Assembly: GCA_965209055.1 (NCBI GenBank)
Contig: OZ242374.1
Location: forward strand, 2,016,001-2,080,000
Source of the DNA: Acidobacteriota bacterium
Lineage (GTDB): Bacteria > Acidobacteriota > UBA6911 > RPQK01 > JAJDTT01
Length of the DNA stretch: 64,000 nucleotides
Reading direction: 5' to 3'
The notes beneath the pieces are model-generated. The model ran no database searches. It was not told the origin of the DNA and worked only from the letters and a program-made list of their open reading frames with translations. The position numbers and the translations under genes were made by a program. Shown here in pieces: positions 1-64,000 of the stretch. The first letter of the stretch is position 1; the number at the start of each line of letters is the position of its first letter.

Positions 1-604
1 GAGCAAGGCGCGCCGGGACGCCCGAGCCCGAGAGCAGGCGGTGAAGAAGGCCGAAGAGAAGATCGCGAAGGGAGAACCGCTCGGGCGGCGCCCGGGACGG
101 TTCCTGAAGCTGAAACGCCATGCGGTCACGCTCAACCGCCAGGCGATCGAACGCGATGCTCTCTTTGATGGACTGCACGGGGTCTGGACCAGCCTGGGCG
201 AACCCCCCGCCTCACAGATCCGGGCGCATTATGCCGAGTTGTGGAGGATCGAGCAGGGCTTCCGGGTGCTCAAACACACGCTCCGGGTACGCCCGGTCTT
301 TCACTGGACTGAGCGCCGGGTTCGCGCCCACGTCGCCCTCTGTTACGTCGCTTTCGCGCTGTTGCGCATCCTGCGCTGGAAGTACGCCCGGCAGCATGCC
401 GGCCAGCCGTCGCTGAGCGAGGACCGAATCCTGGCGGAACTCGGCAACGTGACCGTCTCGCTGATCCGCGATCAGGGCAACGGCAACCGCTACCTGGTCC
501 CCTTCGGCTCCACCCGGGAGCAGCGCTTGCTCTACAAGACGGTCGGCCTCACCCTCCGCCGGACCACGACCCTGCTGTTGTCGCCAAATCGTCCCCAGAG
601 TTGA
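1..604 (+). CDS. IS1634-family (IS4-like DDE) transposase, C-terminal part; 5' end lies outside the window
   Basis: Y..LWRIEQGFRVLK..L.VRPVFHWTERRVRAHV.LC is the Y-x2-R-x3-E-x6-K region typical of IS1634; the frame is open from the window start. Confidence 0.85.
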   Translation, partial: SKARRDARAREQAVKKAEEKIAKGEPLGRRPGRFLKLKRHAVTLNRQAIERDALFDGLHGVWTSLGEPPASQIRAHYAELWRIEQGFRVLKHTLRVRPVFHWTERRVRAHVALCYVAFALLRILRWKYARQHAGQPSLSEDRILAELGNVTVSLIRDQGNGNRYLVPFGSTREQRLLYKTVGLTLRRTTTLLLSPNRPQS

Positions 605-665
605 ACCCCGCCCCGCTCTCCATTTCCTAGCTCTGTAGTGTACTCTGAGAACACTTGCATAATTA

Positions 666-678
666 AATCAATAACTTA
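666..678 (+). promoter_or_regulatory. IHF-consensus site near the IS end
   Basis: AATCAATAACTTA matches WATCAANNNNTTR exactly. Confidence 0.45.
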
Positions 679-889
679 CGGTTCAAAACCGTCGAAGTCA
701 GGACCTTTGTTCGGCCTAAAGGGCCTTGAATTCCAAGGGCGAGAGCTCATTGAGATACAAATTTAGGGTGCTACTCTAATCGATTGGGAATTGCAGCAGG
801 GTGGATGGTGATAACTAGAAATCTGGGGGCAACTCAACACATCTCAATTGCATTATTCATTTATGATCAGTTATTTAAGTCGGTCTTGT

Positions 890-909
890 GATTCCCACCG
901 CCTCCACCA
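890..909 (+). mobile_element. Duplicated 3' end of tmRNA (ssrA) or tRNA-Ala; probable attR of an integrated island lying to the left
   Basis: GATTCCCAC-CGCCTCC-A-CCA reads as T-loop 3' half, T-stem, acceptor strand with U70 (G3:U70 alanine identity) and CCA. No 5' half is present upstream, and it is preceded by AT-rich DNA. Confidence 0.7.
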
Positions 910-960
910 TTTTTCGAGACCCAGCTCGCCTCTCCGGGAAGGCGTCCCATCTCTCTCGCG

Positions 961-974
961 GAGGGGACAGTCAC
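961..974 (+). repeat. Palindromic GGGGAC-A-GTCAC site, copy
   Basis: GAGGGGACAGTCAC followed by a pyrimidine tract, 28 bp from the stop of the next minus-strand gene. Confidence 0.8.
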
Positions 975-1002
975 CATTTCTTTCTCCCGGGCGGGAAGCC
1001 GA

Positions 1003-2670
1003 TCAAAACTCAAGCCAGCCTTGATTCAACGCCAGCACAAGCAACCCTGCTGCCGGGGAGATGACGGCCAGGGCCAATCCGCAAATCCACAGCCACGAGG
1101 TGGTGAATGGTCCGGGACGGATTCGCTCGTCCACGGCGCGGTACCTCAAATAAAGCGTTCCCAGACCAAACACTGGATAGAGCACGACTGCCACAAATCC
1201 CGAAATGATCAACATCAGCGGAGGGTTTTGCAGCAGGCAATACGTCACCGTTCCCATCGTGAGGCCGAAAACGATGTAGAAGCGCGTGAAGCGCAGGCGC
1301 GCCCCGTAGTCGCGCGCGTCAATCACTCCCATCACGCAAAGAGCATCGGCCACCAATCGTGAACTCCCAGCGGTGCCGGAATAGGTCGTCGAGAACAGCA
1401 CCACGAACCCGCCGACCACGAAGAGCGTGGCCGCCCACGGGCCCAACGACTCCGTGAAAATGTTTTGCAGCACACCGAGCGTCTCTTTGCCCGCCGGATC
1501 GCGCTCCGGATACAAAATCGCCGCGCCGAGCAAGTAAAAACAGACGGTGCTGATGGTGAACACGGCCATGGTGAGCAGCACGTCGGTATACATGACGCGT
1601 ATCCACCCGCGAGCCCGCCGCGCCCACTGGTCTCCGGGTTGATTCGCGCCGGTGTGTCGCGCGTAGCCTTTTTCGACGCACCAGTACGTGTAGTGCATCA
1701 TCTCCCAAGTGCCGATCCCGGTCCCCGCGTACATGCCCAGCGCGGTCAACACGATCATCGTCAGCGTCACGTCCACTCCCAGAAACTCGGGAAACGAAAA
1801 CTGGAATCCTTGGCGAATTTGGTCGAACGTAATGGCGTTGTCCGTCCAGTGAAGCAGCGCCGTGCAGAGAATCGTGATCAATGTGAAAACAAGAACCAAT
1901 GCCAGCGATACCCGTTCCAGCATCTTGTAACGGCCCACCAGCAACAGCGCCCCGCAAACCACGGCGACGCCGGCAGTCCACAGCTTGGCGTCGGTGGTTC
2001 CCAGGACGTTTTCAAAACCCAGCGCCAGGGCCTGGCCTGCCCCGCCCATCACCGCGCCGACGTTGATGAACATGACCAATTGACAAGCAAGGTACAGCCA
2101 CAGGAACCACCCCAACATCGGCCGGCTTTGGGCATCCGGCGTTTGCGCCATCTCGCGTTGCCGGCTTCGCATCGCGAGCAACAACGCAGCCACGATCCAA
2201 ATGGACAGCACGCCGGCGGCCAATCCGCCCGCACCGATACCCGAGGCCAGATTCCACGACAAGAGGCCCAGGCCGAGGTATGTGCTGACCACGACTATCA
2301 GCAACCACTCCAGACAAAGCCAACCCGGCCGCCGTCCGCGTGGTCCGGGCAGCTTGTTGAACATCACCAAGATCGTCTCGCCGCTGGAAATCACATGGCG
2401 TCCCAGTTCGGCTTGGACAACGGTCTTGATGACGCAGGAGAGCAGCACAAACCACAAGAGTGCAAAACCAGCTTGTGCGCCGAGCTTGGTCGTCATGATC
2501 AACTCGCCGGAACCGACGATCGAGCCGACCAGGATCAGTCCGGGACCCAAGTACCGCAGGGTCGTCCCGATGCTCTGCGGTGGTTCGCGAAACGTATGCG
2601 CATCGCGCGCGTACAGATCGGCCGGGTCATTCGTTCCGTGCTGTTTGCGCGACGATGGTTTGGCGTTCAT
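1003..2670 (-). CDS. Nramp-like (YcsG-type) membrane transporter, substrate unknown
   Basis: GPGLILVGSIVGSGELI..T..GA..GF.LLW motif and 11-13 hydrophobic segments. Start placed at ATG 2670 (MNAKP). Confidence 0.8.
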   Translation of the reverse strand: MNAKPSSRKQHGTNDPADLYARDAHTFREPPQSIGTTLRYLGPGLILVGSIVGSGELIMTTKLGAQAGFALLWFVLLSCVIKTVVQAELGRHVISSGETILVMFNKLPGPRGRRPGWLCLEWLLIVVVSTYLGLGLLSWNLASGIGAGGLAAGVLSIWIVAALLLAMRSRQREMAQTPDAQSRPMLGWFLWLYLACQLVMFINVGAVMGGAGQALALGFENVLGTTDAKLWTAGVAVVCGALLLVGRYKMLERVSLALVLVFTLITILCTALLHWTDNAITFDQIRQGFQFSFPEFLGVDVTLTMIVLTALGMYAGTGIGTWEMMHYTYWCVEKGYARHTGANQPGDQWARRARGWIRVMYTDVLLTMAVFTISTVCFYLLGAAILYPERDPAGKETLGVLQNIFTESLGPWAATLFVVGGFVVLFSTTYSGTAGSSRLVADALCVMGVIDARDYGARLRFTRFYIVFGLTMGTVTYCLLQNPPLMLIISGFVAVVLYPVFGLGTLYLRYRAVDERIRPGPFTTSWLWICGLALAVISPAAGLLVLALNQGWLEF

Positions 2671-2791
2671 GACGGACTCGGTTGACGGATCGAGCCGGCC
2701 ATTCTTTGCTGCATGACACCAGTTGCGCGAATTCGGGTGATCCTCACGATGGCACCCGCAGTTTACATTCCTGGCGCGTTGAAGACTCAGT

Positions 2792-2814
2792 GAGAAGGGG
2801 ACAGTCACTTTTTC
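2792..2814 (+). repeat. Palindromic GGGGAC-A-GTCAC site, copy
   Basis: GAGAAGGGGAC A GTCACTTTTTC, an imperfect inverted repeat centred on one A. Confidence 0.85.
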
Positions 2815-2872
2815 TTCCTTCCCTTTTTCTTTCCTCCGGGGAGACTCGGGTCAGGACAGGCCCCTGCCGTTG

Positions 2873-5230
2873 TCAGAACCGCAACAACTTGTTGATCTTG
2901 ATGACCAAGCCGCGGTTCCGCAGGTCCCAGCCCCGGTCGGGGCGCAAGCCGCCGGTGACGTCGCGGTCGTCGGTGTAGACGACGAAGAGCTCGCTGCCCG
3001 GGCTGTACTCCCACCGCAGGCGCAGGTTGCTGCTGAAGGAGTTGCTGGCCGAGTTGTACTGGATGAGCCCGCTGAAGAACATGCGGGGGGTGAACGCGTA
3101 GTTGACCCGCGTCACCGCCAGGTTCGTCTGGAACGCCCCGTACGGCGTTTCGATCCAGTTGAAGGACACGGTCGGCTCCACCGACATCTGCGGCAGCACC
3201 GCGATGCGGCCCTGCGTGAGTTCCAACGTCGTCAGGTCCCCGCCGAAGTAGGCGCCCCGTCTCACCGCCACCGTTCCGTTGAAGCGGCGTTGCTGTGCCA
3301 TGGAGTACGCCACGTGGACGTCGGCGAACCTGTAGCCTCCCGCCGGGATCGAGAATCCGGCGCCGGCAGGAACGAACGGCTCGACCAGCAACTCGTAGCT
3401 GTCGGTCACCGTCAGAGTCACCCGGTCGCTGGACTCGAACTCGGTCTCGAACGCCACGATGTTCTGGCGCGTCTCCAGGTGGTTCTCGTCAGCCGTCAGG
3501 ATGGTGTCGATGCCGCCCTCCAGGGTGAACTGCCGGACGCTCTTGATCGACGCCGGCCGGGGGCTGAATCGCGCCGACGTGAAGGTGCGCCTGAAGTTGT
3601 CGCGCCGCAGGAAGCCCACCTCCGGCAGGAAGTTGTCCTCCACCACGAGGTGGTCCACCTGGAACCCGTAGCGGTCCGCTGCGTACTCGAACTTGCCCTG
3701 GTAGCTCAGGTCCTTGCCCTGGTATTCGGGACCGGGAAGCTGGGTCCGGGCAATGTAGGTAATCAGGTTGACGTTTTCGAAGAAGGCGAAGGTGCCGTCG
3801 ACGCCGTAGGCCTGGCTTGAACCCGGGGCCACCCGGGAGACCGAGCGGTTGGTGAACATGGCGCCCACGGAGCTGCGCCGCAGAATGTCGCGCCGGAGAC
3901 GGACGACCGAGAAATTGGTCGGCGAGGAGTCCGAGACCGACTCCTCGCCGGCGTGGATGTTCAGCAGCCCCACGTCGAACCTTCCAACCTTGCCGGTGAC
4001 CCGCGCTCCGCCGACGATCGGCACCACGCGGCCCTCCTCCAGCCCGATCTTCCGGCTGTAGAAGAGCTGCGGCACGTTCACGTCGCCGAAGAACCCGGGG
4101 ACCTGCCGGCGGGCCGCACTGGTGCCGCGCGTGAAGCCGCCGGTGGCGAAGCCGAAGATGCCCCGTCCTTCGAGGAAGAACTCCCGCTTCTCCGGAAAGA
4201 ACAGCGGGAAGCGGGTCAGGTTCACCTGCCGCTCGTCCACCTCGACTTGGGCGAAGTCGGTGTTCCAGGTGAAGTCCGCGGTCAGGTTCTGCGTGATGCC
4301 GTACTTGACGTCGATGCCGCCGTCGGCGCTGACCTCGTTGATCTTCACCGGGGTCGCGGCCCTGTCCGTGGTCAAGCCGCCGATGGCATAGGGTTTGAGC
4401 TCGATGTTGCGCCCCGCCGCTGGAGGCTCGAGGCCAACCAGCGAACCGGCCTGCGAGACGCGGAACATCCCGCGAGCACCGCCGCCGGCTCCGGACGCGA
4501 CGGGCAACCGCGTCAGATAGACCCACTCGTTCTTGCGCCGGATTGCGCGGCGGAGCTGAACGCCTCAGATATGAGGCGGATCCGAGCGGTAACGCAGGGT
4601 CTTGAACGGGATCTGCATCTCCACCGTCCAGCCGCCGTCGAAGCGGCCGGTACGCACGTCCCAGACCGGGTTCCAGTCCGCGTTCGGATTGCCCTCGTTC
4701 GTGAACTGCTGGTCTGCGCGGGCGCCGAGTGGATTGGTGTAGAAGTGGACTGCGTTGCGGCGGTCGTAAAACGTATCGAACAGCACGGCGAACGTGTCGT
4801 TCTGACGGAGCTGGCTGGTGTCGCGGCGCATCTCGTTGGCCACCCACTGGCTCTCGGGCGCCGAGTCCCAGACCCGCGCCGAGACGTAGATATTCGTCTC
4901 GTCGAACAGGATCCACGCCTCGGTCCGCTCGGTCGCCGCCGCTCCCACATCCGGCGTCAGTTGAATGAAGCCGCTGATGGCGGGAACTGTCCCGTAGACG
5001 GCTTCGTCCAGCACTCCGTCGAAGTCGATACTCTCATCCAGCCTCACCGCCCGAACCGTCGCCTGACCCTGATCGTTGCGGGTCATCACCGCCGGAGGAA
5101 CGGGAGCCGGCGGACCATCGATGAGAGCCGGGTCGACCACACCGGTGGAGTCCGTCTGGCCGGCCGTCGCCTGCCCCACAAAGCTCGACAGCAGAAGAAC
5201 CGATCCCACCAGGCACATTGGTCGCAACAA
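2873..5230 (-). pseudogene. CBM9-like/DUF5916 outer-membrane protein interrupted by a single in-frame TGA at 4565-4567
   Basis: ORFs 4565-5230 and 2873-4507 share a frame: ...RYRSDPPHI*GVQLRRAIRRKNEW.... Other motifs: NTDFAQVEVD..QVNLTRF.LFFPEKREFFLEG, an N-terminal signal peptide, a C-terminal F, and AGGAGG before TTG 5230. Confidence 0.8.
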
Positions 5231-5312
5231 AGGTCGTCCTCCTGTGCCACATCGCGCCGCAGGAACGGTTCCACCAATTGAGGCGGTCTTTGCTGCTGGC
5301 ATATGCCACATC

Positions 5313-5360
5313 GAGAAGGGGACAGTCACGTTCTCACGAAAAGGGGACAGTCAGGATCTC
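5313..5360 (+). repeat. Two adjacent palindromic GGGGAC-A-GTCA sites
   Basis: GAGAAGGGGACAGTCACGTTCTC (5313-5335) and GAAAAGGGGACAGTCAGGATCTC (5338-5360). Confidence 0.85.
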
Positions 5361-5393
5361 ACACGAGCGGGGTCATGCAGGATCAGTCCATGG

Positions 5394-5594
5394 CTACCAG
5401 CTACGCTCTCTTTTGGCCACCCCTGTGAACTCGAAACGCCCCTCGAATTCCCGGAAGTCGATATTGACCAGTTCCCAGCCTTCTCTGCCAAGGCTGTTGA
5501 AATACTTTTCGACGCCTGGTCGGTCCCTGCCCTTGAGGATTCCCGCGCGAGGGATATCCTTCGAATCAAGAACTTTGTACTCCCACTTTTTCAT
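5394..5594 (-). CDS. DUF4177-family small protein, copy 1
   Basis: MKKWEYKV...LN/FN.LG.EGWELV...KR pattern, with a GGAGG RBS. Confidence 0.8.
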   Translation of the reverse strand: MKKWEYKVLDSKDIPRAGILKGRDRPGVEKYFNSLGREGWELVNIDFREFEGRFEFTGVAKRERSW

Positions 5595-5670
5595 CCCATC
5601 CTCCCTTACGAGTGACTGAGGTATTGGCGAATTGACGAGGGCAAAAATACTGGATTCAGACCATAGATAA

Positions 5671-5731
5671 GAAGGGTACAGGGGACAGTCACTTTCCCGC
5701 AGGCGGATGAAAAGGGGACAGGCACGTTCTC
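5671..5731 (+). repeat. Two palindromic GGGGAC-A-G(T/G)CAC sites
   Basis: GAAGGGTACA-GGGGACAGTCACTTTCCC (5671-5698) and GAAAAGGGGACAGGCACGTTCTC (5709-5731). Confidence 0.85.
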
Positions 5732-5764
5732 ACACGAGCGGGCTCATGCAGGCTAAGTCGATGG

Positions 5765-5980
5765 TTACGCTCCTATCTGTCTCTTGGCCACACCCCTGAA
5801 GGCCACACCCGCGAAGTCGAAGCGGTGCTTCAATTGCCGGAAGTCTGCATGGACCAGTTCCCAGCCTTGTTGGCCAAGTCTGTTGAGATACTGTTCGACG
5901 TCTGATCTTTCCTTGTCCCCGAAGAGTCCTCCGCCGGGGATATCCGATAAGTCCAAAACTTTGTACTCCCACTTTTTCAT
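5765..5980 (-). CDS. DUF4177-family small protein, copy 2
   Basis: MKKWEYKV...YLNRLGQQGWELV...KR. Upstream and downstream flanks are similar to copy 1. Confidence 0.8.
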   Translation of the reverse strand: MKKWEYKVLDLSDIPGGGLFGDKERSDVEQYLNRLGQQGWELVHADFRQLKHRFDFAGVAFRGVAKRQIGA

Positions 5981-6043
5981 CCCATCCTCCCTTAGAAGTG
6001 ACCAAGTCTTTGACGAATGCCAAAATACTGAACTCAGACCTTA

Positions 6044-6086
6044 GATGAGAAGGGGACAGTGATGAGAAGGGGACAGTCACTTTCCC
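6044..6086 (+). repeat. Palindromic site with a tandemly duplicated left half
   Basis: GATGAGAAGGGGACAGT occurs twice (6044-6060, 6061-6077), then CACTTTCCC. Confidence 0.85.
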
Positions 6087-6183
6087 ACAGGCCCGGCGAC
6101 GATAAACCTTCACTCAGAGAGTGGACCTGATTCAGGGGGGAGATCAACGCATAGCGCGGATCTGACCAGGAAATTGCCGATCC

Positions 6184-7161
6184 CTACCGGAAAGTCACGA
6201 GAAGGAGAAGTGCAGTGAAAGCGCCCGCGACGGCCGCGGCCGTCCAACAGATGACGATCTCCGCACGGCGGAAGTCACCCGCCGAGTTTGCGGGGGAGTC
6301 TCCGGCGTCTCCCAGCCACACGTCGGTGACCAGGCGCCCGCGCCACCAGATCGGCCCGATGAGGCGGCGCTGGAGAGCGCCGGCGATCGCAGCTTCGCTC
6401 CATCCCGCGTTCGGTCCGGGGACCACCGCATGTTGACGCCAGCCGACAGCCAACGCCTTCCGCGCCGAGGCGCTGGGGACGAACGCCGCGACGAGGGCGA
6501 TCAGCAGCCATGTCAGCCGCGCCGGGACGAGGTTCATCAAGTCGTCCAGGCGCGCTCCACACCAACCGAACTTCAGGTATTTGGGTGTCTTGTACCCGAC
6601 CATGGAGTCCATCGTGCTGACGACTTTGAACAGCACGATGCCCGGAAGGCCCAGCAGGACGTACCAGAAAACCGGCGAGACGAATCCGTCGACGAGGTTC
6701 TCGCTCATGCTTTCGATGGCGGCGCGCCGGCAGGCGGCGGCATCCATACGGTCGGCGTCGCGGCCGACGAGTTTGCCGATCCCGGCGCGGGCGGCGGGGA
6801 GATCGCCCTTCGTCGCCGCCCGATCAACCTCCCGGCCGTGTTTGAGCAGGTCGCCGAGCGCGATCAGGCTGTAGAGGGCGAACAGGTGAAGCGCCGTCGC
6901 CGCCCAAGGGTGCGTCCGCTGAAGACTCAGAACCAGAACCGAGACGCCGCCCGCCCAGAGAACCGCCAGGGCGAGGAACAACAGGCAGCCGCCGATGCGG
7001 CCGTCGGCGCCGGCGCCGCGAAGTCGAACATCCCACCAGGCGAGCGTTGCACCGATCAAACGAATCGGATGCCAGCGGTAGACCGGATCGCCGAATACGA
7101 AGTCCAGGGCCACGGCCGCCGCCAGCAATTCCGCGCGCGGGGCCAAGAGAATCAGGTCCAC
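6184..7161 (-). CDS. cbiB: Adenosylcobinamide-phosphate synthase CbiB (CobD/CbiB family)
   Basis: D..FGDP...HP, VGRD, AAIES..EN..DG..SP.FW, TMDSMVGY, ARLDD..N..PARL and PNAGW.EAA.AGAL motifs. Confidence 0.93.
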   Translation of the reverse strand: MDLILLAPRAELLAAAVALDFVFGDPVYRWHPIRLIGATLAWWDVRLRGAGADGRIGGCLLFLALAVLWAGGVSVLVLSLQRTHPWAATALHLFALYSLIALGDLLKHGREVDRAATKGDLPAARAGIGKLVGRDADRMDAAACRRAAIESMSENLVDGFVSPVFWYVLLGLPGIVLFKVVSTMDSMVGYKTPKYLKFGWCGARLDDLMNLVPARLTWLLIALVAAFVPSASARKALAVGWRQHAVVPGPNAGWSEAAIAGALQRRLIGPIWWRGRLVTDVWLGDAGDSPANSAGDFRRAEIVICWTAAAVAGAFTALLLLVTFR

Positions 7162-8306
7162 TTCGATTTCCAGCCCAGCGCCAACGCTCGAACGACCAGA
7201 TCCATGGTGTCGTCGGGTTCTTCACCCGGCTCGGCGAGCTCGCGCCGGAACAACGGCCAGTCCTGGGGACGCGCGGCGAGCGAGCAGGCCAGACACGCCG
7301 CCTGCTGCCGAAGCGATTCCTTCGCCATCCCGGCAGGCAGCGTTCCGAAGGCGATGCGGTCCAGGACGGCGGCGAAGGCGTAGGCCGCGGCGGCTACGCC
7401 AGGCTCGAAGAACACGGCCTTCCGGTTCTTCCGGAGCAACGTATGTTGCGCCTCGGGGAGTAGCTCGGCAAGGCCGCTGAGCGCCCGCTCCTCGGTGAGC
7501 CCGAAGCGTCCCAAAGCGTGGAAGAGCCCGCGGATGTAGGACGGCTCGAGGCCGTTTTGCCAGCGCAACGCCTCCTTCGTCGCGTCCTTGACGGCGACGC
7601 CGATGATTTCTCCGAGCTTGACGTGCGGACTGGTCGAAGCGTGGGCCTTCCGACCGGGAACGAGCGGCGCTGCCAGACAGAACTGGTCCGTGCCGGTGCC
7701 GGTCGCGATCGTCGGCGAGTACCGGCTCGGGACCGCGAGTTCGGCCAACGCGGCGGACTTCGCCTCCGTCATCGTCACCACGGCGCGCGCCTGGGCCGGG
7801 GCGGTGACCGGGCAATTGAGCAGCAGGATGGTGTTGATCGTGCCCTGGTTCGCCAGCTTCCTCCAGCCGTCACCGGTCTCCGTCCACTGCGCGGGGTCAC
7901 TTGCACGCGCCGCGTTGCCGGAGACGCCGGCGGTGACGAATGCATCGGCCCGGATGTCCTCGAACTCGGCCCAGCGATGCGCGGCGTAGGCCATGTTGGC
8001 CGCCGTGCCCATCAGCGCTGCGTTTTCCGGATCGACTCCTATCTCCGAACACACGTGGTCGTGATAGCCGGCGAGCCCGAGGCGATGGATGAGCTCCATG
8101 CGCGCCACGTCTCCGCGGGCTTCGCAGCTCTGGTGGTTCACCAGATAGCGCAATTCGTCCTGCTGTCCGCCCCCTCGCGTAGAAGTGCTCAGAACGCGGT
8201 GAGCCGTAAGCAACTCGACGACGAGGTGGCGGCCGAAGCGGCGAGCGACGAAAAGGCCGGAGGCGTGCAAAGTCTCGGCGGGAAGCTGGTGCGGTGAAGC
8301 TACCAT
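7152..8306 (-). CDS. cbiZ: Adenosylcobinamide amidohydrolase CbiZ
   Basis: LMGTAANM, VTAGVSGNA, GTINTI, TMTEAKSAAL and ATGTGTDQ motifs. Start at ATG 8306. Confidence 0.92.
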   Translation of the reverse strand: MVASPHQLPAETLHASGLFVARRFGRHLVVELLTAHRVLSTSTRGGGQQDELRYLVNHQSCEARGDVARMELIHRLGLAGYHDHVCSEIGVDPENAALMGTAANMAYAAHRWAEFEDIRADAFVTAGVSGNAARASDPAQWTETGDGWRKLANQGTINTILLLNCPVTAPAQARAVVTMTEAKSAALAELAVPSRYSPTIATGTGTDQFCLAAPLVPGRKAHASTSPHVKLGEIIGVAVKDATKEALRWQNGLEPSYIRGLFHALGRFGLTEERALSGLAELLPEAQHTLLRKNRKAVFFEPGVAAAAYAFAAVLDRIAFGTLPAGMAKESLRQQAACLACSLAARPQDWPLFRRELAEPGEEPDDTMDLVVRALALGWKSKWT

Positions 8307-8321
8307 CTCGTGGGACCCGCG

Positions 8322-8331
8322 ATTATACACA
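8322..8331 (-). promoter_or_regulatory. Extended -10 promoter for cbiZ-cbiB
   Basis: The minus strand reads TGTGTATAAT about 15 nt before ATG 8306. Confidence 0.5.
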
Positions 8332-8355
8332 ATCCGGCATGAGGGAAGCCTCGGC

Positions 8356-8385
8356 TTGACTTCCATTTCGGACTGCCGATATATT
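8356..8385 (+). promoter_or_regulatory. Sigma70-type promoter of the riboswitch-led operon
   Basis: TTGACT-N18-TATATT immediately upstream of the riboswitch. Confidence 0.55.
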
Positions 8386-8391
8386 CGAATC

Positions 8392-8570
8392 GCTCTCAGG
8401 AGCCCTTACGGGCGTAACAGGGAAGCCGGTGCGAATCCGGCGCGGTCCCGCCACTGTGAGCGGCAAGCTGCTTCCAACAAGCCACTGAGGCGAGAGCCTT
8501 AGGAAGGCGGGAGCAGCGTGGGCGATCCAATTCGTCCGAAGCCGCGAGTCAGGAGACCTTCCTGGGGCGA
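8392..8570 (+). ncRNA. Cobalamin (AdoCbl) riboswitch
   Basis: AACAGGGAAGCCGGTGCGAATCCGGCGCGGTCCCGCCACTGTGA ... AAGCCACTG ... GGAAGGC ... GAGTCAGGAGACCT (B12 box), upstream of cob/btu genes. Confidence 0.95.
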
Positions 8571-8599
8571 TAAGGCGTATTGAATCCGCGAGGAACCGG

Positions 8600-8731
8600 A
8601 TGAACGACCTGGCAACCCCTCCTCTTGGGCCGACGGCGACCGTCGGAATCAGACTTGCGTTCTTGCGCAAGTTGACCGATCCGTCCTGGACCCTGGACAG
8701 GTTCTACCAGACACTCTCGACCCATTCCTGA
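8600..8731 (+). CDS. Possible 43-aa upstream ORF in the riboswitch leader
   Basis: GAGGA 5 nt before ATG 8600; open to TGA 8729-8731 (MNDLATPPLG...LSTHS). No recognisable family. Confidence 0.3.
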   Translation: MNDLATPPLGPTATVGIRLAFLRKLTDPSWTLDRFYQTLSTHS

Positions 8732-8818
8732 TTAGCGATCGGGCCGACTCCGGTTGGTCCGCGGATTTGTACGCCGCAATTCTTGAGCCCACAAACCAAT
8801 GGGCAAGGAGGTGGCGAA

Positions 8819-9394
8819 ATGAGCATAGCTACAATGCGCGGCGATGCCGGCGAGACCGGCTTGGCCGGCGGGATCCGGGTTTCGAAATCTTTCATTCGGG
8901 TCGAGGCCTACGGGACGGTCGACGAGCTCAACTCGAACGTTGGGTTTGCACGCTCGATCTGCCCGGACGAGCCGACGAAAGCGCTTCTCAAAGAGATCCA
9001 GCGCGAGCTGTTCCTGGTCGGTTCCGCCTTGGCGACGCCCCCGGAGAGCCCCAAGAAGCAGCCGGTCATCACGGCGGACATGGTCGACCGGCTGACGGCG
9101 GAGATCCACCGCATCGAGGCGATGGACGGCGTTCTCGACGACTGGTCGATCCCCGGCGAGCACACGGTGTCGGCCGCTCTGGATGTGGCTCGAACCGTAT
9201 GCCGCCGAGCGGAGCGCTGCGCCGTCCGGCTCGCTGAATCGGGCGAGCACGTGCGTCCGGTAATCCTCGCCTACTTGAATCGCCTCTCCGACCTGCTCTG
9301 GATTCTCGGCCGCCTGATCGAGAAGGAGCAGGGCCTGGATGCGAGGTTGCGGACGTCGGAGAACGCCGGCCCGCGCTGGTCCCGGGCCTGGTGA
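8819..9394 (+). CDS. pduO: PduO-type ATP:cob(I)alamin adenosyltransferase
   Basis: T.RGD.GET.L, YGTVDELNS..G, ARTVCRRAER and YLNRLSD motifs, with an AAGGAGG RBS. Confidence 0.93.
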   Translation: MSIATMRGDAGETGLAGGIRVSKSFIRVEAYGTVDELNSNVGFARSICPDEPTKALLKEIQRELFLVGSALATPPESPKKQPVITADMVDRLTAEIHRIEAMDGVLDDWSIPGEHTVSAALDVARTVCRRAERCAVRLAESGEHVRPVILAYLNRLSDLLWILGRLIEKEQGLDARLRTSENAGPRWSRAW

Positions 9395-9398
9395 TCCG

Positions 9399-12300
9399 AT
9401 GATCGCCTACATTACGGCGGCCGAGACCGAGCGGCTCACGCTCGACCAGGCTTTCGCACGCATGCCGGACGGCTTCCCGGGTCTCCGGACGTTCGCCAGC
9501 CAGCGTCTCCAGACCGATGAGCAACTCGCCGAGATGCTCGAGTCCGAGCGGGCCGCGCGCCTGTTCGTCGTGCGCATCCTCGGCGGCCGGCCCTATTTTG
9601 AGAAGGGCTACGAGCGGATCGGCGAGCACTGCCGCAGCCGGCGCCTCCCGCTGCTGGCGGTCCCCGGCGACCAGCAACCGGATCCCGAGCTTGCCGCGCT
9701 GTCCAACATCCCGCTCGCCGACCAGACCCAGGCGCTCGAATACCTGGTCGACGGCGGGGTTGAGAACTACGAGAACCTGCTGCGCTACCTGAGCGACGTC
9801 TACCTGTCGACGGCGCTCGGCTTCGACGCGCCCCGGCGCGATCCCCGGCACGGGCTCTACCATCCGGCGGCCGAGGATCGGCGCGCTTGCGCGACGCTGC
9901 CGCTCGCCGAGTTTCGCAGGCGCTACTGGCGGCCCGGCCGGCCCGCGACCGGTCTTCTGTTCTACCGCGCGCACTGGCAGAGCGGAAACCTGGCGGCGAT
10001 CGATCAGCTCGTAGAGGCTCTGGACCGCGCCGGGTCGAATGCGTTGCCGGTCTTCTGCTATAGCCTGCGCGATCAGCAAGGCGCCGAAGCCGGCGAGGGG
10101 CGGGGGTTGTTCGAGACCTACTTCCGCGAGAACGGCGAGCCTGCCGTGGACTGCGTCGTCACCTTGCTGGGCTATTCGCTGGCGGATCTCGAGCGGCAGG
10201 AGCGCACGACCATTGCGCGGCCGGAGATGGCGAAGCTCGGCGTCCCCATCCTGCAAGCCGTCAGCACGATGCAGGCGGTCACGGCGTGGCGCGAGAACGA
10301 GGCGGGCATGACGCCGCTCGACGCGGCCATGTATGTCGTGATGCCGGAGTTCGACGGCCGGCTGATCACGTCCGCCGTGGCCTTCCGGGAAGACGAGGCC
10401 GGCGAAAACGGCTCCGGGCGGCGCTCCGTTTCGTTGCCCGATCGCGCCGATGCGCTGGCGCGCTTGGCGCACAGGCATTCGCAACTGCGCCGCAAGCCGA
10501 ACCGGGAAAAGCGGCTCGCCCTGGTGCTGACCAACTTTGCCAACAAGCAGGGCCGCATCGGTTCGGCCGTGGGGCTGGACACGCCGGCGTCCGTCGTCGA
10601 GCTGTTGAAAGCGCTCAAGGCTCGCGGCTACGAAGTCGGCCACATCCCCGCCGACGGCGACGAACTGATGCAGCGCCTCATCGCGCAGGGCGGATACGAT
10701 CGCGAGTTTCTTACCGACGACCAGATTGCGGCGTCGGAGGCGAGCTACACCGTCGAGCGGTACGGCCGCTGGTTCGACGGGTTCCCGGCAGAGAACCGCA
10801 CAGCGCTCGTGCAGCGGTGGCAGCCCGCGCCCGGCGTCTACTTTCGCTCTGGCAACCGGCTCTACCTGGCCGGCATCCGGCTCGGCAACGTCTTCGTGAT
10901 GATCCAGCCGCCGCGGGGCTTCGGCGAGAATCCGCTTGAGGTCTACCACTCCGGCGAGCTCATCCCGACGCACCACTACCTGGGCGTCTACGGCTGGTTG
11001 CGCGACGAGTTCCAGGCTGACGCGGTGGTCCAGTGCGGCAAGCACGGCACGCTCGAGTGGCTGCCGGGCAAGGCGCTCGGGCTGTCGGAGGAATGCTGGC
11101 CCGAGCTTGCCATTCAGGACCTTCCGGTCTTCTACCCATTCATCATCAACGACCCCGGCGAAGGCTCGCAGGCCAAGCGGCGGATGCACGCCTGCATCAT
11201 CGACCACCTGATCCCGCCGATGACGCAGGCGGAAACGTACGACGAGCTCGCCAAGCTCCAACAACTCCTCGGGGCATTCGCCAACGCCGAGCAGGTCGAT
11301 CCCGACAAGCTGCCGTTGATCATGGACGAGATCTGGGAGGTCGTCGTCGAGGCGAACCTGCACGTCGACCTGGGCGCCGATGCCAAACCGGAAGAAGACG
11401 ACTACGGTGACTTTATCCAGCACATTGACGGCTACCTCTGCGAGATCGGCGACATGCAGATCCGCGACGGACTGCACGTGCTCGGCCGGCCGCCGGAAGG
11501 CGAGCAGCTTGTCAACCTGGCGCTGGCGCTGGTCCGTCTCGATGCTCCCGGCGTCGCCGGGCTGCGCGGCGCCGTCGCCCGCGATCTCGGGCTCGACTAC
11601 GAGACGCTGAACGACCGTGACCGGTTCGGCGAGAGTTGGCCGGACGGCCGCCCCGCCTTCTATGGGGTGCTGCCCGCGGATACCGCTTGGCGGACGCGGG
11701 GCGACATCCTCACCGGTCTCGAACAATTGTGCCGACGCTTGGTCGAGACCCTCGCCGCGCGGGGCTTTGCGCCCGACGCGGTCGATTCGGTTGCGGAGCG
11801 GTTCGGACTGACGGCCGACGGCGCGGCGCGCGCCACGCTGGGGCAGTTGGCGGCGGTCATCCTCCCCAACGTGCTGCGGTCGACCGAGGAGATCGGCAAC
11901 TTGCTCGATGGGCTCGAAGGCCGGTTCGTACCGCCCGGGCCGAGCGGTGCGCCGACCCGCGGGATGGCCAACGTGCTGCCCACGGGCCGCAACTTCTACT
12001 CGGTCGACGCCCGCGCCGTGCCCTCGCCCTTCGCCTGGAAGGTCGGCCGCAAACTCGGCGACCGGCTGATCGAGAGCTACCGGGAGCGCCACGGCCGGCC
12101 CCCGCGCGCCATCGGCATCACGGTCTGGGGCACCCCCAACATGCGCACTCAGGGCGACGACATCGCCGAGATCCTCTGGCTGCTGGGCGTCGAGCCGGTG
12201 TGGGAGCGCGAGAACGGCCGCGTCGTCGACCTGCGCGTCGTCCCGCTCGAAGAGCTCGGCCGGCCGCGGGTGGACGTCACCGTGCGGATGTCCGGCTTCT

Positions 12301-13202
12301 TCCGGGACGCCTTTCCCGGCGTCGTCCAGATGGTGGATCGGGCGGTGAACATGGTCGCCGACCTCGACGAGCCCGACGAAGACAACGCCGTGCGAGAGCG
12401 CACGCGCGCCGACGAGCAAAGCCTGGCCGCGTCCGGCGCGGCGCCCGACGACGCCCGCGCCCGCTCGCGTTACCGCCTGTTTTCCAATAAGCCCGGCGCG
12501 TACGGGACCGGCATTCTCAACGCCATCGCCGACGGCGCCTGGGAATCGGTCGACGACCTCTCGTCCATCTACCTCGAGTGGGGCGGTTTCGCCTACACGA
12601 ACAAGACGTATGGCAAGCCGGCGCTGGAAGAGTTCAAGACGCGGCTCGCAGCCTCGGAAGTCGCCGTCCAGAACCTCGACAACCGGGAGCATGACATCTT
12701 TGACAGCGACGACTACCTGCAGTTCCACGGCGGGATGGTCGCCGCGATTCGCACCCTGACCGGCCGCAGGCCCGATGCCGTACTGGGCGACTCGTCCAAT
12801 CCCGAGCAGGTTCACGTCGACGACCTGGCGAAAGAGGCCCGGCGCATTTTCCGGGCCCGCGTGGCGAACCCGAAGTGGCTCAAGTCGATCCGTCGCCACG
12901 GCTACAAGGGCGCGCTCGAGATGGCCGCGACGGTCGACTACCTGTTCGGCTACGACGCCACCGCCGACATCGTCGACGACTGGATGTACGAGGACATGGC
13001 GCAGAAGTACGCCCTCGACGAAGAGAGCCGCCGCTTTCTCGAGCAGAGCAACCCGTGGGCGCTGCGCGAGCTGACGGGCCGGCTGATCGAGGCCGGCGCC
13101 CGCGGCCTTTGGAGCGAGCCCAAGGCGGAAACGCTTGACGCGCTCAAGCAGGCCTACCTTTCCACCGAGGGAGCGCTCGAGGAACAGGGAGGTCGGAGCT
13201 AG
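9399..13202 (+). CDS. cobN: Cobaltochelatase large subunit CobN
   Basis: PEFDGR, GLDTPAS, QPPRG, GKHGTLEWLPGK, NDPGEG.QAKRR, DHL.PP, GPSGAPTRG, LPTGRNFY, GFFRD and NPKW...HGYKGA motifs. Confidence 0.96.
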   Translation: MIAYITAAETERLTLDQAFARMPDGFPGLRTFASQRLQTDEQLAEMLESERAARLFVVRILGGRPYFEKGYERIGEHCRSRRLPLLAVPGDQQPDPELAALSNIPLADQTQALEYLVDGGVENYENLLRYLSDVYLSTALGFDAPRRDPRHGLYHPAAEDRRACATLPLAEFRRRYWRPGRPATGLLFYRAHWQSGNLAAIDQLVEALDRAGSNALPVFCYSLRDQQGAEAGEGRGLFETYFRENGEPAVDCVVTLLGYSLADLERQERTTIARPEMAKLGVPILQAVSTMQAVTAWRENEAGMTPLDAAMYVVMPEFDGRLITSAVAFREDEAGENGSGRRSVSLPDRADALARLAHRHSQLRRKPNREKRLALVLTNFANKQGRIGSAVGLDTPASVVELLKALKARGYEVGHIPADGDELMQRLIAQGGYDREFLTDDQIAASEASYTVERYGRWFDGFPAENRTALVQRWQPAPGVYFRSGNRLYLAGIRLGNVFVMIQPPRGFGENPLEVYHSGELIPTHHYLGVYGWLRDEFQADAVVQCGKHGTLEWLPGKALGLSEECWPELAIQDLPVFYPFIINDPGEGSQAKRRMHACIIDHLIPPMTQAETYDELAKLQQLLGAFANAEQVDPDKLPLIMDEIWEVVVEANLHVDLGADAKPEEDDYGDFIQHIDGYLCEIGDMQIRDGLHVLGRPPEGEQLVNLALALVRLDAPGVAGLRGAVARDLGLDYETLNDRDRFGESWPDGRPAFYGVLPADTAWRTRGDILTGLEQLCRRLVETLAARGFAPDAVDSVAERFGLTADGAARATLGQLAAVILPNVLRSTEEIGNLLDGLEGRFVPPGPSGAPTRGMANVLPTGRNFYSVDARAVPSPFAWKVGRKLGDRLIESYRERHGRPPRAIGITVWGTPNMRTQGDDIAEILWLLGVEPVWERENGRVVDLRVVPLEELGRPRVDVTVRMSGFFRDAFPGVVQMVDRAVNMVADLDEPDEDNAVRERTRADEQSLAASGAAPDDARARSRYRLFSNKPGAYGTGILNAIADGAWESVDDLSSIYLEWGGFAYTNKTYGKPALEEFKTRLAASEVAVQNLDNREHDIFDSDDYLQFHGGMVAAIRTLTGRRPDAVLGDSSNPEQVHVDDLAKEARRIFRARVANPKWLKSIRRHGYKGALEMAATVDYLFGYDATADIVDDWMYEDMAQKYALDEESRRFLEQSNPWALRELTGRLIEAGARGLWSEPKAETLDALKQAYLSTEGALEEQGGRS

Positions 13203-15085
13203 TGCTCTTTCCGTTCAGCGCAATCGTGGGGCAGGAGCGCATGAAACGCGCGCTGATCTTCAACGCCGTCGATCCGTCGATCGGCGGCGTGCTGATCAAC
13301 GGGACGCGCGGCACGGCCAAGTCGACGGCCGCGCGGGCGCTGGCGGCGCTGCTGCCGCCCATCGATGTCGCCGAAGGCGATCCGTTCCACCGGGAGCCGG
13401 CGGGCGACGACGCTGTCGCGCAGATCCCGACGCCCTTCGTCAACCTGCCACTCGGTTCGACCGAAGACCGCCTCCTCGGATCCCTGGATATCCAGCGGGC
13501 GCTTCAGCACGGCGAGAAGCACTTCGAGCCCGGCCTGCTGGCTGCCGCGCACCGCGGCGTGCTTTACGTCGACGAGGTCAATCTGCTACCGGACCACCTG
13601 GTCGACGTACTGCTCGACGCCGTGGCGATGGGGGTCAACCGGATCGAGCGCGAAGGCGTCTCGTTCGAGCACCCGGCCAGGGTCATCCTGGTCGGCACGA
13701 TGAATCCCGAGGAGGGAGAGCTGCGTCCGCAGCTTCTCGACCGCTTCGGGTTGTTCGCCCAGGCCGAAAACTACCTTGACCTGGCGGAGCGGAAAGAAGT
13801 CGTGCGCCGGCGCATGCGGTTCGACGATGCGCCGGACGAGATCGTGGCCGAGTGGACCTCGAGCGACAAGCAACTGGCCGCGAGCATCGTCCGAGCCCGC
13901 AGCGGTTTGCTGACGGTCGCAACGCCGGAAGAGCGCTTCGACCAGATCGCTGAGCTGGCGGCTGAAGCCCGCGTCGACGGCTTGCGGGCCGACATCGTGA
14001 TGGTCAAGACCGCGCGGGCTGCAGCAGCCTTCGAAGGTTCCGGCGAGGTCACCGCAGCGCACGTCGAGGAGGCCGCCGAGCTGACGCTGGGCCACCGCCG
14101 CCGCTCGCAGGCTGAGCCGCCTCCGCCGCACGGCCGCACTCCGCAACCGGCGCCGCCGGCGCCCCAGCCTCCCCGGCGGCCGTCGCCGAGCGAGCGCCGG
14201 GAGGAGGGCAGGGGGCAAGAGGATTCGTCCCGAAATCTGGCCGGCGCGCGGGAATCGCACTTTGCCGTCGGATCACCGCTCGAAACGCGATTGCCGTCGC
14301 CGCTTGCTCGTCGCGGGCCGAATCAGGGCTCGCCTCAGGGCCGCCGCTCCGGGCCCTTGGCTTGCCGGCCCTCGGGCGCGTTCGTGCGGGCCGTCGAGCC
14401 TCGTCCCGGCGACTCGCTGACGATCGCCCCGATGGCCACGCTTCAAGCCGCGGCGCTCGAAGGCGTCCCGCTGGCGCCGCGGCACCTGCGCGTCAAACAG
14501 CGCAGGTCGCGTCGCCGCAACCTGTTGCTGTTCGTGGTCGACGCATCGGGCTCCATGGCCGCTTCCGAGCGCATGCGGGCCGCCAAAGGGGCCGTGTGCG
14601 GTCTGCTCGAAGAGGCGTATCGGAAACGCGACGTGGTCGGCCTGGTTGCCTTCCGCGGCGAAGGCGCCGAAGAGCTTCTCGCGCCCACGCGCAGCGCCGT
14701 CCTGGCGTATCGCCGTCTGAGCGAGCTGCCGACAGGAGGCCGGACGCCGCTCGCGGCCGGGCTCGCCAAGGCGCTTCAGATCGTCGCGCGACGCCAGAGC
14801 CAGGAGGCGGAGCTGACGCCCTACCTGGTCGTCGTCACCGACGGACGGGCGACGTGGCCTCGCGGCGCGGCCTGGGCCGAGGCGCTCGAACAGGCCGCTC
14901 GCATCGCCCGCAAGAAGATTGCGGCGTTGTGCATCGACACCGAGTCCGGCCTGGTGCGGCTCGGCCAGACCCCCGCGCTGGCGCGCGCCATGGACGCAAC
15001 CTGTTGCCACATCTCCGGCCTGCCTCCCCGGGAGTGGAGCCACGTCATCCGCGAATGGGTCCAGCTTTCCGGAGGCGACCGATGA
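13202..15085 (+). CDS. ChlI/ChlD-type chelatase AAA+ ATPase with Pro-rich linker and vWA domain (putative cobaltochelatase partner)
   Basis: FPFSAIVGQ, G.RGTAKST, LYVDEVNLL, GTMNPEEGELRPQLLDRFG, a poly-Pro linker, DASGSM (MIDAS), GG.TPLA.GL and TDGR. Confidence 0.9.
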   Translation: MLFPFSAIVGQERMKRALIFNAVDPSIGGVLINGTRGTAKSTAARALAALLPPIDVAEGDPFHREPAGDDAVAQIPTPFVNLPLGSTEDRLLGSLDIQRALQHGEKHFEPGLLAAAHRGVLYVDEVNLLPDHLVDVLLDAVAMGVNRIEREGVSFEHPARVILVGTMNPEEGELRPQLLDRFGLFAQAENYLDLAERKEVVRRRMRFDDAPDEIVAEWTSSDKQLAASIVRARSGLLTVATPEERFDQIAELAAEARVDGLRADIVMVKTARAAAAFEGSGEVTAAHVEEAAELTLGHRRRSQAEPPPPHGRTPQPAPPAPQPPRRPSPSERREEGRGQEDSSRNLAGARESHFAVGSPLETRLPSPLARRGPNQGSPQGRRSGPLACRPSGAFVRAVEPRPGDSLTIAPMATLQAAALEGVPLAPRHLRVKQRRSRRRNLLLFVVDASGSMAASERMRAAKGAVCGLLEEAYRKRDVVGLVAFRGEGAEELLAPTRSAVLAYRRLSELPTGGRTPLAAGLAKALQIVARRQSQEAELTPYLVVVTDGRATWPRGAAWAEALEQAARIARKKIAALCIDTESGLVRLGQTPALARAMDATCCHISGLPPREWSHVIREWVQLSGGDR

Positions 15086-15951
15086 GAAGGCGATGGCTCC
15101 TTGCGGTCCTGGCGATCGCGATCGGGTGTTCGAGCCAGGCCGAGCGGCACGTCCCCGCGCCGAGGCTCGCGAAGCCGCAGCGCATCGCTTCTCTGTCACT
15201 CGGAACGGACGAGATCCTCTGCGCCTTGGTCAGCCCGGAAAGGATCGTCGGGCTGTCGCGGCATTCGGACAATCCGAAAGTCAGCCACGTCGCCGAAATC
15301 GCCCGCCGAGTCGGCGCCACCCTCGACCGCGATCCCGAGCGGATCGTCGCCCTCGAGCCCGACCTGGTGCTGGCGGCGCGCTACTCGAAGATCGAGCTGC
15401 GCGAGCTGGTCAACCAGACCGGCGCGCCGGTGGTGGTGAGCACGGCATTCGTTTCGTTCTCCGACATCCAAGACAACATCGCGAACATCGGGCGCGCGGT
15501 CGGCGAGCCTGAACGCGCCGCGGACTTGATCGCGGAAATGGACCTTCGGCTTGCTGACGCCGCCGGCCGGCCGGAGTCTCCGCGCGAAGGCTGGAGGCTG
15601 CTCTACTACGCGCCGTCCGGCTGGACGGCCGGCGACCGGACGACGGTGGACGAGGTGATTCGCGCGGCCGGTTACCGCAATGCCGCCGCGACGGCCGGCA
15701 TCTCCAGTCACCAGAAGATCACGCCCGAGAAAGTGCTCGAAATCGACCCCGACGCCCTGCTCATCGGCGTCGGGTACGCCCGCGACACAGGCTTTCGCGA
15801 GCGGCTTGAAGCCGACCCGCAACTGGCAACGCTCGCCGCCCTCCACAAGGGGCGCATCGCCGAGTTGCCTGCCAAGCGGCTGCTCTCGGTCTCCCAACAT
15901 CTGGCGGAAGCCGTCCCGGCGCTCGTTGACGCCGTCGAGGCACTGCCTTAA
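15082..15951 (+). CDS. btuF: BtuF-like ABC substrate-binding lipoprotein 1
   Basis: Lipobox IAIGC, PQRIASL...TDEIL and E.IVALEPDLV motifs; ATGA overlap with the upstream gene. Confidence 0.8.
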   Translation: MRRRWLLAVLAIAIGCSSQAERHVPAPRLAKPQRIASLSLGTDEILCALVSPERIVGLSRHSDNPKVSHVAEIARRVGATLDRDPERIVALEPDLVLAARYSKIELRELVNQTGAPVVVSTAFVSFSDIQDNIANIGRAVGEPERAADLIAEMDLRLADAAGRPESPREGWRLLYYAPSGWTAGDRTTVDEVIRAAGYRNAAATAGISSHQKITPEKVLEIDPDALLIGVGYARDTGFRERLEADPQLATLAALHKGRIAELPAKRLLSVSQHLAEAVPALVDAVEALP

Positions 15952-15971
15952 CCCCGCACGGATGAAAACCC

Positions 15972-18404
15972 ATGAAATCCCGATTCCTTCTCGATTGTTC
16001 CACTCCCGCGCTTCTTGCCGGCCTGCTGGCAGCCGTCTTGACGCCAGTCGCGCTGTTGGCCGACAGCATCTCAGGCCGCGTGCTCGACCCCGACGGTTTG
16101 GCGGTCTCCAATGCCCGCATCCGGCTCTTCGACCGCAACAGCGGCGAGCTGCGGAAAACGATCAGCCGCGGCGACGGCTCCTATTTGATTCAAGGCGTGC
16201 CGGACGGCCAATACCTGATCGAGGCGGGCACCGAGGATGCCGTGTTGAGCGGTCAGCAGCTGATCCGGGTCGAGGGCGCACAGACGGTTGACCTGGAGCT
16301 GGAGATCTCCGGCGCCGAGGTGGAGGTCGTCGTGACGGCGTCGAGCACTCCGCTGACGCTGGAAGAGGTCGCCAAGGCGCTCGACGTCGTCGACTCCGAG
16401 CAGATCGCGCTTCGCAATGAGTTCGCCCTCTCGGAAGCCATCCGGAACATACCGGGTGTGCGGGTGCAGCAGCTCCGGGGCCCCGGAAGCTTCACCACGG
16501 TGCAGACCCGCGGCTTGCGCAACCACGACACGGCCGTCCTCATCGACGGGCTGCGCTTCCGTGACGCGGCAGGGACGCAGGGCGACGCGACGTCCTTTTA
16601 CCAGAACATGAATATCGTCGACACCGAACGCGTCGAGTTCTTGCGCGGCTCCGGCTCGTCGCTCTACGGCTCACACGCCATCGGCGGCGTGATGAATATC
16701 AGCTCGAGCCAGGGCGGCGGCCGTCCGCACGGCGAGTTCCGCGCCGAAGGCGGCGGGCTCGGCATGAGGCGCGGAGTCGGCCGCATCGGCGGGGGCCTCG
16801 CGGACGACCGCTTCGTCTACAGTGGCGGCTTCTCCCACTTGAACGTCGTCGACGGCTATCGCGGCGGAAGCCCGTATCGGAACAACAGCGCGCAGGGATT
16901 CGCCAAGGTTTCGTTCAATCCGAAGGTTTCATTGAGCGGGCGAGTGTGGGGCTCCGATGCCATTCTCGGGCTGACCGAGAGCCCCGCTTTCCCCGATTCC
17001 GTCGTCGCCAACTTCCCTGCGGCAGGTAACGTGCCGGCGCGCCCGCTGCCCAATTCCGAGCTCAGCCGTTTCGAGCAGGGAATGCCCTTCAATGCCGGCT
17101 CGGCGACCTTCGTTCCCGCTCAAATCGACCCGGACAACCGCCGCGTCTCGTCTTTCCTGGCGACGGCGTTGATCTTTCAGCACCAGCTCACGCCGGACGG
17201 CTCGTATCGGTTCTCCTACCAGAACGTCGACACCAACCGCTCCTTCCAAGACGGTCCGGCCGGTCCCGGGCGGTTCGATCCGGTGTTCAACAACGACAGC
17301 CGATTCGACGGGCAGACACACACCTTCCAGGCGCGCACCGACCACCGTTTGGGCGCCTACAACCAAGTCACTCTCGGCTATGAGTACGAGGACGAGAAGT
17401 ACTTCAATTTCAATACCGACGAGAGCCCATCACCGCCCGACAGCACGATCGACATCGACCAGGCGAGCCACGCACTGTTCGCGCAAAACCAGATTCGCCT
17501 GTTGCAGGGCGCGCTGATCGTCTCGCTCTCGGGCCGAATTCAGTTCTTCGATCTCGGCTTGCCGCGGTTCTCCGGAACGCAGAGCCCGTATGAAGACACG
17601 GAGGTCGACACCCCGGCCAGCGCCTACACCGGCGACGCCGCCGTGGCCTACTTCGTACGGGGCAGTCAGACCAAGCTGCGCGCCCACGTCGGCAACAGCT
17701 TCCGGGCGCCGTCGCTGTACGAGCGCTTCGGGGGCTCGTTCTCGTCGTTCTCCGGGGGGTTCAACTATTGGGGCGACCCGCGTCTGAATCCTGAGCGTGC
17801 GATCTCGGTCGACGGCGGCATCGACCAGTGGTTGTTCGGCTCGAAATGGCGGATGAGCGGGACGTTCTTCTACACCAACCTGCACGAGACCGTGATTTTC
17901 GATTTCGCCAATTTCCCCGCGAACGACATCTTCGGCCGCTTCGGCGGTTACCGGAACGCCGGCGGCGGCATCGCGCGCGGCGTCGAGTTCAGCACCCAGG
18001 TCTCGCCGACGTCCCGCACCAGAATTCAGGCGGCGTACACCTACACAAACTCGGATTCACGCACCCCGACGATCGGCGCCGACTACTTCCAGATCCCGGG
18101 GCTTTCCAAGCACGTCTACACGTTGACCGCAACCCAGTGGATTGCGAAGCGGTTCAACGTCACCTTCGACCTGTTCGCCGCCAGCGACTACATCCTCTCG
18201 CCGTTCGGCGCGCGCCGCCGCCTCATGCTCTTCGACGGCCCCGTAAAGGCCGACGTTGTCTTCCGGTATGACCTCCCGGTCGCCGACCAGAGAACCCTCG
18301 AGCTGTACGTCAAAGTCGAAAACGTCTTCGACAACGACATCTACGAGGACGGATTCGGATCGCCCGGCGCTTGGGCGATCGGCGGGATTTGCTTCAAGTT
18401 CTAG
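15972..18404 (+). CDS. btuB: TonB-dependent receptor, BtuB-like, with N-terminal carboxypeptidase-regulatory-like domain
   Basis: Signal peptide, VVVTAS TonB-box region, plug (RGL...TAVLIDG, ERVEFLRGSGSSLYGS.AIGGV.NI), FRAPSLYE, L.PE and a C-terminal F. Lies in a B12-riboswitch operon. Confidence 0.85.
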   Translation: MKSRFLLDCSTPALLAGLLAAVLTPVALLADSISGRVLDPDGLAVSNARIRLFDRNSGELRKTISRGDGSYLIQGVPDGQYLIEAGTEDAVLSGQQLIRVEGAQTVDLELEISGAEVEVVVTASSTPLTLEEVAKALDVVDSEQIALRNEFALSEAIRNIPGVRVQQLRGPGSFTTVQTRGLRNHDTAVLIDGLRFRDAAGTQGDATSFYQNMNIVDTERVEFLRGSGSSLYGSHAIGGVMNISSSQGGGRPHGEFRAEGGGLGMRRGVGRIGGGLADDRFVYSGGFSHLNVVDGYRGGSPYRNNSAQGFAKVSFNPKVSLSGRVWGSDAILGLTESPAFPDSVVANFPAAGNVPARPLPNSELSRFEQGMPFNAGSATFVPAQIDPDNRRVSSFLATALIFQHQLTPDGSYRFSYQNVDTNRSFQDGPAGPGRFDPVFNNDSRFDGQTHTFQARTDHRLGAYNQVTLGYEYEDEKYFNFNTDESPSPPDSTIDIDQASHALFAQNQIRLLQGALIVSLSGRIQFFDLGLPRFSGTQSPYEDTEVDTPASAYTGDAAVAYFVRGSQTKLRAHVGNSFRAPSLYERFGGSFSSFSGGFNYWGDPRLNPERAISVDGGIDQWLFGSKWRMSGTFFYTNLHETVIFDFANFPANDIFGRFGGYRNAGGGIARGVEFSTQVSPTSRTRIQAAYTYTNSDSRTPTIGADYFQIPGLSKHVYTLTATQWIAKRFNVTFDLFAASDYILSPFGARRRLMLFDGPVKADVVFRYDLPVADQRTLELYVKVENVFDNDIYEDGFGSPGAWAIGGICFKF

Positions 18405-18425
18405 ACCAGACCGGGGAGACGATCC

Positions 18426-19013
18426 ATGACGACCGCCAAGATCGACCGCAAGCTCGGCCACGAAGTCGAGCGCCATCCGGACGGCGCGCTGACACGCCAC
18501 ACCTACTTTGAACCGCATGAGGACGTCATGCGCGAGCTTGTCCGGGACCTGTTCGAGGAAAACTGGCGGCACATCGTCGTCGGCCCTTGCCTCGAAGGCG
18601 CCGTCTTCGAGGTCTGCTTCACCGAGAAGCCCAAGGTCCGCGTCAGCGACGGTTACCTGACGGTTGACTTGGGGCCCTGGCACTTTCATCTGTGCATCGG
18701 CAAGCACAAGGGCTCGCCGTCCGAGGAACTGCGCGAGAACCGGCCCGTCGCCTGCATTTCCCTGTGGGAACGGCGAGGCAAGGGTTGCCTCCACGGCCGG
18801 AGCTGGGGTTTGCGTCTGTGGAACGGCTACGGCGAGCAGATGACCACAGTCTTTCTGCCGAATCCCTGGCTGACCGATGACATGCAGGTTCTCAAGCAGC
18901 CCAACTGGAGCCGTCTCGAACTCTACTACCGGCTGCGCGAGAAGTACTTGGGCAAGGCGATTCCGGCGGACTTTGAGCAGGCCGCCAGCTCATCGTGGGA
19001 AGACCAGGGATGA
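18426..19013 (+). CDS. Cytoplasmic protein of unknown function, possibly HutX/ChuX-like fold
   Basis: No signal peptide; GAVFE, DGYLTVD.G.WHFHLCIG.H and SWGLRLWNG.GEQM..VFLPNP. Overlaps the next gene (ATGA). Confidence 0.7.
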   Translation: MTTAKIDRKLGHEVERHPDGALTRHTYFEPHEDVMRELVRDLFEENWRHIVVGPCLEGAVFEVCFTEKPKVRVSDGYLTVDLGPWHFHLCIGKHKGSPSEELRENRPVACISLWERRGKGCLHGRSWGLRLWNGYGEQMTTVFLPNPWLTDDMQVLKQPNWSRLELYYRLREKYLGKAIPADFEQAASSSWEDQG

Positions 19014-20002
19014 TCCTTCTTCGCTTTGCCATCGGACTCTGCCTGGCTGTCGCCGTCGCGTTGGTCGCGATCGAGGCGCTCAGCGACGGCCGTGGACGGT
19101 TTCGGCTCAAGCCGCGCTCGGCGGCGACGGCTGAGCGGGATAAGAGTCTGGACGATCCCTTTCCACGGACCGTTGCCGACGATACCGGCCACACGATGAC
19201 GATTCCGAGCCCGCCGCAGCGGATCGTCTCGCATGAGCCGACGATGGACGAGATCCTGTTCGCCATCGTCGAGGAAAGCCGCATCGTCGCCGTCAGCCGC
19301 AGTGCTTTCGATGCGCGCTACAGCAACGTTGCCGCCAAGGTCGAGCGGCTCGGTTTGCCGACCAGCGAGGATCCCGAAGCCGTACTGCGCCTCCGGCCCG
19401 AGCTGATCCTCGCCGGCGCCCACGCTCGTGCGGAATGGGTCGACCTGTTGCGCTACAGCCGGGCACCGATCTACCGCGTCGACAACAGCACGGTAAGGCT
19501 CGCGGATCTGGAACGTCTCGTCCTTCGCATCGGCTACCTCGCCGGGACCGACGACCGCGCGGCGGAGGTGGCGGCGGCCTTTCGAGACCGGCTCGAGCGG
19601 GTGCGCGCGCGACGGACTGCCGGCTCGGCAGACCGGCCTCGGATTCTCGGCTACAACCGCTCGATGTCGTACGGCTACGGGGGGGAGACGCTGTTCCACG
19701 ATATCGTCACGCTGCTCGGGGGCGTGAACGTCGGCGCCGAGCAGGGCCTCAAGGGCTACGACGGCATCTCGAGCGAGCAGATCGCCGCCTGGGACCCGGA
19801 GTGGATCGTCACCGGGGCCGATCCCGGGCAGAGCGTGCCGCTGCGACAAGCACTGCTGAGCGATCCCGGTGTGGCGATGACCACCGCAGCCCGCACGGGT
19901 CGGATCCTGATTCTGCCGAACAACGTGTTTCTGGCCATGTCGCACCACGTGATCGCCCTCGTCGAAAGCATGGCCGCGGCGCTCTACCCGGAGGCGCCAT
20001 GA
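19010..20002 (+). CDS. BtuF-like ABC substrate-binding protein 2
   Basis: N-terminal hydrophobic anchor; FPRTV.DD.G...I..PPQRIVS and E.VL.LRPELI motifs. Confidence 0.85.
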   Translation: MILLRFAIGLCLAVAVALVAIEALSDGRGRFRLKPRSAATAERDKSLDDPFPRTVADDTGHTMTIPSPPQRIVSHEPTMDEILFAIVEESRIVAVSRSAFDARYSNVAAKVERLGLPTSEDPEAVLRLRPELILAGAHARAEWVDLLRYSRAPIYRVDNSTVRLADLERLVLRIGYLAGTDDRAAEVAAAFRDRLERVRARRTAGSADRPRILGYNRSMSYGYGGETLFHDIVTLLGGVNVGAEQGLKGYDGISSEQIAAWDPEWIVTGADPGQSVPLRQALLSDPGVAMTTAARTGRILILPNNVFLAMSHHVIALVESMAAALYPEAP

Positions 20003-20979
20003 CGCGGTCGACCCAGGCGGCGCTGATTGCGGGCGGGCTGCTTTGCGCAGCTCTCTTCGTCGCAGCATGGCGTTTCGGCGGCGATTTGGCGCCGTTGTCG
20101 GGAACGCGGAAGACCTGGGAAGGCGCGTCGGCAAGCGAGCCGTTCCCGAGGACCGCCCGCGACATCCACGGCGTCGAGTTGACGCTCGACGGCCCCCCTC
20201 AATCGCTGGTTTCGCAAGCACTCGTGACCGACCACTTTCTGTTTGCAGTTGTGCCGCACGAGCGCATCGTTGGGGTCAGCGCCGCGGCCCACGACCCGCG
20301 CTACAGTTTTGTGGCGGACATCGTGAGCCGGATGGACGTCGTCGTCACGTCCGAGCCCGAAGCGGTTCTGCGCCGGAAGCCGGAGCTGATGCTGGTGGCC
20401 GAGTCCGCCCGGGCCGACTATGTGGAGATGACCCGCGCGTCCGGCGTACCGGTTTTCCGCATGCGCACGGTTTCGGAAACCTTCGACCAGATCGCCGAGG
20501 GTCTGGAAACGACAGGCTATTTGACGGGCGAGGACGCCGCCGCCGACCGCGAGATCGGCCGGTTGCGGGAGCGAATTCGCGCCGCCCGTGCGCGCCGCCC
20601 GGCGGACGCCCCGGCGCGCCGCGTACTCGCCTTCTCGAGCTTCTCCTACACCTACGGCGAGGGATCGTTGTTCGACCACATCGTCACCGCTCTCGGCGCC
20701 GTCAACGTGGGCGCGGAGCAGGGGATCGGCCCCTACGGATCCATCAGCAGCGAACACGTCGCCTCCTGGAATCCGGACTGGATCGTTTGCGCCGGGGAGC
20801 CGGATTCGATCGAAAGCGTCCGCGAACGCCTGCTGGCGGATCCCGGCGTCACCGTGACCGCGGCCGGCCGGGAGCGGCAAATCCTGGTGGTCGAGAACCG
20901 CCGCTACTTGTCCATGTCCCAGCACGCCGTGGGGCTGATGGAAGCCCTCGCCGCCGTGCTCTACCCGGAGGCGAAGTGA
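19999..20979 (+). CDS. BtuF-like ABC substrate-binding protein 3 (paralogue of 2)
   Basis: FPRT..D..G..L...PP, ISSE..A.W.P.WIV and AA.LYPEA ends shared with protein 2. Confidence 0.85.
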   Translation: MTRSTQAALIAGGLLCAALFVAAWRFGGDLAPLSGTRKTWEGASASEPFPRTARDIHGVELTLDGPPQSLVSQALVTDHFLFAVVPHERIVGVSAAAHDPRYSFVADIVSRMDVVVTSEPEAVLRRKPELMLVAESARADYVEMTRASGVPVFRMRTVSETFDQIAEGLETTGYLTGEDAAADREIGRLRERIRAARARRPADAPARRVLAFSSFSYTYGEGSLFDHIVTALGAVNVGAEQGIGPYGSISSEHVASWNPDWIVCAGEPDSIESVRERLLADPGVTVTAAGRERQILVVENRRYLSMSQHAVGLMEALAAVLYPEAK

Positions 20980-22091
20980 GGAGCGAAGCCCTGACGAAGC
21001 AACGCCCCGCCGCGGCGGCTTCCGAGCCGGAGCAGCCCGTCCACGTGCGGATCGGACCGGCGCTGGTCTACTTTCCCGTCGTCTCCACGTTGCTGGCTGT
21101 GGTGGCGGTGGCGGCGGTTTCGATCGGCAGCACGGACATCGCCTGGAGTACGGTTGTGCGGGTGATCGCCGCGTCGATCCTGCCGGAGGGCTGGGTCGAC
21201 GTGACCGGTGTCTCTGAAACGGAACGGGTCATCGTTTGGCTGATTCGCATGCCGCGCGTCATCGTCGCCGCACTGGCCGGCGGCGCGCTGGCTGTGGCCG
21301 GGACGCAGCTCCAGGGCATCTTCCGCAACCCGCTGGCCGAACCGAGCGTGATCGGCGTCAGCCAGGGCGCGGCGTTGGGCGCGGTCATCTCTTTCGTCAC
21401 CGACTTGGCGATGCGGTCGGCCTTGTGGCTGCCGCTTTGCGCCTTTGTCGGGGCCTTCGTGGCGCTGTTCACCGTCTACTTGATCGCCAGCCGGGGCGGG
21501 CGCACGCCCATCGCGACGCTGCTGCTCGCCGGAATCGCTCTCGGCGCTTTGATCAGCGCCGTTTCGTCCCTGCTGATCTCCCTCAGTTTTGTCAACTGGC
21601 AGGTGGCGGCTGAGATTGTCTTCTGGATGATGGGCGGGCTCGACAGCCGCACCTGGACACACGTCTGGATCAGCCTGCCGTTTCTCACGCTGGGGCTGCT
21701 CATCTCGTTGTCGCATACCCGCGACCTCGACCTGCTGCTGCTGGGAGAGGAAACCTCGGCGTCGCTCGGCGTCGAGGTCGAGACCGTGAAACGGACGTTG
21801 CTGACGACGGCGGCGCTGTTGACCGGAGCCGCGGTGGCCGTGAGCGGGGTGATCGGGTTCGTCGGCTTAGTGGTGCCGCACATGATTCGGCTGTTGCTGG
21901 GCCCGTCACATCGGACCTTGCTCCCGGCCAGCGTGCTCACCGGCGCGTTGTTCCTGATCGTGTGCGACCTGCTTGCCCGCACCGTCCATCCGCCTACCGA
22001 GATCCGGCTGGGTATCGTCACCGCGGCGTTCGGAGCACCATTCTTCCTCTACCTGCTCCGTCGGCGACGGAAGGAGATCGGCTACCTGTGA
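20976..22091 (+). CDS. btuC: FecCD/BtuC-family ABC permease
   Basis: IRMPRV, Q..FRNPLAEP..IG.S.GA, LG.E....LGV, G.IGFVGL.VPH and G.PFFL motifs. Confidence 0.9.
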   Translation: MRSEALTKQRPAAAASEPEQPVHVRIGPALVYFPVVSTLLAVVAVAAVSIGSTDIAWSTVVRVIAASILPEGWVDVTGVSETERVIVWLIRMPRVIVAALAGGALAVAGTQLQGIFRNPLAEPSVIGVSQGAALGAVISFVTDLAMRSALWLPLCAFVGAFVALFTVYLIASRGGRTPIATLLLAGIALGALISAVSSLLISLSFVNWQVAAEIVFWMMGGLDSRTWTHVWISLPFLTLGLLISLSHTRDLDLLLLGEETSASLGVEVETVKRTLLTTAALLTGAAVAVSGVIGFVGLVVPHMIRLLLGPSHRTLLPASVLTGALFLIVCDLLARTVHPPTEIRLGIVTAAFGAPFFLYLLRRRRKEIGYL

Positions 22092-23332
22092 GTTTGCGAT
22101 TGGAAGGCGCCGGAATCCGGATCGACGGCCGTTGGCTCGTCCGCGGCGTGTCTCTCGAAATCCTGCCTGGGCGCGTCACCGCATTGGTCGGCCCGAATGG
22201 CTCGGGCAAGTCGACCGTCTTGCGGCTCCTTGCCGGTCTGTGGCGTCCGACCGAAGGCCGTGCCACGATCGGCGGTCAGGGGTTCGACGGGCTGACCCGC
22301 CGGGAACTGGCGCGCCGCATCACCTTTGTGCCGCAGGACACCCGTGTCGACTTCGCTTTCACAGTGCGCGATATCGTCGCGATGGGGCGTCATCCGCACC
22401 TCGGCCGTTTCGAATCCCCGACGCGCGTGGACGCGGCGGCGATCGAGGCGGCAATCGAGCGAGCCGACGTCGGCCATCTGGCTGATCGCCTGGTCAACGA
22501 GCTGTCCGGCGGCGAGCAGCAGCGCGTGCTGATCGCCCGCAGCCTGGCAACGCAAGCCGACGTGATCCTGCTCGACGAGCCAACCTCGAGCCTGGACGTG
22601 GATCACACGCTCGATACCCTTGCGCTGCTCCGGGAGTTGACCGGCGAAGGCAAAGCGGTCGCCCTGGCGCTGCACGATCTCAATGCTGTCGTCCGCTGGG
22701 CCGACCACGCGGGCCTGCTGAACGAGGGCGGCCTGCAGGCCTTCGGTCCCGTGCATGAGGTCCTGCGGGAAGAGTTGGTTGAACCCGTGTTCTCCGTCCA
22801 GGTCGAGCGCCTGCACTCGGCCCGGGGGGCCAAGACTCTGGTCTTTCATCGTCGCAATGGGGACCGGACCGGATCCGAGTCGAGGGACCGCTCGCATCTG
22901 GAGCAGTCGCCCATCCACGAAATCCCTCGCCAGGAAGGCGAACGCAAGACAATCCGCGTCCAGGACGGACACCTTTTCGTCTGTCAGGGCTGTTGCTGCG
23001 GTCGAACGGACCGCGGCTTCGCTGCTATTCCGCTCGACGAGTTCAAGCAGCAGTGGAAGGACCGCGGCATTCGGCCGCGGTTTCATCTGACCATCGGCGG
23101 TTGCTTGGGACCTTGCGCCATGGCGAACGTCGTGCTGGTCAGTTTCCGCGGACAGTCCACCTGGCTGCATTCGATCAACGACCCCGGGGACGTGACCCGC
23201 ATTTACGACTACGTGGAGGAAATGCTGTTCGCCGACCGCTGGCTGCCTCCGCCCGACGGCCTGCGCCGGCGGCACTTCCAACGCTACCTGGCCGACAGCA
23301 TCGACCAAACGCAATGCGCGCTCGAACATTGA
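22088..23332 (+). CDS. btuD: BtuD-like ABC ATPase fused to a C-terminal thioredoxin-like [2Fe-2S]-ferredoxin-type Cys-rich domain
   Basis: GPNGSGKST, LSGGEQQR, LLDEPT and HDL motifs; after a ~40-aa linker, CQGCCCG...GCLGPC..ANV in the same frame. Confidence 0.85.
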   Translation: MSLRLEGAGIRIDGRWLVRGVSLEILPGRVTALVGPNGSGKSTVLRLLAGLWRPTEGRATIGGQGFDGLTRRELARRITFVPQDTRVDFAFTVRDIVAMGRHPHLGRFESPTRVDAAAIEAAIERADVGHLADRLVNELSGGEQQRVLIARSLATQADVILLDEPTSSLDVDHTLDTLALLRELTGEGKAVALALHDLNAVVRWADHAGLLNEGGLQAFGPVHEVLREELVEPVFSVQVERLHSARGAKTLVFHRRNGDRTGSESRDRSHLEQSPIHEIPRQEGERKTIRVQDGHLFVCQGCCCGRTDRGFAAIPLDEFKQQWKDRGIRPRFHLTIGGCLGPCAMANVVLVSFRGQSTWLHSINDPGDVTRIYDYVEEMLFADRWLPPPDGLRRRHFQRYLADSIDQTQCALEH

Positions 23333-24744
23333 TGGTCGGGGGGACCGCCTCCCACGTCGGCAAGAGCTGGATGGCGACCGCGATCTGCCGTTATCTCTAT
23401 CGCCGCGGCGTCTTGGTCGCGCCTTTCAAAGCGCAGAACATGTCCAACAACTCCTACCCCTGCGTAGGAGGCGGTGAGATCGGCCGCGCTCAGGTGGCGC
23501 AGGCCGAGGCTTGCGGTCTCGAACCTTCCCCCGACATGAATCCGATTCTGCTCAAGCCCACCGGCGACCGTGGAAGCCAGGTCGTCGTCCAGGGTAAGGT
23601 GTGGCGGGATCTGTCGGCGCGCGAATACTACCAGCATCATGACTTCCTCATGGGCAAGGTTGCGGAGTCATACGAACGGATGGCCTCCCGGTTCGAGTTT
23701 CTGGTGGTCGAAGGCGCCGGCAGCATCGCCGAGCTCAACCTGAGGAAGACCGATCTCGTCAACCTTGGTCTCGCCGCGTCCTTGGACATCCCTGTGCTGC
23801 TCGTCGCCGACATCGATCGGGGCGGCGTTTTCGCGGCTGTACACGGGACCATCGACTTGCTGAGCCCACGGCAGCGCCGGCTCGTGCAAGCCTTCGCCAT
23901 CAACCGCTTTCGTGGCGACCCGTCGCTATTCGACGAAGGTGTTGAGATCCTCGAGAGCAAGACCGGAAAACCGTGCCTGGGCGTCTTTCCCTTTGCGGCT
24001 GACATCGAACTCGACGCCGAGGACAGCGTCTCGCTTGACACGCAGCCCGTCCGGCGGAACGACAGCGAGCCGGCAATCGCAATCCTGCGCTTCCCTCGCA
24101 TCTCCAACCTGACCGACTTTCGCCTGCTCGGAAACGTGCGCTGGGTCGACCGGCCGACGGACGAGACGTTCCACGCAGTCATCCTGCCAGGAAGCAAGGC
24201 TCCGGCCAGCGACCTCGCCTGGATGCGCGCCCGAGGCCTCGACCGCTGGGTCGTCGACCAGCACGCCGCCGCCGTCCGAATCCTCGGGATCTGCGGCGGC
24301 TACCAGATCCTCGGGCAGGCGATCGAAGATCCGCACGGCGTCGAGTCGGACGAGCCCGTCAGCCGGGGCCTGGGTTTGCTCGCTGTCCACACCGTCCTCG
24401 AAAGAGAAAAAGTCACCGAGCGCGTTCGTGCTCAGACCCTCGGCGGGCATCATTTCGACGCCTACGAAATCCATGTCGGCCGGACCGAGGAACCGCAATA
24501 CGCTTCTCCGCTCGCCTGGATCGGCGCTCGGCCCGTGGGCATTCGCGCCGGCGAGTGCGCCGGCTGCTATCTCCACGGGGCCCTGGAGGACCCGGCAGTC
24601 GTCGAGGAGTGGCTGGGCTTCGCGCCTCGATCCGGGCAACCCAAGCAGGACGCGTATGACGCCATGGCTTCCTGGTTCGAACAACACGCACGGTCTGACG
24701 TTGTGAAACGCCTGCTCCCTGCGCACGGCAGCGATCTGCCATGA
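23314..24744 (+). CDS. cobQ: Cobyric acid synthase CobQ/CbiP
   Basis: GT.S.VGKS, PFKAQNMSNN, EIGRAQ..QAEA, MNPILLKP, EGAGS, DIDRGG, GICGGYQ and Y.HG motifs. Confidence 0.95.
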   Translation: MRARTLMVGGTASHVGKSWMATAICRYLYRRGVLVAPFKAQNMSNNSYPCVGGGEIGRAQVAQAEACGLEPSPDMNPILLKPTGDRGSQVVVQGKVWRDLSAREYYQHHDFLMGKVAESYERMASRFEFLVVEGAGSIAELNLRKTDLVNLGLAASLDIPVLLVADIDRGGVFAAVHGTIDLLSPRQRRLVQAFAINRFRGDPSLFDEGVEILESKTGKPCLGVFPFAADIELDAEDSVSLDTQPVRRNDSEPAIAILRFPRISNLTDFRLLGNVRWVDRPTDETFHAVILPGSKAPASDLAWMRARGLDRWVVDQHAAAVRILGICGGYQILGQAIEDPHGVESDEPVSRGLGLLAVHTVLEREKVTERVRAQTLGGHHFDAYEIHVGRTEEPQYASPLAWIGARPVGIRAGECAGCYLHGALEDPAVVEEWLGFAPRSGQPKQDAYDAMASWFEQHARSDVVKRLLPAHGSDLP

Positions 24745-24856
24745 AATCCGGAGCGCTACTGGTGACATCGGGAGCGGAATCTCCTGCCCTCATCCCACCG
24801 GACCTCAATAGGTCAGTCAATCACTTTCAACCGTCCACCAAAACGGGATAGCCTCA
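24514..24856 (+). repeat. Direct repeat A (cobQ 3' end, spacer and IS3-like terminal IR)
   Basis: Near-identical to 35232-35497. Confidence 0.9.
24829..24856. mobile_element. Isolated IS3-family-like terminal inverted repeat
   Basis: The reverse complement TGAGGCTATCCCGTTTTGGTGGACGGTT has the TG start and TGGAC core of IS3-family ends. No IS3 transposase is in the window. Confidence 0.5.
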
Positions 24857-24985
24857 ATCACTTTCCCAATACGTCGACCGGAAATCAGCGACGGACGGCA
24901 CCGGAACTCTCGAGATGGCCTGGGTAATGGGCCAGTCGTCCGTCGCGGGAGATCTCTCGGAGACGGGAACCACGCTTTTCAACTG

Positions 24986-27027
24986 CTAAACGGAACTTCA
25001 CTTCGGGTAGTCGGTCTAACTGTTTCTCTATCAGGAAGATAGAAGAAATCAACCTGGCCATTTACTGGCAACAAATCGGGTCGGATCCACGCCGAGCAAA
25101 TCGAAAGCCTTCGCCTGCACCGGCGTCGGCTTGGCGAACATCGCAAACGGATGCTGCGGGGCGTTCGGCAGAGCCACCTGGTTCAGGGTGAGCGTTCCGA
25201 GATTCGCCAGCAGCGTCCGGAGGCTCTGCACCGGGAGCCTGTCAGCCGTCCGCTTGCGCGCGGCCTTGGACTTCGTGCGCTCGGACACCTGCGCTTTTTC
25301 CACCGGGGATTTCCGCAGCGCTCGCGCCCCGACCCGATCCTCCTCCTCGAACAGCAGCGGCGCCAGGGCTCGTCGCAGGTGCCACTCCAGGTAATACGCC
25401 AGCAGACACAGAAAGACATGCCCGCGCACATGGGCCTCGCTGTAGACGTACACCGGGCGCAGGGCCAGCTGCGCCGTCTTGAGCGAGCGAAACGCCCGTT
25501 CCACCCGGGAGAGACTCTTGTACGCCTCCACCGCCTCCGAGGCCCCGATCTCGGAGGCCGCCAGGCTGGTGCGCACGATGTAGATGCCATCCAGTTGGGC
25601 CTCCGCGTCGATCTTCTCCTGGTTCCTGGACCAGCGGATGTCGTCGTCTCTCACCTCGATCCGGAAGTGCTTGGCGACCTTCTTGCGGTTCACGTCCCGG
25701 CCCACCCGGCGGTTGATCGCCTGTTGGCCGCGCAGCCGCGATCTCGGGGAGCGCACAGCCTTGGCGATTGTCTCCAGGATCTTTTCGGTCGCGCGGAGCA
25801 GTTCCTCCCGCTTGCGGGCGCGGTCCTGGCGCAAGCGGGGATTGAGGCAGACCAGCAAGCGTTCTCCGGGAAATTCCGGGCTGAGGATCTCCGCGACCCG
25901 GTCCGGAACCAACTCGCCCGGCCGCAACGGAGCCGGTTGATCCCCTTCAGTGCCCGATTTGGACGGCCGCATCAGCTTGCGGATGGCGTCCGTTCTCAAG
26001 GCCGAGATCCAGGCCAGTCCGGCCGGTGAGAGATCCTCGCGCAGCCGCGCCGTGGTGAGCATGCCCCGATCCCCGACCAAGGCGATGGACTCGATGCCGA
26101 AACGCCCCTGGATCTTCTCGACCTGCGACGCCACCGTCTTCGGATCCCCCGTGTTGCCGGAGAAGACCTCCACGGCCAGCGGGCAGCCGTCCTCGGCGCA
26201 CAGCAGACCGAAGACGATCTGGGGCTTGCCTTTCTTGCCGTCCCGGTTATGGCCGAACGCGGCCAGAGGACAGGAGCGTCCCTCCAGATAGCTGGAGGAG
26301 ACGTCGTAAAGCAGCAGGGTCCGGCCCTCCAGATGCCGTCGCGCCAAGCTCTTCTCGATCCAGACCTGGCGGCGAACCAACCAGTCGAGCATCGCGAGCA
26401 TCTCGTTGCCGTGGACCGGACCGAGGCCGAGGAGCGGGCCGAGGCTGGTGGTGGCGGTCTGGGGAGACAGGTTCCGGGCGGTGGCGAGCTTGGAAGCGGG
26501 ATCCAGCACGCGGGCGACGATGGCGGCGAGGGCGAGGTCGCGGTTGCGGCTGCGGTTGCGGTGCAGGAGGCGTGTCAGACCGAGTTGGCGGGCGAGGCCG
26601 AGGAGAGCGGCGACATGGCCGTGGGGCAGGGCGCGGCGAATGGAGAGGGTGTCGTCCAGGGGGTGGAAGACTTGACCACCCTTGAGCAGGGCGCGGATGC
26701 CGTCGACGATCTCCGGGGGGAGCTTGGAGAGGTTGGCGAGGGTGGTGCGGCGGATGCGTTTGCCCTCGCGTTTGGCGTGGCGGAAGAGGATGGCAGGGGG
26801 GCTGTTGCGGTTGGGGATGACATCGACGTGGTAGGACATGGGGAGGCGACCTCTTACATGGAAACAGTAATGAGCACTGATATACAAATGATACAGGATA
26901 ATACTGACAAACACACCGATCCCATACATGGAAACAAATATCCAGTTAGAGAGTGAGTCTAGCAAACCGTAACCGGCGCTATTTCAATGATTTGCTAGGG
27001 CTTGGGGGGCAGTGAAGTTCCGGCTAA
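24986..27027 (-). mobile_element. Complete IS1634-family insertion sequence
   Basis: Imperfect 17-bp IRs CTAAACGGAACTTCACT (24986-25002) and AGTGAAGTTCCGGCTAA (27011-27027); internal TACATGGAAACA repeated at 26855 and 26925. Confidence 0.85.
25049..26839 (-). CDS. IS1634-family transposase
   Basis: LYDVSSSYLEG, FGHNRDGK, VGDRGM and YKSLSRVERAFRSLK...RPVY...HVRGHVFLC motifs. Confidence 0.93.
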   Translation of the reverse strand: MSYHVDVIPNRNSPPAILFRHAKREGKRIRRTTLANLSKLPPEIVDGIRALLKGGQVFHPLDDTLSIRRALPHGHVAALLGLARQLGLTRLLHRNRSRNRDLALAAIVARVLDPASKLATARNLSPQTATTSLGPLLGLGPVHGNEMLAMLDWLVRRQVWIEKSLARRHLEGRTLLLYDVSSSYLEGRSCPLAAFGHNRDGKKGKPQIVFGLLCAEDGCPLAVEVFSGNTGDPKTVASQVEKIQGRFGIESIALVGDRGMLTTARLREDLSPAGLAWISALRTDAIRKLMRPSKSGTEGDQPAPLRPGELVPDRVAEILSPEFPGERLLVCLNPRLRQDRARKREELLRATEKILETIAKAVRSPRSRLRGQQAINRRVGRDVNRKKVAKHFRIEVRDDDIRWSRNQEKIDAEAQLDGIYIVRTSLAASEIGASEAVEAYKSLSRVERAFRSLKTAQLALRPVYVYSEAHVRGHVFLCLLAYYLEWHLRRALAPLLFEEEDRVGARALRKSPVEKAQVSERTKSKAARKRTADRLPVQSLRTLLANLGTLTLNQVALPNAPQHPFAMFAKPTPVQAKAFDLLGVDPTRFVASKWPG

Positions 27028-27207
27028 AGCCGGGTCGTTGCTGCTCTCCGTTCTCGTCGCTCAGGTGAGGCACTGCAAGCGCGAACACGCGAGCGTGAGG
27101 ATGACACTCCACTTCACGAATACCGATCGTTGATGCAAGGAATTCTTGTAGCGCGATGCCGTGAGACTAATTTGACTTACCAATCTCTCGATGCTACCAA
27201 TAGCGCC

Positions 27208-27486
27208 ATGCGACGGGTCACCTGGCTCAAACTGGCGGCAGTGCTGATGCTGCTTTCGTTCGCAGTCGTGACGGTGGGTTCGTTTCTGCACGAACACCAT
27301 GACAACGCGGTCGGCGACGATCACTGCGTTGATTGCCACGTCCAGCACCTCTCCTACGTCGAGACGCCGGCGCCACCGTCCGTTCTGATGCCCAGGCTTC
27401 TGCAGCAAGCCGTCGTTTCGGAGGCATGCTCCTTGGAGCTCAACGCCTCCCGTTCGCCCTATCCCTCCCGCGGGCCTCCGGCCTAG
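27208..27486 (+). CDS. DUF2946-like (CruR/CutF-type) leader protein with signal peptide, His/CxxC and C-terminal RGPP
   Basis: MRRVTWLKLAAVLMLLSF..., HEHHD, HCVDCH, ending SRGPPA; directly upstream of a TonB receptor. Confidence 0.75.
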   Translation: MRRVTWLKLAAVLMLLSFAVVTVGSFLHEHHDNAVGDDHCVDCHVQHLSYVETPAPPSVLMPRLLQQAVVSEACSLELNASRSPYPSRGPPA

Positions 27487-27690
27487 ACGACTCCTAGCTT
27501 TCGTCGTTCCCCCAATCGCGGTCTATCGATCGCGGACTCAAAGGTTTCAACTATTTAGGAGTGTTTCATACTCCTGCAATGGGAGTGTTGTCGCCCTCGA
27601 TCATCTCAATCTCAGCGTCCCGCCGTGGCGGGCTGCTGGTTCGGTCGACGCCGTTCCCGCATACCACATTCATCCAGGAGACTGCCGCCA

Positions 27691-30600
27691 ATGAATCGAG
27701 AGTCCCGAAGGGTTATCCCCTGCCATAGAGAGATGTTGCGCCCGGTCCTGTTCTTCATTACGGCCACTTTGCTGTGCCTTTCCAGCGGCGGCATCGCCGC
27801 AGCTCAAGGCTCCACAGCGACGCTGGGCGGAACCGTTTTGGACCCACAGGGAGCGGTCGTCGTCAACGCGCAAGTCAGCGTGACGGATCCGACGACCGGA
27901 CAGCGACGAGAGAGCACGACGGGCACAGATGGGAGCTTCCTTGTCGCCCAGCTCGCGCCAAGCACCTACATTCTGGAAGTTGAGGCGAGAGGCTTCGCCC
28001 GAACACAGGTATCCGACCTGACGTTGAACGTTGGAGACCGCCGGCTCATTCCAGTTGTCTTGGCGGTGGCTGGCATGACCCAGACCTTCCAGGTCACGGC
28101 GCAGTCCGATCTGACTCCCGGCATCTCGAGTCTGATTGATCGGGAGTTTGTCGAGAATCAACCGCTGAACGGCCGAAGCTTTCAGTCGCTGATCCAACTA
28201 TCACCCGGCGTGGTGGCCACGACGGTGACCGTGGGCTCGCAAGGGCAGTTCAGCGTGAACGGGCAACGTCCGAGCACGAATTATTTCACGGTCGACGGCG
28301 TCAGCGCGAACTTCGGTTCGTCGGGTGCCGCGAATCTCTACGAGCAAGCCGGGGGCGGAGTGCCTATGTATTCGGCGCTGGGCACGACGGCTAGCCTCGT
28401 GTCGGTGGATGCACTCCAGGAGTTTTCCATTCAGACATCGACATACGCGGCAGAGTTCGGGAGGCAGCCGGGCGGTCAGGTGTCACTGGTGACGCGGAGC
28501 GGCGACAACACGTTCCACGGAAGCGTCTTCGAATACCTGCGAAATGATGTATTCGATGCCAATAACTACTTCGCAAACCGCAACGGCCTGGACAAGCCCG
28601 CGCTCCGGCAGAACAATTTTGGATTCACTCTAGGTGGACCGATCCTGCGCGACAAGACGTTCTTCTTCGTCTCTTACGAAGGATTGCGGCTGCGGCAGCC
28701 CGTGACCAGTTCGACGTACGAAGTCCCTTCGATCGAGGCGCGCGAGAATGCCCCGAAGCTTGTCCGACCGATACTCGATGCCTTCCCCCTGCCGACGGGG
28801 CCGGCTCTCGCAACGGATCCGAACACCGCAACCTTCGTTGCGGCCTACTCGGACAAATCCAGCCTGGACGCGATCGCCGTGCGCGTCGATCATCATCTCA
28901 ATTCGAACTGGAGCGTATTCGGTCGCTACAACTACGCGCCGTCGGCGAATGCCAAGCGCGCCGACTTCACTACGCCGAATGTGATTGCGGATACGCCGGC
29001 CGACACGCAGACGGCGACGGCGGGAGCAACGTTCATTCCGAACTCACAGGTTGTGAACGACCTGCGGATCAACTATTCGAATGCGCTCCAGGGCTACACG
29101 AGCACTCCGGACGACTTTGGAGGTGCCGTCGTTCCACCAGATTCCGTGCTCTTCCCGCCGTTTACCTCGACGGACCAGGGTCTCAGTTACATTCAGTTGA
29201 ACGCGACCTCGGCCTTGACATCCGGATTCAATGTGGAGAACACGCAGCGCCAGTGGAACGTCGTGAACACGGTGTCGGTGGCCGCCGGGGCTCACGAGCT
29301 TAAGTTCGGATTCGACTATCGGCGTATGTTTCCGTCGAACCAGGGAGCCGACCATCGCCGGTTCCTGCTTTACCGCAATGTTTCACAGGTTCTTAGCGGA
29401 TCCGTTCCGGTCTTGTTGCGAATCTCGACCAACACACCAGTGCTCGAGCCCAGCTTCACCAACGTCTCCGCTTTTGCTCAGGATACCTGGCGCGCGTCGC
29501 GGCGCCTCACCTTGACTTATGGTGTGCGATACGAGGCGAATCCCGCCCCTTCCGAGCGAAACGGAAACCTCCCCCTCACCGTTACCGGAGTGAGCGATCC
29601 GTCAACGATGTCGCTTGCACCGGAGGGAACGCGTTTTTACGAAACAGGTTACGGAAACTTCGCTCCCAGACTCGGCTTCTCCTATCAGCTGTTGCCGGAC
29701 GAGCCGATGGTGTTGCGCGGGGGCGTCGGCATCTTCTACGATCTTGGCTATACCTTTACGGGGGCGGCGCTGAGCACGGCAAACTACCCATACGGAAGGT
29801 CCGTGCTGAACTTCGGCGTCCCACTGGGCGCCGAAGTATACAACGCCCCGGTCGAAGCGGCACCGATCGCTCCGCCCTATGGAGCGCTCTTCGCGTACGA
29901 AGCCGGCTACAAACTCCCGTATTCCTCGCAGTACAGCCTGTCGATCGAACGCAGTTTCGGAGGGAACCTGGTGTCGGCAAGCTATGTCGGCTCTGCGGGC
30001 CGACGGCTGGGCCGGGTCGAGCGCCTGCAGAATCCGAATCCGGATTTCACTCGGGTCTCAATCGTGAGGAATGCCGCCCGGTCCGACTACAACTCGCTCC
30101 AGTTCAGTTACGAACGCCGACGGTCTTCGGGGGTCCAGGCGACCTTGTCGTATACGTTGGGCAAGTTGCTGGACACGGTGTCCGACGAGTCGGTGGCGAA
30201 CTACCAGGCTCCCGTTGACTCTCTCGATCCGGACGCCGACCGCGGGCCATCGTCATTCGATATTCGACACACGTTCAGCGCTGCAGCGAGCTACGACCTT
30301 CCGGCTCCTACCGACGGCGCGGCGCGTACATTACTCAGAGGCTTCTCGATCGACGCCATTCTCCGGGCCCGGTCGGCCGCGCCCGTGAACGTCCTGACTG
30401 GAACAGATCCGTTCGGCTTCGGATACACGACTGTCACCCGCCCTGATCGGATTCTAGACGTCCCTCTCTATCTGGATGATCCTGCCGCTGCAGGTGGCCG
30501 CCGGATCAATTCCGCCGCATTTGCAATTCCTCCGTCCGGACGTCAGGGGACAGCCGGACGGAACATCGCCCGCGGGTTCGCCGCCTGGCAACTGGACGCC

Positions 30601-30828
30601 GCTGTGCGGCGCAGCTTCGAGATCACCGATACAGCGCAGCTTCAGGTCCGAGTGGAAGCCTTCAACCTCTTCAATCGCCCCAACTTCGCCGATCCCGTTG
30701 GAGCCCTGAACAACCCGAACTTCGGTGTCTCGACGCAAATGCTCGGCAGCAGTCTCGGTGGGCTGAATGGCCTGTATCAGATCGGCGGGCCGCGGTCGAT
30801 GCAATTGGCGCTGAAGGTTTTGTTCTGA
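27691..30828 (+). CDS. Oar-type TonB-dependent receptor with carboxypeptidase-regulatory-like N-domain
   Basis: GTVLDPQGAVV..A.V, PLNGRSF..L..L.PG, SVNGQR, DALQEF, AEFGR..GG, RQNNFG..LGGPI, AQDTW, EAFNLFN.PNF and PRSMQLALK..F motifs. Confidence 0.9.
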   Translation: MNRESRRVIPCHREMLRPVLFFITATLLCLSSGGIAAAQGSTATLGGTVLDPQGAVVVNAQVSVTDPTTGQRRESTTGTDGSFLVAQLAPSTYILEVEARGFARTQVSDLTLNVGDRRLIPVVLAVAGMTQTFQVTAQSDLTPGISSLIDREFVENQPLNGRSFQSLIQLSPGVVATTVTVGSQGQFSVNGQRPSTNYFTVDGVSANFGSSGAANLYEQAGGGVPMYSALGTTASLVSVDALQEFSIQTSTYAAEFGRQPGGQVSLVTRSGDNTFHGSVFEYLRNDVFDANNYFANRNGLDKPALRQNNFGFTLGGPILRDKTFFFVSYEGLRLRQPVTSSTYEVPSIEARENAPKLVRPILDAFPLPTGPALATDPNTATFVAAYSDKSSLDAIAVRVDHHLNSNWSVFGRYNYAPSANAKRADFTTPNVIADTPADTQTATAGATFIPNSQVVNDLRINYSNALQGYTSTPDDFGGAVVPPDSVLFPPFTSTDQGLSYIQLNATSALTSGFNVENTQRQWNVVNTVSVAAGAHELKFGFDYRRMFPSNQGADHRRFLLYRNVSQVLSGSVPVLLRISTNTPVLEPSFTNVSAFAQDTWRASRRLTLTYGVRYEANPAPSERNGNLPLTVTGVSDPSTMSLAPEGTRFYETGYGNFAPRLGFSYQLLPDEPMVLRGGVGIFYDLGYTFTGAALSTANYPYGRSVLNFGVPLGAEVYNAPVEAAPIAPPYGALFAYEAGYKLPYSSQYSLSIERSFGGNLVSASYVGSAGRRLGRVERLQNPNPDFTRVSIVRNAARSDYNSLQFSYERRRSSGVQATLSYTLGKLLDTVSDESVANYQAPVDSLDPDADRGPSSFDIRHTFSAAASYDLPAPTDGAARTLLRGFSIDAILRARSAAPVNVLTGTDPFGFGYTTVTRPDRILDVPLYLDDPAAAGGRRINSAAFAIPPSGRQGTAGRNIARGFAAWQLDAAVRRSFEITDTAQLQVRVEAFNLFNRPNFADPVGALNNPNFGVSTQMLGSSLGGLNGLYQIGGPRSMQLALKVLF

Positions 30829-30842
30829 CACCGAAATCGCCG

Positions 30843-32273
30843 ATGATCTTTCACGTCGCACATCGGGAACTGCGGGAAACGATCCGGGACGGGCGTTTCC
30901 GGTGGAGCGCGTCCATCATTCTATTGCTGATCCTCGTCTCCTTCATCTCCGGCTGGGATTACCTGAGAACCGCCACACGGTACGAGGCCATCGTCCAGTC
31001 CGCGGAACGCGAACGCTGGCTGGACAAGGGAGAGATGAACCCACACTCGGCAGCGCACTACGGCCAGTACCTGTTCAAGCCGCGGCTGCCGATTGAGTCG
31101 GTCGATCCGGGGATCGCACCATACTCAGGGATTTCGATCCTGGTGGAGCCACACGTTCAGAATCTCTCGCGCTACAAGCCTGCCGCCGAGACGGCAACGG
31201 GTGGTCGGGCCGGCCGCGTGACGGTCGCTATGACCCTGCAGATCCTGGTTCCACTGCTCATTGTTCTCTCTCTTTTCTCGACGTTCACTTCAGAGCGCGA
31301 GCAGGGGACGCTGCGGCTCTTGCTGAGCCTGCCCGTAAGCTCCCGGCGGCTCGCCATCGGAAAGGTGCTGGGCGCGGCTGTGCCCTGGCTGGCATGTCTC
31401 GTACCTGCGTCCGTGCTCGGAGCCGCCGTGCTCATCCGATCCGATGCCGCATTGCCGGCGTCGGACATCGTGCTTCGAATGGCGTTGTTTGCCGCAGCGT
31501 ATCTGCTGTACTTCCTTCTCATGATTCTCGTCACAGTAACCGTGTCAGCACTGTCCGGTCGATCCCGCACGGCACTGGCCTGCTTGCTGGCCTTCTGGTT
31601 CGTGACCGGAATCCTGGCGCCGCCGCTGGCGATGGATATCGCGACCGCCAGGCATCCGGTTCCGAACGGCTTCGAGTTCCAGGCGGCCATTGCTCGAGAT
31701 CGCGCGGAGCTGCCCCCGCTGGTCACCCGAATCTTCGCGGTCGAAGAACGGATGCTCGAGGACTATGGCGTGTCGTCGACTCGCGATCTGCCGCTTGTAC
31801 CGAGCGGCGTGGCATTGATGGAAGACGAGGCGGACAACACGCGAATACACGAGAGACACTTCACACGGCTGTACGATACGTACGAGGATCAGACTCGTCT
31901 GTTCTCATTGCTCGGCCTGGGCTCTCCGCTGCTCGCGGTCCAGTCACTTTCCATGGGTTTTGCCGGTACTGATTTTGCTCACCAACGGCACTTCGCCGAG
32001 GCCGCTGAACAGTATCGCCGCGACTTCGTCCGTATCCTGAACGAAGACGATGCCAGAAACGGCCGAATGTACGATTCTCAGCAGGCCGTTGGTGGCGACC
32101 TGTACCTCGCGGGCCGCGATCTATGGGAACGGGTCCCGGAGTTCACCTATCGGCCGCCCACGGTGGACTGGACCGTCCGCCAGCATTATGTTTCGATCAC
32201 GATCCTCCTGTCCTGGCTGATGGTCGTCAGCGGATTCCTGTGGGCGGCTCTCGGGCGAGTGCGGGCATCATAG
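30843..32273 (+). CDS. ABC-2 permease, DUF3526 type (1)
   Basis: RE....RDGRF, NPHSAAHYG, EREQGTLRLLL, AGTD..H...F...AE.YR and W...P.F.Y motifs. Confidence 0.85.
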   Translation: MIFHVAHRELRETIRDGRFRWSASIILLLILVSFISGWDYLRTATRYEAIVQSAERERWLDKGEMNPHSAAHYGQYLFKPRLPIESVDPGIAPYSGISILVEPHVQNLSRYKPAAETATGGRAGRVTVAMTLQILVPLLIVLSLFSTFTSEREQGTLRLLLSLPVSSRRLAIGKVLGAAVPWLACLVPASVLGAAVLIRSDAALPASDIVLRMALFAAAYLLYFLLMILVTVTVSALSGRSRTALACLLAFWFVTGILAPPLAMDIATARHPVPNGFEFQAAIARDRAELPPLVTRIFAVEERMLEDYGVSSTRDLPLVPSGVALMEDEADNTRIHERHFTRLYDTYEDQTRLFSLLGLGSPLLAVQSLSMGFAGTDFAHQRHFAEAAEQYRRDFVRILNEDDARNGRMYDSQQAVGGDLYLAGRDLWERVPEFTYRPPTVDWTVRQHYVSITILLSWLMVVSGFLWAALGRVRAS

Positions 32274-32303
32274 CGAACGGTTCAGTCGACGTCGGTGCAT
32301 TTC

Positions 32304-33794
32304 ATGCTTGGAACGATCATCCGCCATGAATGGCGCATGCTGCGGTCGGACGCGGCAACCTGGATCGTTTTCGGAGTTCTGGTCGGCGTCGTTGGATATG
32401 CAGGCTGGCACGGCCGTTCCATCGTGGAGCGCGAGCGGAGCGCGGTCGAGGAATTCGAGGAGCGGCAGGCAGTCGAAGTGGCCGAGGCGCGACTCCGCGC
32501 CGTTCAGATGAAGGCGCGACTGGATTCGGGCCTGGACCTGACGACACTATCCACACAGGAACAGGTGGAATTCGCCAACGGTCCGCTGAACTCGGTGTAC
32601 GCGTCCCGTGTCGCGGCTTTCGGTGCTCGCCCCCCGGCCCCACTCGAGGCGCTGTCGCTGGGCGACGGCATCCATCCTCTCGCCCTGTCGATCGGAGACC
32701 GCAGCCTGCGTTCGGATCCGAGCGCAGGAGAATCGACGACCAATCCTCTGAGATTTGCGGTCGGACACTTCGATCTCACCTTCGTCGTACTCTACCTCTA
32801 CCCCCTGGCGGTGATCGCGCTTACCCACAACCTACTCACCACCGAACGAGAAACCCGCATCCTTCCGTTGCTCCTTTCACAGCCGGTAGGTCCACGCAGC
32901 CTTTTCGCTGGATCACTGATCGTGCGTGCACTGTTTCTCAGCGCCGCACAGTTCGTATGGTCGGGCCTGGCCCTGCTGTCGAGCGGTCTGGATCTGACCT
33001 CGGACGATGTGCGCGTCCGATTCGTGCTGTGGTTCATCGTGACGGGCAGTTACGGCGTCTTCTGGTTCGCGTTGAGCGCGTTGGTCGCGGCCAGGGGCCG
33101 GAGAGCCGCATCGAACGCGCTGGTTCTCTGTACGTGCTGGCTCGCGGGCGTCGTCGTTCTCCCCGGAGTCATCCAGTTCGTGGTGAGTACCAGCCACCCC
33201 GTTCCCTTAAGGGCTGAATACATTCAGTCCCTCCGGTCCACTCGGGCCCTGGTCACGACCGGTTTGTCGGAACAGGGGCTCATTGATGAGTTCTTCGAGA
33301 CGAATCCGCGATTCCGCCGCGGTCCCGAGGGTGCGGAGTTATCCCGGCGGTACACGGCGGCCGTCGCACGCTTCGACAGGATCGCTCGTGAGATTCAACC
33401 CCTGCAGCAAAGGACAGTCGCCCAACAGGACGCGCAGGAACGACTCTTCTCCGTGCTGCGATTTACGACGCCGGGCGCCCTTGTCGAGCACCTTCTATAC
33501 GACGTGACTGGTACCGGCCCGGCAAGGAACCGGCGGTTCGTGGCCGGGATCGAAGACGTCCGGCGCGACCGCCGGGGGTTTTTCTGGCAACGACAGATCG
33601 ACCTGGCAACGATTACGGCAGGGGACTATGACTTGATGCCACGCTATCAGTTTCAGGAGGAGCCGATTTCGAATGTCATCCGGAGAGTATTCCTTCCGCT
33701 AGCAGCGATCCTGATGGCGTCCGGAGTTCTTGCGCTGCTCGCCCACGTCCGATCGGGCTCACTCCTGAAGAGCGCCGACGCCTCTGGGAAATAG
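32304..33794 (+). CDS. ABC-2 permease, DUF3526 type (2)
   Basis: NPL....G.FDL.FV.LYLYPL, ERE...L.LLLSQP and P.YQFQE motifs. Confidence 0.85.
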   Translation: MLGTIIRHEWRMLRSDAATWIVFGVLVGVVGYAGWHGRSIVERERSAVEEFEERQAVEVAEARLRAVQMKARLDSGLDLTTLSTQEQVEFANGPLNSVYASRVAAFGARPPAPLEALSLGDGIHPLALSIGDRSLRSDPSAGESTTNPLRFAVGHFDLTFVVLYLYPLAVIALTHNLLTTERETRILPLLLSQPVGPRSLFAGSLIVRALFLSAAQFVWSGLALLSSGLDLTSDDVRVRFVLWFIVTGSYGVFWFALSALVAARGRRAASNALVLCTCWLAGVVVLPGVIQFVVSTSHPVPLRAEYIQSLRSTRALVTTGLSEQGLIDEFFETNPRFRRGPEGAELSRRYTAAVARFDRIAREIQPLQQRTVAQQDAQERLFSVLRFTTPGALVEHLLYDVTGTGPARNRRFVAGIEDVRRDRRGFFWQRQIDLATITAGDYDLMPRYQFQEEPISNVIRRVFLPLAAILMASGVLALLAHVRSGSLLKSADASGK

Positions 33795-33865
33795 CGTCAA
33801 TCTGCGGGGGCTACACCTGCCGTTAGATGGATTTCCCTTCTCAAAGGGACTTCTCTTTCTTATAC

Positions 33866-34039
33866 CTATCCTCGGCTGGTGAAGCGGAGGCAGGCTCCGG
33901 CGGAGACCAACCCGCCGAAGAATAGCCAGCCGGCGGCGAAAGCGGCGAGGAGCAGGACGAGAACGGTGGACGAAGCTACCCGAAAGCGTCCGTCTCGGAA
34001 GATCTCCCGGACTTCCTTACTGACGATGATTCGGATCGT
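33866..34039 (-). pseudogene. 5' remnant of a third DUF3526 ABC-2 permease (start codon ACG, truncated)
   Basis: Reads (T)IRIIVSKEVREIFRDGRFRVASSTVLVLLLAAFAAGW, homologous to the N-terminus of 30843-32273; AAGGAGGAGG upstream; stops after 57 codons. Confidence 0.7.
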
Positions 34040-34060
34040 CCTCTCGGGCGGTCCTCCTCC

Positions 34061-34762
34061 TTAGTCGTGCATGTGTTCCAGATAGATTCGTTCCAGATCC
34101 CGGTGCCCGAGATCCTTCGTTTCGTGAGCCGCCACCAATCGGCCGCGCTTCATGATTCCCACCCGAGTGCCGGTTTCCTTCGCCCGGAACAGGTCGTGTG
34201 TGGCCATCAGCACGGCGACTCCCGAGGCGCTCAAACTCTTCAGCAACTCGGAGAACTCGTTGGACGCTTTTGGATCGAGCCCCGACGTGGGTTCGTCCAG
34301 AAGCAGCGCCTCAGCCTTCTTGGCGATCGCGATCGCGATGCCCACCTTCTGCCGCATGCCCTTGGAATAGACCGCCATGCGCTTGTCCGCTGCGTCCTGG
34401 CCAAGCCCCACCCGGTCGAAGAACCCGAGGAGGACCGTCCTTGGGTAGGTGTGCCCAGCGAGAGCGCTGAAGTACTCGAGATTCTCGAGCCCGGTCAGAT
34501 TACGGTAGAGCATCACCTGTTCCGGAATATAGGCAACATACTTCTTGGTCTCGATCGGGTGCGATGTCACGTCCAGACCCTTGATCGTCGCGGTCCCCGA
34601 GCTCGGGGCGACGAAGTTCAGAAACAAGTTGATCGTGGTGGTTTTTCCGGCCCCGTTGGCGCCGAGCAGGCAGAATACCTCTCCTGGTTCGATCTCGAGA
34701 TCGAGGGCGTCGAGAGCGATCATGCCGTTGTAGCGTTTCGTCAGGGATTTGGCTGCAAGCAT
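34061..34762 (-). CDS. ABC-2-type ATP-binding protein
   Basis: GANGAGKTT, YSKGMRQK, LLDEPTSGLDP and THD motifs. Confidence 0.92.
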   Translation of the reverse strand: MLAAKSLTKRYNGMIALDALDLEIEPGEVFCLLGANGAGKTTTINLFLNFVAPSSGTATIKGLDVTSHPIETKKYVAYIPEQVMLYRNLTGLENLEYFSALAGHTYPRTVLLGFFDRVGLGQDAADKRMAVYSKGMRQKVGIAIAIAKKAEALLLDEPTSGLDPKASNEFSELLKSLSASGVAVLMATHDLFRAKETGTRVGIMKRGRLVAAHETKDLGHRDLERIYLEHMHD

Positions 34763-35231
34763 GATCGGATGCCCATCCACGTTACCCATCTATAAGAATG
34801 AGCGGCTCTAGTATAGGTACACCGGTTGCGTATGAGAAGCGTTTCCACATGAACGGCTCAAAAGGCTGGGCGAACGGTAGGACCCGACAAACGAAGGGCA
34901 CGCCTGCTCCAAAGACACCTGAATTCCCCCTCCGATCCGGGATAAGAAGTACGGAAATCCGTGGACGAGTTGCCTCGCGATCCGAACGTTGGCGACCATG
35001 CTCGATTTGCACAAATGGGCGCGTTGGGTCCAAACTCGATCTGTTCGCGCCCTCTCGACTCTCTTCCAGCGCGACCACCCGCCCGCCTTCTGATTTCTTC
35101 CCCCAAATACGTCGCGAGCGGGCGCCGCTGCGGGACTGTCGAACGTTCCGTTCGCATCGTTGACTCCGAGCTGCTCGTTGGGTTGGCACTCCCTTTCATG
35201 GGTCGCAACCTGCCGGCACCTTCTTGGGTGG

Positions 35232-35497
35232 GCCTGGATCGACGCTCGGCCCGTGGGCATTCGCGCCTCGATCCGGGCAACCCAAGCAGGACGCCTATGA
35301 CGCCATGGCTTCCTGGTTCGAACAGCACGCACGGTCTGACGTGGTGAAACGCCTGCTCCCTGCGCACGGCAGCCAGCAGGGATGAAATCCGGAGCGCCAC
35401 TGGTGAGGTCGGGGGCGGAGGCTCCTGTCCTCATCCCACTGGACCTCAATAGATCAATCAATCACTTTCAACCGTCCACCAAAACGGGATAGCCTCA
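35232..35497 (+). repeat. Direct repeat B (cobQ 3' fragment with ~78-bp internal deletion, plus IS3-like IR)
   Basis: Aligns with 24514-24856; the deletion falls between two TCGCGCC microhomologies. Confidence 0.9.
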
Positions 35498-35516
35498 AAG
35501 TTGGGAGGCAACCGAA

Positions 35517-36638
35517 ATGCTGAACCTTCGGAGTGGATTCCGTTTTCTGGCATTCATCGCCATGACGTCGGTCATGACTCAGGCGGCGGCAGAGTTGGAT
35601 GTGCAGGTGACCCCAGCCAGATGCCGTCATCCCAGGGCGGTCGAGGCTCCGGATGGAACCATCTATGTCTACGGGGCGCTCAAGAGCAACGACGGAGGCA
35701 GGAGTTTCTGGCCGGTGGACGAGTCCGATCCGCCGTTCGGCTCCGTCCTGTTCGCCGAGAAGCTGACCACGCTGTACTGGAGAAAGGGGTTGTTCCTCGG
35801 CTTCTATTGGAACGTGACCTGCCGCGAGGCGGGCCGTTGCGTGGGGAGAATGTGGCGTTCCCGCGACGGTTTCAAGACGGTGGAGAAAAAGGAAACGGTT
35901 CTCATCATTCCGGAGGCGGGATCGGTTCCCGTCGACGATTTCTCGGAAGTCCAGGACCAGCAGAGCTCGACCATCTTCTTTCATCGGGGCATTCGGGAGA
36001 TGCCGGACGGGACCCTGCTGGCGTGCATGATCGGCAGCTTCGAGGACGACAACATGCCGACAACGGACCCTCGAAGCAAAATGGAGACCCCCTTCAAGAT
36101 GAGGTCTTTCCTGATCAGCTCCGACGATCAGGGAGACACTTGGCGGTACTTCTCCACCGTAGCCGCACCGGGTGCCGGAGTGATGGATGATACTGAAGGG
36201 TTCAACGAGTGGGCGTTGCTTCCGCTCGACGATGGCCGGATGCTGGCCGTGATGCGGACCGGCCACTACTCGCCCATGGTGGCGAGCTGGAGCGGCGACG
36301 GCGGAAGAACCTGGAGCCCACCCGAAGACATGGGCCTGGGTCCCGGGGTGGACCCCTATCTGCTGAGACTGAGGGATGGACGTTTGGCGTTAGCCTACGG
36401 CCAGTTGGTGCAGCGCAGCGGAGGGAAAGAGGCGGACTGGAAACACGAAGATCAGAGAAGGAAGTGCCAACTGGCGATCAATGCCGACGGCACAGGAAAG
36501 GGCTGGCTCGCCACCACGGTCGCCGACTATTCCCACAGAATGGCGTATCCCACGATCTTTGAAGTCGAGCCCAACGTGATCCTCTACCAGTCGGGCGAGT
36601 GTCTCGAGCTATGGCGGGTGGAGGTGCCGCCGCGGTGA
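35517..36638 (+). CDS. Secreted BNR/Asp-box (sialidase-like) beta-propeller protein
   Basis: Signal peptide; Asp boxes SNDGGRSF, SRDGFKT, SDDQGDTW and SGDGGRTW; AYP motif. Confidence 0.8.
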   Translation: MLNLRSGFRFLAFIAMTSVMTQAAAELDVQVTPARCRHPRAVEAPDGTIYVYGALKSNDGGRSFWPVDESDPPFGSVLFAEKLTTLYWRKGLFLGFYWNVTCREAGRCVGRMWRSRDGFKTVEKKETVLIIPEAGSVPVDDFSEVQDQQSSTIFFHRGIREMPDGTLLACMIGSFEDDNMPTTDPRSKMETPFKMRSFLISSDDQGDTWRYFSTVAAPGAGVMDDTEGFNEWALLPLDDGRMLAVMRTGHYSPMVASWSGDGGRTWSPPEDMGLGPGVDPYLLRLRDGRLALAYGQLVQRSGGKEADWKHEDQRRKCQLAINADGTGKGWLATTVADYSHRMAYPTIFEVEPNVILYQSGECLELWRVEVPPR

Positions 36639-36701
36639 TCCACTGAGCTGAAACTTCAACGGGAAATCAGCAGCCGCGTCTCTTCATCAGCGGACGGGGA
36701 A

Positions 36702-36724
36702 GAAAAGCGGACAGACCCGTTCTC
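36702..36724 (+). repeat. Degenerate palindromic site
   Basis: GAAAAGCGGACAGACCCGTTCTC versus GAAAAGGGGACAGGCACGTTCTC. Confidence 0.55.
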
Positions 36725-36749
36725 GCGCTCCCAAGAGCAAGTGGCTCGA

Positions 36750-37037
36750 TCACGCCGCCACAAAGCGTTCTACTGCGATCTCCTCGGCGCGGCCGCGAGC
36801 TTGCCAGAGATCGTAGGCCATCTGCATCCCCAGCCAAGTCTCGGGCGTCGAGCCGAACGCCTTCGACAGCCGTATCGCCATTTCTACCGAGATCCCCGTT
36901 CGCCCGTTCACCAACTCGGAGAGTGCCTGCCGGGTGACGCCCAAACCCGCGGCGGCCCGGGTCACGGTCAAACCCAGGGGTTCGAGGCACTGCCGCTTCA
37001 CGATGCCGCCCGGATGCGGCGGGTTGTGCATGGCCAT
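36750..37037 (-). CDS. higA: HigA-family antitoxin (XRE HTH)
   Basis: PPHPG, A..LGVTRQALS.L.NG..GIS.EMAIRL.KAFG and W..MQ..YDL motifs. Confidence 0.92.
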   Translation of the reverse strand: MAMHNPPHPGGIVKRQCLEPLGLTVTRAAAGLGVTRQALSELVNGRTGISVEMAIRLSKAFGSTPETWLGMQMAYDLWQARGRAEEIAVERFVAA

Positions 37038-37052
37038 GATCGAGCTTCTCCC

Positions 37053-37334
37053 TCAGTGATAGTCCACGTAGTCCACATCGACCGCTGCGCCTTCCTCGAA
37101 CCTGAAGGTCACTCGCCAGTTGCCGGATACCGAAACTGCATAATGCCCCTTCAGCCGTCCCTTGAGGGCGTGCAACCGGAACCCCGGCAGACTCATGCCC
37201 TCGGGTCCCCGGCTGAAATCGAGCACCGCCAGGATGTCCCGCAATCTGCCTACGTGCTTCGGCGCGACTCGCCGCGCCGTCCTGCCCTCGTAGAGGGCCT
37301 TCAGCCCACGGTGGCGGAACGATGCAATCATCAT
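37053..37334 (-). CDS. higB: HigB-family toxin (plasmid maintenance killer)
   Basis: I.SFRH.GLK, PGFRLH.LKG, VSGNWRVTFRF and DYVDYH motifs. Confidence 0.92.
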   Translation of the reverse strand: MMIASFRHRGLKALYEGRTARRVAPKHVGRLRDILAVLDFSRGPEGMSLPGFRLHALKGRLKGHYAVSVSGNWRVTFRFEEGAAVDVDYVDYH

Positions 37335-37353
37335 GCAATCTTAGGATGTCGCC

Positions 37354-37365
37354 TGTCAATTGACA
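37354..37365. promoter_or_regulatory. Putative HigA operator palindrome
   Basis: Perfect palindrome TGTCAATTGACA 20 bp upstream of higB. Confidence 0.45.
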
Positions 37366-37395
37366 ACTTTCGATCTTGCGCCTGAATGATTCGCA

Positions 37396-37518
37396 GTGCG
37401 GTGCCCCTTCTCGTGGGACAACCTCACTGGAACTGATTCGGCGTAATGCTTTCCGTCAGATGGTAAGGTTCTTCGGAGTGGGAAAAGGGGGACCGAAAAG
37501 GGGGACAGTCACCGTCTC
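37396..37518. repeat. Palindromic sites: one reverse degenerate copy and one forward copy with duplicated left half
   Basis: Reverse complement of 37396-37412 is GAGAAGGGG-CACCG-CAC; 37481-37518 is GGAAAAGGGGGACC-GAAAAGGGGGACAGTCACCGTCTC. Confidence 0.7.
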
Positions 37519-37557
37519 GCGAGGTCCGTTCCGGTGAACGAAGACCCGTGAATTTGG

Positions 37558-38541
37558 TCAGGGAATGTCAGGACCCAGGAGTTGAACCACCCCGGCTCGA
37601 TGTTCCAGAAGACCCGTCTTGGGCTCGATCTCTCCCCGCTTCCAGCCTTCGAAGGCGGTCACCGGAAGAGTCCACGAAATGTTCTTCGAGAAATCCGTGA
37701 TGAAAAGCTGAACACGGTTCTCGCCGGGCTTCTGGTAATGCCAGTCGGAGTTCACGACCAGCAATCGGCCGTCGGACAACTCCACGGTCCCGACTGCGAT
37801 CAACAGCGGGAAATGGGGGGCCGCATCCTCCGGCGTAAAGCTCCACGTCTTCTTTCCGTTGGCATCAAACCGGATCAGACCGAACCGGCCGCTGCAGAGG
37901 GTGGTGCCGTCGCTGAGTGTCTGGGCAAGCGCAGGCAGGCTCGGAACACGCAGGGAACGGAGGACCTTGCCGGCGGAATCCACTTCCACGAACCTCTCCT
38001 CGGCCCGCAGTGCAACCAGGTAGTTTCCGTCCGGAGTTCGACGCAACAGGTTGTAGCGGGTATGGAGCGTCCCTTCGGCGGGAACGGGAATCCGGTGCAG
38101 TACGTGTCCGGTCCCCGACTCCAATTCGAGAATGGCCTGCTCCTGGCTGTTGAGCACCGCCACGCGGCCGTTGGGTAGGGGGACGCAAGTCTTGACTTTG
38201 TTCTTTCCCGTGACACGGTACTCCCACACGGTTCGCTTCTGGCGATCTATTTCCCGAACATAGCGATGCGTCCCAAAGAGGATGTTTCCGTTGGTGAGAG
38301 CCCAGCCGTCGTAGATGAGGTGGTCGAACTCGCCCGGAGATTGTCCGTTGAGCGGAGGGACCGTGAATGACCAGGAACAACGGCCGTCGGATTCGACGAT
38401 GTAGAGCCCTTCCGACGCGACCAGAAGGAAGCGCCCGATGCCTTCCTGATCAGGCTTCCCGAGCCCGGCCCCCTCGCACCAGGCCGTCCCGATGCCGAAA
38501 ACAACCAGGGCGGAAACCAGCAGAACCACGATGTGTCTCAT
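37558..38541 (-). CDS. Secreted beta-propeller protein (PQQ/arylsulfotransferase-like repeats)
   Basis: Signal peptide; repeated L.NG..L / E.D..G...W units. Confidence 0.7.
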   Translation of the reverse strand: MRHIVVLLVSALVVFGIGTAWCEGAGLGKPDQEGIGRFLLVASEGLYIVESDGRCSWSFTVPPLNGQSPGEFDHLIYDGWALTNGNILFGTHRYVREIDRQKRTVWEYRVTGKNKVKTCVPLPNGRVAVLNSQEQAILELESGTGHVLHRIPVPAEGTLHTRYNLLRRTPDGNYLVALRAEERFVEVDSAGKVLRSLRVPSLPALAQTLSDGTTLCSGRFGLIRFDANGKKTWSFTPEDAAPHFPLLIAVGTVELSDGRLLVVNSDWHYQKPGENRVQLFITDFSKNISWTLPVTAFEGWKRGEIEPKTGLLEHRAGVVQLLGPDIP

Positions 38542-38637
38542 ACCTGAAGTTGATGAGTACCCCTACACGCTACAAGATCGCGAGTCAAATGAAACGGAGT
38601 CTCGCTGCTGCTCAGCATAAGTCGTGGCACGTCGACA

Positions 38638-39036
38638 TCAGCGTTTTCCCAGACGCCGTGAACGTAACGGTGAAATTCGGGCGATCTGGTCGAAGTCGCG
38701 ATCGTGGTGCAACAGCGTCAAGTCGTTCCTGATCGCGCAGACCGCGATCAAGCAGTCGACACTTGAACGCACCGTGATGCCGATACGCCGAGCCAGGCGG
38801 TAGAGGTCGACCGCCTCGTCGAACACTGCCGTCTCCAACGGCGCCTCGACGAGCGGAAACGCGTGCATTGCCTCTCGTGCAATCCGGAATGCGCTCTCGT
38901 CGCGGAAGCCTTGGAGCACCTCCTGCATGATCGGAAGACAGGTGACGACTTCGTCCAGGTGGACGACCGATTCGATGTGGACTCGGGCGGGGCGTGCAAA
39001 CACCTCGATCCAGACCGAGGTGTCAACGAGGTACAC
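38638..39036 (-). CDS. vapC: VapC PIN-domain toxin
   Basis: LVDTSVWI, QEVLQG, DCLIA..A and HHDRDF motifs. Confidence 0.92.
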   Translation of the reverse strand: MYLVDTSVWIEVFARPARVHIESVVHLDEVVTCLPIMQEVLQGFRDESAFRIAREAMHAFPLVEAPLETAVFDEAVDLYRLARRIGITVRSSVDCLIAVCAIRNDLTLLHHDRDFDQIARISPLRSRRLGKR

Positions 39037-39268
39037 GGCTGGTCCCGTGCTCAGGCTCGGGTTGGCTGCGCAGTCGGTCGTTGCGCATCTCGGCCAAGTC
39101 CCCCTCCCAAAGGCCCGAACCGGCCAGTTGCAAAATGCGACCTGCCTTTGCCCTTCGAACGAATTCCGTCATCGCTCGTGTCACTGCTTTCGAGTAAGTT
39201 CGCTCGCCGCTGAGCCGTAGGGTTTCTTCCAGAATTCGCTCATCAAGCACAAGATTTGTGCGCTTCAT
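39023..39268 (-). CDS. vapB: VapB antitoxin
   Basis: MKRTNLVLDE..L......G..T.S.AV..A and W.GDL..MR motifs; overlaps vapC. Confidence 0.85.
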   Translation of the reverse strand: MKRTNLVLDERILEETLRLSGERTYSKAVTRAMTEFVRRAKAGRILQLAGSGLWEGDLAEMRNDRLRSQPEPEHGTSRVPR

Positions 39269-39316
39269 GTGTATAAGGTGAATCCGCGACGCGGTAGTTG
39301 TCAAGCGGTCAAGCGT

Positions 39317-39337
39317 GAAAATGACTGTCCCTTTCTT
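39317..39337 (-). repeat. Palindromic site, reverse orientation
   Basis: The minus strand reads AAGAAAGGGACAGTCATTTTC. Confidence 0.7.
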
Positions 39338-39361
39338 GTGTGCGTGCGCTCGCTTAAGAAA

Positions 39362-39432
39362 GGGGGGGGCGATTTTCAATCGCCCATTCCTATATGCACT
39401 GCCGGAGTTCGGCGGTTGGTAACCGCCACTCC
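39362..39432. repeat. Inverted pair of GGAG-type REP-like hairpins
   Basis: GGGCGATTTTCAATCGCCC and CGGCGGTTGGTAACCGCCACTCC; relatives at 44212-44263, 58114-58165 and 61152-61199. Confidence 0.65.
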
Positions 39433-39559
39433 ATTCCAGAAGCGGACAGTCCTCATCTCTGAGTGTTTTCGCCAGCGACATCGTGTAGTAGGCTGTTTGA
39501 CCAACGAAAACGCTGCCTGGCAGTGGCACTTCCACTACGGTTTTCTTGGGGCATGAATT

Positions 39560-40432
39560 ATGAAAAGCAGTTTCTCAAGCGGTAGAGAGCTGACGCCTTC
39601 GGAACTGGAATTCCACGTTGGAGAGCTGGGGGAGCAGGGTTACACCATCATCCCGGACGCTGTCGACGCCGAATACCTGGCTCCAGCCATTGAGGCGGCC
39701 GAAGACGTCTACCAACGGGAGAGCGAGATCGCCCTGCGCCTGGGAACTTCCTCCGAGCACTGCTGGTCCGCCCACTGCATCGTGGGCAAGCACCCCTTCT
39801 TCGAAACCTTTTTCCTGAACCCGCCGGTTCTCTCCGTGTGCCGTGAGTACCTGGGTGAGGACATGGTCCTGTACGACACGACGGCGCGTTCCATTCGTCC
39901 CAGCGAGGGCAGGGAGCCCGGGCGCGGGTTTCAGATTCACGCCGACCGGTCTCCGTTCAGCATCGTCCCCTTCGAGGGCGGAAAGCACTACCCGATGGCC
40001 ATCAACGTCGCCTGGCCGGCTGTGGACTTCACGGCCGAGAACGGCGCTACCCTGGTCTGGCCCGGCACTCACAATTCCTGTCAGATCCCCGACCCGGATG
40101 CCGACACCCCGGGATCCCACCAAGCGGTCGTTCCCGCGGGTACCGCCATCGTTTGGGATGCGGCGCTTTGGCACGCCAGTGGCATCAACCGCAGCGACCA
40201 CGACCGGCATTCCATCCTGGCCTTTTTTCATCGCTGGTGGGTCAAGGGGATGATCGACAACGCCCGCGTCATCCCGCAGAGCGTGCAGAATCGCCTCCTC
40301 CCGGAAATGCGAAACCTGCTGGGCCTCGAGGAGACCATCCCCGAGTACACGGAAGTTCGCGCTCTTTCCCCGGAACAGCTCAAACGGCTGACCCCCTGGG
40401 AGAAGGACGTGCTGGGGATCGGGACCTACTGA
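39560..40432 (+). CDS. Phytanoyl-CoA dioxygenase (PhyH) family Fe(II)/2OG enzyme
   Basis: GY.II, QIHAD (HxD), DFT.ENGAT..WPGTH, WHASG.N and R motifs. Confidence 0.88.
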   Translation: MKSSFSSGRELTPSELEFHVGELGEQGYTIIPDAVDAEYLAPAIEAAEDVYQRESEIALRLGTSSEHCWSAHCIVGKHPFFETFFLNPPVLSVCREYLGEDMVLYDTTARSIRPSEGREPGRGFQIHADRSPFSIVPFEGGKHYPMAINVAWPAVDFTAENGATLVWPGTHNSCQIPDPDADTPGSHQAVVPAGTAIVWDAALWHASGINRSDHDRHSILAFFHRWWVKGMIDNARVIPQSVQNRLLPEMRNLLGLEETIPEYTEVRALSPEQLKRLTPWEKDVLGIGTY

Positions 40433-40512
40433 GCGGCCGCACGCCTGTTCGCCTGGTGGATTTCGTTCCGCCATCCAACATAGAATTTCGACTACAAGCG
40501 TAAGGTAGTCGC

Positions 40513-42732
40513 GTGATCCTATTCGCAGTCGCCATCAGCCTGCTCGGCGCCCCCGAGGAACCCAGTCAGGACCGTATCAACTTCTTCGAGAAGAAGATCC
40601 GTCCGGTGCTGGCGGAGCGCTGCTACCAATGTCACTCGGCGGAGGCCGCCCGCAACGGAATGCTGTTTGGGAAACTGCGGCTCGACACGCGGGAGGGTGT
40701 CGAGCAGGGCGGATCGCGCGGCCCCGCCCTCGCGCCGGGGCGGCCCGATCAGTCGATTCTGATCGAGGCCCTCAGGCACACCGATCGCAGCCTGGCAATG
40801 CCGCCCGGCGGCAAACTGCCGGACTCGGTCATCGCTGACTTCGTCAAATGGGTGACCCTCGGCGCGCCCTATCCGGGAGATGCGCAAGCCGCCGATACGG
40901 AGAAGATGGATCTCGAGTCAGGTCGGCGCCACTGGGCCTTCCACCCCCTGCGTACAGTCGATCCGCCACAGGTCTCCCCAGCCAGTCCGGATGAGGTCGC
41001 GTGGACCGACTCGCCCATCGATCGTTTCCTTCTCGCCAGGCTGCACGAGATGCAGTTTCGCCCCGCCCAGGAGGCCGATCGGCCCACCCTGATTCGCCGC
41101 GCCTATTTCGACCTGATCGGTCTGGCGCCGGCGCCCGAAGAAGTCGAGGCGTTCGTTCGAGATCCTTCTGCGGAGCCCTTTCGCGAACTCGTTGACCGGC
41201 TGCTCGCCAACCCGCACTTCGGGGAACGGTGGGGACGGCACTGGTTGGATGTGGCTCGTTTTGGCGAGAGCAAGGGAGCCAATGAGGGGGACAACGCGAT
41301 TCGAGAGGACGCGTATCGATACCGCGACGCCGTGATTCGCGCCTTCAATGACGACCTGCCTTACGATGAGTTCGTCCGCTACCAGGTTGCCGGCGCTCCG
41401 GAAGGACTCGCCGCCGCCCGGCGGGACCTGGGCATGTTCGTTCAGATGGGAACCAACCTGAGCACGACCGAAAACCCCAATGAGCGCAAATTTCACCGCC
41501 TCGACGACATGGTGTCGGCGACCGGTCAAGCATTCCTTGCCCTGACGGTCGGGTGCGCCCGTTGCCATGACCACAAGATCGACCCCATCACCGCCGAAGA
41601 GTATTACCAGTTGACGGCCGTGTTCTTCGACCAGGCCGAGGAGGAGCCGGACTCAGGCGGCAAGTTCGTCGCCCTGGAGGTGACCTCACCTCATCTTCTG
41701 GCCGGCGGCAGTTGGGGGCGCCCCGTCAAGCCGGTCGAACCGGGGTTCCTTCGGGTCTTGATGCGGAATGGCCGTAGCGCGGAGGATTGGCGGCCCCGTC
41801 CCGAGGCCGCCGATGGCTCCGAGGCCGCCAATGGCTCCGAGACGAAGATTGAATCGCCGAAGCTTCGGATGCTTGCCAACTGGCTCACCGACGCGGAGCA
41901 CGGCGCCGGCGGGTTGCTGGCCCGGGTGATCGTCAATCGTCTCTGGCAGCATCATTTCGGACGCGGCATCGTCAGCACCCCGAATGATTTCGGCAAACTC
42001 GGCACCGAGCCCACGCACCCCGAACTGCTGGATTGGCTCGCTTCCGAACTCATCCGAGAGGGCTGGCGACTGAAGCCGATCCACCGGCTGATCATGAACA
42101 GCGCCGCGTATAAGCAGGCGGCCGGCGCCAATTCGGCTCAGGCCCAAAACGATGCGTACAACGAGTACCTGTGGCACCGCAGGCCGGTGCGCATGGAGGC
42201 GGAAATCATCCGCGATCACATGTTGAGCATCTCCGGAGCTCTTCGCACCGACCTGTACGGGCCCAGCATTCCCATCGGCAACCGCAAGAAGCCTTTCAAG
42301 GACACGCCGGACACCTGGCGCCGGTCCGTTTACCTCATGGCGGCGCGCTTGAACCTCCATCCGGTGCTGAAGATCTTCGACCCGCCGGACAACATGCAGA
42401 GCATCGGCCGTCGTGACATCAGCACGACCCCGAGCAGCACGGCGTTCATGCTGAATGCGCCGTTCGTTTGGGAGCAGGCGGAGCGCTTCGCGCAACGGGT
42501 GCGGGACAGGGTCGGAGACGACCCCGGCCGGCAGATCGAGGCGGCCTACGGAATCGCTCTTTCCCGGCGACCGACCGCGGAGGAACGCGAGATCGGCCTG
42601 TCGTTTCTCGGTCAACAGCGCGACGGCGCGTTGGAGGAAAGCGGGGACACCGGATCCTCGGATGCTCCAGGCCCATTGGTGCAGTACTGCCATTCGCTCA
42701 TGAACCTGAACGAGTTCATCTATGTTCACTGA
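40513..42732 (+). CDS. PSD1 / planctomycete cytochrome c protein (DUF1549 + DUF1553)
   Basis: FFEKKIRPVL...CYQCH, HWAF, GERWGRHWLDVAR, CARCHDHK.DP, VNRLWQHHFGRGIV.TP.DFG, PTHPELLDWLA and NLNEFIY motifs. Confidence 0.92.
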   Translation: MILFAVAISLLGAPEEPSQDRINFFEKKIRPVLAERCYQCHSAEAARNGMLFGKLRLDTREGVEQGGSRGPALAPGRPDQSILIEALRHTDRSLAMPPGGKLPDSVIADFVKWVTLGAPYPGDAQAADTEKMDLESGRRHWAFHPLRTVDPPQVSPASPDEVAWTDSPIDRFLLARLHEMQFRPAQEADRPTLIRRAYFDLIGLAPAPEEVEAFVRDPSAEPFRELVDRLLANPHFGERWGRHWLDVARFGESKGANEGDNAIREDAYRYRDAVIRAFNDDLPYDEFVRYQVAGAPEGLAAARRDLGMFVQMGTNLSTTENPNERKFHRLDDMVSATGQAFLALTVGCARCHDHKIDPITAEEYYQLTAVFFDQAEEEPDSGGKFVALEVTSPHLLAGGSWGRPVKPVEPGFLRVLMRNGRSAEDWRPRPEAADGSEAANGSETKIESPKLRMLANWLTDAEHGAGGLLARVIVNRLWQHHFGRGIVSTPNDFGKLGTEPTHPELLDWLASELIREGWRLKPIHRLIMNSAAYKQAAGANSAQAQNDAYNEYLWHRRPVRMEAEIIRDHMLSISGALRTDLYGPSIPIGNRKKPFKDTPDTWRRSVYLMAARLNLHPVLKIFDPPDNMQSIGRRDISTTPSSTAFMLNAPFVWEQAERFAQRVRDRVGDDPGRQIEAAYGIALSRRPTAEEREIGLSFLGQQRDGALEESGDTGSSDAPGPLVQYCHSLMNLNEFIYVH

Positions 42733-44203
42733 CGCAGCCTGCGGAGTTCGGCCGCCTGGCCGGGACCGCCGCGGGTTCCTCAAGGAACTCGGCCTGGGCA
42801 GCATCGCGCTGGCCAGCCTGGTCGCGGATCAGAAGGCGAGCGGCGCGCCGGCCCTGCCGGCGGTTGATCTCAGCGATCCGCTTGCCCCCCGGCAGCCGCA
42901 CATCACTCCCAAGGCAAGGAACGTCATCTTCCTCTTCATGGTCGGCGGCGTGAGCCAGATTGAGACGTTCGATCACAAGCCGCTGCTGAAAAAGTACGCC
43001 GGAAAAGAGGCGCGAGAAATCTTTCCCAAGGAAGACCTGGACGGCCTGAATCCGTCGAAGACGTTCTACGACACACGCATCGTTCCTCCGGTGTTCTCGT
43101 TCAAGCGCTACGGCCAGAGCGGCGCATGGGTCAGCGAGATCTTCCCGCACCTGACGAAGGTGGTCGACGACATCACATTCATCAAATCGATGCATGCCGA
43201 TACCCCGATTCACGGGCCCGGCCAGATTCTCATGCACACGGGTTATTCCAGGCAGGGCCATCCCAGTCTCGGTTCCTGGGTGACCTACGGGCTGGGGACG
43301 GAAAACCGGAACATGCCGGGCTTCGTGGTGATGACGGACGGACGTTCCGACGGCGGGCGCGCACTTTACGATTCCGGGTTCCTCCCCGGTTACCACCAGG
43401 CCACGCTGGCGGACGTCACGCCCGGTAATCCGCCAGTACCGCACATCGAGGCGCCGGCGTTTCTGAACCCGGGGCAGCATCGCCAACAGTTGGGTCTGTT
43501 GCGGAAGTTGAATCGCCTCCACCTAGGGATGCATCCGACGCAGCCCGAGCTCGACGCGCGCATTGCTGCGTTCGAGACGGCATTTCGCATGCAGATGGAA
43601 GCGCCGGGGCTCTTCGATATCCGTAACGAGCCGGCGTCCGTGAAGGCGCTCTACGGCGACACCGACTTCGGGAGAAAGTGCCTGATGGCGAGACGGATGG
43701 TGGAGAGCGGCGTCCGCTTCGTGGAGATTCTCGACGGCGCCCACGGGCGGAAATGGGACGCCCACGGCAACCGCGGCGGGCTCATCAAGAACCACCGCAC
43801 CAACGCCGCGAGAACCGATCAGGGCATCACGGCCCTCATCATCGACCTGAAGTCACGCGGCCTGCTGGACGAGACCCTCGTCGTCTGGGCCACCGAGTTC
43901 GGCCGCACGCCGTTCGAGGAGGCGGACAGGTCGCTGACGAAGACCACCATCGGCCGCAGCCATCACCATTACGGCTTCACCATGTGGATGGCGGGCGGAG
44001 GCGTCAAACGGGGGATCACCTACGGCGCCACCGACGAACTGGGCATGCACGCCGTCAAGAACCGAGTCTCGCATCACGATTTTCACGCCACCATCCTCCA
44101 CCTCCTGGGTCTGGACCACGAACGGCTCACCTACCGCCACAACAGCCGCGATTTCCGCCTCACCGACGTCTACGGCAACGTCGTCCACGACATCATCGCC
44201 TGA
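42722..44203 (+). CDS. DUF1501 family protein, copy 1 (Tat signal)
   Basis: RRGFLK, FM.GG.SQ.ETFD.KP, GSWVTYGLG.EN, ARRMVE.GVRFV, WD.H and EFGRTP motifs. Confidence 0.92.
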   Translation: MFTDAACGVRPPGRDRRGFLKELGLGSIALASLVADQKASGAPALPAVDLSDPLAPRQPHITPKARNVIFLFMVGGVSQIETFDHKPLLKKYAGKEAREIFPKEDLDGLNPSKTFYDTRIVPPVFSFKRYGQSGAWVSEIFPHLTKVVDDITFIKSMHADTPIHGPGQILMHTGYSRQGHPSLGSWVTYGLGTENRNMPGFVVMTDGRSDGGRALYDSGFLPGYHQATLADVTPGNPPVPHIEAPAFLNPGQHRQQLGLLRKLNRLHLGMHPTQPELDARIAAFETAFRMQMEAPGLFDIRNEPASVKALYGDTDFGRKCLMARRMVESGVRFVEILDGAHGRKWDAHGNRGGLIKNHRTNAARTDQGITALIIDLKSRGLLDETLVVWATEFGRTPFEEADRSLTKTTIGRSHHHYGFTMWMAGGGVKRGITYGATDELGMHAVKNRVSHHDFHATILHLLGLDHERLTYRHNSRDFRLTDVYGNVVHDIIA

Positions 44204-44211
44204 TCAGCCGA

Positions 44212-44310
44212 GGAGGGGCGACTTTCCAATCGCCCTCTGGGAGCGGCGACCTTCTTGTCGCCGACTTCCGTGCGCTGTCAGCCATACAAGAAGGGAACAC
44301 TCACCTCCTC
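44212..44310 (+). repeat. Two GGAG-type REP-like hairpins followed by a degenerate palindromic site
   Basis: GGAGGGGCGACTTTCCAATCGCCC, GGGAGCGGCGACCTTCTTGTCGCCG, then AAGAAGGGAACACTCACCTCCTC (44288-44310). Confidence 0.6.
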
Positions 44311-44404
44311 TCTCTCGTAGGGTCCCTCAATTGTGCTAAAGCAATCAGATTGAACCAAAATAAAGCGATATGCTATATATATTGAGGTCGCGAGCAGGGC
44401 GAAT

Positions 44405-44665
44405 ATGTACCGGTTGACGATACGGAAGCACGCCTTCAAAACCCTGCGAAGAATGCGATCTCGGGATGCTCACCGCGTGCGGGTCGAATTGGACAAGCTA
44501 GTCCCCAATCCCAGTGCCCGGGACGTGGACGTCACACCGTTGCGGGGCCGTCCTGGCTTTCGGCTGCGGGTGGGCCCGTGGCGGATCATTTTTGAGCAGA
44601 ACGAAGAGGCCCGAGTCATAGACATCCTGCGCATCGGCCCACGGGGCGATATTTGCAAAAACTAG
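44405..44665 (+). CDS. relE: RelE/ParE-family toxin
   Basis: MY.L.....A.K.L, L.G..GFRLRVG.WRII and I.PRGD motifs. Confidence 0.88.
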   Translation: MYRLTIRKHAFKTLRRMRSRDAHRVRVELDKLVPNPSARDVDVTPLRGRPGFRLRVGPWRIIFEQNEEARVIDILRIGPRGDICKN

Positions 44666-44674
44666 GAGGGGGCC

Positions 44675-45046
44675 ATGACCAAACCACAAGTTATCCTCGA
44701 CGATGGCGGGAACCCGGCATTCGCCGTGATCCCGTGGCGGGAGTACACTCGCTTGGCGATGTTGGATGTCGCCGCGGGGCTAACCGACGAAGAGCTTTAC
44801 GATCACGCCAAGTCTGTGGGGGGAGAGTCTTTTCCAATCGAGTTGGTGGATCGCCTTCTGGCGGGAGAGAACGCTGTCAGGGTATACCGGGACCATCGCG
44901 GCATGACTCAGAAGCAGCTCGCCGGTGCCGCTGGTATCAACCCCCTCTATCTGTCACAAATAGAGAGGGGCGTCCGCACCGGCTCGGCTCGAACCTTGGC
45001 CGCGCTCGCCGAGGCGCTCGGCGTCGACGTGGACGACCTGATCTGA
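44675..45046 (+). CDS. XRE-HTH antitoxin (toxin-first, HigA-like)
   Basis: G.P.FAVIP..EY; YR..RGMTQ.QLA..AGI...YLSQIE.G. Confidence 0.88.
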   Translation: MTKPQVILDDGGNPAFAVIPWREYTRLAMLDVAAGLTDEELYDHAKSVGGESFPIELVDRLLAGENAVRVYRDHRGMTQKQLAGAAGINPLYLSQIERGVRTGSARTLAALAEALGVDVDDLI

Positions 45047-45066
45047 TTCACATGGAGATTTATCAG

Positions 45067-45176
45067 GAGAAGGGGACAGCCACCCCCTCTCTGCGAGCCG
45101 TATACACCACTGCCCCACCTTCTCGAGCCTGCGCGGCATCATGCAAGCGGCGGCTTTAGGGAACGGTCACGTTCTC
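45067..45176 (+). repeat. Two palindromic sites
   Basis: GAGAAGGGGACAGCCACCCCCTCTC (45067-45091) and AGGGAACGGTCACGTTCTC (45158-45176). Confidence 0.7.
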
Positions 45177-45481
45177 GTTCTGAGCTCGGCCGAACGGCAA
45201 TGGAGGAGGCGCGTACGGAGGAATCCCTCGGCCGCGGCCATCACCACTATGGCTTCACCATGTGGATGGCGGGCGGCGGCGTCAAGGCAGGGATCACCTA
45301 CGGTGCCACCGACGAACTCGGCATGCACGCCATCAAAAACCGAGTCTCGCATCACGATTTTCACGTCACCATCCTCCGCCTCCTGAGCCTGGACCACGAA
45401 CGGCTCACCTACCGCCACAACAGCCGCGACTTCCGCCTGACCGATGTCTACGGCAACGTCGTCCACGACATCATTGCGTGA
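45173..45481 (+). pseudogene. 3' fragment of a DUF1501 gene (mosaic of copies 1 and 2)
   Basis: [16 protein letters not shown] matches copy 2; the rest ([26 protein letters not shown] and the downstream flank) matches copy 1. Confidence 0.85.
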
Positions 45482-45525
45482 TCGACCGAGGAGGGGCGAT
45501 TGCTAAAGTCTACACATCCTGGCCT

Positions 45526-45542
45526 TGATTGCAATGCAATCA
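45526..45542. promoter_or_regulatory. Putative FitA-type operator palindrome
   Basis: TGATTGC-AAT-GCAATCA upstream of the RHH antitoxin. Confidence 0.5.
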
Positions 45543-45586
45543 CGGTGTAGCTTAAAGGCGGGAACGGAAGCAGTGGAGGCGTAGCG

Positions 45587-45832
45587 ATGGCGAGCATTAC
45601 GATCCGCAAACTTGATGACGAGGTTAAAACACGGCTGCGCATCAGGGCGGCCGAGAACGGGCGTTCAATGGAGGAAGAAGCACGGATCATTCTGCGTGAG
45701 GCGGTTGATTTGGAGGCAGCCCCGAAGAAGGGGCTGGGCGCGGCGATCCACGAACTGTTCAGGCCCTTTGGCGGTGTGGAACTGGATATACCGCCGCGCG
45801 AACCGATGCGTGAGCCACCTGGATTCCATTGA
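45587..45832 (+). CDS. fitA: FitA-like ribbon-helix-helix antitoxin
   Basis: MASITIR.LDD.VK..LR.RAA.NGRSME.EAR.IL motif. Confidence 0.9.
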   Translation: MASITIRKLDDEVKTRLRIRAAENGRSMEEEARIILREAVDLEAAPKKGLGAAIHELFRPFGGVELDIPPREPMREPPGFH

Positions 45833-45843
45833 GAGGGCGGCTG

Positions 45844-46266
45844 ATGATTGTTCTGGACACCGATGTCGTCTCGGAGTTGATGCGTGACAATCCGTGGCCC
45901 GCTGTTTTCGCTTGGGTGAACGACCAGTTGGTGCGCAATCTGTTCGTGACGGCGGTGACCGAAGCGGAGATCCGCGCTGGCATCGCTTTTCTGCCCGAAG
46001 GCAAGCGGCGCCGGGGTCTCGCCAATGCGGCCGAACGCGCCTTTAGCGAGTTGTTTTCTGGTCGCGTGCTGCCTTTCGACGGCGTGGCGGCTCGCTCCTA
46101 TGCGGAGATCGCTGCGCAGCGGCGCAAGGCGGGCCGACCGATTGCACAGGCCGATTGCCAAATCGCTGCCATCGCCCATTCTCGGGGCGCGGAGGTGGCG
46201 ACAAGAAATGTTCGGGATTTCATGGGGACAGGGATCGATATCATCGACCCCTGGGTGGGCAGATGA
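45844..46266 (+). CDS. fitB: FitB/VapC PIN-domain toxin
   Basis: MIVLDT.VVSELM, T.AEI..G, LPFD, D.QIAAIA, ATRN.RDF and DPW motifs. Confidence 0.9.
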   Translation: MIVLDTDVVSELMRDNPWPAVFAWVNDQLVRNLFVTAVTEAEIRAGIAFLPEGKRRRGLANAAERAFSELFSGRVLPFDGVAARSYAEIAAQRRKAGRPIAQADCQIAAIAHSRGAEVATRNVRDFMGTGIDIIDPWVGR

Positions 46267-46296
46267 GTTTTTCCGTGATGCAAGGGCTCACTCTTC

Positions 46297-46375
46297 GGGG
46301 GACAGTCATCTCCTCTCTCCTGTACAATACCGTCACACCTTCACGAGCCTGAGCAGGTTCATCCATGTTGACTGA
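46297..46375 (+). pseudogene. Palindromic site followed directly by the last ~18 codons of a PSD1/DUF1553 gene
   Basis: GGGGGACAGTCATCTCCTCTCTCC, then VQYRHTFTSLSRFIHVD* versus VQYCHSLMNLNEFIYVH* at the end of 40513-42732, with the same overlap onto the DUF1501 start. Confidence 0.7.
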
Positions 46376-47837
46376 CGCAAGCTTTGGAACTCGACCGGTC
46401 GGTTGGGACCGCCGCGGATTCCTCAAGGAACTCGGCTTGGGCGGCATCGCGCTGGCCAGCCTGCTCACGGACCGGACGGCGAGCGGTGGGCCGGCCGTAC
46501 CCCCGGGTGACCTCAGCGAGCCGCTTGCGCCCAAGCAACCACACTTCGCCCCCAAGGCGAAGAACGTCATCCTCCTGTTCATGGTCGGCGGCGCGAGCCA
46601 GCTTGAGACCTTCGATCACAAGCCGCTTCTGAACAAGTACGCCGGAAAACTGGCCCGGGAAATCTTCTCCAAGGAAGACCTGGAGGGCCTGAACCCGGAG
46701 AAGGACTACACCAACACCCGCATCGTTCCGCCGGTGTTCTCGTTCAAGCGCTATGGCCAGAGCGGAGCTTGGGTCAGCGAGATCTTCCCGAACCTGACGA
46801 AGGTGGTCGACGACATCGCGTTCATCAACTCGATGCACACCGATTCGGCGATCCATTCCACCGGCCAGATCCTCATGCACACGGGCTATTCCGTACAGGG
46901 CCACCCCAGTCTCGGCTCTTGGGTGACCTACGGGCTGGGGTCGGAGAACCGGAACATGCCGGGATTCGTGGTGATGAAGGACGGCCTTCCGTCCGGCGGG
47001 CGTGCGCTTTACGATGCTGGATTCCTTCCGGGGATCCACCAGGCCACGCTGGCGGACGTCGAGCCTGGAAAGCCGCCCGTGCCGCACATCACGGCGCCGG
47101 AATTCTTGAGCCGAGGCCAGCAGAGCAAGCAATTGGATCTGGTGCGGAAGTTGAATCGCCTCCACCGCGGCATGCACGCCACTCAGCCCGAGCTCGACGC
47201 GCGCATCGCGGCATTCGAGACGGCATTCCGCATGCAGATGGAAGCGCCGCAGCTCTTCGATATCCGGAACGAACCGGAGTCGGTGAAGGCGCTCTACGGC
47301 GACACCGACTTCGGGAGGAAATGCCTCACGGCGAGACGGATGGTGGAGAGCGGCGTCCGTTTCGTGGAGATTCTCGACGGCGCCCAAAGGCGATGGTGGG
47401 ACGCGCACGGCAACCGCGGCGGACTCATCAACAACCATCGCAAAAACGCGGCCCGCACCGATCAAGGCATCACGGCCCTCATCATGGACCTGAAGTCACG
47501 CGGTATGCTGGACGAGACTCTCGTTGTCTGGGCCACCGAGTTCGGCCGTACCCCGATGGAGGAGGCGCGTACGGAGGAGTCCCTCGGCCGCGGCCATCAC
47601 CACTACGGCTTCTCCATGTGGATGGCGGGGGGAGGGGTCAAGCCGGGGATCACCCACGGCGCCACCGACGATCTCGGCATGCACGCCATCAAGGACCGCG
47701 TCTCCCACCACGATCTCCACGCCACCATCCTCCACCTGCTAGGCCTGGATCACGAGCGGCTCACTTTCCGCCACAATAGCCGCGACTTCCGTTTGACAGA
47801 TGTCTACGGCAACGTCGTGCATGAGCTGATTGCCTGA
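46365..47837 (+). CDS. DUF1501 family protein, copy 2 (Tat signal)
   Basis: Close paralogue of 42722-44203 over its full length. Confidence 0.92.
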   Translation: MLTDASFGTRPVGWDRRGFLKELGLGGIALASLLTDRTASGGPAVPPGDLSEPLAPKQPHFAPKAKNVILLFMVGGASQLETFDHKPLLNKYAGKLAREIFSKEDLEGLNPEKDYTNTRIVPPVFSFKRYGQSGAWVSEIFPNLTKVVDDIAFINSMHTDSAIHSTGQILMHTGYSVQGHPSLGSWVTYGLGSENRNMPGFVVMKDGLPSGGRALYDAGFLPGIHQATLADVEPGKPPVPHITAPEFLSRGQQSKQLDLVRKLNRLHRGMHATQPELDARIAAFETAFRMQMEAPQLFDIRNEPESVKALYGDTDFGRKCLTARRMVESGVRFVEILDGAQRRWWDAHGNRGGLINNHRKNAARTDQGITALIMDLKSRGMLDETLVVWATEFGRTPMEEARTEESLGRGHHHYGFSMWMAGGGVKPGITHGATDDLGMHAIKDRVSHHDLHATILHLLGLDHERLTFRHNSRDFRLTDVYGNVVHELIA

Positions 47838-47843
47838 TAGCGC

Positions 47844-47869
47844 GAGAGAAGGGGACGGTTACCTTTCTC
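47844..47869 (+). repeat. Palindromic site variant between convergent genes
   Basis: GAGAGAAGGGGACGGTTACCTTTCTC. Confidence 0.65.
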
Positions 47870-48867
47870 TACTCAACTGGCACCCACTCCAAATCTGCGC
47901 CGTGAGGGTGCGCGAATCCGAGGATATTCGCGGTCTGCATCCCCTCGTGGGCGATGGACCGTCCCAGTAAGAATTGAAGCGGTGCCGGAGGCGGCGCAAA
48001 TGATGAGATATGTGGAGATCCCCAGGCACCTTCGTTCGATATCCAGACAATGTCCCGGTGTCGCGAGAATTCTGTGATGATCCGGGCAAAGGATTGGCGC
48101 CGCTCAGGGCCCACGTACGGAAACAGCGCGGAATGGAATACGACCAGCGTCGCGCCGGGCGGCGCCTCATCCAGGACCTTCGGCAAATCATCAACCAGAT
48201 CACCGTGACGAACAGATAGCGACTGTTGCCTTCCCACTTCAATTGCCGCCGCCAATCGTTCGCGCCGGTCGGGGTGGTCGGGCCAGACGCAAGCCAGCAG
48301 CCAACGGACGTCGGAAGGATCATCAAGATCGACTGGGGCCGTGTCGAGTCCACAACGCCACACAATCTGCGGAATCATGATTCGGGGGCGCAAGTACCCG
48401 CGCAAACGACAACGTAGTCGGACTGGGGACTCGCTGTCACCAATCTGAAGCGATCCGTAGTCGTATCTGTACTTGTCCAACATCAGGCACAATCCGGCGC
48501 TTGCGCCCACCTCGACCAGTGCCAGAGGTCCTGCGGGCATTGCCGGCAGCAATACGGCGCAGCGGCCGACCTCATTCGTCTGCGTTCGGCGCAATCTCAT
48601 CAGTTGAGCGACTTCGCCTTCATGCTCCCTGACGAAGCTGCTCAGTTCAGAACCGCTCATCGGCATTTCTTCCGGACCGGTCAGGAATTGCACCGACGCG
48701 AAGAACAGGTTGGGCTGCTGGTCTGGCATCAGGGAGATGAACTTGGGCAGGTAATCGTCTTGTGCGACAGCGTGGGAAAGCCGGAAGTAGGCGGCAGAAT
48801 ACCCAGCGCACTCGTCCTCCGCAAACCGTCGAAATCGCAGTCGAACGTGCTCAGTGGTGTCGCTCAT
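47869..48867 (-). CDS. DUF2332-family protein
   Basis: TQTNEVGRCA.L, E.GASAGL.L..D.Y, G.D..P.D, WL.A.VWP..P.R..RL and FHS motifs, ending HPHG...W. Confidence 0.85.
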   Translation of the reverse strand: MSDTTEHVRLRFRRFAEDECAGYSAAYFRLSHAVAQDDYLPKFISLMPDQQPNLFFASVQFLTGPEEMPMSGSELSSFVREHEGEVAQLMRLRRTQTNEVGRCAVLLPAMPAGPLALVEVGASAGLCLMLDKYRYDYGSLQIGDSESPVRLRCRLRGYLRPRIMIPQIVWRCGLDTAPVDLDDPSDVRWLLACVWPDHPDRRERLAAAIEVGRQQSLSVRHGDLVDDLPKVLDEAPPGATLVVFHSALFPYVGPERRQSFARIITEFSRHRDIVWISNEGAWGSPHISSFAPPPAPLQFLLGRSIAHEGMQTANILGFAHPHGADLEWVPVE

Positions 48868-48957
48868 CTGAGTTCAGTTGGGAAAAGAGCAAGAACAGGG
48901 GGCAGTCGCCAAGATGGGTGGAGGCGCCTACAGTTCGCGCCGAAAAATGGCAGTTGT

Positions 48958-49263
48958 TCAGGCGGGTACATAGCGCTGGACGGTGATCTCGCTTGCACGG
49001 GCACGCATCTGCGAGGCGTCGTACCAGGCCTGTATCCGCAGCAGCATATCCATGCTCACGTCAAACGCCTTTTCGATTCGCAAGGCCATCTCCGGCGATA
49101 ACGCAGCCTTGCCGTTGAGCAAATCCGAAAGCGTCGCCCGGCGAACTCCCAGGATCTGGGCCGCCTTCGTCACAGTCAGACCCAACTCCTCGATGACCTC
49201 TGTACGGATGAAGTCGCCCGGATGGGAAGGGGTCATGTTCACTTTGATTCCATGGGTCGCCAT
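48958..49263 (-). CDS. higA: HigA-family antitoxin 2
   Basis: PSHPG.FI, A..LGV.R.TLS.LLNG...LSPEMALRIEKAF motifs. Confidence 0.9.
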   Translation of the reverse strand: MATHGIKVNMTPSHPGDFIRTEVIEELGLTVTKAAQILGVRRATLSDLLNGKAALSPEMALRIEKAFDVSMDMLLRIQAWYDASQMRARASEITVQRYVPA

Positions 49264-49555
49264 CAGTGGTAATCCTCCAAGTTCAAGCGGTCAATGTAGC
49301 CGTCCTCTTCCTCAAATGTGATCCGCCAATTTGCGGAAACCGAAATGCTCCATTCATCCCGTCGGTTACCTGAGAGCCGGTGGACACGCCAGCCGGGCGG
49401 GGGGAGCCGGCAATAAGCCCGTCGATGTGTTCGGCCAGGATCAGTACCGTCAAAATCTTGCGCACGCGATCAACCAGATTCTGCCGCAGGAACCGAGGAT
49501 TGTTCTGTTCGATCAGCCGACGCAATCCTCGGTGCCGGACAGAGCGAATGTCAAT
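49263..49555 (-). pseudogene. higB: Frameshifted HigB toxin
   Basis: IRSVRHRGLRRL... in one frame and PGWRVHRLSG...WSISVSANWRITF...LEDYH* in another. The shift is at a C6 run (G6 at 49399-49404), and the expected start reads ATT. Confidence 0.8.
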
Positions 49556-49842
49556 GTCGAAATTGTACGGTGATACCGTTCGATTCGGCAAGTCCTTTAT
49601 CGGCGAAGACACTGCTGAGACTCTCGCTTACACGTTGTTCAAAGCTCCAGCAGTTGTCTTCGCCACGCCATGCCCGCCACGCCAGCAGGGAACTGTCACC
49701 TTCACCACTCTTCGCCCCGGCGAACCATGCTTTGTCGTCCAGACGGATTTTGTGGGTTCACAAAATCGCGGTTCGCGGGTCATATAGGGAAAAGGGCGGG
49801 CGAGCGCGATCCGGTTCGACGTACTTCCGGCGGCAAAACCAT

Positions 49843-50343
49843 ATGAGGTTATTCACGAAGAAACCGGCCGATATCAGCGCCAAGGCCGTAGACGATTACG
49901 GACGGCTGGTCCTCAAGGTCGCCTACAGGATCGTCCCCAACGCCGATCAGGCTCAGGAGATCTTCCAGGAGACCTTCCTCCGCTTCCACGCCGCTTGCAC
50001 CCGCGGCGAGGTGATCGCCTATCCCAAGGCGTGGCTCTGTCGAGTGGCGACCAACGTTGCCTTCAACGCGCGGCGCCGGCAGCGGGCGATGTTGGGAATA
50101 GAAGAGGACACCGCGGTGGACTCCAACGCCGACAGAGACGTGGAGCGTCGCGTGCTCTTGGACCGGGTGCGCGACTTGGCATCGGACTTGCCCGATCGCC
50201 AGCGCACCGTCTTCGCCCTGCGCAACTTCGAGGGATGTACCTACGCCGAAATTGCGGCGCAACTGGGGTGCAGCGTGGGTGCGGCAAGGTCCAGCGAGTA
50301 CAAGGCACTGAGAAAAATCCGAGCTTCGATGAACACCGGCTGA
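49843..50343 (+). CDS. ECF sigma-70 factor
   Basis: A.EIFQETFL, AWL.RVA.N, LP..QR.VF.L...EG.TY.EIA..LG.S motifs. Confidence 0.9.
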   Translation: MRLFTKKPADISAKAVDDYGRLVLKVAYRIVPNADQAQEIFQETFLRFHAACTRGEVIAYPKAWLCRVATNVAFNARRRQRAMLGIEEDTAVDSNADRDVERRVLLDRVRDLASDLPDRQRTVFALRNFEGCTYAEIAAQLGCSVGAARSSEYKALRKIRASMNTG

Positions 50344-50356
50344 GAGGAACAGGACG

Positions 50357-52039
50357 ATGAACAGAATTGAATTCGAGAGAAAACTGAGCGACTACGTGCG
50401 GGGCGAGTTGCCGAATGCAGTCTCGCGGGAATTCGATGACTATCTGGCCGCTCACCCCGAAGCGGCCGCGGACGTAGAGGGAGCACGCACCATCCTGGAA
50501 CTAAGTGCCGACATTGGCGCGTCGGAGCCACCCCCCCAACTCCTGGCGGCGGCCCGTGCCGGCACCCTGAAGGCGATTCGCTCGGAGGTCGAACTACCGC
50601 GGCGTTCGGGATTCTGGCTGGCGTTGCCGCGGCCGGCCTGGGTGTCGGCGCTCGCTGTCGCACTGGCTGCCCTGTTTCTCGGCGTACTCTGGCGCGGTTC
50701 GTCCACTCCGGTGTGGGCTCAGGTCGTCCAGGAAGTGCGCAACGTCTCATCGTTGCGCACCGTGGGCTGGTTTCGCGGGGAAAATGGAGAACGGGTGCCG
50801 ATGAAGCACTGGTTCAAAGCCCCGCACAATTTCCGTGCAGAGATAGGTGCTGGCCCGGACCAGCAAGTGGTTTTCTCCGATGACAAGTCCGTCTACACGA
50901 AGATTCGGGGCGTCTGGTATCGGAAGGACCACACTTCGCCGGCAGCATCTTTCGTGGATGATTTCAGCAGGCATCTGTTGCTGCCCGAGCGCGAGCTACT
51001 TGAGGAATTGTCCTATCAGATCGATCGGGAGGATCGGGGACAGACAGTGGTGTTTTCGATCTGGCGACGCTCCTCGCTGGGCAGGAAGACACCATCGGAC
51101 ATCCGGCTTGAAATCGAGGCAGACGTGCTGACGCGGCTGCCTCGCTCTGCCCGCGTTTATCTGGACGTGGGTCAACAGGAATGGGAGCTGGTCAACGAAC
51201 TGCATTATCTGGATTACGATGCGGCGGTGGCTGGCGAACTCTTTGAATTCGCCGGCGATGACGTCCTGCCGGCTCCCGACAAATTGTGGAAGGCAGACAC
51301 GATGGTCGGCGCGTTCGCTCCGTTTGGGCGTTGGTACGATCTCGCGTTCTACATGCCGCTGAAGGGGATGGAAATCGTGGTCCTGACCCCTTCGACCGAC
51401 TCTACCAAGGGGAATAAAGGTATGTCGTCTACGGTGAGTGGCGGAATCGTACGCTACGAATTTCACCGTACACCGCTGACGGAGATCGCTCAGACTCTAG
51501 CAGACATCCCGGTGGAGATTCCGGATTCTGGACTGTCTGAACGGCGTTTTTCGACGCGGATTGCCCACCGAATCACTATCGACCCCGCGGAGCGGGTGAG
51601 GCGCCTTGGCCAGCGCCTCGGCTTTGTCGCCGAAGTAATAAAGCGTCAGGGAACAAGGACCCGCTGGATCCTCATCCAAGACGGAACCAATTTCCCCATC
51701 AGCGCAGCCCGGAATAGATCATCCGGAATCGATGGGTACAGCCTCGACGCCAAAGGGGAAACTCTCGCTGCGGCAATTCGAAGCATGCTTGGACTCGCGG
51801 CAACCAACGAACTGGTCAAGGGCTACAACGAGTTTCTCGACGAATTCGAGATGAAATGGGACGGTGCGGCAGCGGACAATCCCTTCCACCGCAGGGTGGA
51901 CATTTCCGTCGATTTTTCCGATGGCTGGGAGGTGGCACTCAAATACCTGCGCGAGAACTTCGGAGTGACCATGGAGCGAGTCTCCGAACCCACCACCTAC
52001 GAGGTGCTGGTGTTGTCTCCCCGCAACGAAGCCGGTTGA
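50357..52039 (+). CDS. Putative anti-sigma factor (degenerate zf-HC2-like N-domain, TM helix, large extracytoplasmic part)
   Basis: L..YV.GEL......F..YL..HP; one TM segment near residues 90-115; adjacent to the ECF sigma gene. Confidence 0.7.
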   Translation: MNRIEFERKLSDYVRGELPNAVSREFDDYLAAHPEAAADVEGARTILELSADIGASEPPPQLLAAARAGTLKAIRSEVELPRRSGFWLALPRPAWVSALAVALAALFLGVLWRGSSTPVWAQVVQEVRNVSSLRTVGWFRGENGERVPMKHWFKAPHNFRAEIGAGPDQQVVFSDDKSVYTKIRGVWYRKDHTSPAASFVDDFSRHLLLPERELLEELSYQIDREDRGQTVVFSIWRRSSLGRKTPSDIRLEIEADVLTRLPRSARVYLDVGQQEWELVNELHYLDYDAAVAGELFEFAGDDVLPAPDKLWKADTMVGAFAPFGRWYDLAFYMPLKGMEIVVLTPSTDSTKGNKGMSSTVSGGIVRYEFHRTPLTEIAQTLADIPVEIPDSGLSERRFSTRIAHRITIDPAERVRRLGQRLGFVAEVIKRQGTRTRWILIQDGTNFPISAARNRSSGIDGYSLDAKGETLAAAIRSMLGLAATNELVKGYNEFLDEFEMKWDGAAADNPFHRRVDISVDFSDGWEVALKYLRENFGVTMERVSEPTTYEVLVLSPRNEAG

Positions 52040-52080
52040 ATCCAGGCGAGAGGGCAGGAGGAGGGGGCGGGTCGGGAAGC

Positions 52081-52099
52081 GGTGACTGTCATCTTCTTT
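52081..52099 (-). repeat. Palindromic site variant, reverse
   Basis: The minus strand reads AAAGAAGATGACAGTCACC. Confidence 0.5.
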
Positions 52100-52276
52100 A
52101 CTCCTACCCGCTGATATCAAACAGCCAACGCATCCCCGCGCCCCGAGTTGGCGCCCGAACCCCAAGGAGAGTCGAATGGCGGCGATGCCATCCAGGAGGC
52201 TGCGTCCTCTAACCCAACCCCCATTCGACTCGACGTTCCCTGGATGAGCCTTGATCGCGCCACAGGAAAAGATATA

Positions 52277-52292
52277 TTTTGTAGATACAAAA
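52277..52292. promoter_or_regulatory. Putative MazE operator
   Basis: TTTTGTA-GA-TACAAAA just upstream of the mazE RBS. Confidence 0.55.
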
Positions 52293-52303
52293 GGAGACTG
52301 TCC

Positions 52304-52543
52304 ATGGGTGCACAATCAAGAATCTGCAAATGGGGGTCCAGCTTGGCCGTCCGCATCCCCAAGCCTATCGCCGAGCAGTGGGGAGTGCATGAGGGCACCG
52401 CCGTCGAGATGGTCTCGCGCGGAAACCAAGTCATACTGCGCAAGAAGAACTACAGCTTGGCCGACATGCTGGCGACCGTGACGGAGGAGAATCTGCATCC
52501 CGAGGTGGACACCGGACCCGCCCAAGGCAATGAAGCATGGTAA
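52304..52543 (+). CDS. mazE: MazE/AbrB antitoxin
   Basis: KWG.SLAVRIPK, Y.L..ML..VT.ENLH.E.D.G...G.E.W motifs. Confidence 0.92.
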   Translation: MGAQSRICKWGSSLAVRIPKPIAEQWGVHEGTAVEMVSRGNQVILRKKNYSLADMLATVTEENLHPEVDTGPAQGNEAW

Positions 52544-52890
52544 AGAGGTCCTACGTCCCCGGAAACGGGGATATCGTGTGGCTGACCTTCAACCCTCAAG
52601 CCGGACATGAACAAGCCGGACGCCGCCCGGCCCTGGCGCTGAGCCCGAGAAGCTACAATCGGAAAACCGGCCTCGCCCTATTCTGCTCCATCACCTCCCG
52701 AGCCAAGGGTTACCCCTTCGAGGTCGTTCTTCCTGTCGCCGGCGCCGTCACCGGCGTTGTTCTGGCCGACCGGATCAAGAGCCTGGATTGGCGGGCCAGG
52801 CGGGTCCGTTTCGAATCGAAGGCGCCGCCCCGGGTGGTGAGCGAAGTTTTTGCCAAGCTGGCTGTTCTCTTGGATCAAAATCGATCCTGA
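52537..52890 (+). CDS. mazF: MazF/PemK endoribonuclease toxin
   Basis: YVP..GDIVWL.FNPQAGHEQAGRRPAL.LSP..YN, KGYPFEV and KSLDWRAR motifs. Confidence 0.95.
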   Translation: MVKRSYVPGNGDIVWLTFNPQAGHEQAGRRPALALSPRSYNRKTGLALFCSITSRAKGYPFEVVLPVAGAVTGVVLADRIKSLDWRARRVRFESKAPPRVVSEVFAKLAVLLDQNRS

Positions 52891-52923
52891 GCCGCGCCGA
52901 AAACGGAATCCAATCGAACCGGC

Positions 52924-52943
52924 GGAGAAGGACAGTCACCTTC
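52924..52943 (+). repeat. Palindromic site variant
   Basis: GGAGAAGGACAGTCACCTTC. Confidence 0.65.
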
Positions 52944-52992
52944 ACTATGAGACAAGCGGACTCAGCCCTGATGGACTGCTGGGTCGAGATCG

Positions 52993-53799
52993 GTGGTTCC
53001 AGAGGGAGTGTGCTATCTGACCAACGAATCGAGTGAGCGCTTCGACAAGATCGCCGCCAACTACGCGACCAGCGAAGTCCACTCCATGAGTCCGACGATC
53101 CGGCTTCTTCATCAGCTCGTGAATCTGGAGGCCGGGGCATCCATATGCGATATGGCTTGTGGCGCCGGCCACCTGGCGCTGTCCTTTGCCACCCGCGCCG
53201 GGAGACTCGTCGGAGTTGACCCTGCACCCGGCATGTTGGACGCCTTTCGGCGCTTGGCGGCGCAGCGGGGGATCGAGGTGGAGCCGGTCGAGGCGTACGC
53301 TGAATCGATTCCCCTGCGGGGAGACCAGTTCGACTTGGTCGTATCGCGGCTGGCTCCCCACCACTTCCATGACGTGGATCGCGCGGTGGCGGAGATGGTT
53401 CGGCTCACGAAGATCGGCGGGCGGGTAGCGATCATCGATCTCGAAGGACATGAAAACGCTGACATCGACGAGTTCAACCACAAGCTGGAAGTTCTCCACG
53501 ATCCAACCCACATTCGGAGCTACACGGCCGCGAGGTGGAGATCCATGTTCGAGAGCAGTGGGCTGAAGGTGGAGGTGTTGAAGAACGGATTGTCGGAGCG
53601 GCCGCAGGGGACGACCGTGGGCAGGTGGTGCGAGATAGGATCCTCTGGCACGGAGGCGGAAGCGGAGATCAGAGCCAGTCTGAAGCGGGCCCCGAATTCA
53701 TTCCTGGAGGCCTTGAACATCAGACGGTTGGGGGGAGAGTTTCTGTTGCCCATACGGACTTTGTTGATCGTGGGAACCAGGGATACCGCCCACAGGTGA
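52993..53799 (+). CDS. Class I SAM-dependent methyltransferase (start uncertain)
   Basis: DMACGAGH, GVDP...M, AE.IP....FDLV.SR.APHHF and DPTH motifs. Confidence 0.85.
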   Translation: MVPEGVCYLTNESSERFDKIAANYATSEVHSMSPTIRLLHQLVNLEAGASICDMACGAGHLALSFATRAGRLVGVDPAPGMLDAFRRLAAQRGIEVEPVEAYAESIPLRGDQFDLVVSRLAPHHFHDVDRAVAEMVRLTKIGGRVAIIDLEGHENADIDEFNHKLEVLHDPTHIRSYTAARWRSMFESSGLKVEVLKNGLSERPQGTTVGRWCEIGSSGTEAEAEIRASLKRAPNSFLEALNIRRLGGEFLLPIRTLLIVGTRDTAHR

Positions 53800-53800
53800 C

Positions 53801-53840
53801 GGGAAAAGGAGACAGCGAAAAGGGGACAGTCACTTTTTCC
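53801..53840 (+). repeat. Palindromic site with duplicated left half
   Basis: GGGAAAAGGAGACAGC-GAAAAGGGGACAGTCACTTTTTCC. Confidence 0.85.
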
Positions 53841-54012
53841 GGGGAGAGTATTCCGGGACCATCGCGGCATGACCCAGAGGCATTTGGCTGGTGCGGCTGG
53901 GATCAATCCCCTCTATCTGTCGCAGATCGAGAGGGGCGTCCGCACCGGTTCGGCTCGAACCTTGTCCGCCCTCGCAGAGGCGCTCGGCGTCGACGTGGAC
54001 GACCTGATCTGA
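53841..54012 (+). pseudogene. 3' half (HTH domain) of a copy of the 44675-45046 antitoxin
   Basis: DNA aligns with 44863-45046. ATG 53869 could give a 47-aa HTH-only peptide (MTQRHLAGAAGINPLYLSQIERG...VDDLI). Confidence 0.85.
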
Positions 54013-54124
54013 CCCACCTTCGGTTTCTTCTCCCTGGCCAGGGTGCTAATTTCGATATAGCTGTCTTTCATGCCGGTTTTCGCCCGACCACGATTGGCAC
54101 AACTGTCCGCTACGGAGGTCTGCC

Positions 54125-56125
54125 ATGAGACTGATCCAGGTTTTCTGCTGCTCTCTTCTTATTATCGCCTCATCCTGCACGGGTCCTTCCGCTCCCGATC
54201 CGGAAACGGCCCGTAGGCTCTATCAGGAGTCCATGTCTCTCGATCGGGATGATGACGCCGATCGAAAGCTGGAACTTCTCCGGCAGGCGGTCGAACGCCA
54301 CCCGGAGTTCACCGAGGCACACCGGGAAATCATCCGTCTCACCGAAGACAAGGTTCTTCTGCGCCAGGAGTACGAAGCTCAGGTCCAGGAGAATCCGGAC
54401 AGTGCCGTCTTCCACTACCTGCTTGGCGAAGTCGCCGAGAGCGACATGAAGCGGGCCCATTACGAGAAGGCGGTCGAATTGGGTCCCGGCTCCACCTGGG
54501 GCTATCTGGGTCTGGGCGAGTTGATGGAAGACCGCGGGTCCTTTGACGAGGCAGTCACCAACTACCAGAGGGTCCTGGAGCGTGACCCGGCGAGTGAACT
54601 CGGCCATCGGGGATTGGCGCGCACCTACGGACGCATGGGCCGCCGGGAGGACGAAATTGCCGCCTACCGGAAAATGATTTCCGAACTACCGGATGTGGCC
54701 CGCGGCTATTGGGGACTCAAGCGCGCCTACGAGAAGGCGGAGCAGGAGAGTGAGGCCGCAAGTCTCCTGCAGCAAATCTATGAGCGGTTCAGGTCCGATC
54801 CCGACAATGGAGGCTTAGCCCTGTACCAGTTGGCGGAGTCTTTGGAGAACCAGGACGAGAAAGTCCGGCTCTGGAATCGCTTCATCGAAGACTATCCCGC
54901 GGGTCCCAATATTGTGCACGTCTACAATTCCCTCTTGGAACACTACGTGGAAACGGATCCGGAGAAGGCGGAAGCCCTCGCCCGGGAGTGCCTGGAGAAA
55001 GAAGCACTACCGGGTGACAAGAGGCTCAAGGACTATGCCTACGAAGCCTTGTTCGATCTCTACCGGAAGTCCGGAGAGGCTGATAAGGAGTCACGCCTCG
55101 TAGAGGAACTCCTGGAATCGGATTATCCGAATCCGATGACGTATACACAGGTCGCGATCCACTACGCCAAGGAGGAGCAGACGAAGCTTGCCATCCGGTT
55201 CCTCGAACGAGCCCTCGATTTCGCGAACCCGGAGAGTGTCCACGGGACCGTTCTCTTCACCGGCGGAAAGCCGAGGCGAGAGATGCTGGAAGAAGTGGCG
55301 GGACAAGTGCGAACCGGGGTTTCCTACGAGTTGGGCAAGGTGCTCAACAAGAATCGGAGACACCAGGAGGCAATCGCCGTGCTTCTGCCCGTGGCAGGTT
55401 TATGGGATCGAGCGGGGGATCTGATCCATCTTGAACTTGCCGACGCCTATGAGGCCGCCGGCCAACACCAAGAGGCGCTCAAGCACTACGCCAGTTCCCT
55501 GATCGACTACTTGCACGATCCCGCCCGGAAACCGCTGGAAACCCTGTTCGCAAGGGTGCACGGTTCGATTGACGGTCTGAACCAGTACGTCCTCGACCAC
55601 GTGACTCAGCCCAGGACCGGGGGAAGCGTGGCCCTCGGCGTGCCGACGGCACTCAGTCTGGACGAGGCCATACTGAAGGCGCGCGGACTATCCTCCGGAG
55701 AGGCTCCGGAATTCAATCTGGAGACTCTGGAGGGCGAAAGCGTCAGGTCGTCGGATCTCAAGGGCAAGGTCGTGGTCCTCGACTTCTGGGCCACGTGGTG
55801 CGGACCTTGTATCGAGGAACTTCCCCAGTTCCAGGCGACGGTCGATCGCTGGGCGGACCGGCCCGAAGTGGTCTTTCTCGCCGTCAGCGTGGACGAGGAT
55901 GATGATGTGGTCCGCAGGTTCATGACCAAGAACGATTACGATTTTCCGGTCGCCCGGGACGGCAAGGTCGACGATGATTACGGAGTGTCCGCCATACCGA
56001 CGATCGTGCTCATCGGCAGAGAAGGCCGGATTCAGTACCGGCACGTCGGGTTCGATCCGGACGCGGACCTCACCCAGAAGCTGAGTGACGAGATCGGTTT
56101 CCTGCTGGGCGCGGGCGTGTCCTGA
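54125..56125 (+). CDS. TPR-repeat lipoprotein with C-terminal TlpA/redoxin domain
   Basis: Lipobox-like ASSC; multiple TPR-like helices; APEF.L, LKGKVVVLDFWATWCGPC and IPT motifs. Confidence 0.88.
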   Translation: MRLIQVFCCSLLIIASSCTGPSAPDPETARRLYQESMSLDRDDDADRKLELLRQAVERHPEFTEAHREIIRLTEDKVLLRQEYEAQVQENPDSAVFHYLLGEVAESDMKRAHYEKAVELGPGSTWGYLGLGELMEDRGSFDEAVTNYQRVLERDPASELGHRGLARTYGRMGRREDEIAAYRKMISELPDVARGYWGLKRAYEKAEQESEAASLLQQIYERFRSDPDNGGLALYQLAESLENQDEKVRLWNRFIEDYPAGPNIVHVYNSLLEHYVETDPEKAEALARECLEKEALPGDKRLKDYAYEALFDLYRKSGEADKESRLVEELLESDYPNPMTYTQVAIHYAKEEQTKLAIRFLERALDFANPESVHGTVLFTGGKPRREMLEEVAGQVRTGVSYELGKVLNKNRRHQEAIAVLLPVAGLWDRAGDLIHLELADAYEAAGQHQEALKHYASSLIDYLHDPARKPLETLFARVHGSIDGLNQYVLDHVTQPRTGGSVALGVPTALSLDEAILKARGLSSGEAPEFNLETLEGESVRSSDLKGKVVVLDFWATWCGPCIEELPQFQATVDRWADRPEVVFLAVSVDEDDDVVRRFMTKNDYDFPVARDGKVDDDYGVSAIPTIVLIGREGRIQYRHVGFDPDADLTQKLSDEIGFLLGAGVS

Positions 56126-56188
56126 ACGGGGCGGAATGGTGGCGGTACTCTTTTCCCTTTTTTTTGCCGCTCCGGTTTGAACCGAAGA

Positions 56189-56213
56189 GGGCGCCCACAA
56201 GGGGCGCCCCTAC
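56189..56213 (-). repeat. GTAG-type REP hairpin between convergent genes
   Basis: The minus strand reads GTAG-GGGCGCCC-CTTGT-GGGCGCCC. Confidence 0.7.
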
Positions 56214-56217
56214 ATTG

Positions 56218-57996
56218 TCAATCTGCGCCATCCATCCGGCGGACCTCAACGTAAAAGGCTCCGCGGGATCTGCCGCCGGCCTCGGTGAACCACGTCTGCA
56301 AAGACTGCGCCCCGGCGTCGAGCTCCACCGTAAACTTCACCGCCGTGGCGCCATTGGGAACCGCCCTGGTCTTGTCCATTTGTCCCACCTTGAGCCGAGC
56401 CTCGACGGCCTGGATCGCAAAGTCCGCCTCCCTGGGAAGTTGCCGGAGTGTGATCTTATAGCGACCGAACCGCGCGACCTCCACCATCCATTTCCCGTTC
56501 ACATAGGGCGCCGGATCACTGCTGACATGCGCATACGGCCCGAAGGGCCTCTGGTACCAGGGAGCATTCCCTTTGGACATGTACCAGTCCTGCAGATTCA
56601 GGCGCACGGGGTTTTCCGCCGGGTCGCCCAGCACGATCCGGCAGGGTTCGGAGATCCTCCGGGTAACATCGGAAAACCAGCGTTCGTGTTCCTTCCTTAG
56701 TTCCCTTACAACCTCCGGATTTTGAGCGGCAACATCCGTTCTCTGCATGGGGTCGCGGGTGATGTCGTAAAGCTCCTTGCCGAAGACCAGGCACCAACGG
56801 GACGTCAGGACGGCGGAGATGTCGAAGGGGATCAATTCGAAGGTCGGCTTCGAGTAGCTGCCCCCCAGGTGCTCGACGAACAGTGTGCGTTCAGCGGCCG
56901 AGGCCTGCCCGCGGAGCAGCGGCGCCAGGCTGATGCCGTCGAACTCCGCCGGCGCGGGCTTCTCCACGCCGCAAAACTCCATCAACGTCGGCATCACGTC
57001 GATGTGGGACGTCAGCCCCTCGACATCCTGACCTCCACCCAGGCCCCCTTGCGGCCATCGTAGGAAGAACGGGACCCGGTGGCCGCCTTCGTAAGGCGAT
57101 CCCTTTCGTCCCCGCAGGTTGGCCCCGAAGCGGCTCCACGGCTCGAGCGGAAAACCGTCTGAATCTCCCATTTCCATTCGGATGCCGCCGAGGGCGCCGT
57201 TATCGGTCATGAAGATCAGAATCGTGGTGTCTTCCAGATCCCACTCTTTCAGTTTTCCCAGCAACCGGCCCACGTTCTCGTCGATGTTGGTGACCATTCC
57301 CATGAAGTCCGCCAGCGGGGCAGACAGTCCCATCCTCCGATAGGGAGCGGAGTACCGGTCCGCCACGATGTAGGGATTGTGCGGCGCGTTGGTCGACAGG
57401 TAGACGAAAAAGGGCCTTTCCCGATTCGCCTCGATGAACTTGAAGGCTTCGCCGAAGAAGACGTCGGTGCAGTATCCGGTGAATTGCTCACGGTCGCCGT
57501 TCCGGTTGTAGATATCGTCGAAGTAGTCGTTCCCCCAGGCGTCCCCCGACATGGCGATGGCGCCGTGGCGGTGCCACACCGACTCATGAAACCCACGATC
57601 GTGTGGCCGGTAGGGGAAATTGTCTCCGAGGTGCCATTTCCCGAACATGCCGGTGCGATAGCCGGCTCCGGCAAAGACATCGGCAAGCGTGACCTCGTCC
57701 CGCCGCAGGAAGGCCCGTCCGGCCCCGGTCCGCCAGGCCCCGGTGCGAATGGAGTAGCGCCCGGTCAACAATGCCGCCCGGGTCGGCGTGCAGACCGGGT
57801 CGACATGGAAATCCGTGAGGCGAACGCTCTCCGTGTAGAACCGGTCGAGGTGGGGCGTCTGAATAAAGGGATTGCCCTGGCTGCCCAGGTCGCCGTAGCC
57901 CTGGTCATCGGTCAGGATCAGGATGACGTTGGGACGGTCCTGCGCCAAGGCCAGGCCGGGCGCCAAGAGGAAGAGTCCAAAGATCAGGCGCCGCAA
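56218..57996 (-). CDS. Arylsulfatase (formylglycine-dependent, Cys-type)
   Basis: PNVILILTDDQGYGD, CTPTRAALLTG, GKWHLG, DNG, KG..YEGG.RVP and ELYD...DP motifs. Confidence 0.93.
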   Translation of the reverse strand: MRRLIFGLFLLAPGLALAQDRPNVILILTDDQGYGDLGSQGNPFIQTPHLDRFYTESVRLTDFHVDPVCTPTRAALLTGRYSIRTGAWRTGAGRAFLRRDEVTLADVFAGAGYRTGMFGKWHLGDNFPYRPHDRGFHESVWHRHGAIAMSGDAWGNDYFDDIYNRNGDREQFTGYCTDVFFGEAFKFIEANRERPFFVYLSTNAPHNPYIVADRYSAPYRRMGLSAPLADFMGMVTNIDENVGRLLGKLKEWDLEDTTILIFMTDNGALGGIRMEMGDSDGFPLEPWSRFGANLRGRKGSPYEGGHRVPFFLRWPQGGLGGGQDVEGLTSHIDVMPTLMEFCGVEKPAPAEFDGISLAPLLRGQASAAERTLFVEHLGGSYSKPTFELIPFDISAVLTSRWCLVFGKELYDITRDPMQRTDVAAQNPEVVRELRKEHERWFSDVTRRISEPCRIVLGDPAENPVRLNLQDWYMSKGNAPWYQRPFGPYAHVSSDPAPYVNGKWMVEVARFGRYKITLRQLPREADFAIQAVEARLKVGQMDKTRAVPNGATAVKFTVELDAGAQSLQTWFTEAGGRSRGAFYVEVRRMDGAD

Positions 57997-58113
57997 TGGT
58001 ATCTCTCAGTGGCTGTCGAGAGGGACTGATTGGGCTCCGATTTACTCATCACTACGAGGGGGAACAGTCTTGTTCCCCCATAGGCTCGGAGACATCCATG
58101 TTGCTGCAAGAAT

Positions 58114-58165
58114 CGGCGGTTGGAAACCGCCGCTCCGACACTGGGGTTAACAACCCTCGCTCCCA
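58114..58165 (-). repeat. Two GGAG-type REP-like hairpins
   Basis: The minus strand reads GGGAGCGAGGGTTGTTAACCCC and GGAGCGGCGGTTTCCAACCGCCG. Confidence 0.65.
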
Positions 58166-58167
58166 TT

Positions 58168-60201
58168 TCACTCTCGAAGGATCTCCGTGGATTCGGCCAA
58201 AGCCTCAAGCTGCCGCAGGTCGAACTCCTTGTAGAGATCCCGGCAAAAAAGTCCGGGAGCCTGCTGATAGGTGACGGGAACCTCGTACAAATGGCTCAGG
58301 CTGTCCATCCCCTGGCGAATCCGAACCTGCGAAAACAACTCGGGCTTCAGCGCCGCCGCGATCAAGGCGACCACCTGACTGCGGATGCCGCTGCTCTCCA
58401 GGCGGACGCGGCGGGTCCCTGTCGTCTCCTCCAGCCAGCGGGTCGCGGCCACCAGTTGGGCGGCCCTGATGCCGATCGGACGCTCTCCCAGGGGGGCCAG
58501 CAGTTGTCCGTACAAAGCCGAAGGAGGCCGGCTGACCATCCAGGAGGCCATCGATTTATTCCTGCTTTCCTCCAAGAGCTGGTTGAGGGCAGAGTCGTTG
58601 GCCCGTGAACCCTCGGGCCTCAACGGGCCTTCAGGAGCGGCATTGCCCGTGAAGATCAGATCCAGCGCCAGGACCTGGCCACCTTGCTTCAAGAGCCCGG
58701 AAACCAGCGACCCCGCCGCCGCATAGCCTCGGTCATCCAGAACGATGGTTGGAGGTGCATCGGGCGGGCTGGCAATCGCCTTCAGCCAGATTGCCGAGGC
58801 GCTGAGACCGTTGTCGAATTGGAGACGGTAGGAAACGCTCTCAAGCCCCCTCTTCTTGGTGTTGGCCACGCCCCAGGGGTGTTCGACTCTCCGTGAGCGA
58901 TAACGCACCAGTTCCCGGAGCCGTTCTCTCTTGCGTCCGGCCCAGGCTCGCCTCCTCTCCGGGTTGCCGGGTGGATCCTCATGTTCGATCTCAGCGGCAA
59001 GCTTTCGCGCCAGACCCAGGATGGTGAGATTGTCCTCCGGGATTCCCAGATGCAGCTCCCCGGCGGTCTTGACCTCCGCGTCCACCGGGATCTCCTCCGG
59101 CTGCGCCGGCAGCCCGAAATGGCGGCTGAAAAAGCGGTAGGACTGTTGGCGATTGTCCAGCTCGTAGTTGTGCGTTCCCGGGTCGGTGTTCTCGTGCCAT
59201 TCGAAGGCCTCCTCTCTTCCGAACAGGGCGAAGAAAGGCATGATCTGGTCGTAGAGATAGGGCTTCGTGAGAACCGCCCGGCCCACGTAGTAGTTGTCCT
59301 CGGCAGAGAACATCAGCAGCGTGGGGCGCGGCGCCCGCAGGGCGGTGAGATGAGTGTAGTCGATGCCCAGGTCGGGCGGGTTGTACTCCATGTCCCCCAC
59401 GTCGGCATTCCGCTCGATGGCCGAGAGGAAGGCGAAATACCCCGAGACCGGAGCAGCGGCGGCAACCCGTTCATCCAGTCCGCTCAAGACCCCGGTCTGC
59501 CAGGCTCCCCCCGACAGGCCCGTGACCCCCAGGCGACTCGGGTCGACGTGAGGGTGGCGTTCCAGGTAGTCCAGGCCCTTGCGCATGGCCAGGTAGAACA
59601 GTCCGGTAGCGCTCATGCCGGCCAGATTCATGTGGCCGCCGTACCAGTGGTCGTTTCCGGGGAGGTGCAGTTCCCCGCAGTTGAACCATTCCAGGCTCAG
59701 GGCCAGCATGCCTCGCAGGGCGTAGTTGATGCAGCGGATCTGCTTGTAACCGGTGGCGTTGCCGACCGGCGTGTGGCCGTTCACGTTGACGATGGCCGGG
59801 ACCTTTCCGGTCAGGCTCTCCGGCTCGTAGAGGAGGGCCGTCGTCCGGAAACCGGGGATGATCTCGTAGCGAAGCCCGCGCAACCGGTAGCCCCTCCCCG
59901 AGGCGATGATTCCCAGGTCTTCGAAATTGGGCTCCGCTTCCACCCAGTCGGAAGGCCAACCGTGGAAGATCACGTCTTCCAGTACCCGTTCTCTTATGGT
60001 CCGAGCTTCGATCTCCCATTCCCGGGCGTTCTGCGGAGTAGGCAGCGGCGGCACCCGTTTCATCAGGTACTGGCGCAACTGGAATTCGACGATCTCGGGA
60101 GATTGAACCGGCAGTTCGAGGATCGCACCCACCTGCTCGGCGGTCTGCCCGGAGGCCAACACCGGAGGAAGAAAAAAGACAAGGAGTAATGCGAATCTCA
60201 T
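58168..60201 (-). CDS. Secreted alpha/beta-hydrolase (acetyl xylan esterase-like, two-domain)
   Basis: Signal peptide; GH, DYL...P.VD..RLGVTGLSGG (GxSxG), APRP and H motifs. Confidence 0.8.
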   Translation of the reverse strand: MRFALLLVFFLPPVLASGQTAEQVGAILELPVQSPEIVEFQLRQYLMKRVPPLPTPQNAREWEIEARTIRERVLEDVIFHGWPSDWVEAEPNFEDLGIIASGRGYRLRGLRYEIIPGFRTTALLYEPESLTGKVPAIVNVNGHTPVGNATGYKQIRCINYALRGMLALSLEWFNCGELHLPGNDHWYGGHMNLAGMSATGLFYLAMRKGLDYLERHPHVDPSRLGVTGLSGGAWQTGVLSGLDERVAAAAPVSGYFAFLSAIERNADVGDMEYNPPDLGIDYTHLTALRAPRPTLLMFSAEDNYYVGRAVLTKPYLYDQIMPFFALFGREEAFEWHENTDPGTHNYELDNRQQSYRFFSRHFGLPAQPEEIPVDAEVKTAGELHLGIPEDNLTILGLARKLAAEIEHEDPPGNPERRRAWAGRKRERLRELVRYRSRRVEHPWGVANTKKRGLESVSYRLQFDNGLSASAIWLKAIASPPDAPPTIVLDDRGYAAAGSLVSGLLKQGGQVLALDLIFTGNAAPEGPLRPEGSRANDSALNQLLEESRNKSMASWMVSRPPSALYGQLLAPLGERPIGIRAAQLVAATRWLEETTGTRRVRLESSGIRSQVVALIAAALKPELFSQVRIRQGMDSLSHLYEVPVTYQQAPGLFCRDLYKEFDLRQLEALAESTEILRE

Positions 60202-60259
60202 CTCTTCCGCGACATGATGAATCAGCGGTCAGCGGCCGCTTGCGGAGCCGTCGGCGAGG

Positions 60260-61015
60260 CTATTTCCAGGTGACCTCCATGGCGAAGAAGTGGTCGAACA
60301 CCTCCCGCTGGGGATGGTTGGCCTCGTTGGTCTCGGGACTCCGGATGTAGAAATCCAACTGCTGGAGGGCCGGGTTGACGGCGCCCGCCTCCGAACTCTT
60401 CCCTTCAAGGGGAAAGCGAACCACCAGGTTCCGGTCGCGCATGCCCTGGGTGACCATGAAGTGGATCTGGTAGTCCTGGTAGAGCGGCTCTCCGTTCAGG
60501 GTGGCGGAGCCGATCCCCCAACCGGCCACGTAGAGAATGCTCTTGGGCCAATTGGCGTCGCCGCAACCGGAATCGCCGTGCTCGAACAGCCACGATGCGA
60601 TGCCGCCGTCCTGGCAGGGTGAGAACTCCTTGAACTCTTCCAGGTCGATGACGTAGCGGCCTTCGGGAAGTTGGAGATCGGCCCGGAAGGTTCCCGTGTT
60701 GTTGATCTCGTCCACGTCGAACTCGACGGTGCCCTCCACCGGCCGCAGGTTGGTCCCGTCATTTCCCATGTGGTCCCACGGGCTCTCGTCGTTCAGCGTG
60801 CCGACCTGGTAGACGCGGCTTCCCGAGATGATGAAGCGGCCGTCGTACAGGTCGTGCTGCTCGGGCGCATAGATCCCCATGGCGGTTCCCGGCTGAACGC
60901 GCGGCCCGCGTTCCGGAGGATCGGACTGGGAGGGGCCGTCAGTGACCGGCACATTGCAGGCGGCCAGCCACAGCGAACACAAGGGGACAAGGAATTGTAG
61001 AGCTTGTTTCATCAC
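60260..61015 (-). CDS. Hypothetical lipoprotein
   Basis: Lipobox LAAC; GGAG RBS; GC3-biased codons. Confidence 0.75.
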   Translation of the reverse strand: MMKQALQFLVPLCSLWLAACNVPVTDGPSQSDPPERGPRVQPGTAMGIYAPEQHDLYDGRFIISGSRVYQVGTLNDESPWDHMGNDGTNLRPVEGTVEFDVDEINNTGTFRADLQLPEGRYVIDLEEFKEFSPCQDGGIASWLFEHGDSGCGDANWPKSILYVAGWGIGSATLNGEPLYQDYQIHFMVTQGMRDRNLVVRFPLEGKSSEAGAVNPALQQLDFYIRSPETNEANHPQREVFDHFFAMEVTWK

Positions 61016-61151
61016 GTTTCTCCGAGACAGGCGGTTGCCCCGTAGTGTACCAGCGAGCGACAGGAGGGGGGACGGTTAGTCCCCCACTCTTCCGCGTTAC
61101 CACGGAATAGCGTGAAGGGGGGCTTTCCGCCTCCCCCAACCCCCCGGAATC

Positions 61152-61199
61152 GGGTTAACAACCCCCACTCCCATGCGGCGGCTGGAAAGTCAACGCTCC
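61152..61199 (-). repeat. GGAG-type REP-like hairpins
   Basis: GGGTTAACAACCCCCACTCCCA and CGGCGGCTGGAAAGTCAACGCTCC, similar to 58114-58165. Confidence 0.6.
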
Positions 61200-61250
61200 T
61201 CGGCGTAACATTTAGGCCAGATCAAATCCACTGGACTCAGGGACTTGAGC

Positions 61251-62687
61251 ATGATCCGGGACGCTCTTCCGCATACCATCTCCCGCCGCAAGCTTCTGGA
61301 AATCAGTGGTCTCGGCATGGGCAGCGTGGCTCTCGCCAGCATGCTGAAAGCCGAAGAGGATCGCCGCGTTTACAACGACCTGAAACCGCGCAAGGGCCAC
61401 TTTCCCGCCCCTGCGAAAGCGGTGATCCAGTTCGTGCAGAACGGCGGTCCCAGCCAGATGGACCTGTTCGATCCCAAGCCCGAGCTGACGAAGTGGTCCG
61501 GCAAGCCCCACCCGGACGGAGTCGAGATCCATCAGCCCAACAATGCCAACGTGTTGCTGGCCAGCCCGTTCCAGTTCGGCAAGCATGGCCAGAGCGGCAT
61601 GGATCTGGGCGAGACCCTTCCCCACCTGGCGACCGTCGCCGACGACATCTGCCTCATTCGCTCCATGCACACCGAGCACAACAACCACTCGGAAGGTCTG
61701 CACATGCTGCTGACCTGCCATATCTTCTCCGGCCGGCCGGTGCTGGGGTCGTGGGTGTCGTATGCGTTGGGAACGGAGAACCAGAATCTCCCCGCCTTCG
61801 TGGTGTTGCGCGATCCGGAGGGGTACTCGACCCTGGGCAAGCAGCTCTGGACCAGCGGGTTCCTGTCAGCCCTCCACCAGGGCGTGGAGTTCAGCTCCAC
61901 CGGGACCCCGGTCCGGCACCTGCATCCCCGGGTGCCGCCGCCGCCCGGAGCCCAGCGGGCGGAACTGGACACGCTGGCCAAGCTGAACCGGTTGCATCTG
62001 GGCCGCCACCCGGGCGACTCGGAGCTGGAAGCACGCATCCAGAACTACGAGTTGGCCGCGCGCATGCAACTGGCGGCGACGGACGTCCTGGACGTCTCCA
62101 AGGAATCGGAGGCGACGAAGAAGCTCTACGGGATGGACAACCCCGTCTCCGCCGGCTACGGCCTGCGCTGCCTGATGGCCCGCCGCATGATCGAGGCCGG
62201 CGTCCGGTTCGTCCAAATCCATCCGGGACCAGGACAGCCCTGGGACAATCACGCCAAGCTCAGGGAGAAACTGAGCAAGATCTGCGCCAAGACCGACCAG
62301 CCGGTGGCCGGATTGCTGAAGGACCTGAAGAGCCGCGGGCTGCTGGAGAGCACGGTCCTGCTGTGGGCGGGCGAATTCGGACGCCTTCCCACCACCCAGA
62401 ACTCCGACGGCCGGGATCACAACCGGAACGCGTTCAGCCTCTGGCTGGCCGGCGGCGGCTTCAAGAAGGGCCTGATCTACGGAGCGACCGACGAGTTCGG
62501 CTACCGGTCCACGGTGAACCGTGTCGGCGTCGCCGACTTGCAGGCCACGCTGCTGCAGCAGCTCGGAATCGATCACAAACGGCTGACCGTCCTCCACGAG
62601 GGCCGGGCGGAAACCCCCACCAACGCCAGCATCACGGGCGCGCGCATCGTCTCGGACATCCTCGAGAATCCTCCGCGGGAGGCCTGA
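61251..62687 (+). CDS. DUF1501 family protein, copy 3 (divergent; Tat signal)
   Basis: SRRKLL, GGPSQMDLFDPKP, GSWVSY.LG.EN, ARR..E.GVRFVQ, WD.H, EFGR.P and GRDH motifs. Confidence 0.92.
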   Translation: MIRDALPHTISRRKLLEISGLGMGSVALASMLKAEEDRRVYNDLKPRKGHFPAPAKAVIQFVQNGGPSQMDLFDPKPELTKWSGKPHPDGVEIHQPNNANVLLASPFQFGKHGQSGMDLGETLPHLATVADDICLIRSMHTEHNNHSEGLHMLLTCHIFSGRPVLGSWVSYALGTENQNLPAFVVLRDPEGYSTLGKQLWTSGFLSALHQGVEFSSTGTPVRHLHPRVPPPPGAQRAELDTLAKLNRLHLGRHPGDSELEARIQNYELAARMQLAATDVLDVSKESEATKKLYGMDNPVSAGYGLRCLMARRMIEAGVRFVQIHPGPGQPWDNHAKLREKLSKICAKTDQPVAGLLKDLKSRGLLESTVLLWAGEFGRLPTTQNSDGRDHNRNAFSLWLAGGGFKKGLIYGATDEFGYRSTVNRVGVADLQATLLQQLGIDHKRLTVLHEGRAETPTNASITGARIVSDILENPPREA

Positions 62688-62689
62688 CC

Positions 62690-64000
62690 GTGCGGCTTTC
62701 ACGTCTCGTGGCTCCGCTTGCAATCTTGGGTGCGCTGTCGACGGCGGCCGCCTTCGGCCAGCCCAGCTTCGAGCGGGACGTGGAGCCCATCTTCAAGACC
62801 AATTGCTACAGTTGCCATGGCGGCACCGCCATGGTCGGGCTGGATCTGCGCACGGCCACCTCCGTTCTGCGCGGCAGCCACGAGGGGCCGGTGGTGGCGA
62901 AGCACGCGCCCGCAGACAGTCTGCTCTACCGGAAGGTCTCCCAGCGGTTGATGCCGCCCCCTGCGTTCAACCTGAAGCTCACCGACTCGGAGATCGACAC
63001 CGTCCGGCGCTGGATCGAGGCGGGCGCCCCCTCGGATGAGGAAGCGATTATCGCCGCCAAAAGGGAAGAGGAGACCGCGCGGTTCCGGGATCTGGCGCTT
63101 CCCATCTTCGAGGACCGCTGCTTCGCCTGTCACGCCTCGGACCAGCCCATGGGGGGGTTGGACCTGCGCACGGTGCAGTCGGTGTTGAAGGGAAGCGAAG
63201 GCGGTCCCGTGATCTCAGATCTCGGGTCCATCAAGAGCATCCTGATCCGAAAGTTGACCTCTGGCGAGATGCCGCCCCCGGGCATGGGCCGGCCGCTCGG
63301 CGACGGCGAGATCCGGACGCTCGCCCGCTGGATCGACACTTCGGACTTCCGGCTCCTGCGGCCTCACGCCGAGCGCACCACCTTCAACCAGGCCGAAGCG
63401 CCGCCGGTGACCGACGAGGACCGCCAGTTCTGGTCCTTCCGGAAGCCTGAGGCCGCACCCGTCCCGAAGGTGGAGAATCGAGAGCGGATCCGCACGCCGA
63501 TTGACGCCTTCCTGCTGGCAAGGCTCGAATCCGAAGGGCTCGGTTTCTCGCCCGAGGCCTCCAAGCTCACGTTGCTGCGCCGCGCCTGGCTGGACCTGAT
63601 CGGAGTCCCTCCTTCTCCGAAGGATATCCGGGCCTACCTCGACGACAAGAGGCCCGACGCATACGAGCGGCTCATCGACACGCTGCTGGAGTCGAAGCAC
63701 TACGGTGAGCGTTGGGGCCGCCATTGGCTGGATGCGGCCGGCTACAGCGACGTCTCCGGATTCGACTCCGCCGTCGACAACGTGATCGTCGTCGACGGGA
63801 TGTGGCGCTACCGGGACTGGGTGATCCGGGCTTTCAACCAGGACATGCCCTACGATCAATTCCTGGTGGAGCAATTGGCCGGTGACGAACTCGTGGACTG
63901 GCGCTCGGCCGAGACCTACACCCCGGAAATGCTGGACAAGCTCGTCGCCACCGGCTATCTCCGATCCGTCTTCGACCGCACCGACCAGGACGTGGTGAAC
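62690..64000 (+). CDS. PSD1 / planctomycete cytochrome c protein with two N-terminal c-type haem domains; runs off the window
   Basis: GTG start MRLSRLVAPLAIL...; CYSCH and CFACH; FWSF, LLRR...DL.G.PP and HYGERWGRHWLD motifs; frame open to 64000. Confidence 0.88.
   Translation, partial: MRLSRLVAPLAILGALSTAAAFGQPSFERDVEPIFKTNCYSCHGGTAMVGLDLRTATSVLRGSHEGPVVAKHAPADSLLYRKVSQRLMPPPAFNLKLTDSEIDTVRRWIEAGAPSDEEAIIAAKREEETARFRDLALPIFEDRCFACHASDQPMGGLDLRTVQSVLKGSEGGPVISDLGSIKSILIRKLTSGEMPPPGMGRPLGDGEIRTLARWIDTSDFRLLRPHAERTTFNQAEAPPVTDEDRQFWSFRKPEAAPVPKVENRERIRTPIDAFLLARLESEGLGFSPEASKLTLLRRAWLDLIGVPPSPKDIRAYLDDKRPDAYERLIDTLLESKHYGERWGRHWLDAAGYSDVSGFDSAVDNVIVVDGMWRYRDWVIRAFNQDMPYDQFLVEQLAGDELVDWRSAETYTPEMLDKLVATGYLRSVFDRTDQDVVN

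Follow-up and report, generated by a model that had tools for sequence, protein, structure and literature searches.

An 18.6-kb span of the window (the whole 64,000-nucleotide stretch analyzed) is a discrete, recently transferred, IS-associated island, and it lies in the genome of an acidobacterium (G000) from which the de novo corrin-ring pathway, aerobic or anaerobic, is missing. The best reading of this span, held with about even confidence, is a mobile corrinoid-scavenging island that imports and metalates metal-free corrinoids. Such corrinoids are made without cobalt by some bacteria, and one is excreted by an engineered strain (PMC6771967, in part). Among the papers found, none reports an experiment in which a metal-free corrinoid supplied from outside was taken up or metalated.

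Gene content and transfer of the island

Genes were called by Pfam, NCBIfam and Rfam, and gene starts were refined afterwards. All genes listed in the first-pass annotation were recovered between positions 6184 and 24744, and one operon gene omitted from that list, DUF7676, was added. On the minus strand, running divergently from the operon, are cbiB (6184-7161; PF03186, 280 bits; TIGR00380, 192.7 bits, cut-off 165.9), which encodes adenosylcobinamide-phosphate synthase and is the sole CbiB gene in G000, and cbiZ (7152-8366; PF01955, 163 bits), a long form of 404 aa. The CbiZ domain occupies aa 54-263, and the last ~140 aa are without a Pfam match. A CbiZ amidohydrolase domain and CbiB are thus both present, the combination that defines a CbiZ/CbiB remodelling pair.

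The operon on the plus strand is headed by a sigma-70-like promoter match (8356-8385; 10 of 12 hexamer positions, with a mean of 0.1 sites in shuffles), directly upstream of an AdoCbl-type cobalamin riboswitch aptamer (8380-8579, plus strand) predicted at full length by the covariance model RF00174 (model positions 1-189; 119.6 bits, E 2e-29, gathering score 31.5). The operon comprises about 12 genes, tightly packed with overlaps or gaps of no more than 21 nt, in the following order: pduO-type ATP:cob(I)yrinic acid a,c-diamide/corrinoid adenosyltransferase (8783-9394; PF01923, 177.5 bits; TIGR00636, 152.8 bits), the class I cobaltochelatase large subunit cobN (9339-13202; TIGR02257, 1197.6 bits, cut-off 822), a chlI/D-type motor subunit in one ORF (chlID, 13202-15085; N-terminal AAA+, C-terminal VWA), the periplasmic binding protein btuF-A (15082-15951; lipobox-like N-terminus), a TonB-dependent outer-membrane receptor (15972-18404; CarboxypepD_reg, Plug and barrel), DUF7676 (18426-19013; PF24724, 187 bits), btuF-B (18995-20002), btuF-C (19999-20979), a btuC-type FecCD permease (20976-22091; PF01032, 319 bits), a btuD-type ABC ATPase (22088-23332; PF00005), and the cobyric acid synthase cobQ (23314-24744; NF001989, 534 bits, cut-off 273). 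The three btuF genes all match PF01497 (Peripla_BP_2), and the btuD product has a Cys-rich C-terminal tail of ~130 aa with no Pfam match. The receptor had been called btuB; it is indeed a TonB-dependent receptor, but of the CarboxypepD_reg-Plug type, and at most a putative orthologue of E. coli BtuB. All 13 island ORFs are intact, and neither a cobalt transporter nor CobW was found within the island. Outside it, an ORF at 5730-6113 has no family match, and a DDE transposase ORF (25049-26965, minus strand; PF01609, 53.5 bits) lies just past the right edge.

By blastn, positions 6152-24732 match a distant Bryobacterales genome (G301, loci L012 and L036) at 93-94% nucleotide identity. The flanks of this shared block are unrelated between the two genomes, whose housekeeping identity is 58% for YmdB and 42% for ThiI. 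In G301, IS110 genes lie on both sides of the island, and btuF-B is broken by an IS110 element; the sole gap in the shared block (19359-19893) falls within this gene. CobN was found in none of five same-genus and none of seven same-family genomes. Neither terminal repeats nor an integrase was found in the window. Nucleotide identity that ends sharply, flanks without relation, genes of mobile elements, and a patchy distribution together characterize the span as a genomic island, whose recent IS-associated transfer the first-pass annotation had missed.

Genome-wide inventory of cobamide genes

The first-pass annotation had noted that genes for the ring and the nucleotide loop are absent from the window, and had named a full aerobic ring pathway elsewhere in the genome as a finding that would speak against its proposal. 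A whole-genome profile search revealed no ring pathway, aerobic or anaerobic, and the absence of both gene groups extends to the whole of G000. Ring synthesis was called from the joint presence of CobH/CbiC, at least five precorrin methyltransferases, and CobB/CbiA. In the whole G000 genome, CbiC/CobH had no match, and only two TP_methylase genes were detected (CobA/CysG-type and RsmI), compared with 6-7 matches by the same search in ring-positive relatives. The only strong GATase_3 gene genome-wide is the island cobQ, and neither a second one nor CobB was found. With no ring pathway, the single CobN copy in this genome would need a metal-free corrinoid from outside the cell as its substrate.

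The downstream end of the pathway is also missing. Genome-wide, PF02283 (CobU), PF02654 (CobS), and PF02277 (CobT) had no matches in G000, tblastn of acidobacterial CobU, CobS, and CobT likewise returned none, and CobC, BluB, CbtA, and CobO-type genes are absent. Judged on CobU, CobS, and CobT, G000 therefore falls outside the cobinamide salvagers, which are recognized by CobU or CobY, CobS, and CobT (the NTP-transferase family of CobY is unspecific). Because CobU, CobS, and CobT are absent, the precursor branch in G000 is truncated, and known chemistry stops at adenosylcobinamide phosphate (AdoCbi-P). Since CobB is also absent, the a,c-diamide would be the earliest point of entry. Hence, the earlier proposal that early corrin intermediates enter the pathway and are finished is, for this genome, unsupported on either point, the absences of CobC and BluB bearing on the second as well. 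Its import part is supported by the ring-less genome, the true CobN type, and the recurrence described below. The cobamide-using proteins of G000 include methylmalonyl-CoA mutase, a corrinoid protein with RACo, and the products of two B12-radical-SAM genes. The genome has two cobalamin riboswitches, one of them in the island, and a second PduO-type gene, 41% identical to the island pduO, lies elsewhere.

Could a ring pathway or the cobUST genes reside on a replicon or region outside the one-contig record? The completeness of G000 is 98.4% with a flagged contamination of 7.4%, and plasmids are invisible in such a record. However, the record consists of one 6.08-Mb contig free of N, it would take the joint absence of at least a dozen genes, and CbiC, CobS, CbiB, and CbiZ are absent from all five same-genus genomes, each a single contig. 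We regard this explanation as exceedingly unlikely.

Type of the chelatase and the predicted fold of DUF7676

Judged by its family and active-site residues, the window CobN is of the true cobaltochelatase type. It spans nearly all of PF02514 (model positions 2-1089 of 1090), and against solved chains it scored 1032.6 bits to CobN 7c6o and 868.6 bits to a second CobN, compared with 504 bits to ChlH and 416 bits to HmuS; an HmuS-type heme dechelatase identity was rejected on these scores. Residues H554, E593, and D1100, named as the putative active site or metal site in the available part of the cryo-EM CobN report, align with H569, E608, and D1124 of the window protein, the last correspondence assuming an ungapped 151-residue match. 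Among 10 sequences, H569 and E608 show no variation, and conservation of D1124 is at least 90%. The ChlID ORF scored 664.7 bits against TIGR02442 ("putative cobaltochelatase"), under the cut-off of 779.45. This AAA+/VWA ORF is the sole adjoining partner; a separate ChlI-type small subunit and CobS/CobT motor partners are not present.

DUF7676 is predicted to adopt a ChuX/HutX-like tetrapyrrole-carrier fold. Its AF2 model (pLDDT 86) retrieved ChuX, HutX, and HemS by Foldseek (probability 1.00, TM 0.5-0.6, E 2e-5, 14-17% identity), and its Atlas neighbours are the ChuX/HutX/HemS families. No signal peptide is visible, and the protein is taken as cytoplasmic.

The resemblance of this predicted fold to the heme carriers ChuX and HutX would also suit a chelatase working in another direction, with CobN/ChlID removing or exchanging the metal of an imported tetrapyrrole in an HmuS-like manner or acting on a non-corrin substrate. 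The CobN homologue HmuS, encoded in the hmu heme-acquisition operon, acts on heme as a dechelatase (PMC12583661, in part), and in G151, a genome of the same order, TBDR-ABC-CobN-like-ChlD-ChlI stands alone, with cob genes otherwise absent. The CobN-like protein of G151, however, falls below the TIGR02257 cut-off (764 vs. 822 bits), which the window CobN passes in addition to its far lower score to HmuS than to CobN. Moreover, the cobalamin riboswitch operon joins cobN to pduO and cobQ, the next forward steps, cobalt corrins resist metal removal short of ring destruction (PMC6771967, in part), and repression by cobamide is ill-suited to a corrinoid-consuming function. A reverse or other role is therefore considered highly improbable.

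Recurrence, comparison with known systems, and proposed function

A survey for CobN carriers without ring genes recovered several such genomes. In a sample of 301 genomes, 11 Acidobacteriota genomes have a comparable CobN (a match of at least 1240 bits), and seven of them are without CbiC. The latter have 1-3 TP_methylase matches, and the four CbiC-positive genomes have 6-7. Five of the seven ring-less carriers contain CobS, CobU, and CbiB together with a pair of strong GATase_3 genes, taken as CobQ and CobB; in both genomes checked, the second proved to be CobB. Ring-less carriers of high-scoring CobN cover five families (f1, f4, f36, f41, and f51) and keep CobB adjoining CobN. The combination of CobN and the late pathway with no ring genes thus recurs in several lineages. 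Among five genomes with related loci, CobS, CobU, and CbiB are present in all and CbiC in one; absences in G301-G305 carry no completeness estimate. Blastocatellia loci share the synteny cobN-chlID-btuF-DUF7676-TBDR-btuD-btuF-btuC, with btuF-A being the copy conserved beside chlID (48-51% identity). The cobN-chlID-btuF-DUF7676 order is kept at 45-66% protein identity, and the TonB receptor is kept in related loci at 44-46%.

It is conceivable, though rather unlikely, that the transport genes and PduO are all that counts, that CobN, ChlID, CobQ, CbiB, and CbiZ came along in a recent transfer into G000 without being selected, and that, more generally, CobN in ring-less genomes is left over from pathway loss. 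The transfer is recent, same-genus genomes live without any of these genes, no known way leads beyond AdoCbi-P in G000, the IS cuts btuF-B in G301, and a degraded cobQ fragment lies at window positions 35164-35376, 10 kb from the island. In the genus of G119, three of four CobN-carrying sample genomes have CbiC, and some ring-less carriers, such as G119, may have lost the ring cluster only recently. On the other hand, every island ORF is intact, the CobN active-site residues are retained, and both the five-family distribution with CobB beside CobN and the conserved synteny run counter to a leftover. Comparison of the G000 and G301 copies gave dN/dS of 0.13-0.38 in all 12 genes compared, with cobN (0.205) and cobQ (0.133) among the lowest; most of the divergence between these copies dates from before the transfer or from around that time, and the values are no proof of selection in G000.

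Another explanation, which we consider improbable, is that the island is fully productive in G000, which, like f42 genomes with cbiZ-cbiB and no CobS or CobU, would complete the cobamide via non-orthologous enzymes or use an incomplete corrinoid. The 301-genome sample includes 20 genomes positive for CbiB, and five of these are without CobS (G000, G048, G043, G106, and G298; G048 is unpublished and fragmented into 460 contigs, and G106 and G298 are one-contig genomes). CobU is missing from all five, all are CbiZ-positive, and they hold the five lowest-scoring CbiB proteins; in addition, the divergent arrangement pduO-btuF-btuC / cbiZ-cbiB forms a core common to G043 and G106. Nevertheless, no candidate gene was found for such chemistry, the CbiZ tail, the BtuD tail, and the ORF at 5730-6113 having no family match. 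Furthermore, the G301 host carries cobT-cobS-cobU, and the island CbiB is its only CbiB, so the island enzyme looks canonical.

The import and metalation reading can be compared with several known systems. The island has enzyme families matching consecutive steps of the late aerobic cobalamin pathway (CobNST, CobO/PduO, CobQ, and CbiB), with a ChlI/ChlD-type subunit instead of CobS/CobT; ChlD-type partners for CobN have been proposed earlier (PMC9227772, in part). Unlike that pathway, G000 is without upstream ring synthesis, CobB, and downstream CobU/S/T, and the island genes are joined into an uptake operon that travels as a mobile island. With the scheme of cobinamide salvage and CbiZ remodelling (BtuBFCD, CobA/PduO, CbiZ, CbiB, CobU/CobY, CobS, and CobT; PMC3541065, in part), the island shares a riboswitch-controlled TonB receptor, a BtuFCD-type transporter, an adenosyltransferase, and CbiZ with CbiB, but it adds a cobaltochelatase and CobQ, which are unneeded there. 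"Cbi salvagers" are defined by nucleotide-loop enzymes (PMC6461909, in part), which G000 does not have. By gene content, the island also resembles a locus of Sphingomonas haloaromaticamans, whose genome is reported to lack ring synthesis (riboswitch-btuB-hoxN-cobW-cobN-cobO-btuF; PMC6970198, in part), which also places cobN and an adenosyltransferase inside a B12-riboswitch uptake locus and, unlike the island, has a cobalt transporter and CobW. A near-complete salvage pathway was reported for that genome, and the CobN substrate is undiscussed in the available part of that report. The hmu operon (PMC12583661, in part) similarly holds a CobN-family protein within a tetrapyrrole-acquisition operon, for heme, and the window operon extends this theme with a TonB receptor, an AAA+/VWA partner, and a ChuX/HutX-fold protein (predicted); its chelatase, however, is on the CobN branch, and its regulation and neighbours are cobamide-specific.

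Taken together, the lack of a ring pathway in G000, the CobN type, and the recurrence make an imported metal-free corrinoid the most economical candidate substrate of CobN. When cobamide is scarce, the operon would be expressed, and the receptor, three binding proteins, and BtuCD would import several kinds of corrinoid, with DUF7676 perhaps keeping the imported macrocycle in the cytoplasm. The island enzymes would then act as contiguous late steps of the aerobic pathway: after metalation by CobN, PduO would carry out adenosylation, amidation by CobQ would give adenosylcobyric acid, and CbiB would attach aminopropanol phosphate, while cobinamide or unsuitable cobamides would enter at cobyric acid through CbiZ. 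Such a pathway resembles that of tetrapyrrole-precursor salvagers (Shelton et al. 2019, PMC6461909, in part), in which an incomplete pathway is fed by an imported intermediate. Those organisms are missing the initial steps but retain the genes for ring and loop, whereas G000 and five "late pathway only" genomes, a category with no definition in the main text sections of PMC6461909 available, are without the ring block, and HBA or HBAD would be their point of entry. By known chemistry, only the import and adenosylation of complete cobamides is productive in G000; in the G301 host, cobT-cobS-cobU make the route complete.

Gene content of the island and its predicted proteins

All genes that the first-pass annotation had named for the cobamide locus were found in the window by Pfam, NCBIfam and Rfam searches. 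The minus strand carries cbiB (6184-7161; TIGR00380, 192.7 bits with a cut-off of 165.9) and cbiZ (7152-8366). The plus strand has a complete cobalamin riboswitch (8380-8579; 119.6 bits against a gathering score of 31.5), with a match to a sigma-70-like promoter on its 5' side (8356-8385). The riboswitch is followed in order by pduO, cobN (9339-13202; TIGR02257, 1197.6 bits with a cut-off of 822), a single chlI/D-type ORF, btuF-A, a TonB-dependent receptor gene, a DUF7676 gene (18426-19013) that had not been listed, btuF-B, btuF-C, btuC, btuD and, as the last gene, cobQ (NF001989, 534 bits with a cut-off of 273). Since neighbouring plus-strand genes, counted as twelve, overlap or are separated by gaps of at most 21 nt, we infer that they form a single operon. 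For the chlID gene, a full-length product does not depend on a frameshift as described in excerpts of PMC9227772, because the ORF is continuous.

Between the riboswitch and pduO, a search revealed nothing resembling an intrinsic terminator. The same interval holds a 43-codon ORF (8601-8732, plus strand) with a GAGGAA Shine-Dalgarno-like motif, which may be a candidate direct target gated by the riboswitch. A Cys-rich C-terminal extension of BtuD (amino acids ~290-414, 22950-23332; motifs CQGCCCG and GGCLGPC) was likewise unlisted; it presumably resembles the thioredoxin-like [2Fe-2S] or DUF1636-type domains of cob clusters and might act as a reductase module that converts Co(II) to Co(I). The tails of CbiZ and BtuD, as well as the ORF at 5730-6113, matched no Pfam family.

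Against the two solved CobN sequences, the CobN of the window reaches 1032.6 and 868.6 bits, compared with 504 against ChlH and 416 against the heme dechelatase HmuS. Its residues H569, E608 and D1124 align with H554, E593 and D1100, described in part of a preprint as the putative active-site residues that hold Co2+ in CobN; in an alignment of 10 related CobN, H569 and E608 are invariant and D1124 is at least 90% conserved. A dechelatase role for CobN is disfavoured, because cobalt is hard to remove from corrins (PMC6771967, in part).

No signal peptide is visible in DUF7676, for which the protein collection searched contains 1245 relatives. Its predicted model (pLDDT 86) matches the cytoplasmic heme-binding proteins ChuX, HutX and HemS/ChuS with TM values of 0.5-0.6, and its Atlas neighbours agree with these matches. 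The position of the gene beside cobN-chlID-btuF is kept in four Blastocatellia loci. DUF7676 would probably be a cytoplasmic carrier of the imported macrocycle.

Pathway gaps and cobamide use in the host genome

The host genome (G000) is one contig of 6,077,182 bases with no N, and its reported completeness and contamination estimates are 98.4% and 7.4%. Gene families were counted by six-frame profile searches, and control genomes matched as expected in the CobU, CobS and CobT/DBI_PRT searches. A ring pathway elsewhere in the genome, which the first-pass annotation had said would speak against its reading, was looked for and not found: CbiC/CobH gave no match in the six-frame search, and the only two TP_methylase proteins were identified with NCBIfam as a CobA/CysG-type uroporphyrinogen-III methyltransferase and RsmI. 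CobB is also lacking, because the window cobQ is the sole GATase_3 gene beyond one 22-bit match, and CobN is present in a single copy. The genome searches for CobU, CobS and CobT/DBI_PRT returned no matches either. When 14 acidobacterial query proteins (CobU, CobS, CobT, CobB, CobC, BluB, CbtA, CobO and CobD) were run against the genome by tblastn, 13 had no match at E <= 0.01, and the CobD-like aminotransferase query alone matched, to generic aminotransferases. The route in this genome is open at both ends, with no CobB ahead of CobN and no known step after CbiB, and the island is here without any known finishing step. The earlier proposal that the organism imports and finishes early corrinoids thus holds for the missing ring pathway but not for the finishing, as CobU, CobS and CobT are absent genome-wide. 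Known chemistry leaves this organism only one productive option, to import complete cobamides and adenosylate them.

The organism does use cobamides, as its genes include a split methylmalonyl-CoA mutase and two B12-binding radical-SAM genes; no MetH-sized B12-binding match was seen in the genome. There is also a corrinoid-dependent methyltransferase set (locus L033, 3094-9547; G000:C1:4390093-4396546) with MTHFR-like, RACo-type reductive activator, corrinoid protein and URO-D/MtaA-like genes, a use of cobamides that is not expected in this lineage and that supplies a motive for corrinoid scavenging. A second cobalamin riboswitch (G000:C1:279443-284448, loci L007/L022) heads an operon encoding a DUF71/Dph6-like ATP pyrophosphatase, two BtuF-like proteins, an ABC ATPase and a BtuC-like permease, which looks like the native cobamide uptake system of the host. 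According to the portion of PMC3541065 consulted, the 'DUF71-B12' group is strictly anti-correlated with CbiZ in bacteria; the host genome holds both an operon of this type and cbiZ, which fits a recent import of cbiZ.

Transfer of the island and the sister host

The island was acquired by G000 through recent transfer. In blastn comparison with the closest related CobN locus (L012, in the Bryobacterales genome G301), window positions 6152-24732 are common to both at 93-94% identity with no sharing on either flank, and this block coincides almost to the base with the span that had been annotated at first. The housekeeping proteins adjoining cobS in G301 show 58% (YmdB) and 42% (ThiI) identity to their best G000 matches. 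The sample comprised 301 genomes, namely G000 and 300 Acidobacteriota genomes with a completeness of 90% or more. Members of the CobN family were detected in 23 of them, and in none of the five same-genus or seven same-family genomes; the five congeners also have no CbiC, CobS, CbiB or CbiZ. IS110-family transposase genes flank the island on both sides in G301, and a DDE transposase ORF lies downstream of cobQ in G000; no terminal direct or inverted repeats were found at the island ends. For all 12 genes compared between the two copies, dN/dS ranges from 0.13 to 0.38 (cobN 0.205, cobQ 0.133), which shows constraint on the island lineage, not necessarily within G000. In the G301 copy, btuF-B is cut by a further IS110-family transposase gene (L012, 19635-21740), so that G301 can do without one of the three binding proteins.

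Immediately to the left of the island, at 5310-6100, lie two to six copies of related repeats, whose units measure ~355-386 nt and contain a GAAAAGGGGACAGTCA-like core. About 10 kb to the right of the island, an orphan cobQ fragment (35164-35376, plus strand) corresponds to the C-terminal ~70 residues of CobQ, with 63% identity to amino acids 410-474 of the island cobQ and no surrounding ORF; it looks like a relic of another, older cobQ copy. In public sequencing runs from 9 studies, none of them an RNA run, 26-56% of the words sampled from cobN (9339-13202) are present, which is only a lead on the occurrence of the island; some of these runs (0.26-0.39 of words) are labelled sponge metagenome, a label that carries no weight as habitat evidence.

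G301 has cobT-cobS-cobU grouped among housekeeping genes, its only CbiB is the island copy, and no CbiC was found in it. The route is complete in this host and incomplete in G000.

Ring-less CobN carriers and possible salvage of metal-free corrinoids

CobN matches of at least 1240 bits (window CobN, 1342) occur in 11 of the 23 CobN-family carriers, a count from which seven genomes whose CobN-like gene is split were excluded, as were the CobN-like proteins encoded by G151, G043, G106, G298 and G200. Four of the 11 (G160, G196, G291 and G286) have CbiC and 6-7 TP_methylase matches; the other seven (G000, G048, G080, G119, G152, G261 and G267) have no CbiC and 1-3 such matches, where counts including G048 rest on an unpublished 460-contig genome. 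CobS, CobU, CbiB and two strong GATase_3 genes are found in five of these seven ring-less carriers. The G119 and G267 clusters have the gene order cobU-cobT-cobS-pduO-nitroreductase-cobQ-cbiB-cobD-like-TBDR, together with cobC-like, btuFCD, cbtA, cobN and chlID; cobB was seen in the G119 stretch, and the identity of CobB was confirmed in G119 and G152 (514 and 528 bits on NF002204). G152 and G261 also have BchH inside a photosynthesis cluster. Among the five genomes reached via related loci (G301-G305, of unstated completeness), CobS, CobU and CbiB occur in all and CbiC in one.

The CobN-like protein is split over two ORFs in G049, G132, G189, G207, G216, G269 and G285, adjacent and with the C-terminal half first in five of the seven; none of the other cob genes tested was found in these genomes, and the split proteins may be part of another chelatase or dechelatase system. 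G151 and G298 each encode a CobN-like protein that was rejected as CobN, since both proteins score below the TIGR02257 cut-off. In G151, a genome of the same order, locus L027 (5866-17961) carries TonB, TBDR, FecCD, ABC, CobN-like, ChlD and ChlI genes, a layout that recalls the hmu heme system, and no other cobamide genes were found in this genome.

CbiB is present in 20 of the 301 genomes and is accompanied by CobS in 15, the exceptions being G000, G048, G043, G106 and G298. All five have CbiZ, none has CobU, and they hold the five lowest CbiB scores of the sample (251-280 bits, versus 305-346). As in the window, the core of the G043 and G106 loci has btuC-btuF-pduO oriented divergently to cbiZ-cbiB. 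The loci of family f42 in G043 (L037, 4051-9400), G106 (L038, 3909-9983) and G298 (L028, 7094-14279) contain pduO or cobO, btuF, btuC, cbiZ and cbiB, with cobQ also in G298, and CobS, CobU and CbiC were not found in these three genomes. Thus, a module ending at adenosylcobinamide phosphate, the product of the CbiB step, persists across three genera of one family. It seems improbable that this PduO-BtuFC/CbiZ-CbiB module is functional without cobalamin synthase in G000 and three other near-complete acidobacterial genomes, turning imported metal-free or 'wrong' corrinoids into usable cofactor by undescribed chemistry, whether through non-orthologous rebuilding of the nucleotide loop, re-ligation of a pre-formed loop to cobyric acid, or use of an incomplete corrinoid as cofactor.

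Without a ring pathway, a functional CobN would require exogenous metal-free corrinoid. CobN would insert cobalt into imported hydrogenobyrinic acid a,c-diamide; the corrinoid would then be adenosylated, amidated to adenosylcobyric acid and joined to aminopropanol phosphate in consecutive steps, and CbiZ would let cobinamide or unsuitable cobamides enter from the side; this order of steps is established (partly in the sections used of PMC3541065). Excerpts of PMC6771967 report that some bacteria short of cobalt produce metal-free corrinoids and that an engineered strain excretes hydrogenobyric acid. The most likely reading, to which we give roughly even chances, is that the island encodes both the uptake of metal-free corrinoids with their metalation and the recycling of cobinamide and cobamides. 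The initial observation of a chelatase locus without ring genes was confirmed, and its interpretation is partly supported.

Shelton et al. (PMC6461909, in part) defined cobinamide salvagers and tetrapyrrole-precursor salvagers, and put chelatase annotations in pathway-less genomes down to annotation overlap. In a ring-less Sphingomonas, cobN lies within a riboswitch-controlled uptake locus, its substrate being left without comment in the passages seen of PMC6970198. In the literature searched, no proposal or test of the uptake and metalation of exogenous metal-free corrinoids was found.

Cobamide ecology is at present described in terms of producers, cobinamide salvagers, tetrapyrrole-precursor salvagers and organisms that only import. 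If ring-less CobN genomes do import corrins of the hydrogenobyrinic acid type and add cobalt, metal-free corrinoids would be a further exchange currency, B12 cross-feeding would be tied to cobalt availability, and predictions from genomes that write off such chelatase calls as mis-annotation would need revising. The island is a compact cassette of receptor, three binding proteins, ChuX-like carrier, chelatase, adenosyltransferase, CobQ, CbiB and CbiZ, and it shows this capacity moving between distant lineages, even into a host unable to use all of it.

Follow-up and report, generated by a model that had tools for sequence, protein, structure and literature searches.

REP repeats and their RAYT enzymes provide one comparison for the locus analysed here. 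A published account describes TnpA_REP as cleaving and rejoining single-stranded DNA near a REP, and as requiring a mismatch in the stem (PMC3333891). Integrons provide a second comparison: small gene modules are gained, lost and reshuffled in both, but the locus described here has no integron parts.

The window is the whole stretch of 64,000 nt that we analysed from an Acidobacteriota genome (GCA_965209055.1, contig OZ242374.1), called G000 below; other genomes carry similar labels. A sequence-only reading had noticed a repeated palindromic site in an array of gene modules, and this observation is confirmed. It had interpreted the site as the target of a gene-capture and shuffling system whose enzyme is encoded elsewhere, an interpretation that is partly supported as a whole. 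We give a probability of about 0.5 to the reading that the site is a REP-type repeat with RAYT-like cognate enzymes, which here delimits cassette arrays moved by motif-linked events.

The palindromic motif and its distribution

The motif is an imperfect palindrome of 23-25 bp, (A)GAGAAGGGGAC-A-GTCACCTTCTC(T), from a repeat family in which the core, GGGGAC-N-GTC[A/C]C, is conserved and the arms, GARAA/TTYTC, are inverted. The sequence-only reading had the left arm and core of the palindrome but omitted the right arm, which in the full element is YTTCTC. The window contains 15 matches to GAGAAGGGGACAGTCAC with at most three mismatches, against 0.23 expected, and none of 100 shuffles reached 15. 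A PWM 25 positions wide, trained on motif copies from the genome, gave 328 strand-hits of at least 16 bits in the genome and 17 in the reversed genome. After merging, the hits from that threshold form 172 sites in the whole genome; 132 are intergenic, in a genome that is 88% coding. The earlier reading had proposed such a scan to see whether the motif is evenly spread. It is clustered, with 116 of the 172 sites in 15 clusters; 200 random placements of the sites gave a mean of 22 and a maximum of 51.

In the main array (between the anchors 35517..36638 and 54233..57996; Table 1) the PWM places sites of at least 16.9 bits at 36701, 37495, 39314(-), 39436, 44287, 45066, 47845, 49682, 52075(-), 52922 and 53816, and by our gene calls these strong sites are all intergenic, as had been claimed. 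About 15 copies had been counted by eye. The PWM recovered 12 of the 15 positions, moving 37481 to 37495, 53801 to 53816 and 45158 to 45153 (12.2 bits), while 46297 and 48893 are degenerate cores of about 6 bits and 37396(-) is a half-site, CCCCTTCTC. Pfam matches agreed with the modules named before: HigB/HTH, beta-propeller, PIN, PhyH, PSD1, DUF1501, ParE+HTH, FitA+PIN, DUF2332, HTH, ECF sigma, MazEF and methyltransferase. The cassette genes point both ways.

A second cluster in the window, absent from the earlier list, has eight strong copies (957, 2791, 5312, 5337, 5675, 5708 and 6047/6063). Beyond it lies an insertion containing a cobamide operon with a riboswitch, a DDE transposase, a TonB receptor and ABC genes. 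There is no PWM site of at least 12 bits from 6088 to 35884, in keeping with the earlier remark that the cobamide operon and the 25-35 kb insert lack clear copies. The insertion has a motif at one end only, none being found at its right end, and a search of eight congeners with 6100-20000 gave no match.

Many junctions have stacked partial copies, with ends in ...GGGGAC or ...GGGGACAGT, immediately 5' of a full copy. Statistically the two arms vary independently of each other (499 Watson-Crick pairs, compared with 495 +/- 7.6 after shuffling), as expected if the motifs are recombinant hybrids. Across the motif copies we found neither covariation of the arms nor a G.T versus A.C strand bias, and the predicted ssDNA hairpins are weak (-1.0 to -5.1 kcal/mol, four of six no better than shuffles), so a folded single strand is unsupported by the sequences themselves. 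The motif differs from IS608-type elements in having no replication-strand bias (26 against 16).

Table 1. Features of the window, in order of position
Feature	Position	Strand	Remark
Motif copy, 23.8 bits	957..981	+	22 nt past stop of Nramp-like gene 1003-2670(-)
Motif copy, 31.8 bits, exact 17-mer	2791..2815	+	Between genes 1003-2670(-) and 2873-4507(-)
Two tandem motif copies (5312, 5337)	5312..5361	+	
Two DUF4177 units, 83% identical	5394..5980	-	Motif pairs bound each; 5675 and 5708 in between
Truncated copy GAGAAGGGGACAGT + GAT + full copy	6047..6087	+	Last motif before G000-specific insertion
Insertion, ~29 kb	6088..35503		From last motif to BNR gene
BNR-repeat gene	35517..36638	+	Conserved left anchor of array in all six congeners
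Motif copy, 22.7 bits	36701..36725	+	Followed by HigA-like HTH/HigB module 36750-37334(-)
Left half-copy GGGAAAAGGGGGAC abutting full motif (37495)	37483..37519	+	Start of beta-propeller cassette
PIN (VapC-like) gene and small upstream ORF	38638..39220	-	Cassette recurs elsewhere in G004
Motif copy, 26.5 bits	39314..39338	-	PWM and pattern scan
Motif copy, 24.5 bits	39436..39460	+	Opens PhyH-PSD1-DUF1501 module 39438-44205
Motif copy, 21.8 bits	44287..44311	+	Opens ParE/RelE + HTH module 44405-45046
Motif copy, 19.2 bits	45066..45090	+	Followed by weak copy 45153-45177 (12.2 bits)
DUF1501 gene 3' fragment	45200..45481	+	Profile positions 304-390 of 390; right of motif
FitA-like RHH + PIN module	45587..46266	+	89% identical, motif-free copy in G023 (another family)
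Degenerate motif, core GGGGGACAGTCAT and right arm, without left arm	46292..46316	+	Opens DUF1501 cassette
Motif copy, 24.4 bits	47845..47869	+	Between convergent DUF1501 (46365-47837) and DUF2332 (47869-48867, -)
Degenerate core GGGGGCAGTCGCC, 5.8 bits	48892..48916	-	Adjoins HTH gene 48958-49263(-)
Motif copy, 20.7 bits	49682..49706	+	Opens ECF sigma + 560-aa gene module 49687-52066
Motif copy, 21.7 bits	52075..52099	-	Precedes MazE/MazF 52343-52890
Motif copy, 16.9 bits	52922..52946	+	Opens methyltransferase cassette (52950-53804)
Motif copy, 32.6 bits	53816..53840	+	Preceded by partial copy GGGAAAAGGAGACAG
HTH antitoxin gene 3' fragment	53869..54012	+	HTH_3 positions 10-55; right of motif
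TPR/AhpC-thioredoxin gene and sulfatase	54233..57996		Conserved right anchor

RAYT-like genes and their repeats

G000 has six RAYT-like Y1/HUH genes, all outside the window and with at least 71% mutual identity. They match Y1_Tnp (E 5e-9 to 3e-6), and their best NCBIfam match is REP-associated tyrosine transposase. The RAYT-like proteins have invariant residues H63, H65 (NHYH) and Y162, and fold comparison of the model ranks the E. coli RAYT-REP complex 4ER8 first (E 8.5e-6), ahead of the TnpA of IS608, ISDra2 and IS200. Copies of the GGGACAGTC core lie within ~400 bp of all six genes, with inverted groups on both sides of four; the motif bounds one side of the RAYT gene copies, a sign of recent activity. 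The suggestion of a Y1/HUH RAYT-like enzyme encoded elsewhere thus holds for the family, whose genes have members of the motif's repeat family beside them. The variants beside the G000 genes are GTCTG, GTCTC and GTCCC, while the array form is GTCAC. The GTCAC form flanks RAYTs in G023, a genome of another family with both of its RAYT copies inside its motif clusters, and in G002 and G004 exact copies of it are found 115-263 bp away from RAYT genes.

Of 76 genomes from the order, only those of genus g1 (all nine, 7-56 copies) and G023 (17 copies) are rich in the exact 14-mer, and RAYT homologues of at least 71% identity occur in exactly the same 10 genomes. None of six genomes of the sister genus g2 has the 14-mer. 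Further afield, the gammaproteobacterium G076 has a distant RAYT-like gene flanked by the same core, GGGGACAGTCAC, which occurs there as ~160 dispersed inverted-doublet repeats and so behaves as an ordinary dispersed REP. In the planctomycete G080 the core on the flanks of a RAYT-like gene is a one-base variant, GGGGACACTCAC, with different arms. In a tblastn search of 120 loci around motif copies in named genome records, the Acidobacteriota RAYT had no homologue. Membership of a REP family is a qualification to the sequence-only reading of the motif.

Cassette turnover among congeners

The same locus is present between conserved flanks in six genomes of the genus, with arrays of 17-42 kb of which only 33-87% is common to any pair. 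As described earlier, the sites bound unrelated modules; these have 1-3 genes, and both their presence and their order at this one chromosomal place vary among the six congeners. Conservation of gene order across relatives had been named as evidence against shuffling, and in the array order is not conserved. Between-species identity is 80-93% in all array comparisons, the exception being a triplication within the single genome G002. Of the 115 motifs in the arrays, 89 are co-oriented.

Breakpoints in relatives had been expected to coincide with the motif, and BLAST block ends fall there at 5-6 times chance. The motif window, 5.7% of intergenic bases, holds 80 of 240 left and 70 of 242 right unique intergenic HSP ends, counts that are not independent as one cassette recurs in several genomes. 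The enrichment is weak in two other G000 arrays, where the motif window takes only ~15% of block ends and chance would give 4-7%.

The DNA that moves with the motif is that on its 3' side. Pairs of sites share only the right flank in 33 cases, 15 of them from the propeller cassette alone, and only the left flank in 4; by family the counts are 10 and 4, and at most two of these 4 survive inspection. Homology begins at motif positions 1-3. The beta-propeller cassette (37494-38592) has ~4-6 different left contexts in congeners, and the methyltransferase cassette differs in place or order in G002, G003, G004, G005 and G007. The motif at 53816 and its left flank are common to G001, and the right flanks diverge exactly past the motif. 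A 2-kb block present in G000 and absent from G003 has a motif at its start and ends just before the next, and where G000 has the degenerate motif 46292..46316 congeners have a full one. In G002 a 697-bp motif-first higA (TA) unit is present three times (99.7-99.9% identity), each starting at the motif; this is a sign of recent activity, but unequal crossing-over could also make it. TA cassettes 85-89% identical are present in other families without the motif.

These patterns bear on the alternative we take most seriously, though we consider it unlikely: that a RAYT merely spreads the repeat, copies survive in dispensable DNA, and host recombination turns the cassettes over. Exchange could be RecA-dependent or slipped/illegitimate between the 23-bp direct repeats, or, once DNA of relatives has been taken up, could take place between adjacent homologous cassettes. 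The dispersed REP of G076 fits this, as do the weak breakpoint enrichment in other arrays and the genes at 995-5263, whose order is kept in congeners despite intervening motifs. The co-oriented direct repeats needed for unequal crossing-over are present, and the G002 triplication and DUF4177 doublet are its classic products. However, exchange within the repeat predicts equal numbers of left-only and right-only flanks, unlike the skew found both by pair and by family. Nor does homologous exchange make the stacked half-copies, or the truncated genes that adjoin the motif, and 23 bp is at the lower limit for RecA-dependent exchange.

Other recombinases, gene ends and a possible mechanism

It is improbable that the palindrome is the target or core site of another recombinase inserting adjacent DNA, with RAYT only maintaining the repeat. 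Candidates would be an IS110-type enzyme or one of the 58 tyrosine recombinases (PF00589) of G000, one of which adjoins each of two RAYT genes. GACAGTC can be taken as the centre of 8-7-8 inverted half-sites, an architecture like that of tyrosine-recombinase core sites; the arms of the motif act as independent half-sites, with extra half-sites stacked by full sites, and IS elements are known to insert at REPs. Against this, the tyrosine recombinase genes of G000 are mostly tens of kb from motif sites and none passes the integron-integrase cut-off, a search for a serine recombinase found none, and inspection of blocks and gene calls in seven genomes found no recombinase gene at the end of the window's array.

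We think it very improbable that the motif is a regulatory or RNA element riding with each gene, either a dimeric-protein operator or a 3' stem-loop that terminates transcription or stabilises mRNA, and overlaps cassette borders only through its location at gene ends. Palindromic half-sites without covariation would suit this, convergent spacers are in mild excess (26.5% of sites against 16.3% expected), and 40 of 58 sites in tandem spacers are closer to the upstream stop. However, divergent spacers are not depleted (29.5% against 30.6%), none of 12 terminator-like predictions in 36-55 kb falls on a motif, the hairpins are weak and motif orientation is independent of gene orientation. Such an element also leaves unexplained the flanking of RAYTs in four lineages and the base-level breakpoints.

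That the array is a true integron or CALIN whose attC sites are unusually short is scarcely credible: a TA-rich array of small unrelated cassettes in a fixed chromosomal place recalls one, but, in agreement with the sequence-only reading, IntI and attC were not found (0 of 38 TIGR02249 matches over the cut-off, the best 78.8 bits against 265; a 23-bp repeat with no conservation outside it, no RYYYAAC...GTTRRRY boxes and no attC-like signature), the cassette genes run in both directions and the site, read in motif orientation, is 5' of the co-inherited DNA.

If the motif is a REP-type repeat that delimits mobile cassettes, its cognates would be the RAYT-like Y1/HUH single-strand DNA transposases, whose genes occur in several copies elsewhere in the genome. 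Within this Acidobacteriota genus the repeat is not scattered as inverted doublets: copies stand singly, mostly in one orientation, and mark the 5' boundary of modules of 1-3 genes, and these modules, many of them type II toxin-antitoxin pairs, form arrays in fixed chromosomal hotspots. The junctions of gain, loss, duplication and re-ordering would lie at or just inside the motif's left (GARAAGG) foot, so that the core, right arm and following genes move together. We infer that a RAYT-like enzyme catalyses this movement because of the analogy with TnpA_REP. Most likely it would bind the motif on single-stranded DNA, nick at or in it and transfer strands, with the segment from one motif toward the next co-oriented motif excised or copied and re-inserted at another. 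This would be similar to IS200/IS605 peel-and-paste or, alternatively, to IS91/Helitron-like one-ended rolling-circle mobilisation. Related Acidobacteriota genomes have gained, lost and reshuffled small modules whose starts the motif marks, many of them TA pairs.

A clustered, oriented repeat

The repeat on which the sequence-only reading based its cassette array is real, but the reading wrote it incompletely. Its 17-mer matches the window 15 times with up to three mismatches, against 0.23 matches expected by chance. Alignment of the genome copies shows a longer conserved element, an imperfect palindrome of 23-25 bp, (A)GAGAAGGGGAC-A-GTCACCTTCTC(T), with no conservation outside it in the aligned copies. 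As the G at position 8 faces an A at position 16 in most array copies, the motif has an orientation. A weight matrix 25 positions wide, trained on the genome copies, gave 328 strand-hits at 16 bits or more in the source genome (G000), against 17 in the same genome reversed, and 267 against 2 at 18 bits or more. These merge to 172 sites, 132 of them intergenic by our own codon-usage gene calls, in a genome that is 88% coding and 12% non-coding; the motif is over-represented and extragenic.

It is also clustered. Fifteen clusters hold 116 of the 172 sites, while random placement on intergenic bases put 22 sites in clusters on average and never more than 51 (200 trials). The observation is real, and in this genome the motif does not behave as an ordinary REP spread evenly over the sequence. 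Within the window the matrix recovered 12 of the 15 positions picked out by eye; those at 46297 and 48893 are only degenerate cores, and that at 37396 on the minus strand is a half-site. The array stands, although a second cluster upstream had been missed (see table). The reported lack of clear copies in the cobamide operon and the adjacent insert was borne out, and Pfam identified the modules as they had been named.

The motif differs from a typical REP. Its position table contains no GTAG or 5' GT[AG]G foot, and its doublets in this genome are direct, not inverted. Predicted single-stranded folds range from -1.0 to -5.1 kcal/mol, and four of six were no better than shuffles. The arms vary independently (499 of 791 pairs are Watson-Crick, against 495 +/- 7.6 with shuffled partners). 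This speaks against a hairpin kept by selection within the family and agrees with hybrid motifs whose parts differ in history. We found no arm covariation within the family, no wobble asymmetry between the strands and no replication-strand bias of the sites in the source genome.

One degenerate motif contains GGGACA, which together with a TACAAT lying 18 nt further downstream scores like a sigma-70 promoter, and because the TACAAT is kept with this cassette in congeners the motif may give a -35-like box to some cassettes. Motif variants also form tandem arrays elsewhere in the genome. A genome-wide census of orphan half-sites, in which the half-sites were swamped by chance matches (control 43), brought up a second palindromic family, AAGAGGGGGAC-a-NNNN-t-GTCCCCCCTCCT, with about 17 copies counted by eye; it also lies beside motif sites in congeners.

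Features of the window and of related sequences
Feature	Sequence	Position	Details
Multi-copy element	window	1-706	gene runs off left edge (to 604); 100% copies at G000 3009719, 5284722 and 1179910, 95% copy in congener G001; probably an insertion sequence end
Second motif cluster	window	957-6087	eight strong copies
Motif-separated genes	window	995-5263	order kept in congeners
Motif at left end of ~29-kb segment	window	6063-6087	
Stretch without motif	window	6088-35884	no site of at least 12 bits in matrix scan
Part of ~29-kb segment	window	6100-20000	no nucleotide match in eight congeners
Cobalamin riboswitch	window	8380-8579	119.6 bits; upstream of cobamide operon; only Rfam match in window
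DDE_Tnp_1 transposase	window	25049-26929	626 aa
BNR gene	window	35517-36638	left anchor of array
Motif array	window	36702-54012	
DUF1501 3' fragment	window	45200-45481	just right of motif (Pfam)
Promoter-like pair	window	46299-46328	score 9/12
HTH 3' fragment	window	53869-54012	just right of motif (Pfam)
TPR/thioredoxin and sulfatase genes	window	54233-57996	right anchor of array
HigB remnant	L038 (locus of congener G002)	2640-2768	42 aa; first residues VTVPFF encoded by motif
MITE-like element	L169 (G000 2773568-2773735)	4568-4735	~168 bp; many 83-89% copies in congeners G005 and G004
Inverted duplication	G000	1-172945 and 484586-642277	~165 kb; several blocks, 97-99.5% identical; motif site 5 nt from one block end (9658)
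Tandem arrays of motif variants	G000	1752200-1752300 and 3278868-3278990	25-bp period GAAATGGGGACAGTCCCGATCTCGG; 50-bp period with TAGAAGGGGACTGTCACCTTCTCC
Second repeat family (examples)	G000	264366, 641911, 777513, 3230226, 4598612	
Tyrosine recombinases adjoining Y1 genes	G000	1143834, 3141094	two copies
Tyrosine recombinase adjoining RAYT	G000	2675829	RAYT at 2674686

RAYT-like genes and their flanking repeats

Among the Y1/HUH genes of the source genome, six are 71-100% identical to one another and three of these 97-100%; congeners carry 3-12 copies each. The proteins match PF01797 (Y1_Tnp) with E-values of 5e-9 to 3e-6, and their best NCBI model is the REP-associated tyrosine transposase NF047646, at 47-77 bits and below its cut-off of 80. 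The protein, encoded for example at G000 1741333-1742268, is 311 aa long with a conserved basic C-terminal half. H63 and H65 (NHYH) and Y162 (YVELNAVRAG) are invariant when it is aligned to 20 homologues from databases and to two more copies from the source genome. A sequence-profile search of the PDB gave no match. The AlphaFold model (mean pLDDT 82.9) has as its best predicted fold match the E. coli RAYT bound to its REP hairpin (4ER8, E 8.5e-6), followed by the IS608, ISDra2 and IS200 transposases, and places a long helical insert after the HuH strand. Homologues are annotated as 'REP element-mobilizing transposase RayT' in the JGI source.

The proposed search for Y1/RAYT genes flanked by the motif turned up repeats of its family beside all six. 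Groups of repeats with the core GGGACAGTC lie on both sides, inverted, of four of the genes and on one side of the other two. Inverted flanking repeats also occur at such genes in G023, an order member from another family (2 genes), in G076, a gammaproteobacterium, and in G080, a planctomycete. Among 76 genomes of the order (one, G016, entering tallies only), only the nine belonging to this genus (7-56 copies) and G023 (17 copies) have the exact 14-mer in numbers; the six of the sister genus lack it. RAYT-like homologues of at least 71% identity occur in exactly the same ten genomes. Both RAYT genes of G023 lie inside its motif clusters, and one side of each has GGAGAAGGGGACAGTCAC... copies. 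In G076 the same core flanks a distant RAYT-like gene; its 160 copies in that genome form dispersed inverted doublets, so that it is an ordinary REP there. In G080 the RAYT-like gene is flanked by a variant in which both arms have changed together. The flanking repeats, the shared distribution over ten genomes and the G076 and G080 cases make it very probable that the motif is the cognate REP of a RAYT lineage, and the identity of the element as a REP family with RAYT-like genes is well supported. The exact 23-mer also appears in records titled Planctomycetota, Omnitrophota, Gammaproteobacteria/Chromatiales, Chromatiaceae, Coriobacteriia and others; tblastn with the Acidobacteriota RAYT found no match in 120 motif-bearing loci of named records.

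Variable arrays with polar boundaries

Eight same-genus genomes match the region at 80-93% identity, as a mosaic. We compared the locus in six congeners in which it is complete or nearly so, giving seven arrays with that of the source genome. All six have the BNR gene on one side and the TPR/thioredoxin-sulfatase genes on the other. Between these anchors the congener arrays hold 19-34 genes and 11-24 motif sites in 17-42 kb, and the sequence shared by any two arrays is only 33-87%. Across the arrays 89 of 115 sites (77%) are co-oriented. This is a variable cassette array with one candidate recombination site per cassette, as in an integron. Conserved gene order across relatives, which would have told against the sequence-only reading, is not seen in the array; the motif-separated genes of the upstream cluster do keep their order in congeners.

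Breakpoints fall at the motif far more often than its share of the sequence. When all seven arrays were compared with one another, the motif window, which makes up 5.7% of intergenic bases, took in 80 of 240 left and 70 of 242 right block ends (unique, intergenic); these counts are not independent, as the same cassettes recur across genomes. Some thirty homology blocks start at the first bases of the motif or directly after it. The predicted coincidence of breakpoints with the motif was thus seen in this array, but only faintly in two other, IS-rich arrays of the source genome compared as replicates, where about 15% of block ends lay in the motif window against 4-7% by chance.

Individual cassettes differ in their placing. 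The methyltransferase, MazEF, HigBA and VapBC modules occur in other orders and at other chromosomal places in congeners, and in most cases again adjoin motifs. Homology of the beta-propeller cassette begins exactly at CGAAAAGG... behind several unrelated left contexts (six by automatic count, three of them distantly related to one another). A 2-kb block present in the source genome and absent from the congener G003 has a motif at its start and ends just before the next motif, so that the pair represents a filled and an empty site. Gene remnants lie just right of two motifs. TA cassettes at 85-89% identity occur in other families without the motif. The suggested enrichment next to TA modules is real but partial, since 11 of 47 PIN and ParE toxins lie within 1 kb of a motif, compared with 4.7% of all genes and 8.7% of small genes. 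We also compared the window with contigs of four runs, which are short and mixed with paralogues and gave only anecdotal joints. One contig of run X5 joins 53840, a motif end, to 35504. The sponge-metagenome run X6 includes contigs from close relatives of the stretch, one of which carries a motif in minus orientation following 38599; no circular cassette forms were present among these contigs.

The boundary is polar. Reading site pairs from different genomes in motif orientation, 33 pairs shared only the right flank and 4 only the left. Counted by family the figures are 10 and 4, and at most two of those four stand on inspection. In right-only pairs identity climbs from random to the co-inherited level at motif positions 1-3. 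The right arm (for example TTCATC, CCTCCTCT or CTTCG[C/T]G) is regularly inherited with the right flank and the left arm only sometimes. The core, right arm and following genes thus form one unit, with the junction at or inside the left arm. Partial copies ending ...GGGGAC or ...GGGGACAGT lie just 5' of many full copies, and repeated right halves can come after a full copy. In the congener G002 a 697-bp unit occurs three times at 99.7-99.85% identity, the repeat starting at the motif and running through a small ORF, a HigA-like gene and a HigB remnant; to judge from the sequence, this triplication is a recent event. A HigB remnant in that genome takes its N-terminus from the motif, so motif copies can add spurious N-termini to short ORF calls.

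About 29 kb, including the cobamide operon, separate the upstream cluster from the BNR gene. This segment starts at a motif and has none at its right end. A DDE_Tnp_1 transposase inside this segment, which is specific to the source genome, may have a bearing on its arrival. Other mobile or duplicated sequences include a multi-copy element at the left edge of the window, a MITE-like element and a large inverted duplication, which may reflect assembly of two strains and not a true duplication, as the contamination estimate is 7.4%.

Cassette movement and its relation to known systems

The repeat family, its link to RAYT-like genes, the variable arrays, the coincidence of breakpoints with the motif and their polarity, and one near-identical motif-first amplification are established by the comparisons above. 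On a bolder reading, to which we give a probability of roughly 30%, the arrays would serve gene capture by an HUH single-stranded DNA transposase, as a functional analogue of the integron, in which a domesticated or semi-autonomous multi-copy RAYT-like enzyme uses the 23-bp REP as the 5' end of a cassette, excises or copies the motif with its genes and re-inserts them at other motifs. We infer that the enzyme makes the junctions, and put the mechanism of cassette movement at about even odds. E. coli TnpA_REP binds REP on single-stranded DNA, needs the stem mismatch, cleaves nearby and exchanges strands, according to PMC3333891. Here the RAYT-like enzyme would nick at or in the motif, and the strand running from there to the next motif of like orientation would be moved, whether peeled off as a circle or copied by a rolling-circle process that terminates imprecisely. 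Such nicking and transfer would yield co-oriented, motif-first cassettes with tight 5' and loose 3' ends, stacked partial copies and truncated genes at the site. The partial copies point, anecdotally, to a nick at GAC/A or AGT/C. The weak predicted hairpins and the lack of wobble asymmetry and replication-strand bias speak against a single-strand mechanism.

The main rival is that the motif is a passive REP and that host recombination between direct repeats shuffles the cassettes. This would account for the amplification in G002 and for the motif-separated genes that have stayed in order, but it leaves the polarity and the half-copies unexplained.

One of the closest known systems is that of REP/BIME repeats with their RAYT (TnpA_REP), such as the E. 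coli REPtron (structure 4ER8). The likeness includes a Y1/HUH protein with the HUH and Tyr motifs and, in the model, the same fold; inverted groups of the gene's own short extragenic palindrome on its flanks; dispersed inverted doublets of the same core in G076; and a conserved imperfection, the G opposite A at 8/16, which recalls the TnpA_REP stem mismatch described in PMC3333891. The enzyme here differs in its 311 aa with a basic C-terminal half and its 3-12 copies per genome, some 97-100% identical, whereas RAYTs are described as single-copy in PMC5581495. The motif differs in lacking the 5' GT[AG]G foot, in its weak predicted hairpin, and in occurring as co-oriented singlets clustered in variable arrays, not as dispersed inverted doublets (REPINs). 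The enzyme and the flanking repeats of REP/RAYT are therefore present, and the GTAG foot, the single copy and, in this genus, the dispersal are not.

Quentin et al. 2018 (PMC6006769) accept 'atypical secondary structures' for some subclasses. Their TnpA_Y1 subclass 2.3 comprises proteins of about 325 aa that have NHYH as HuH motif and YVDLNP as Y motif, with about 55 aa inserted after HuH and a long tail at the C-terminus; genomes hold 3.9 copies on average. The subclass is reported from Chromatiales and Alteromonadales, and the paper lists it as having no association with REP sequences. On the basis of the printed motifs only, our proteins are similar in length, NHYH, YVELNA, the long insert after the HuH strand and copy number, and the exact 23-mer recurs in Chromatiales- and Chromatiaceae-titled records; they differ in having WG for the subclass's WE in the W motif and in being flanked by a repeat family. 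This suggests that a subclass reported as lacking REPs may have an atypical one.

Among other HUH elements, IS200/IS605 have subterminal hairpins on one strand, and IS91/ISCR and Helitrons have one defined end and capture genes by read-through. The arrays resemble these in their polar one-sided boundary, co-oriented end-like sites, variable far ends and truncated genes abutting the site, and IS200/IS605 also in the predicted enzyme family. They differ in that the cassettes carry no transposase of their own and show no definable target tetranucleotide or replication-strand bias. The pdif modules of Acinetobacter plasmids, moved by XerC/XerD, are likewise small, often TA pairs, and bounded by short imperfect palindromes in varied contexts. 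pdif sites are 28 bp (11-6-11) and alternate in orientation; the motif is 23 bp, centred on a single base and largely co-oriented.

Integrons share the stacked small unrelated modules with many TA pairs, the fixed site, the content that varies between relatives, and the bounding of each module by one short, mostly co-oriented imperfect palindrome. attC sites, with the form R''-L''...L'-R', are 57-141 bp long and carry GTTRRRY. The site here is 23 bp, with conservation confined to it and no attC boxes; there is no attI/Pc, the genes point both ways, some modules hold 2-3 genes, and the candidate enzyme is an HUH nuclease and not a tyrosine recombinase. None of 38 TIGR02249 matches in the source genome passed the cut-off, in line with the sequence-only reading, which saw no IntI. 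We therefore reject integron identity; the likeness is one of working only.

The genome has no serine recombinase. Tyrosine recombinases, which the sequence-only reading had offered as the alternative enzyme, were rejected as array partners, as most of the 58 genes lie tens of kb from motif sites. They include families of 26, 15 and 5 near-identical-scoring copies of 361-431 aa. Some copies share 1-9 kb at 100% identity, suggesting that a tyrosine recombinase is carried by an active element; three adjoin Y1 or RAYT genes. An intrinsic-terminator reading fails, as none of 12 terminators predicted in 36-55 kb of the window coincides with a motif and divergent spacers hold motifs as often as expected.

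The main texts searched (REP/RAYT with cassettes, TA, integron-like, hotspots) contain no description of REP-bounded cassette arrays, and the 10-mer core occurs in 28 papers, with unrelated uses in the ten of these that were listed.

REP/RAYT systems are widespread, and their function for the cell has been debated since their discovery and is unsettled. Among bacterial platforms for stacking and shuffling single-gene cassettes, the integron is, to our knowledge, the only one that is well understood. In the present case, cassettes that demonstrably differ between congeners at one locus are bordered, in a polar manner, by a REP family whose RAYT-like enzymes can be identified. The material lends itself to direct testing, with a 23-bp site, one candidate enzyme and natural empty and filled sites. 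If the enzyme makes the junctions, REP/RAYT would gain a concrete role, an HUH-based cassette system would stand beside the tyrosine-recombinase-based integron, and the formation of TA-rich islands in these genomes would be easier to explain. If the gene-capture reading is true, REP/RAYT would be drivers of the turnover of accessory genes, especially TA genes, in Acidobacteriota.
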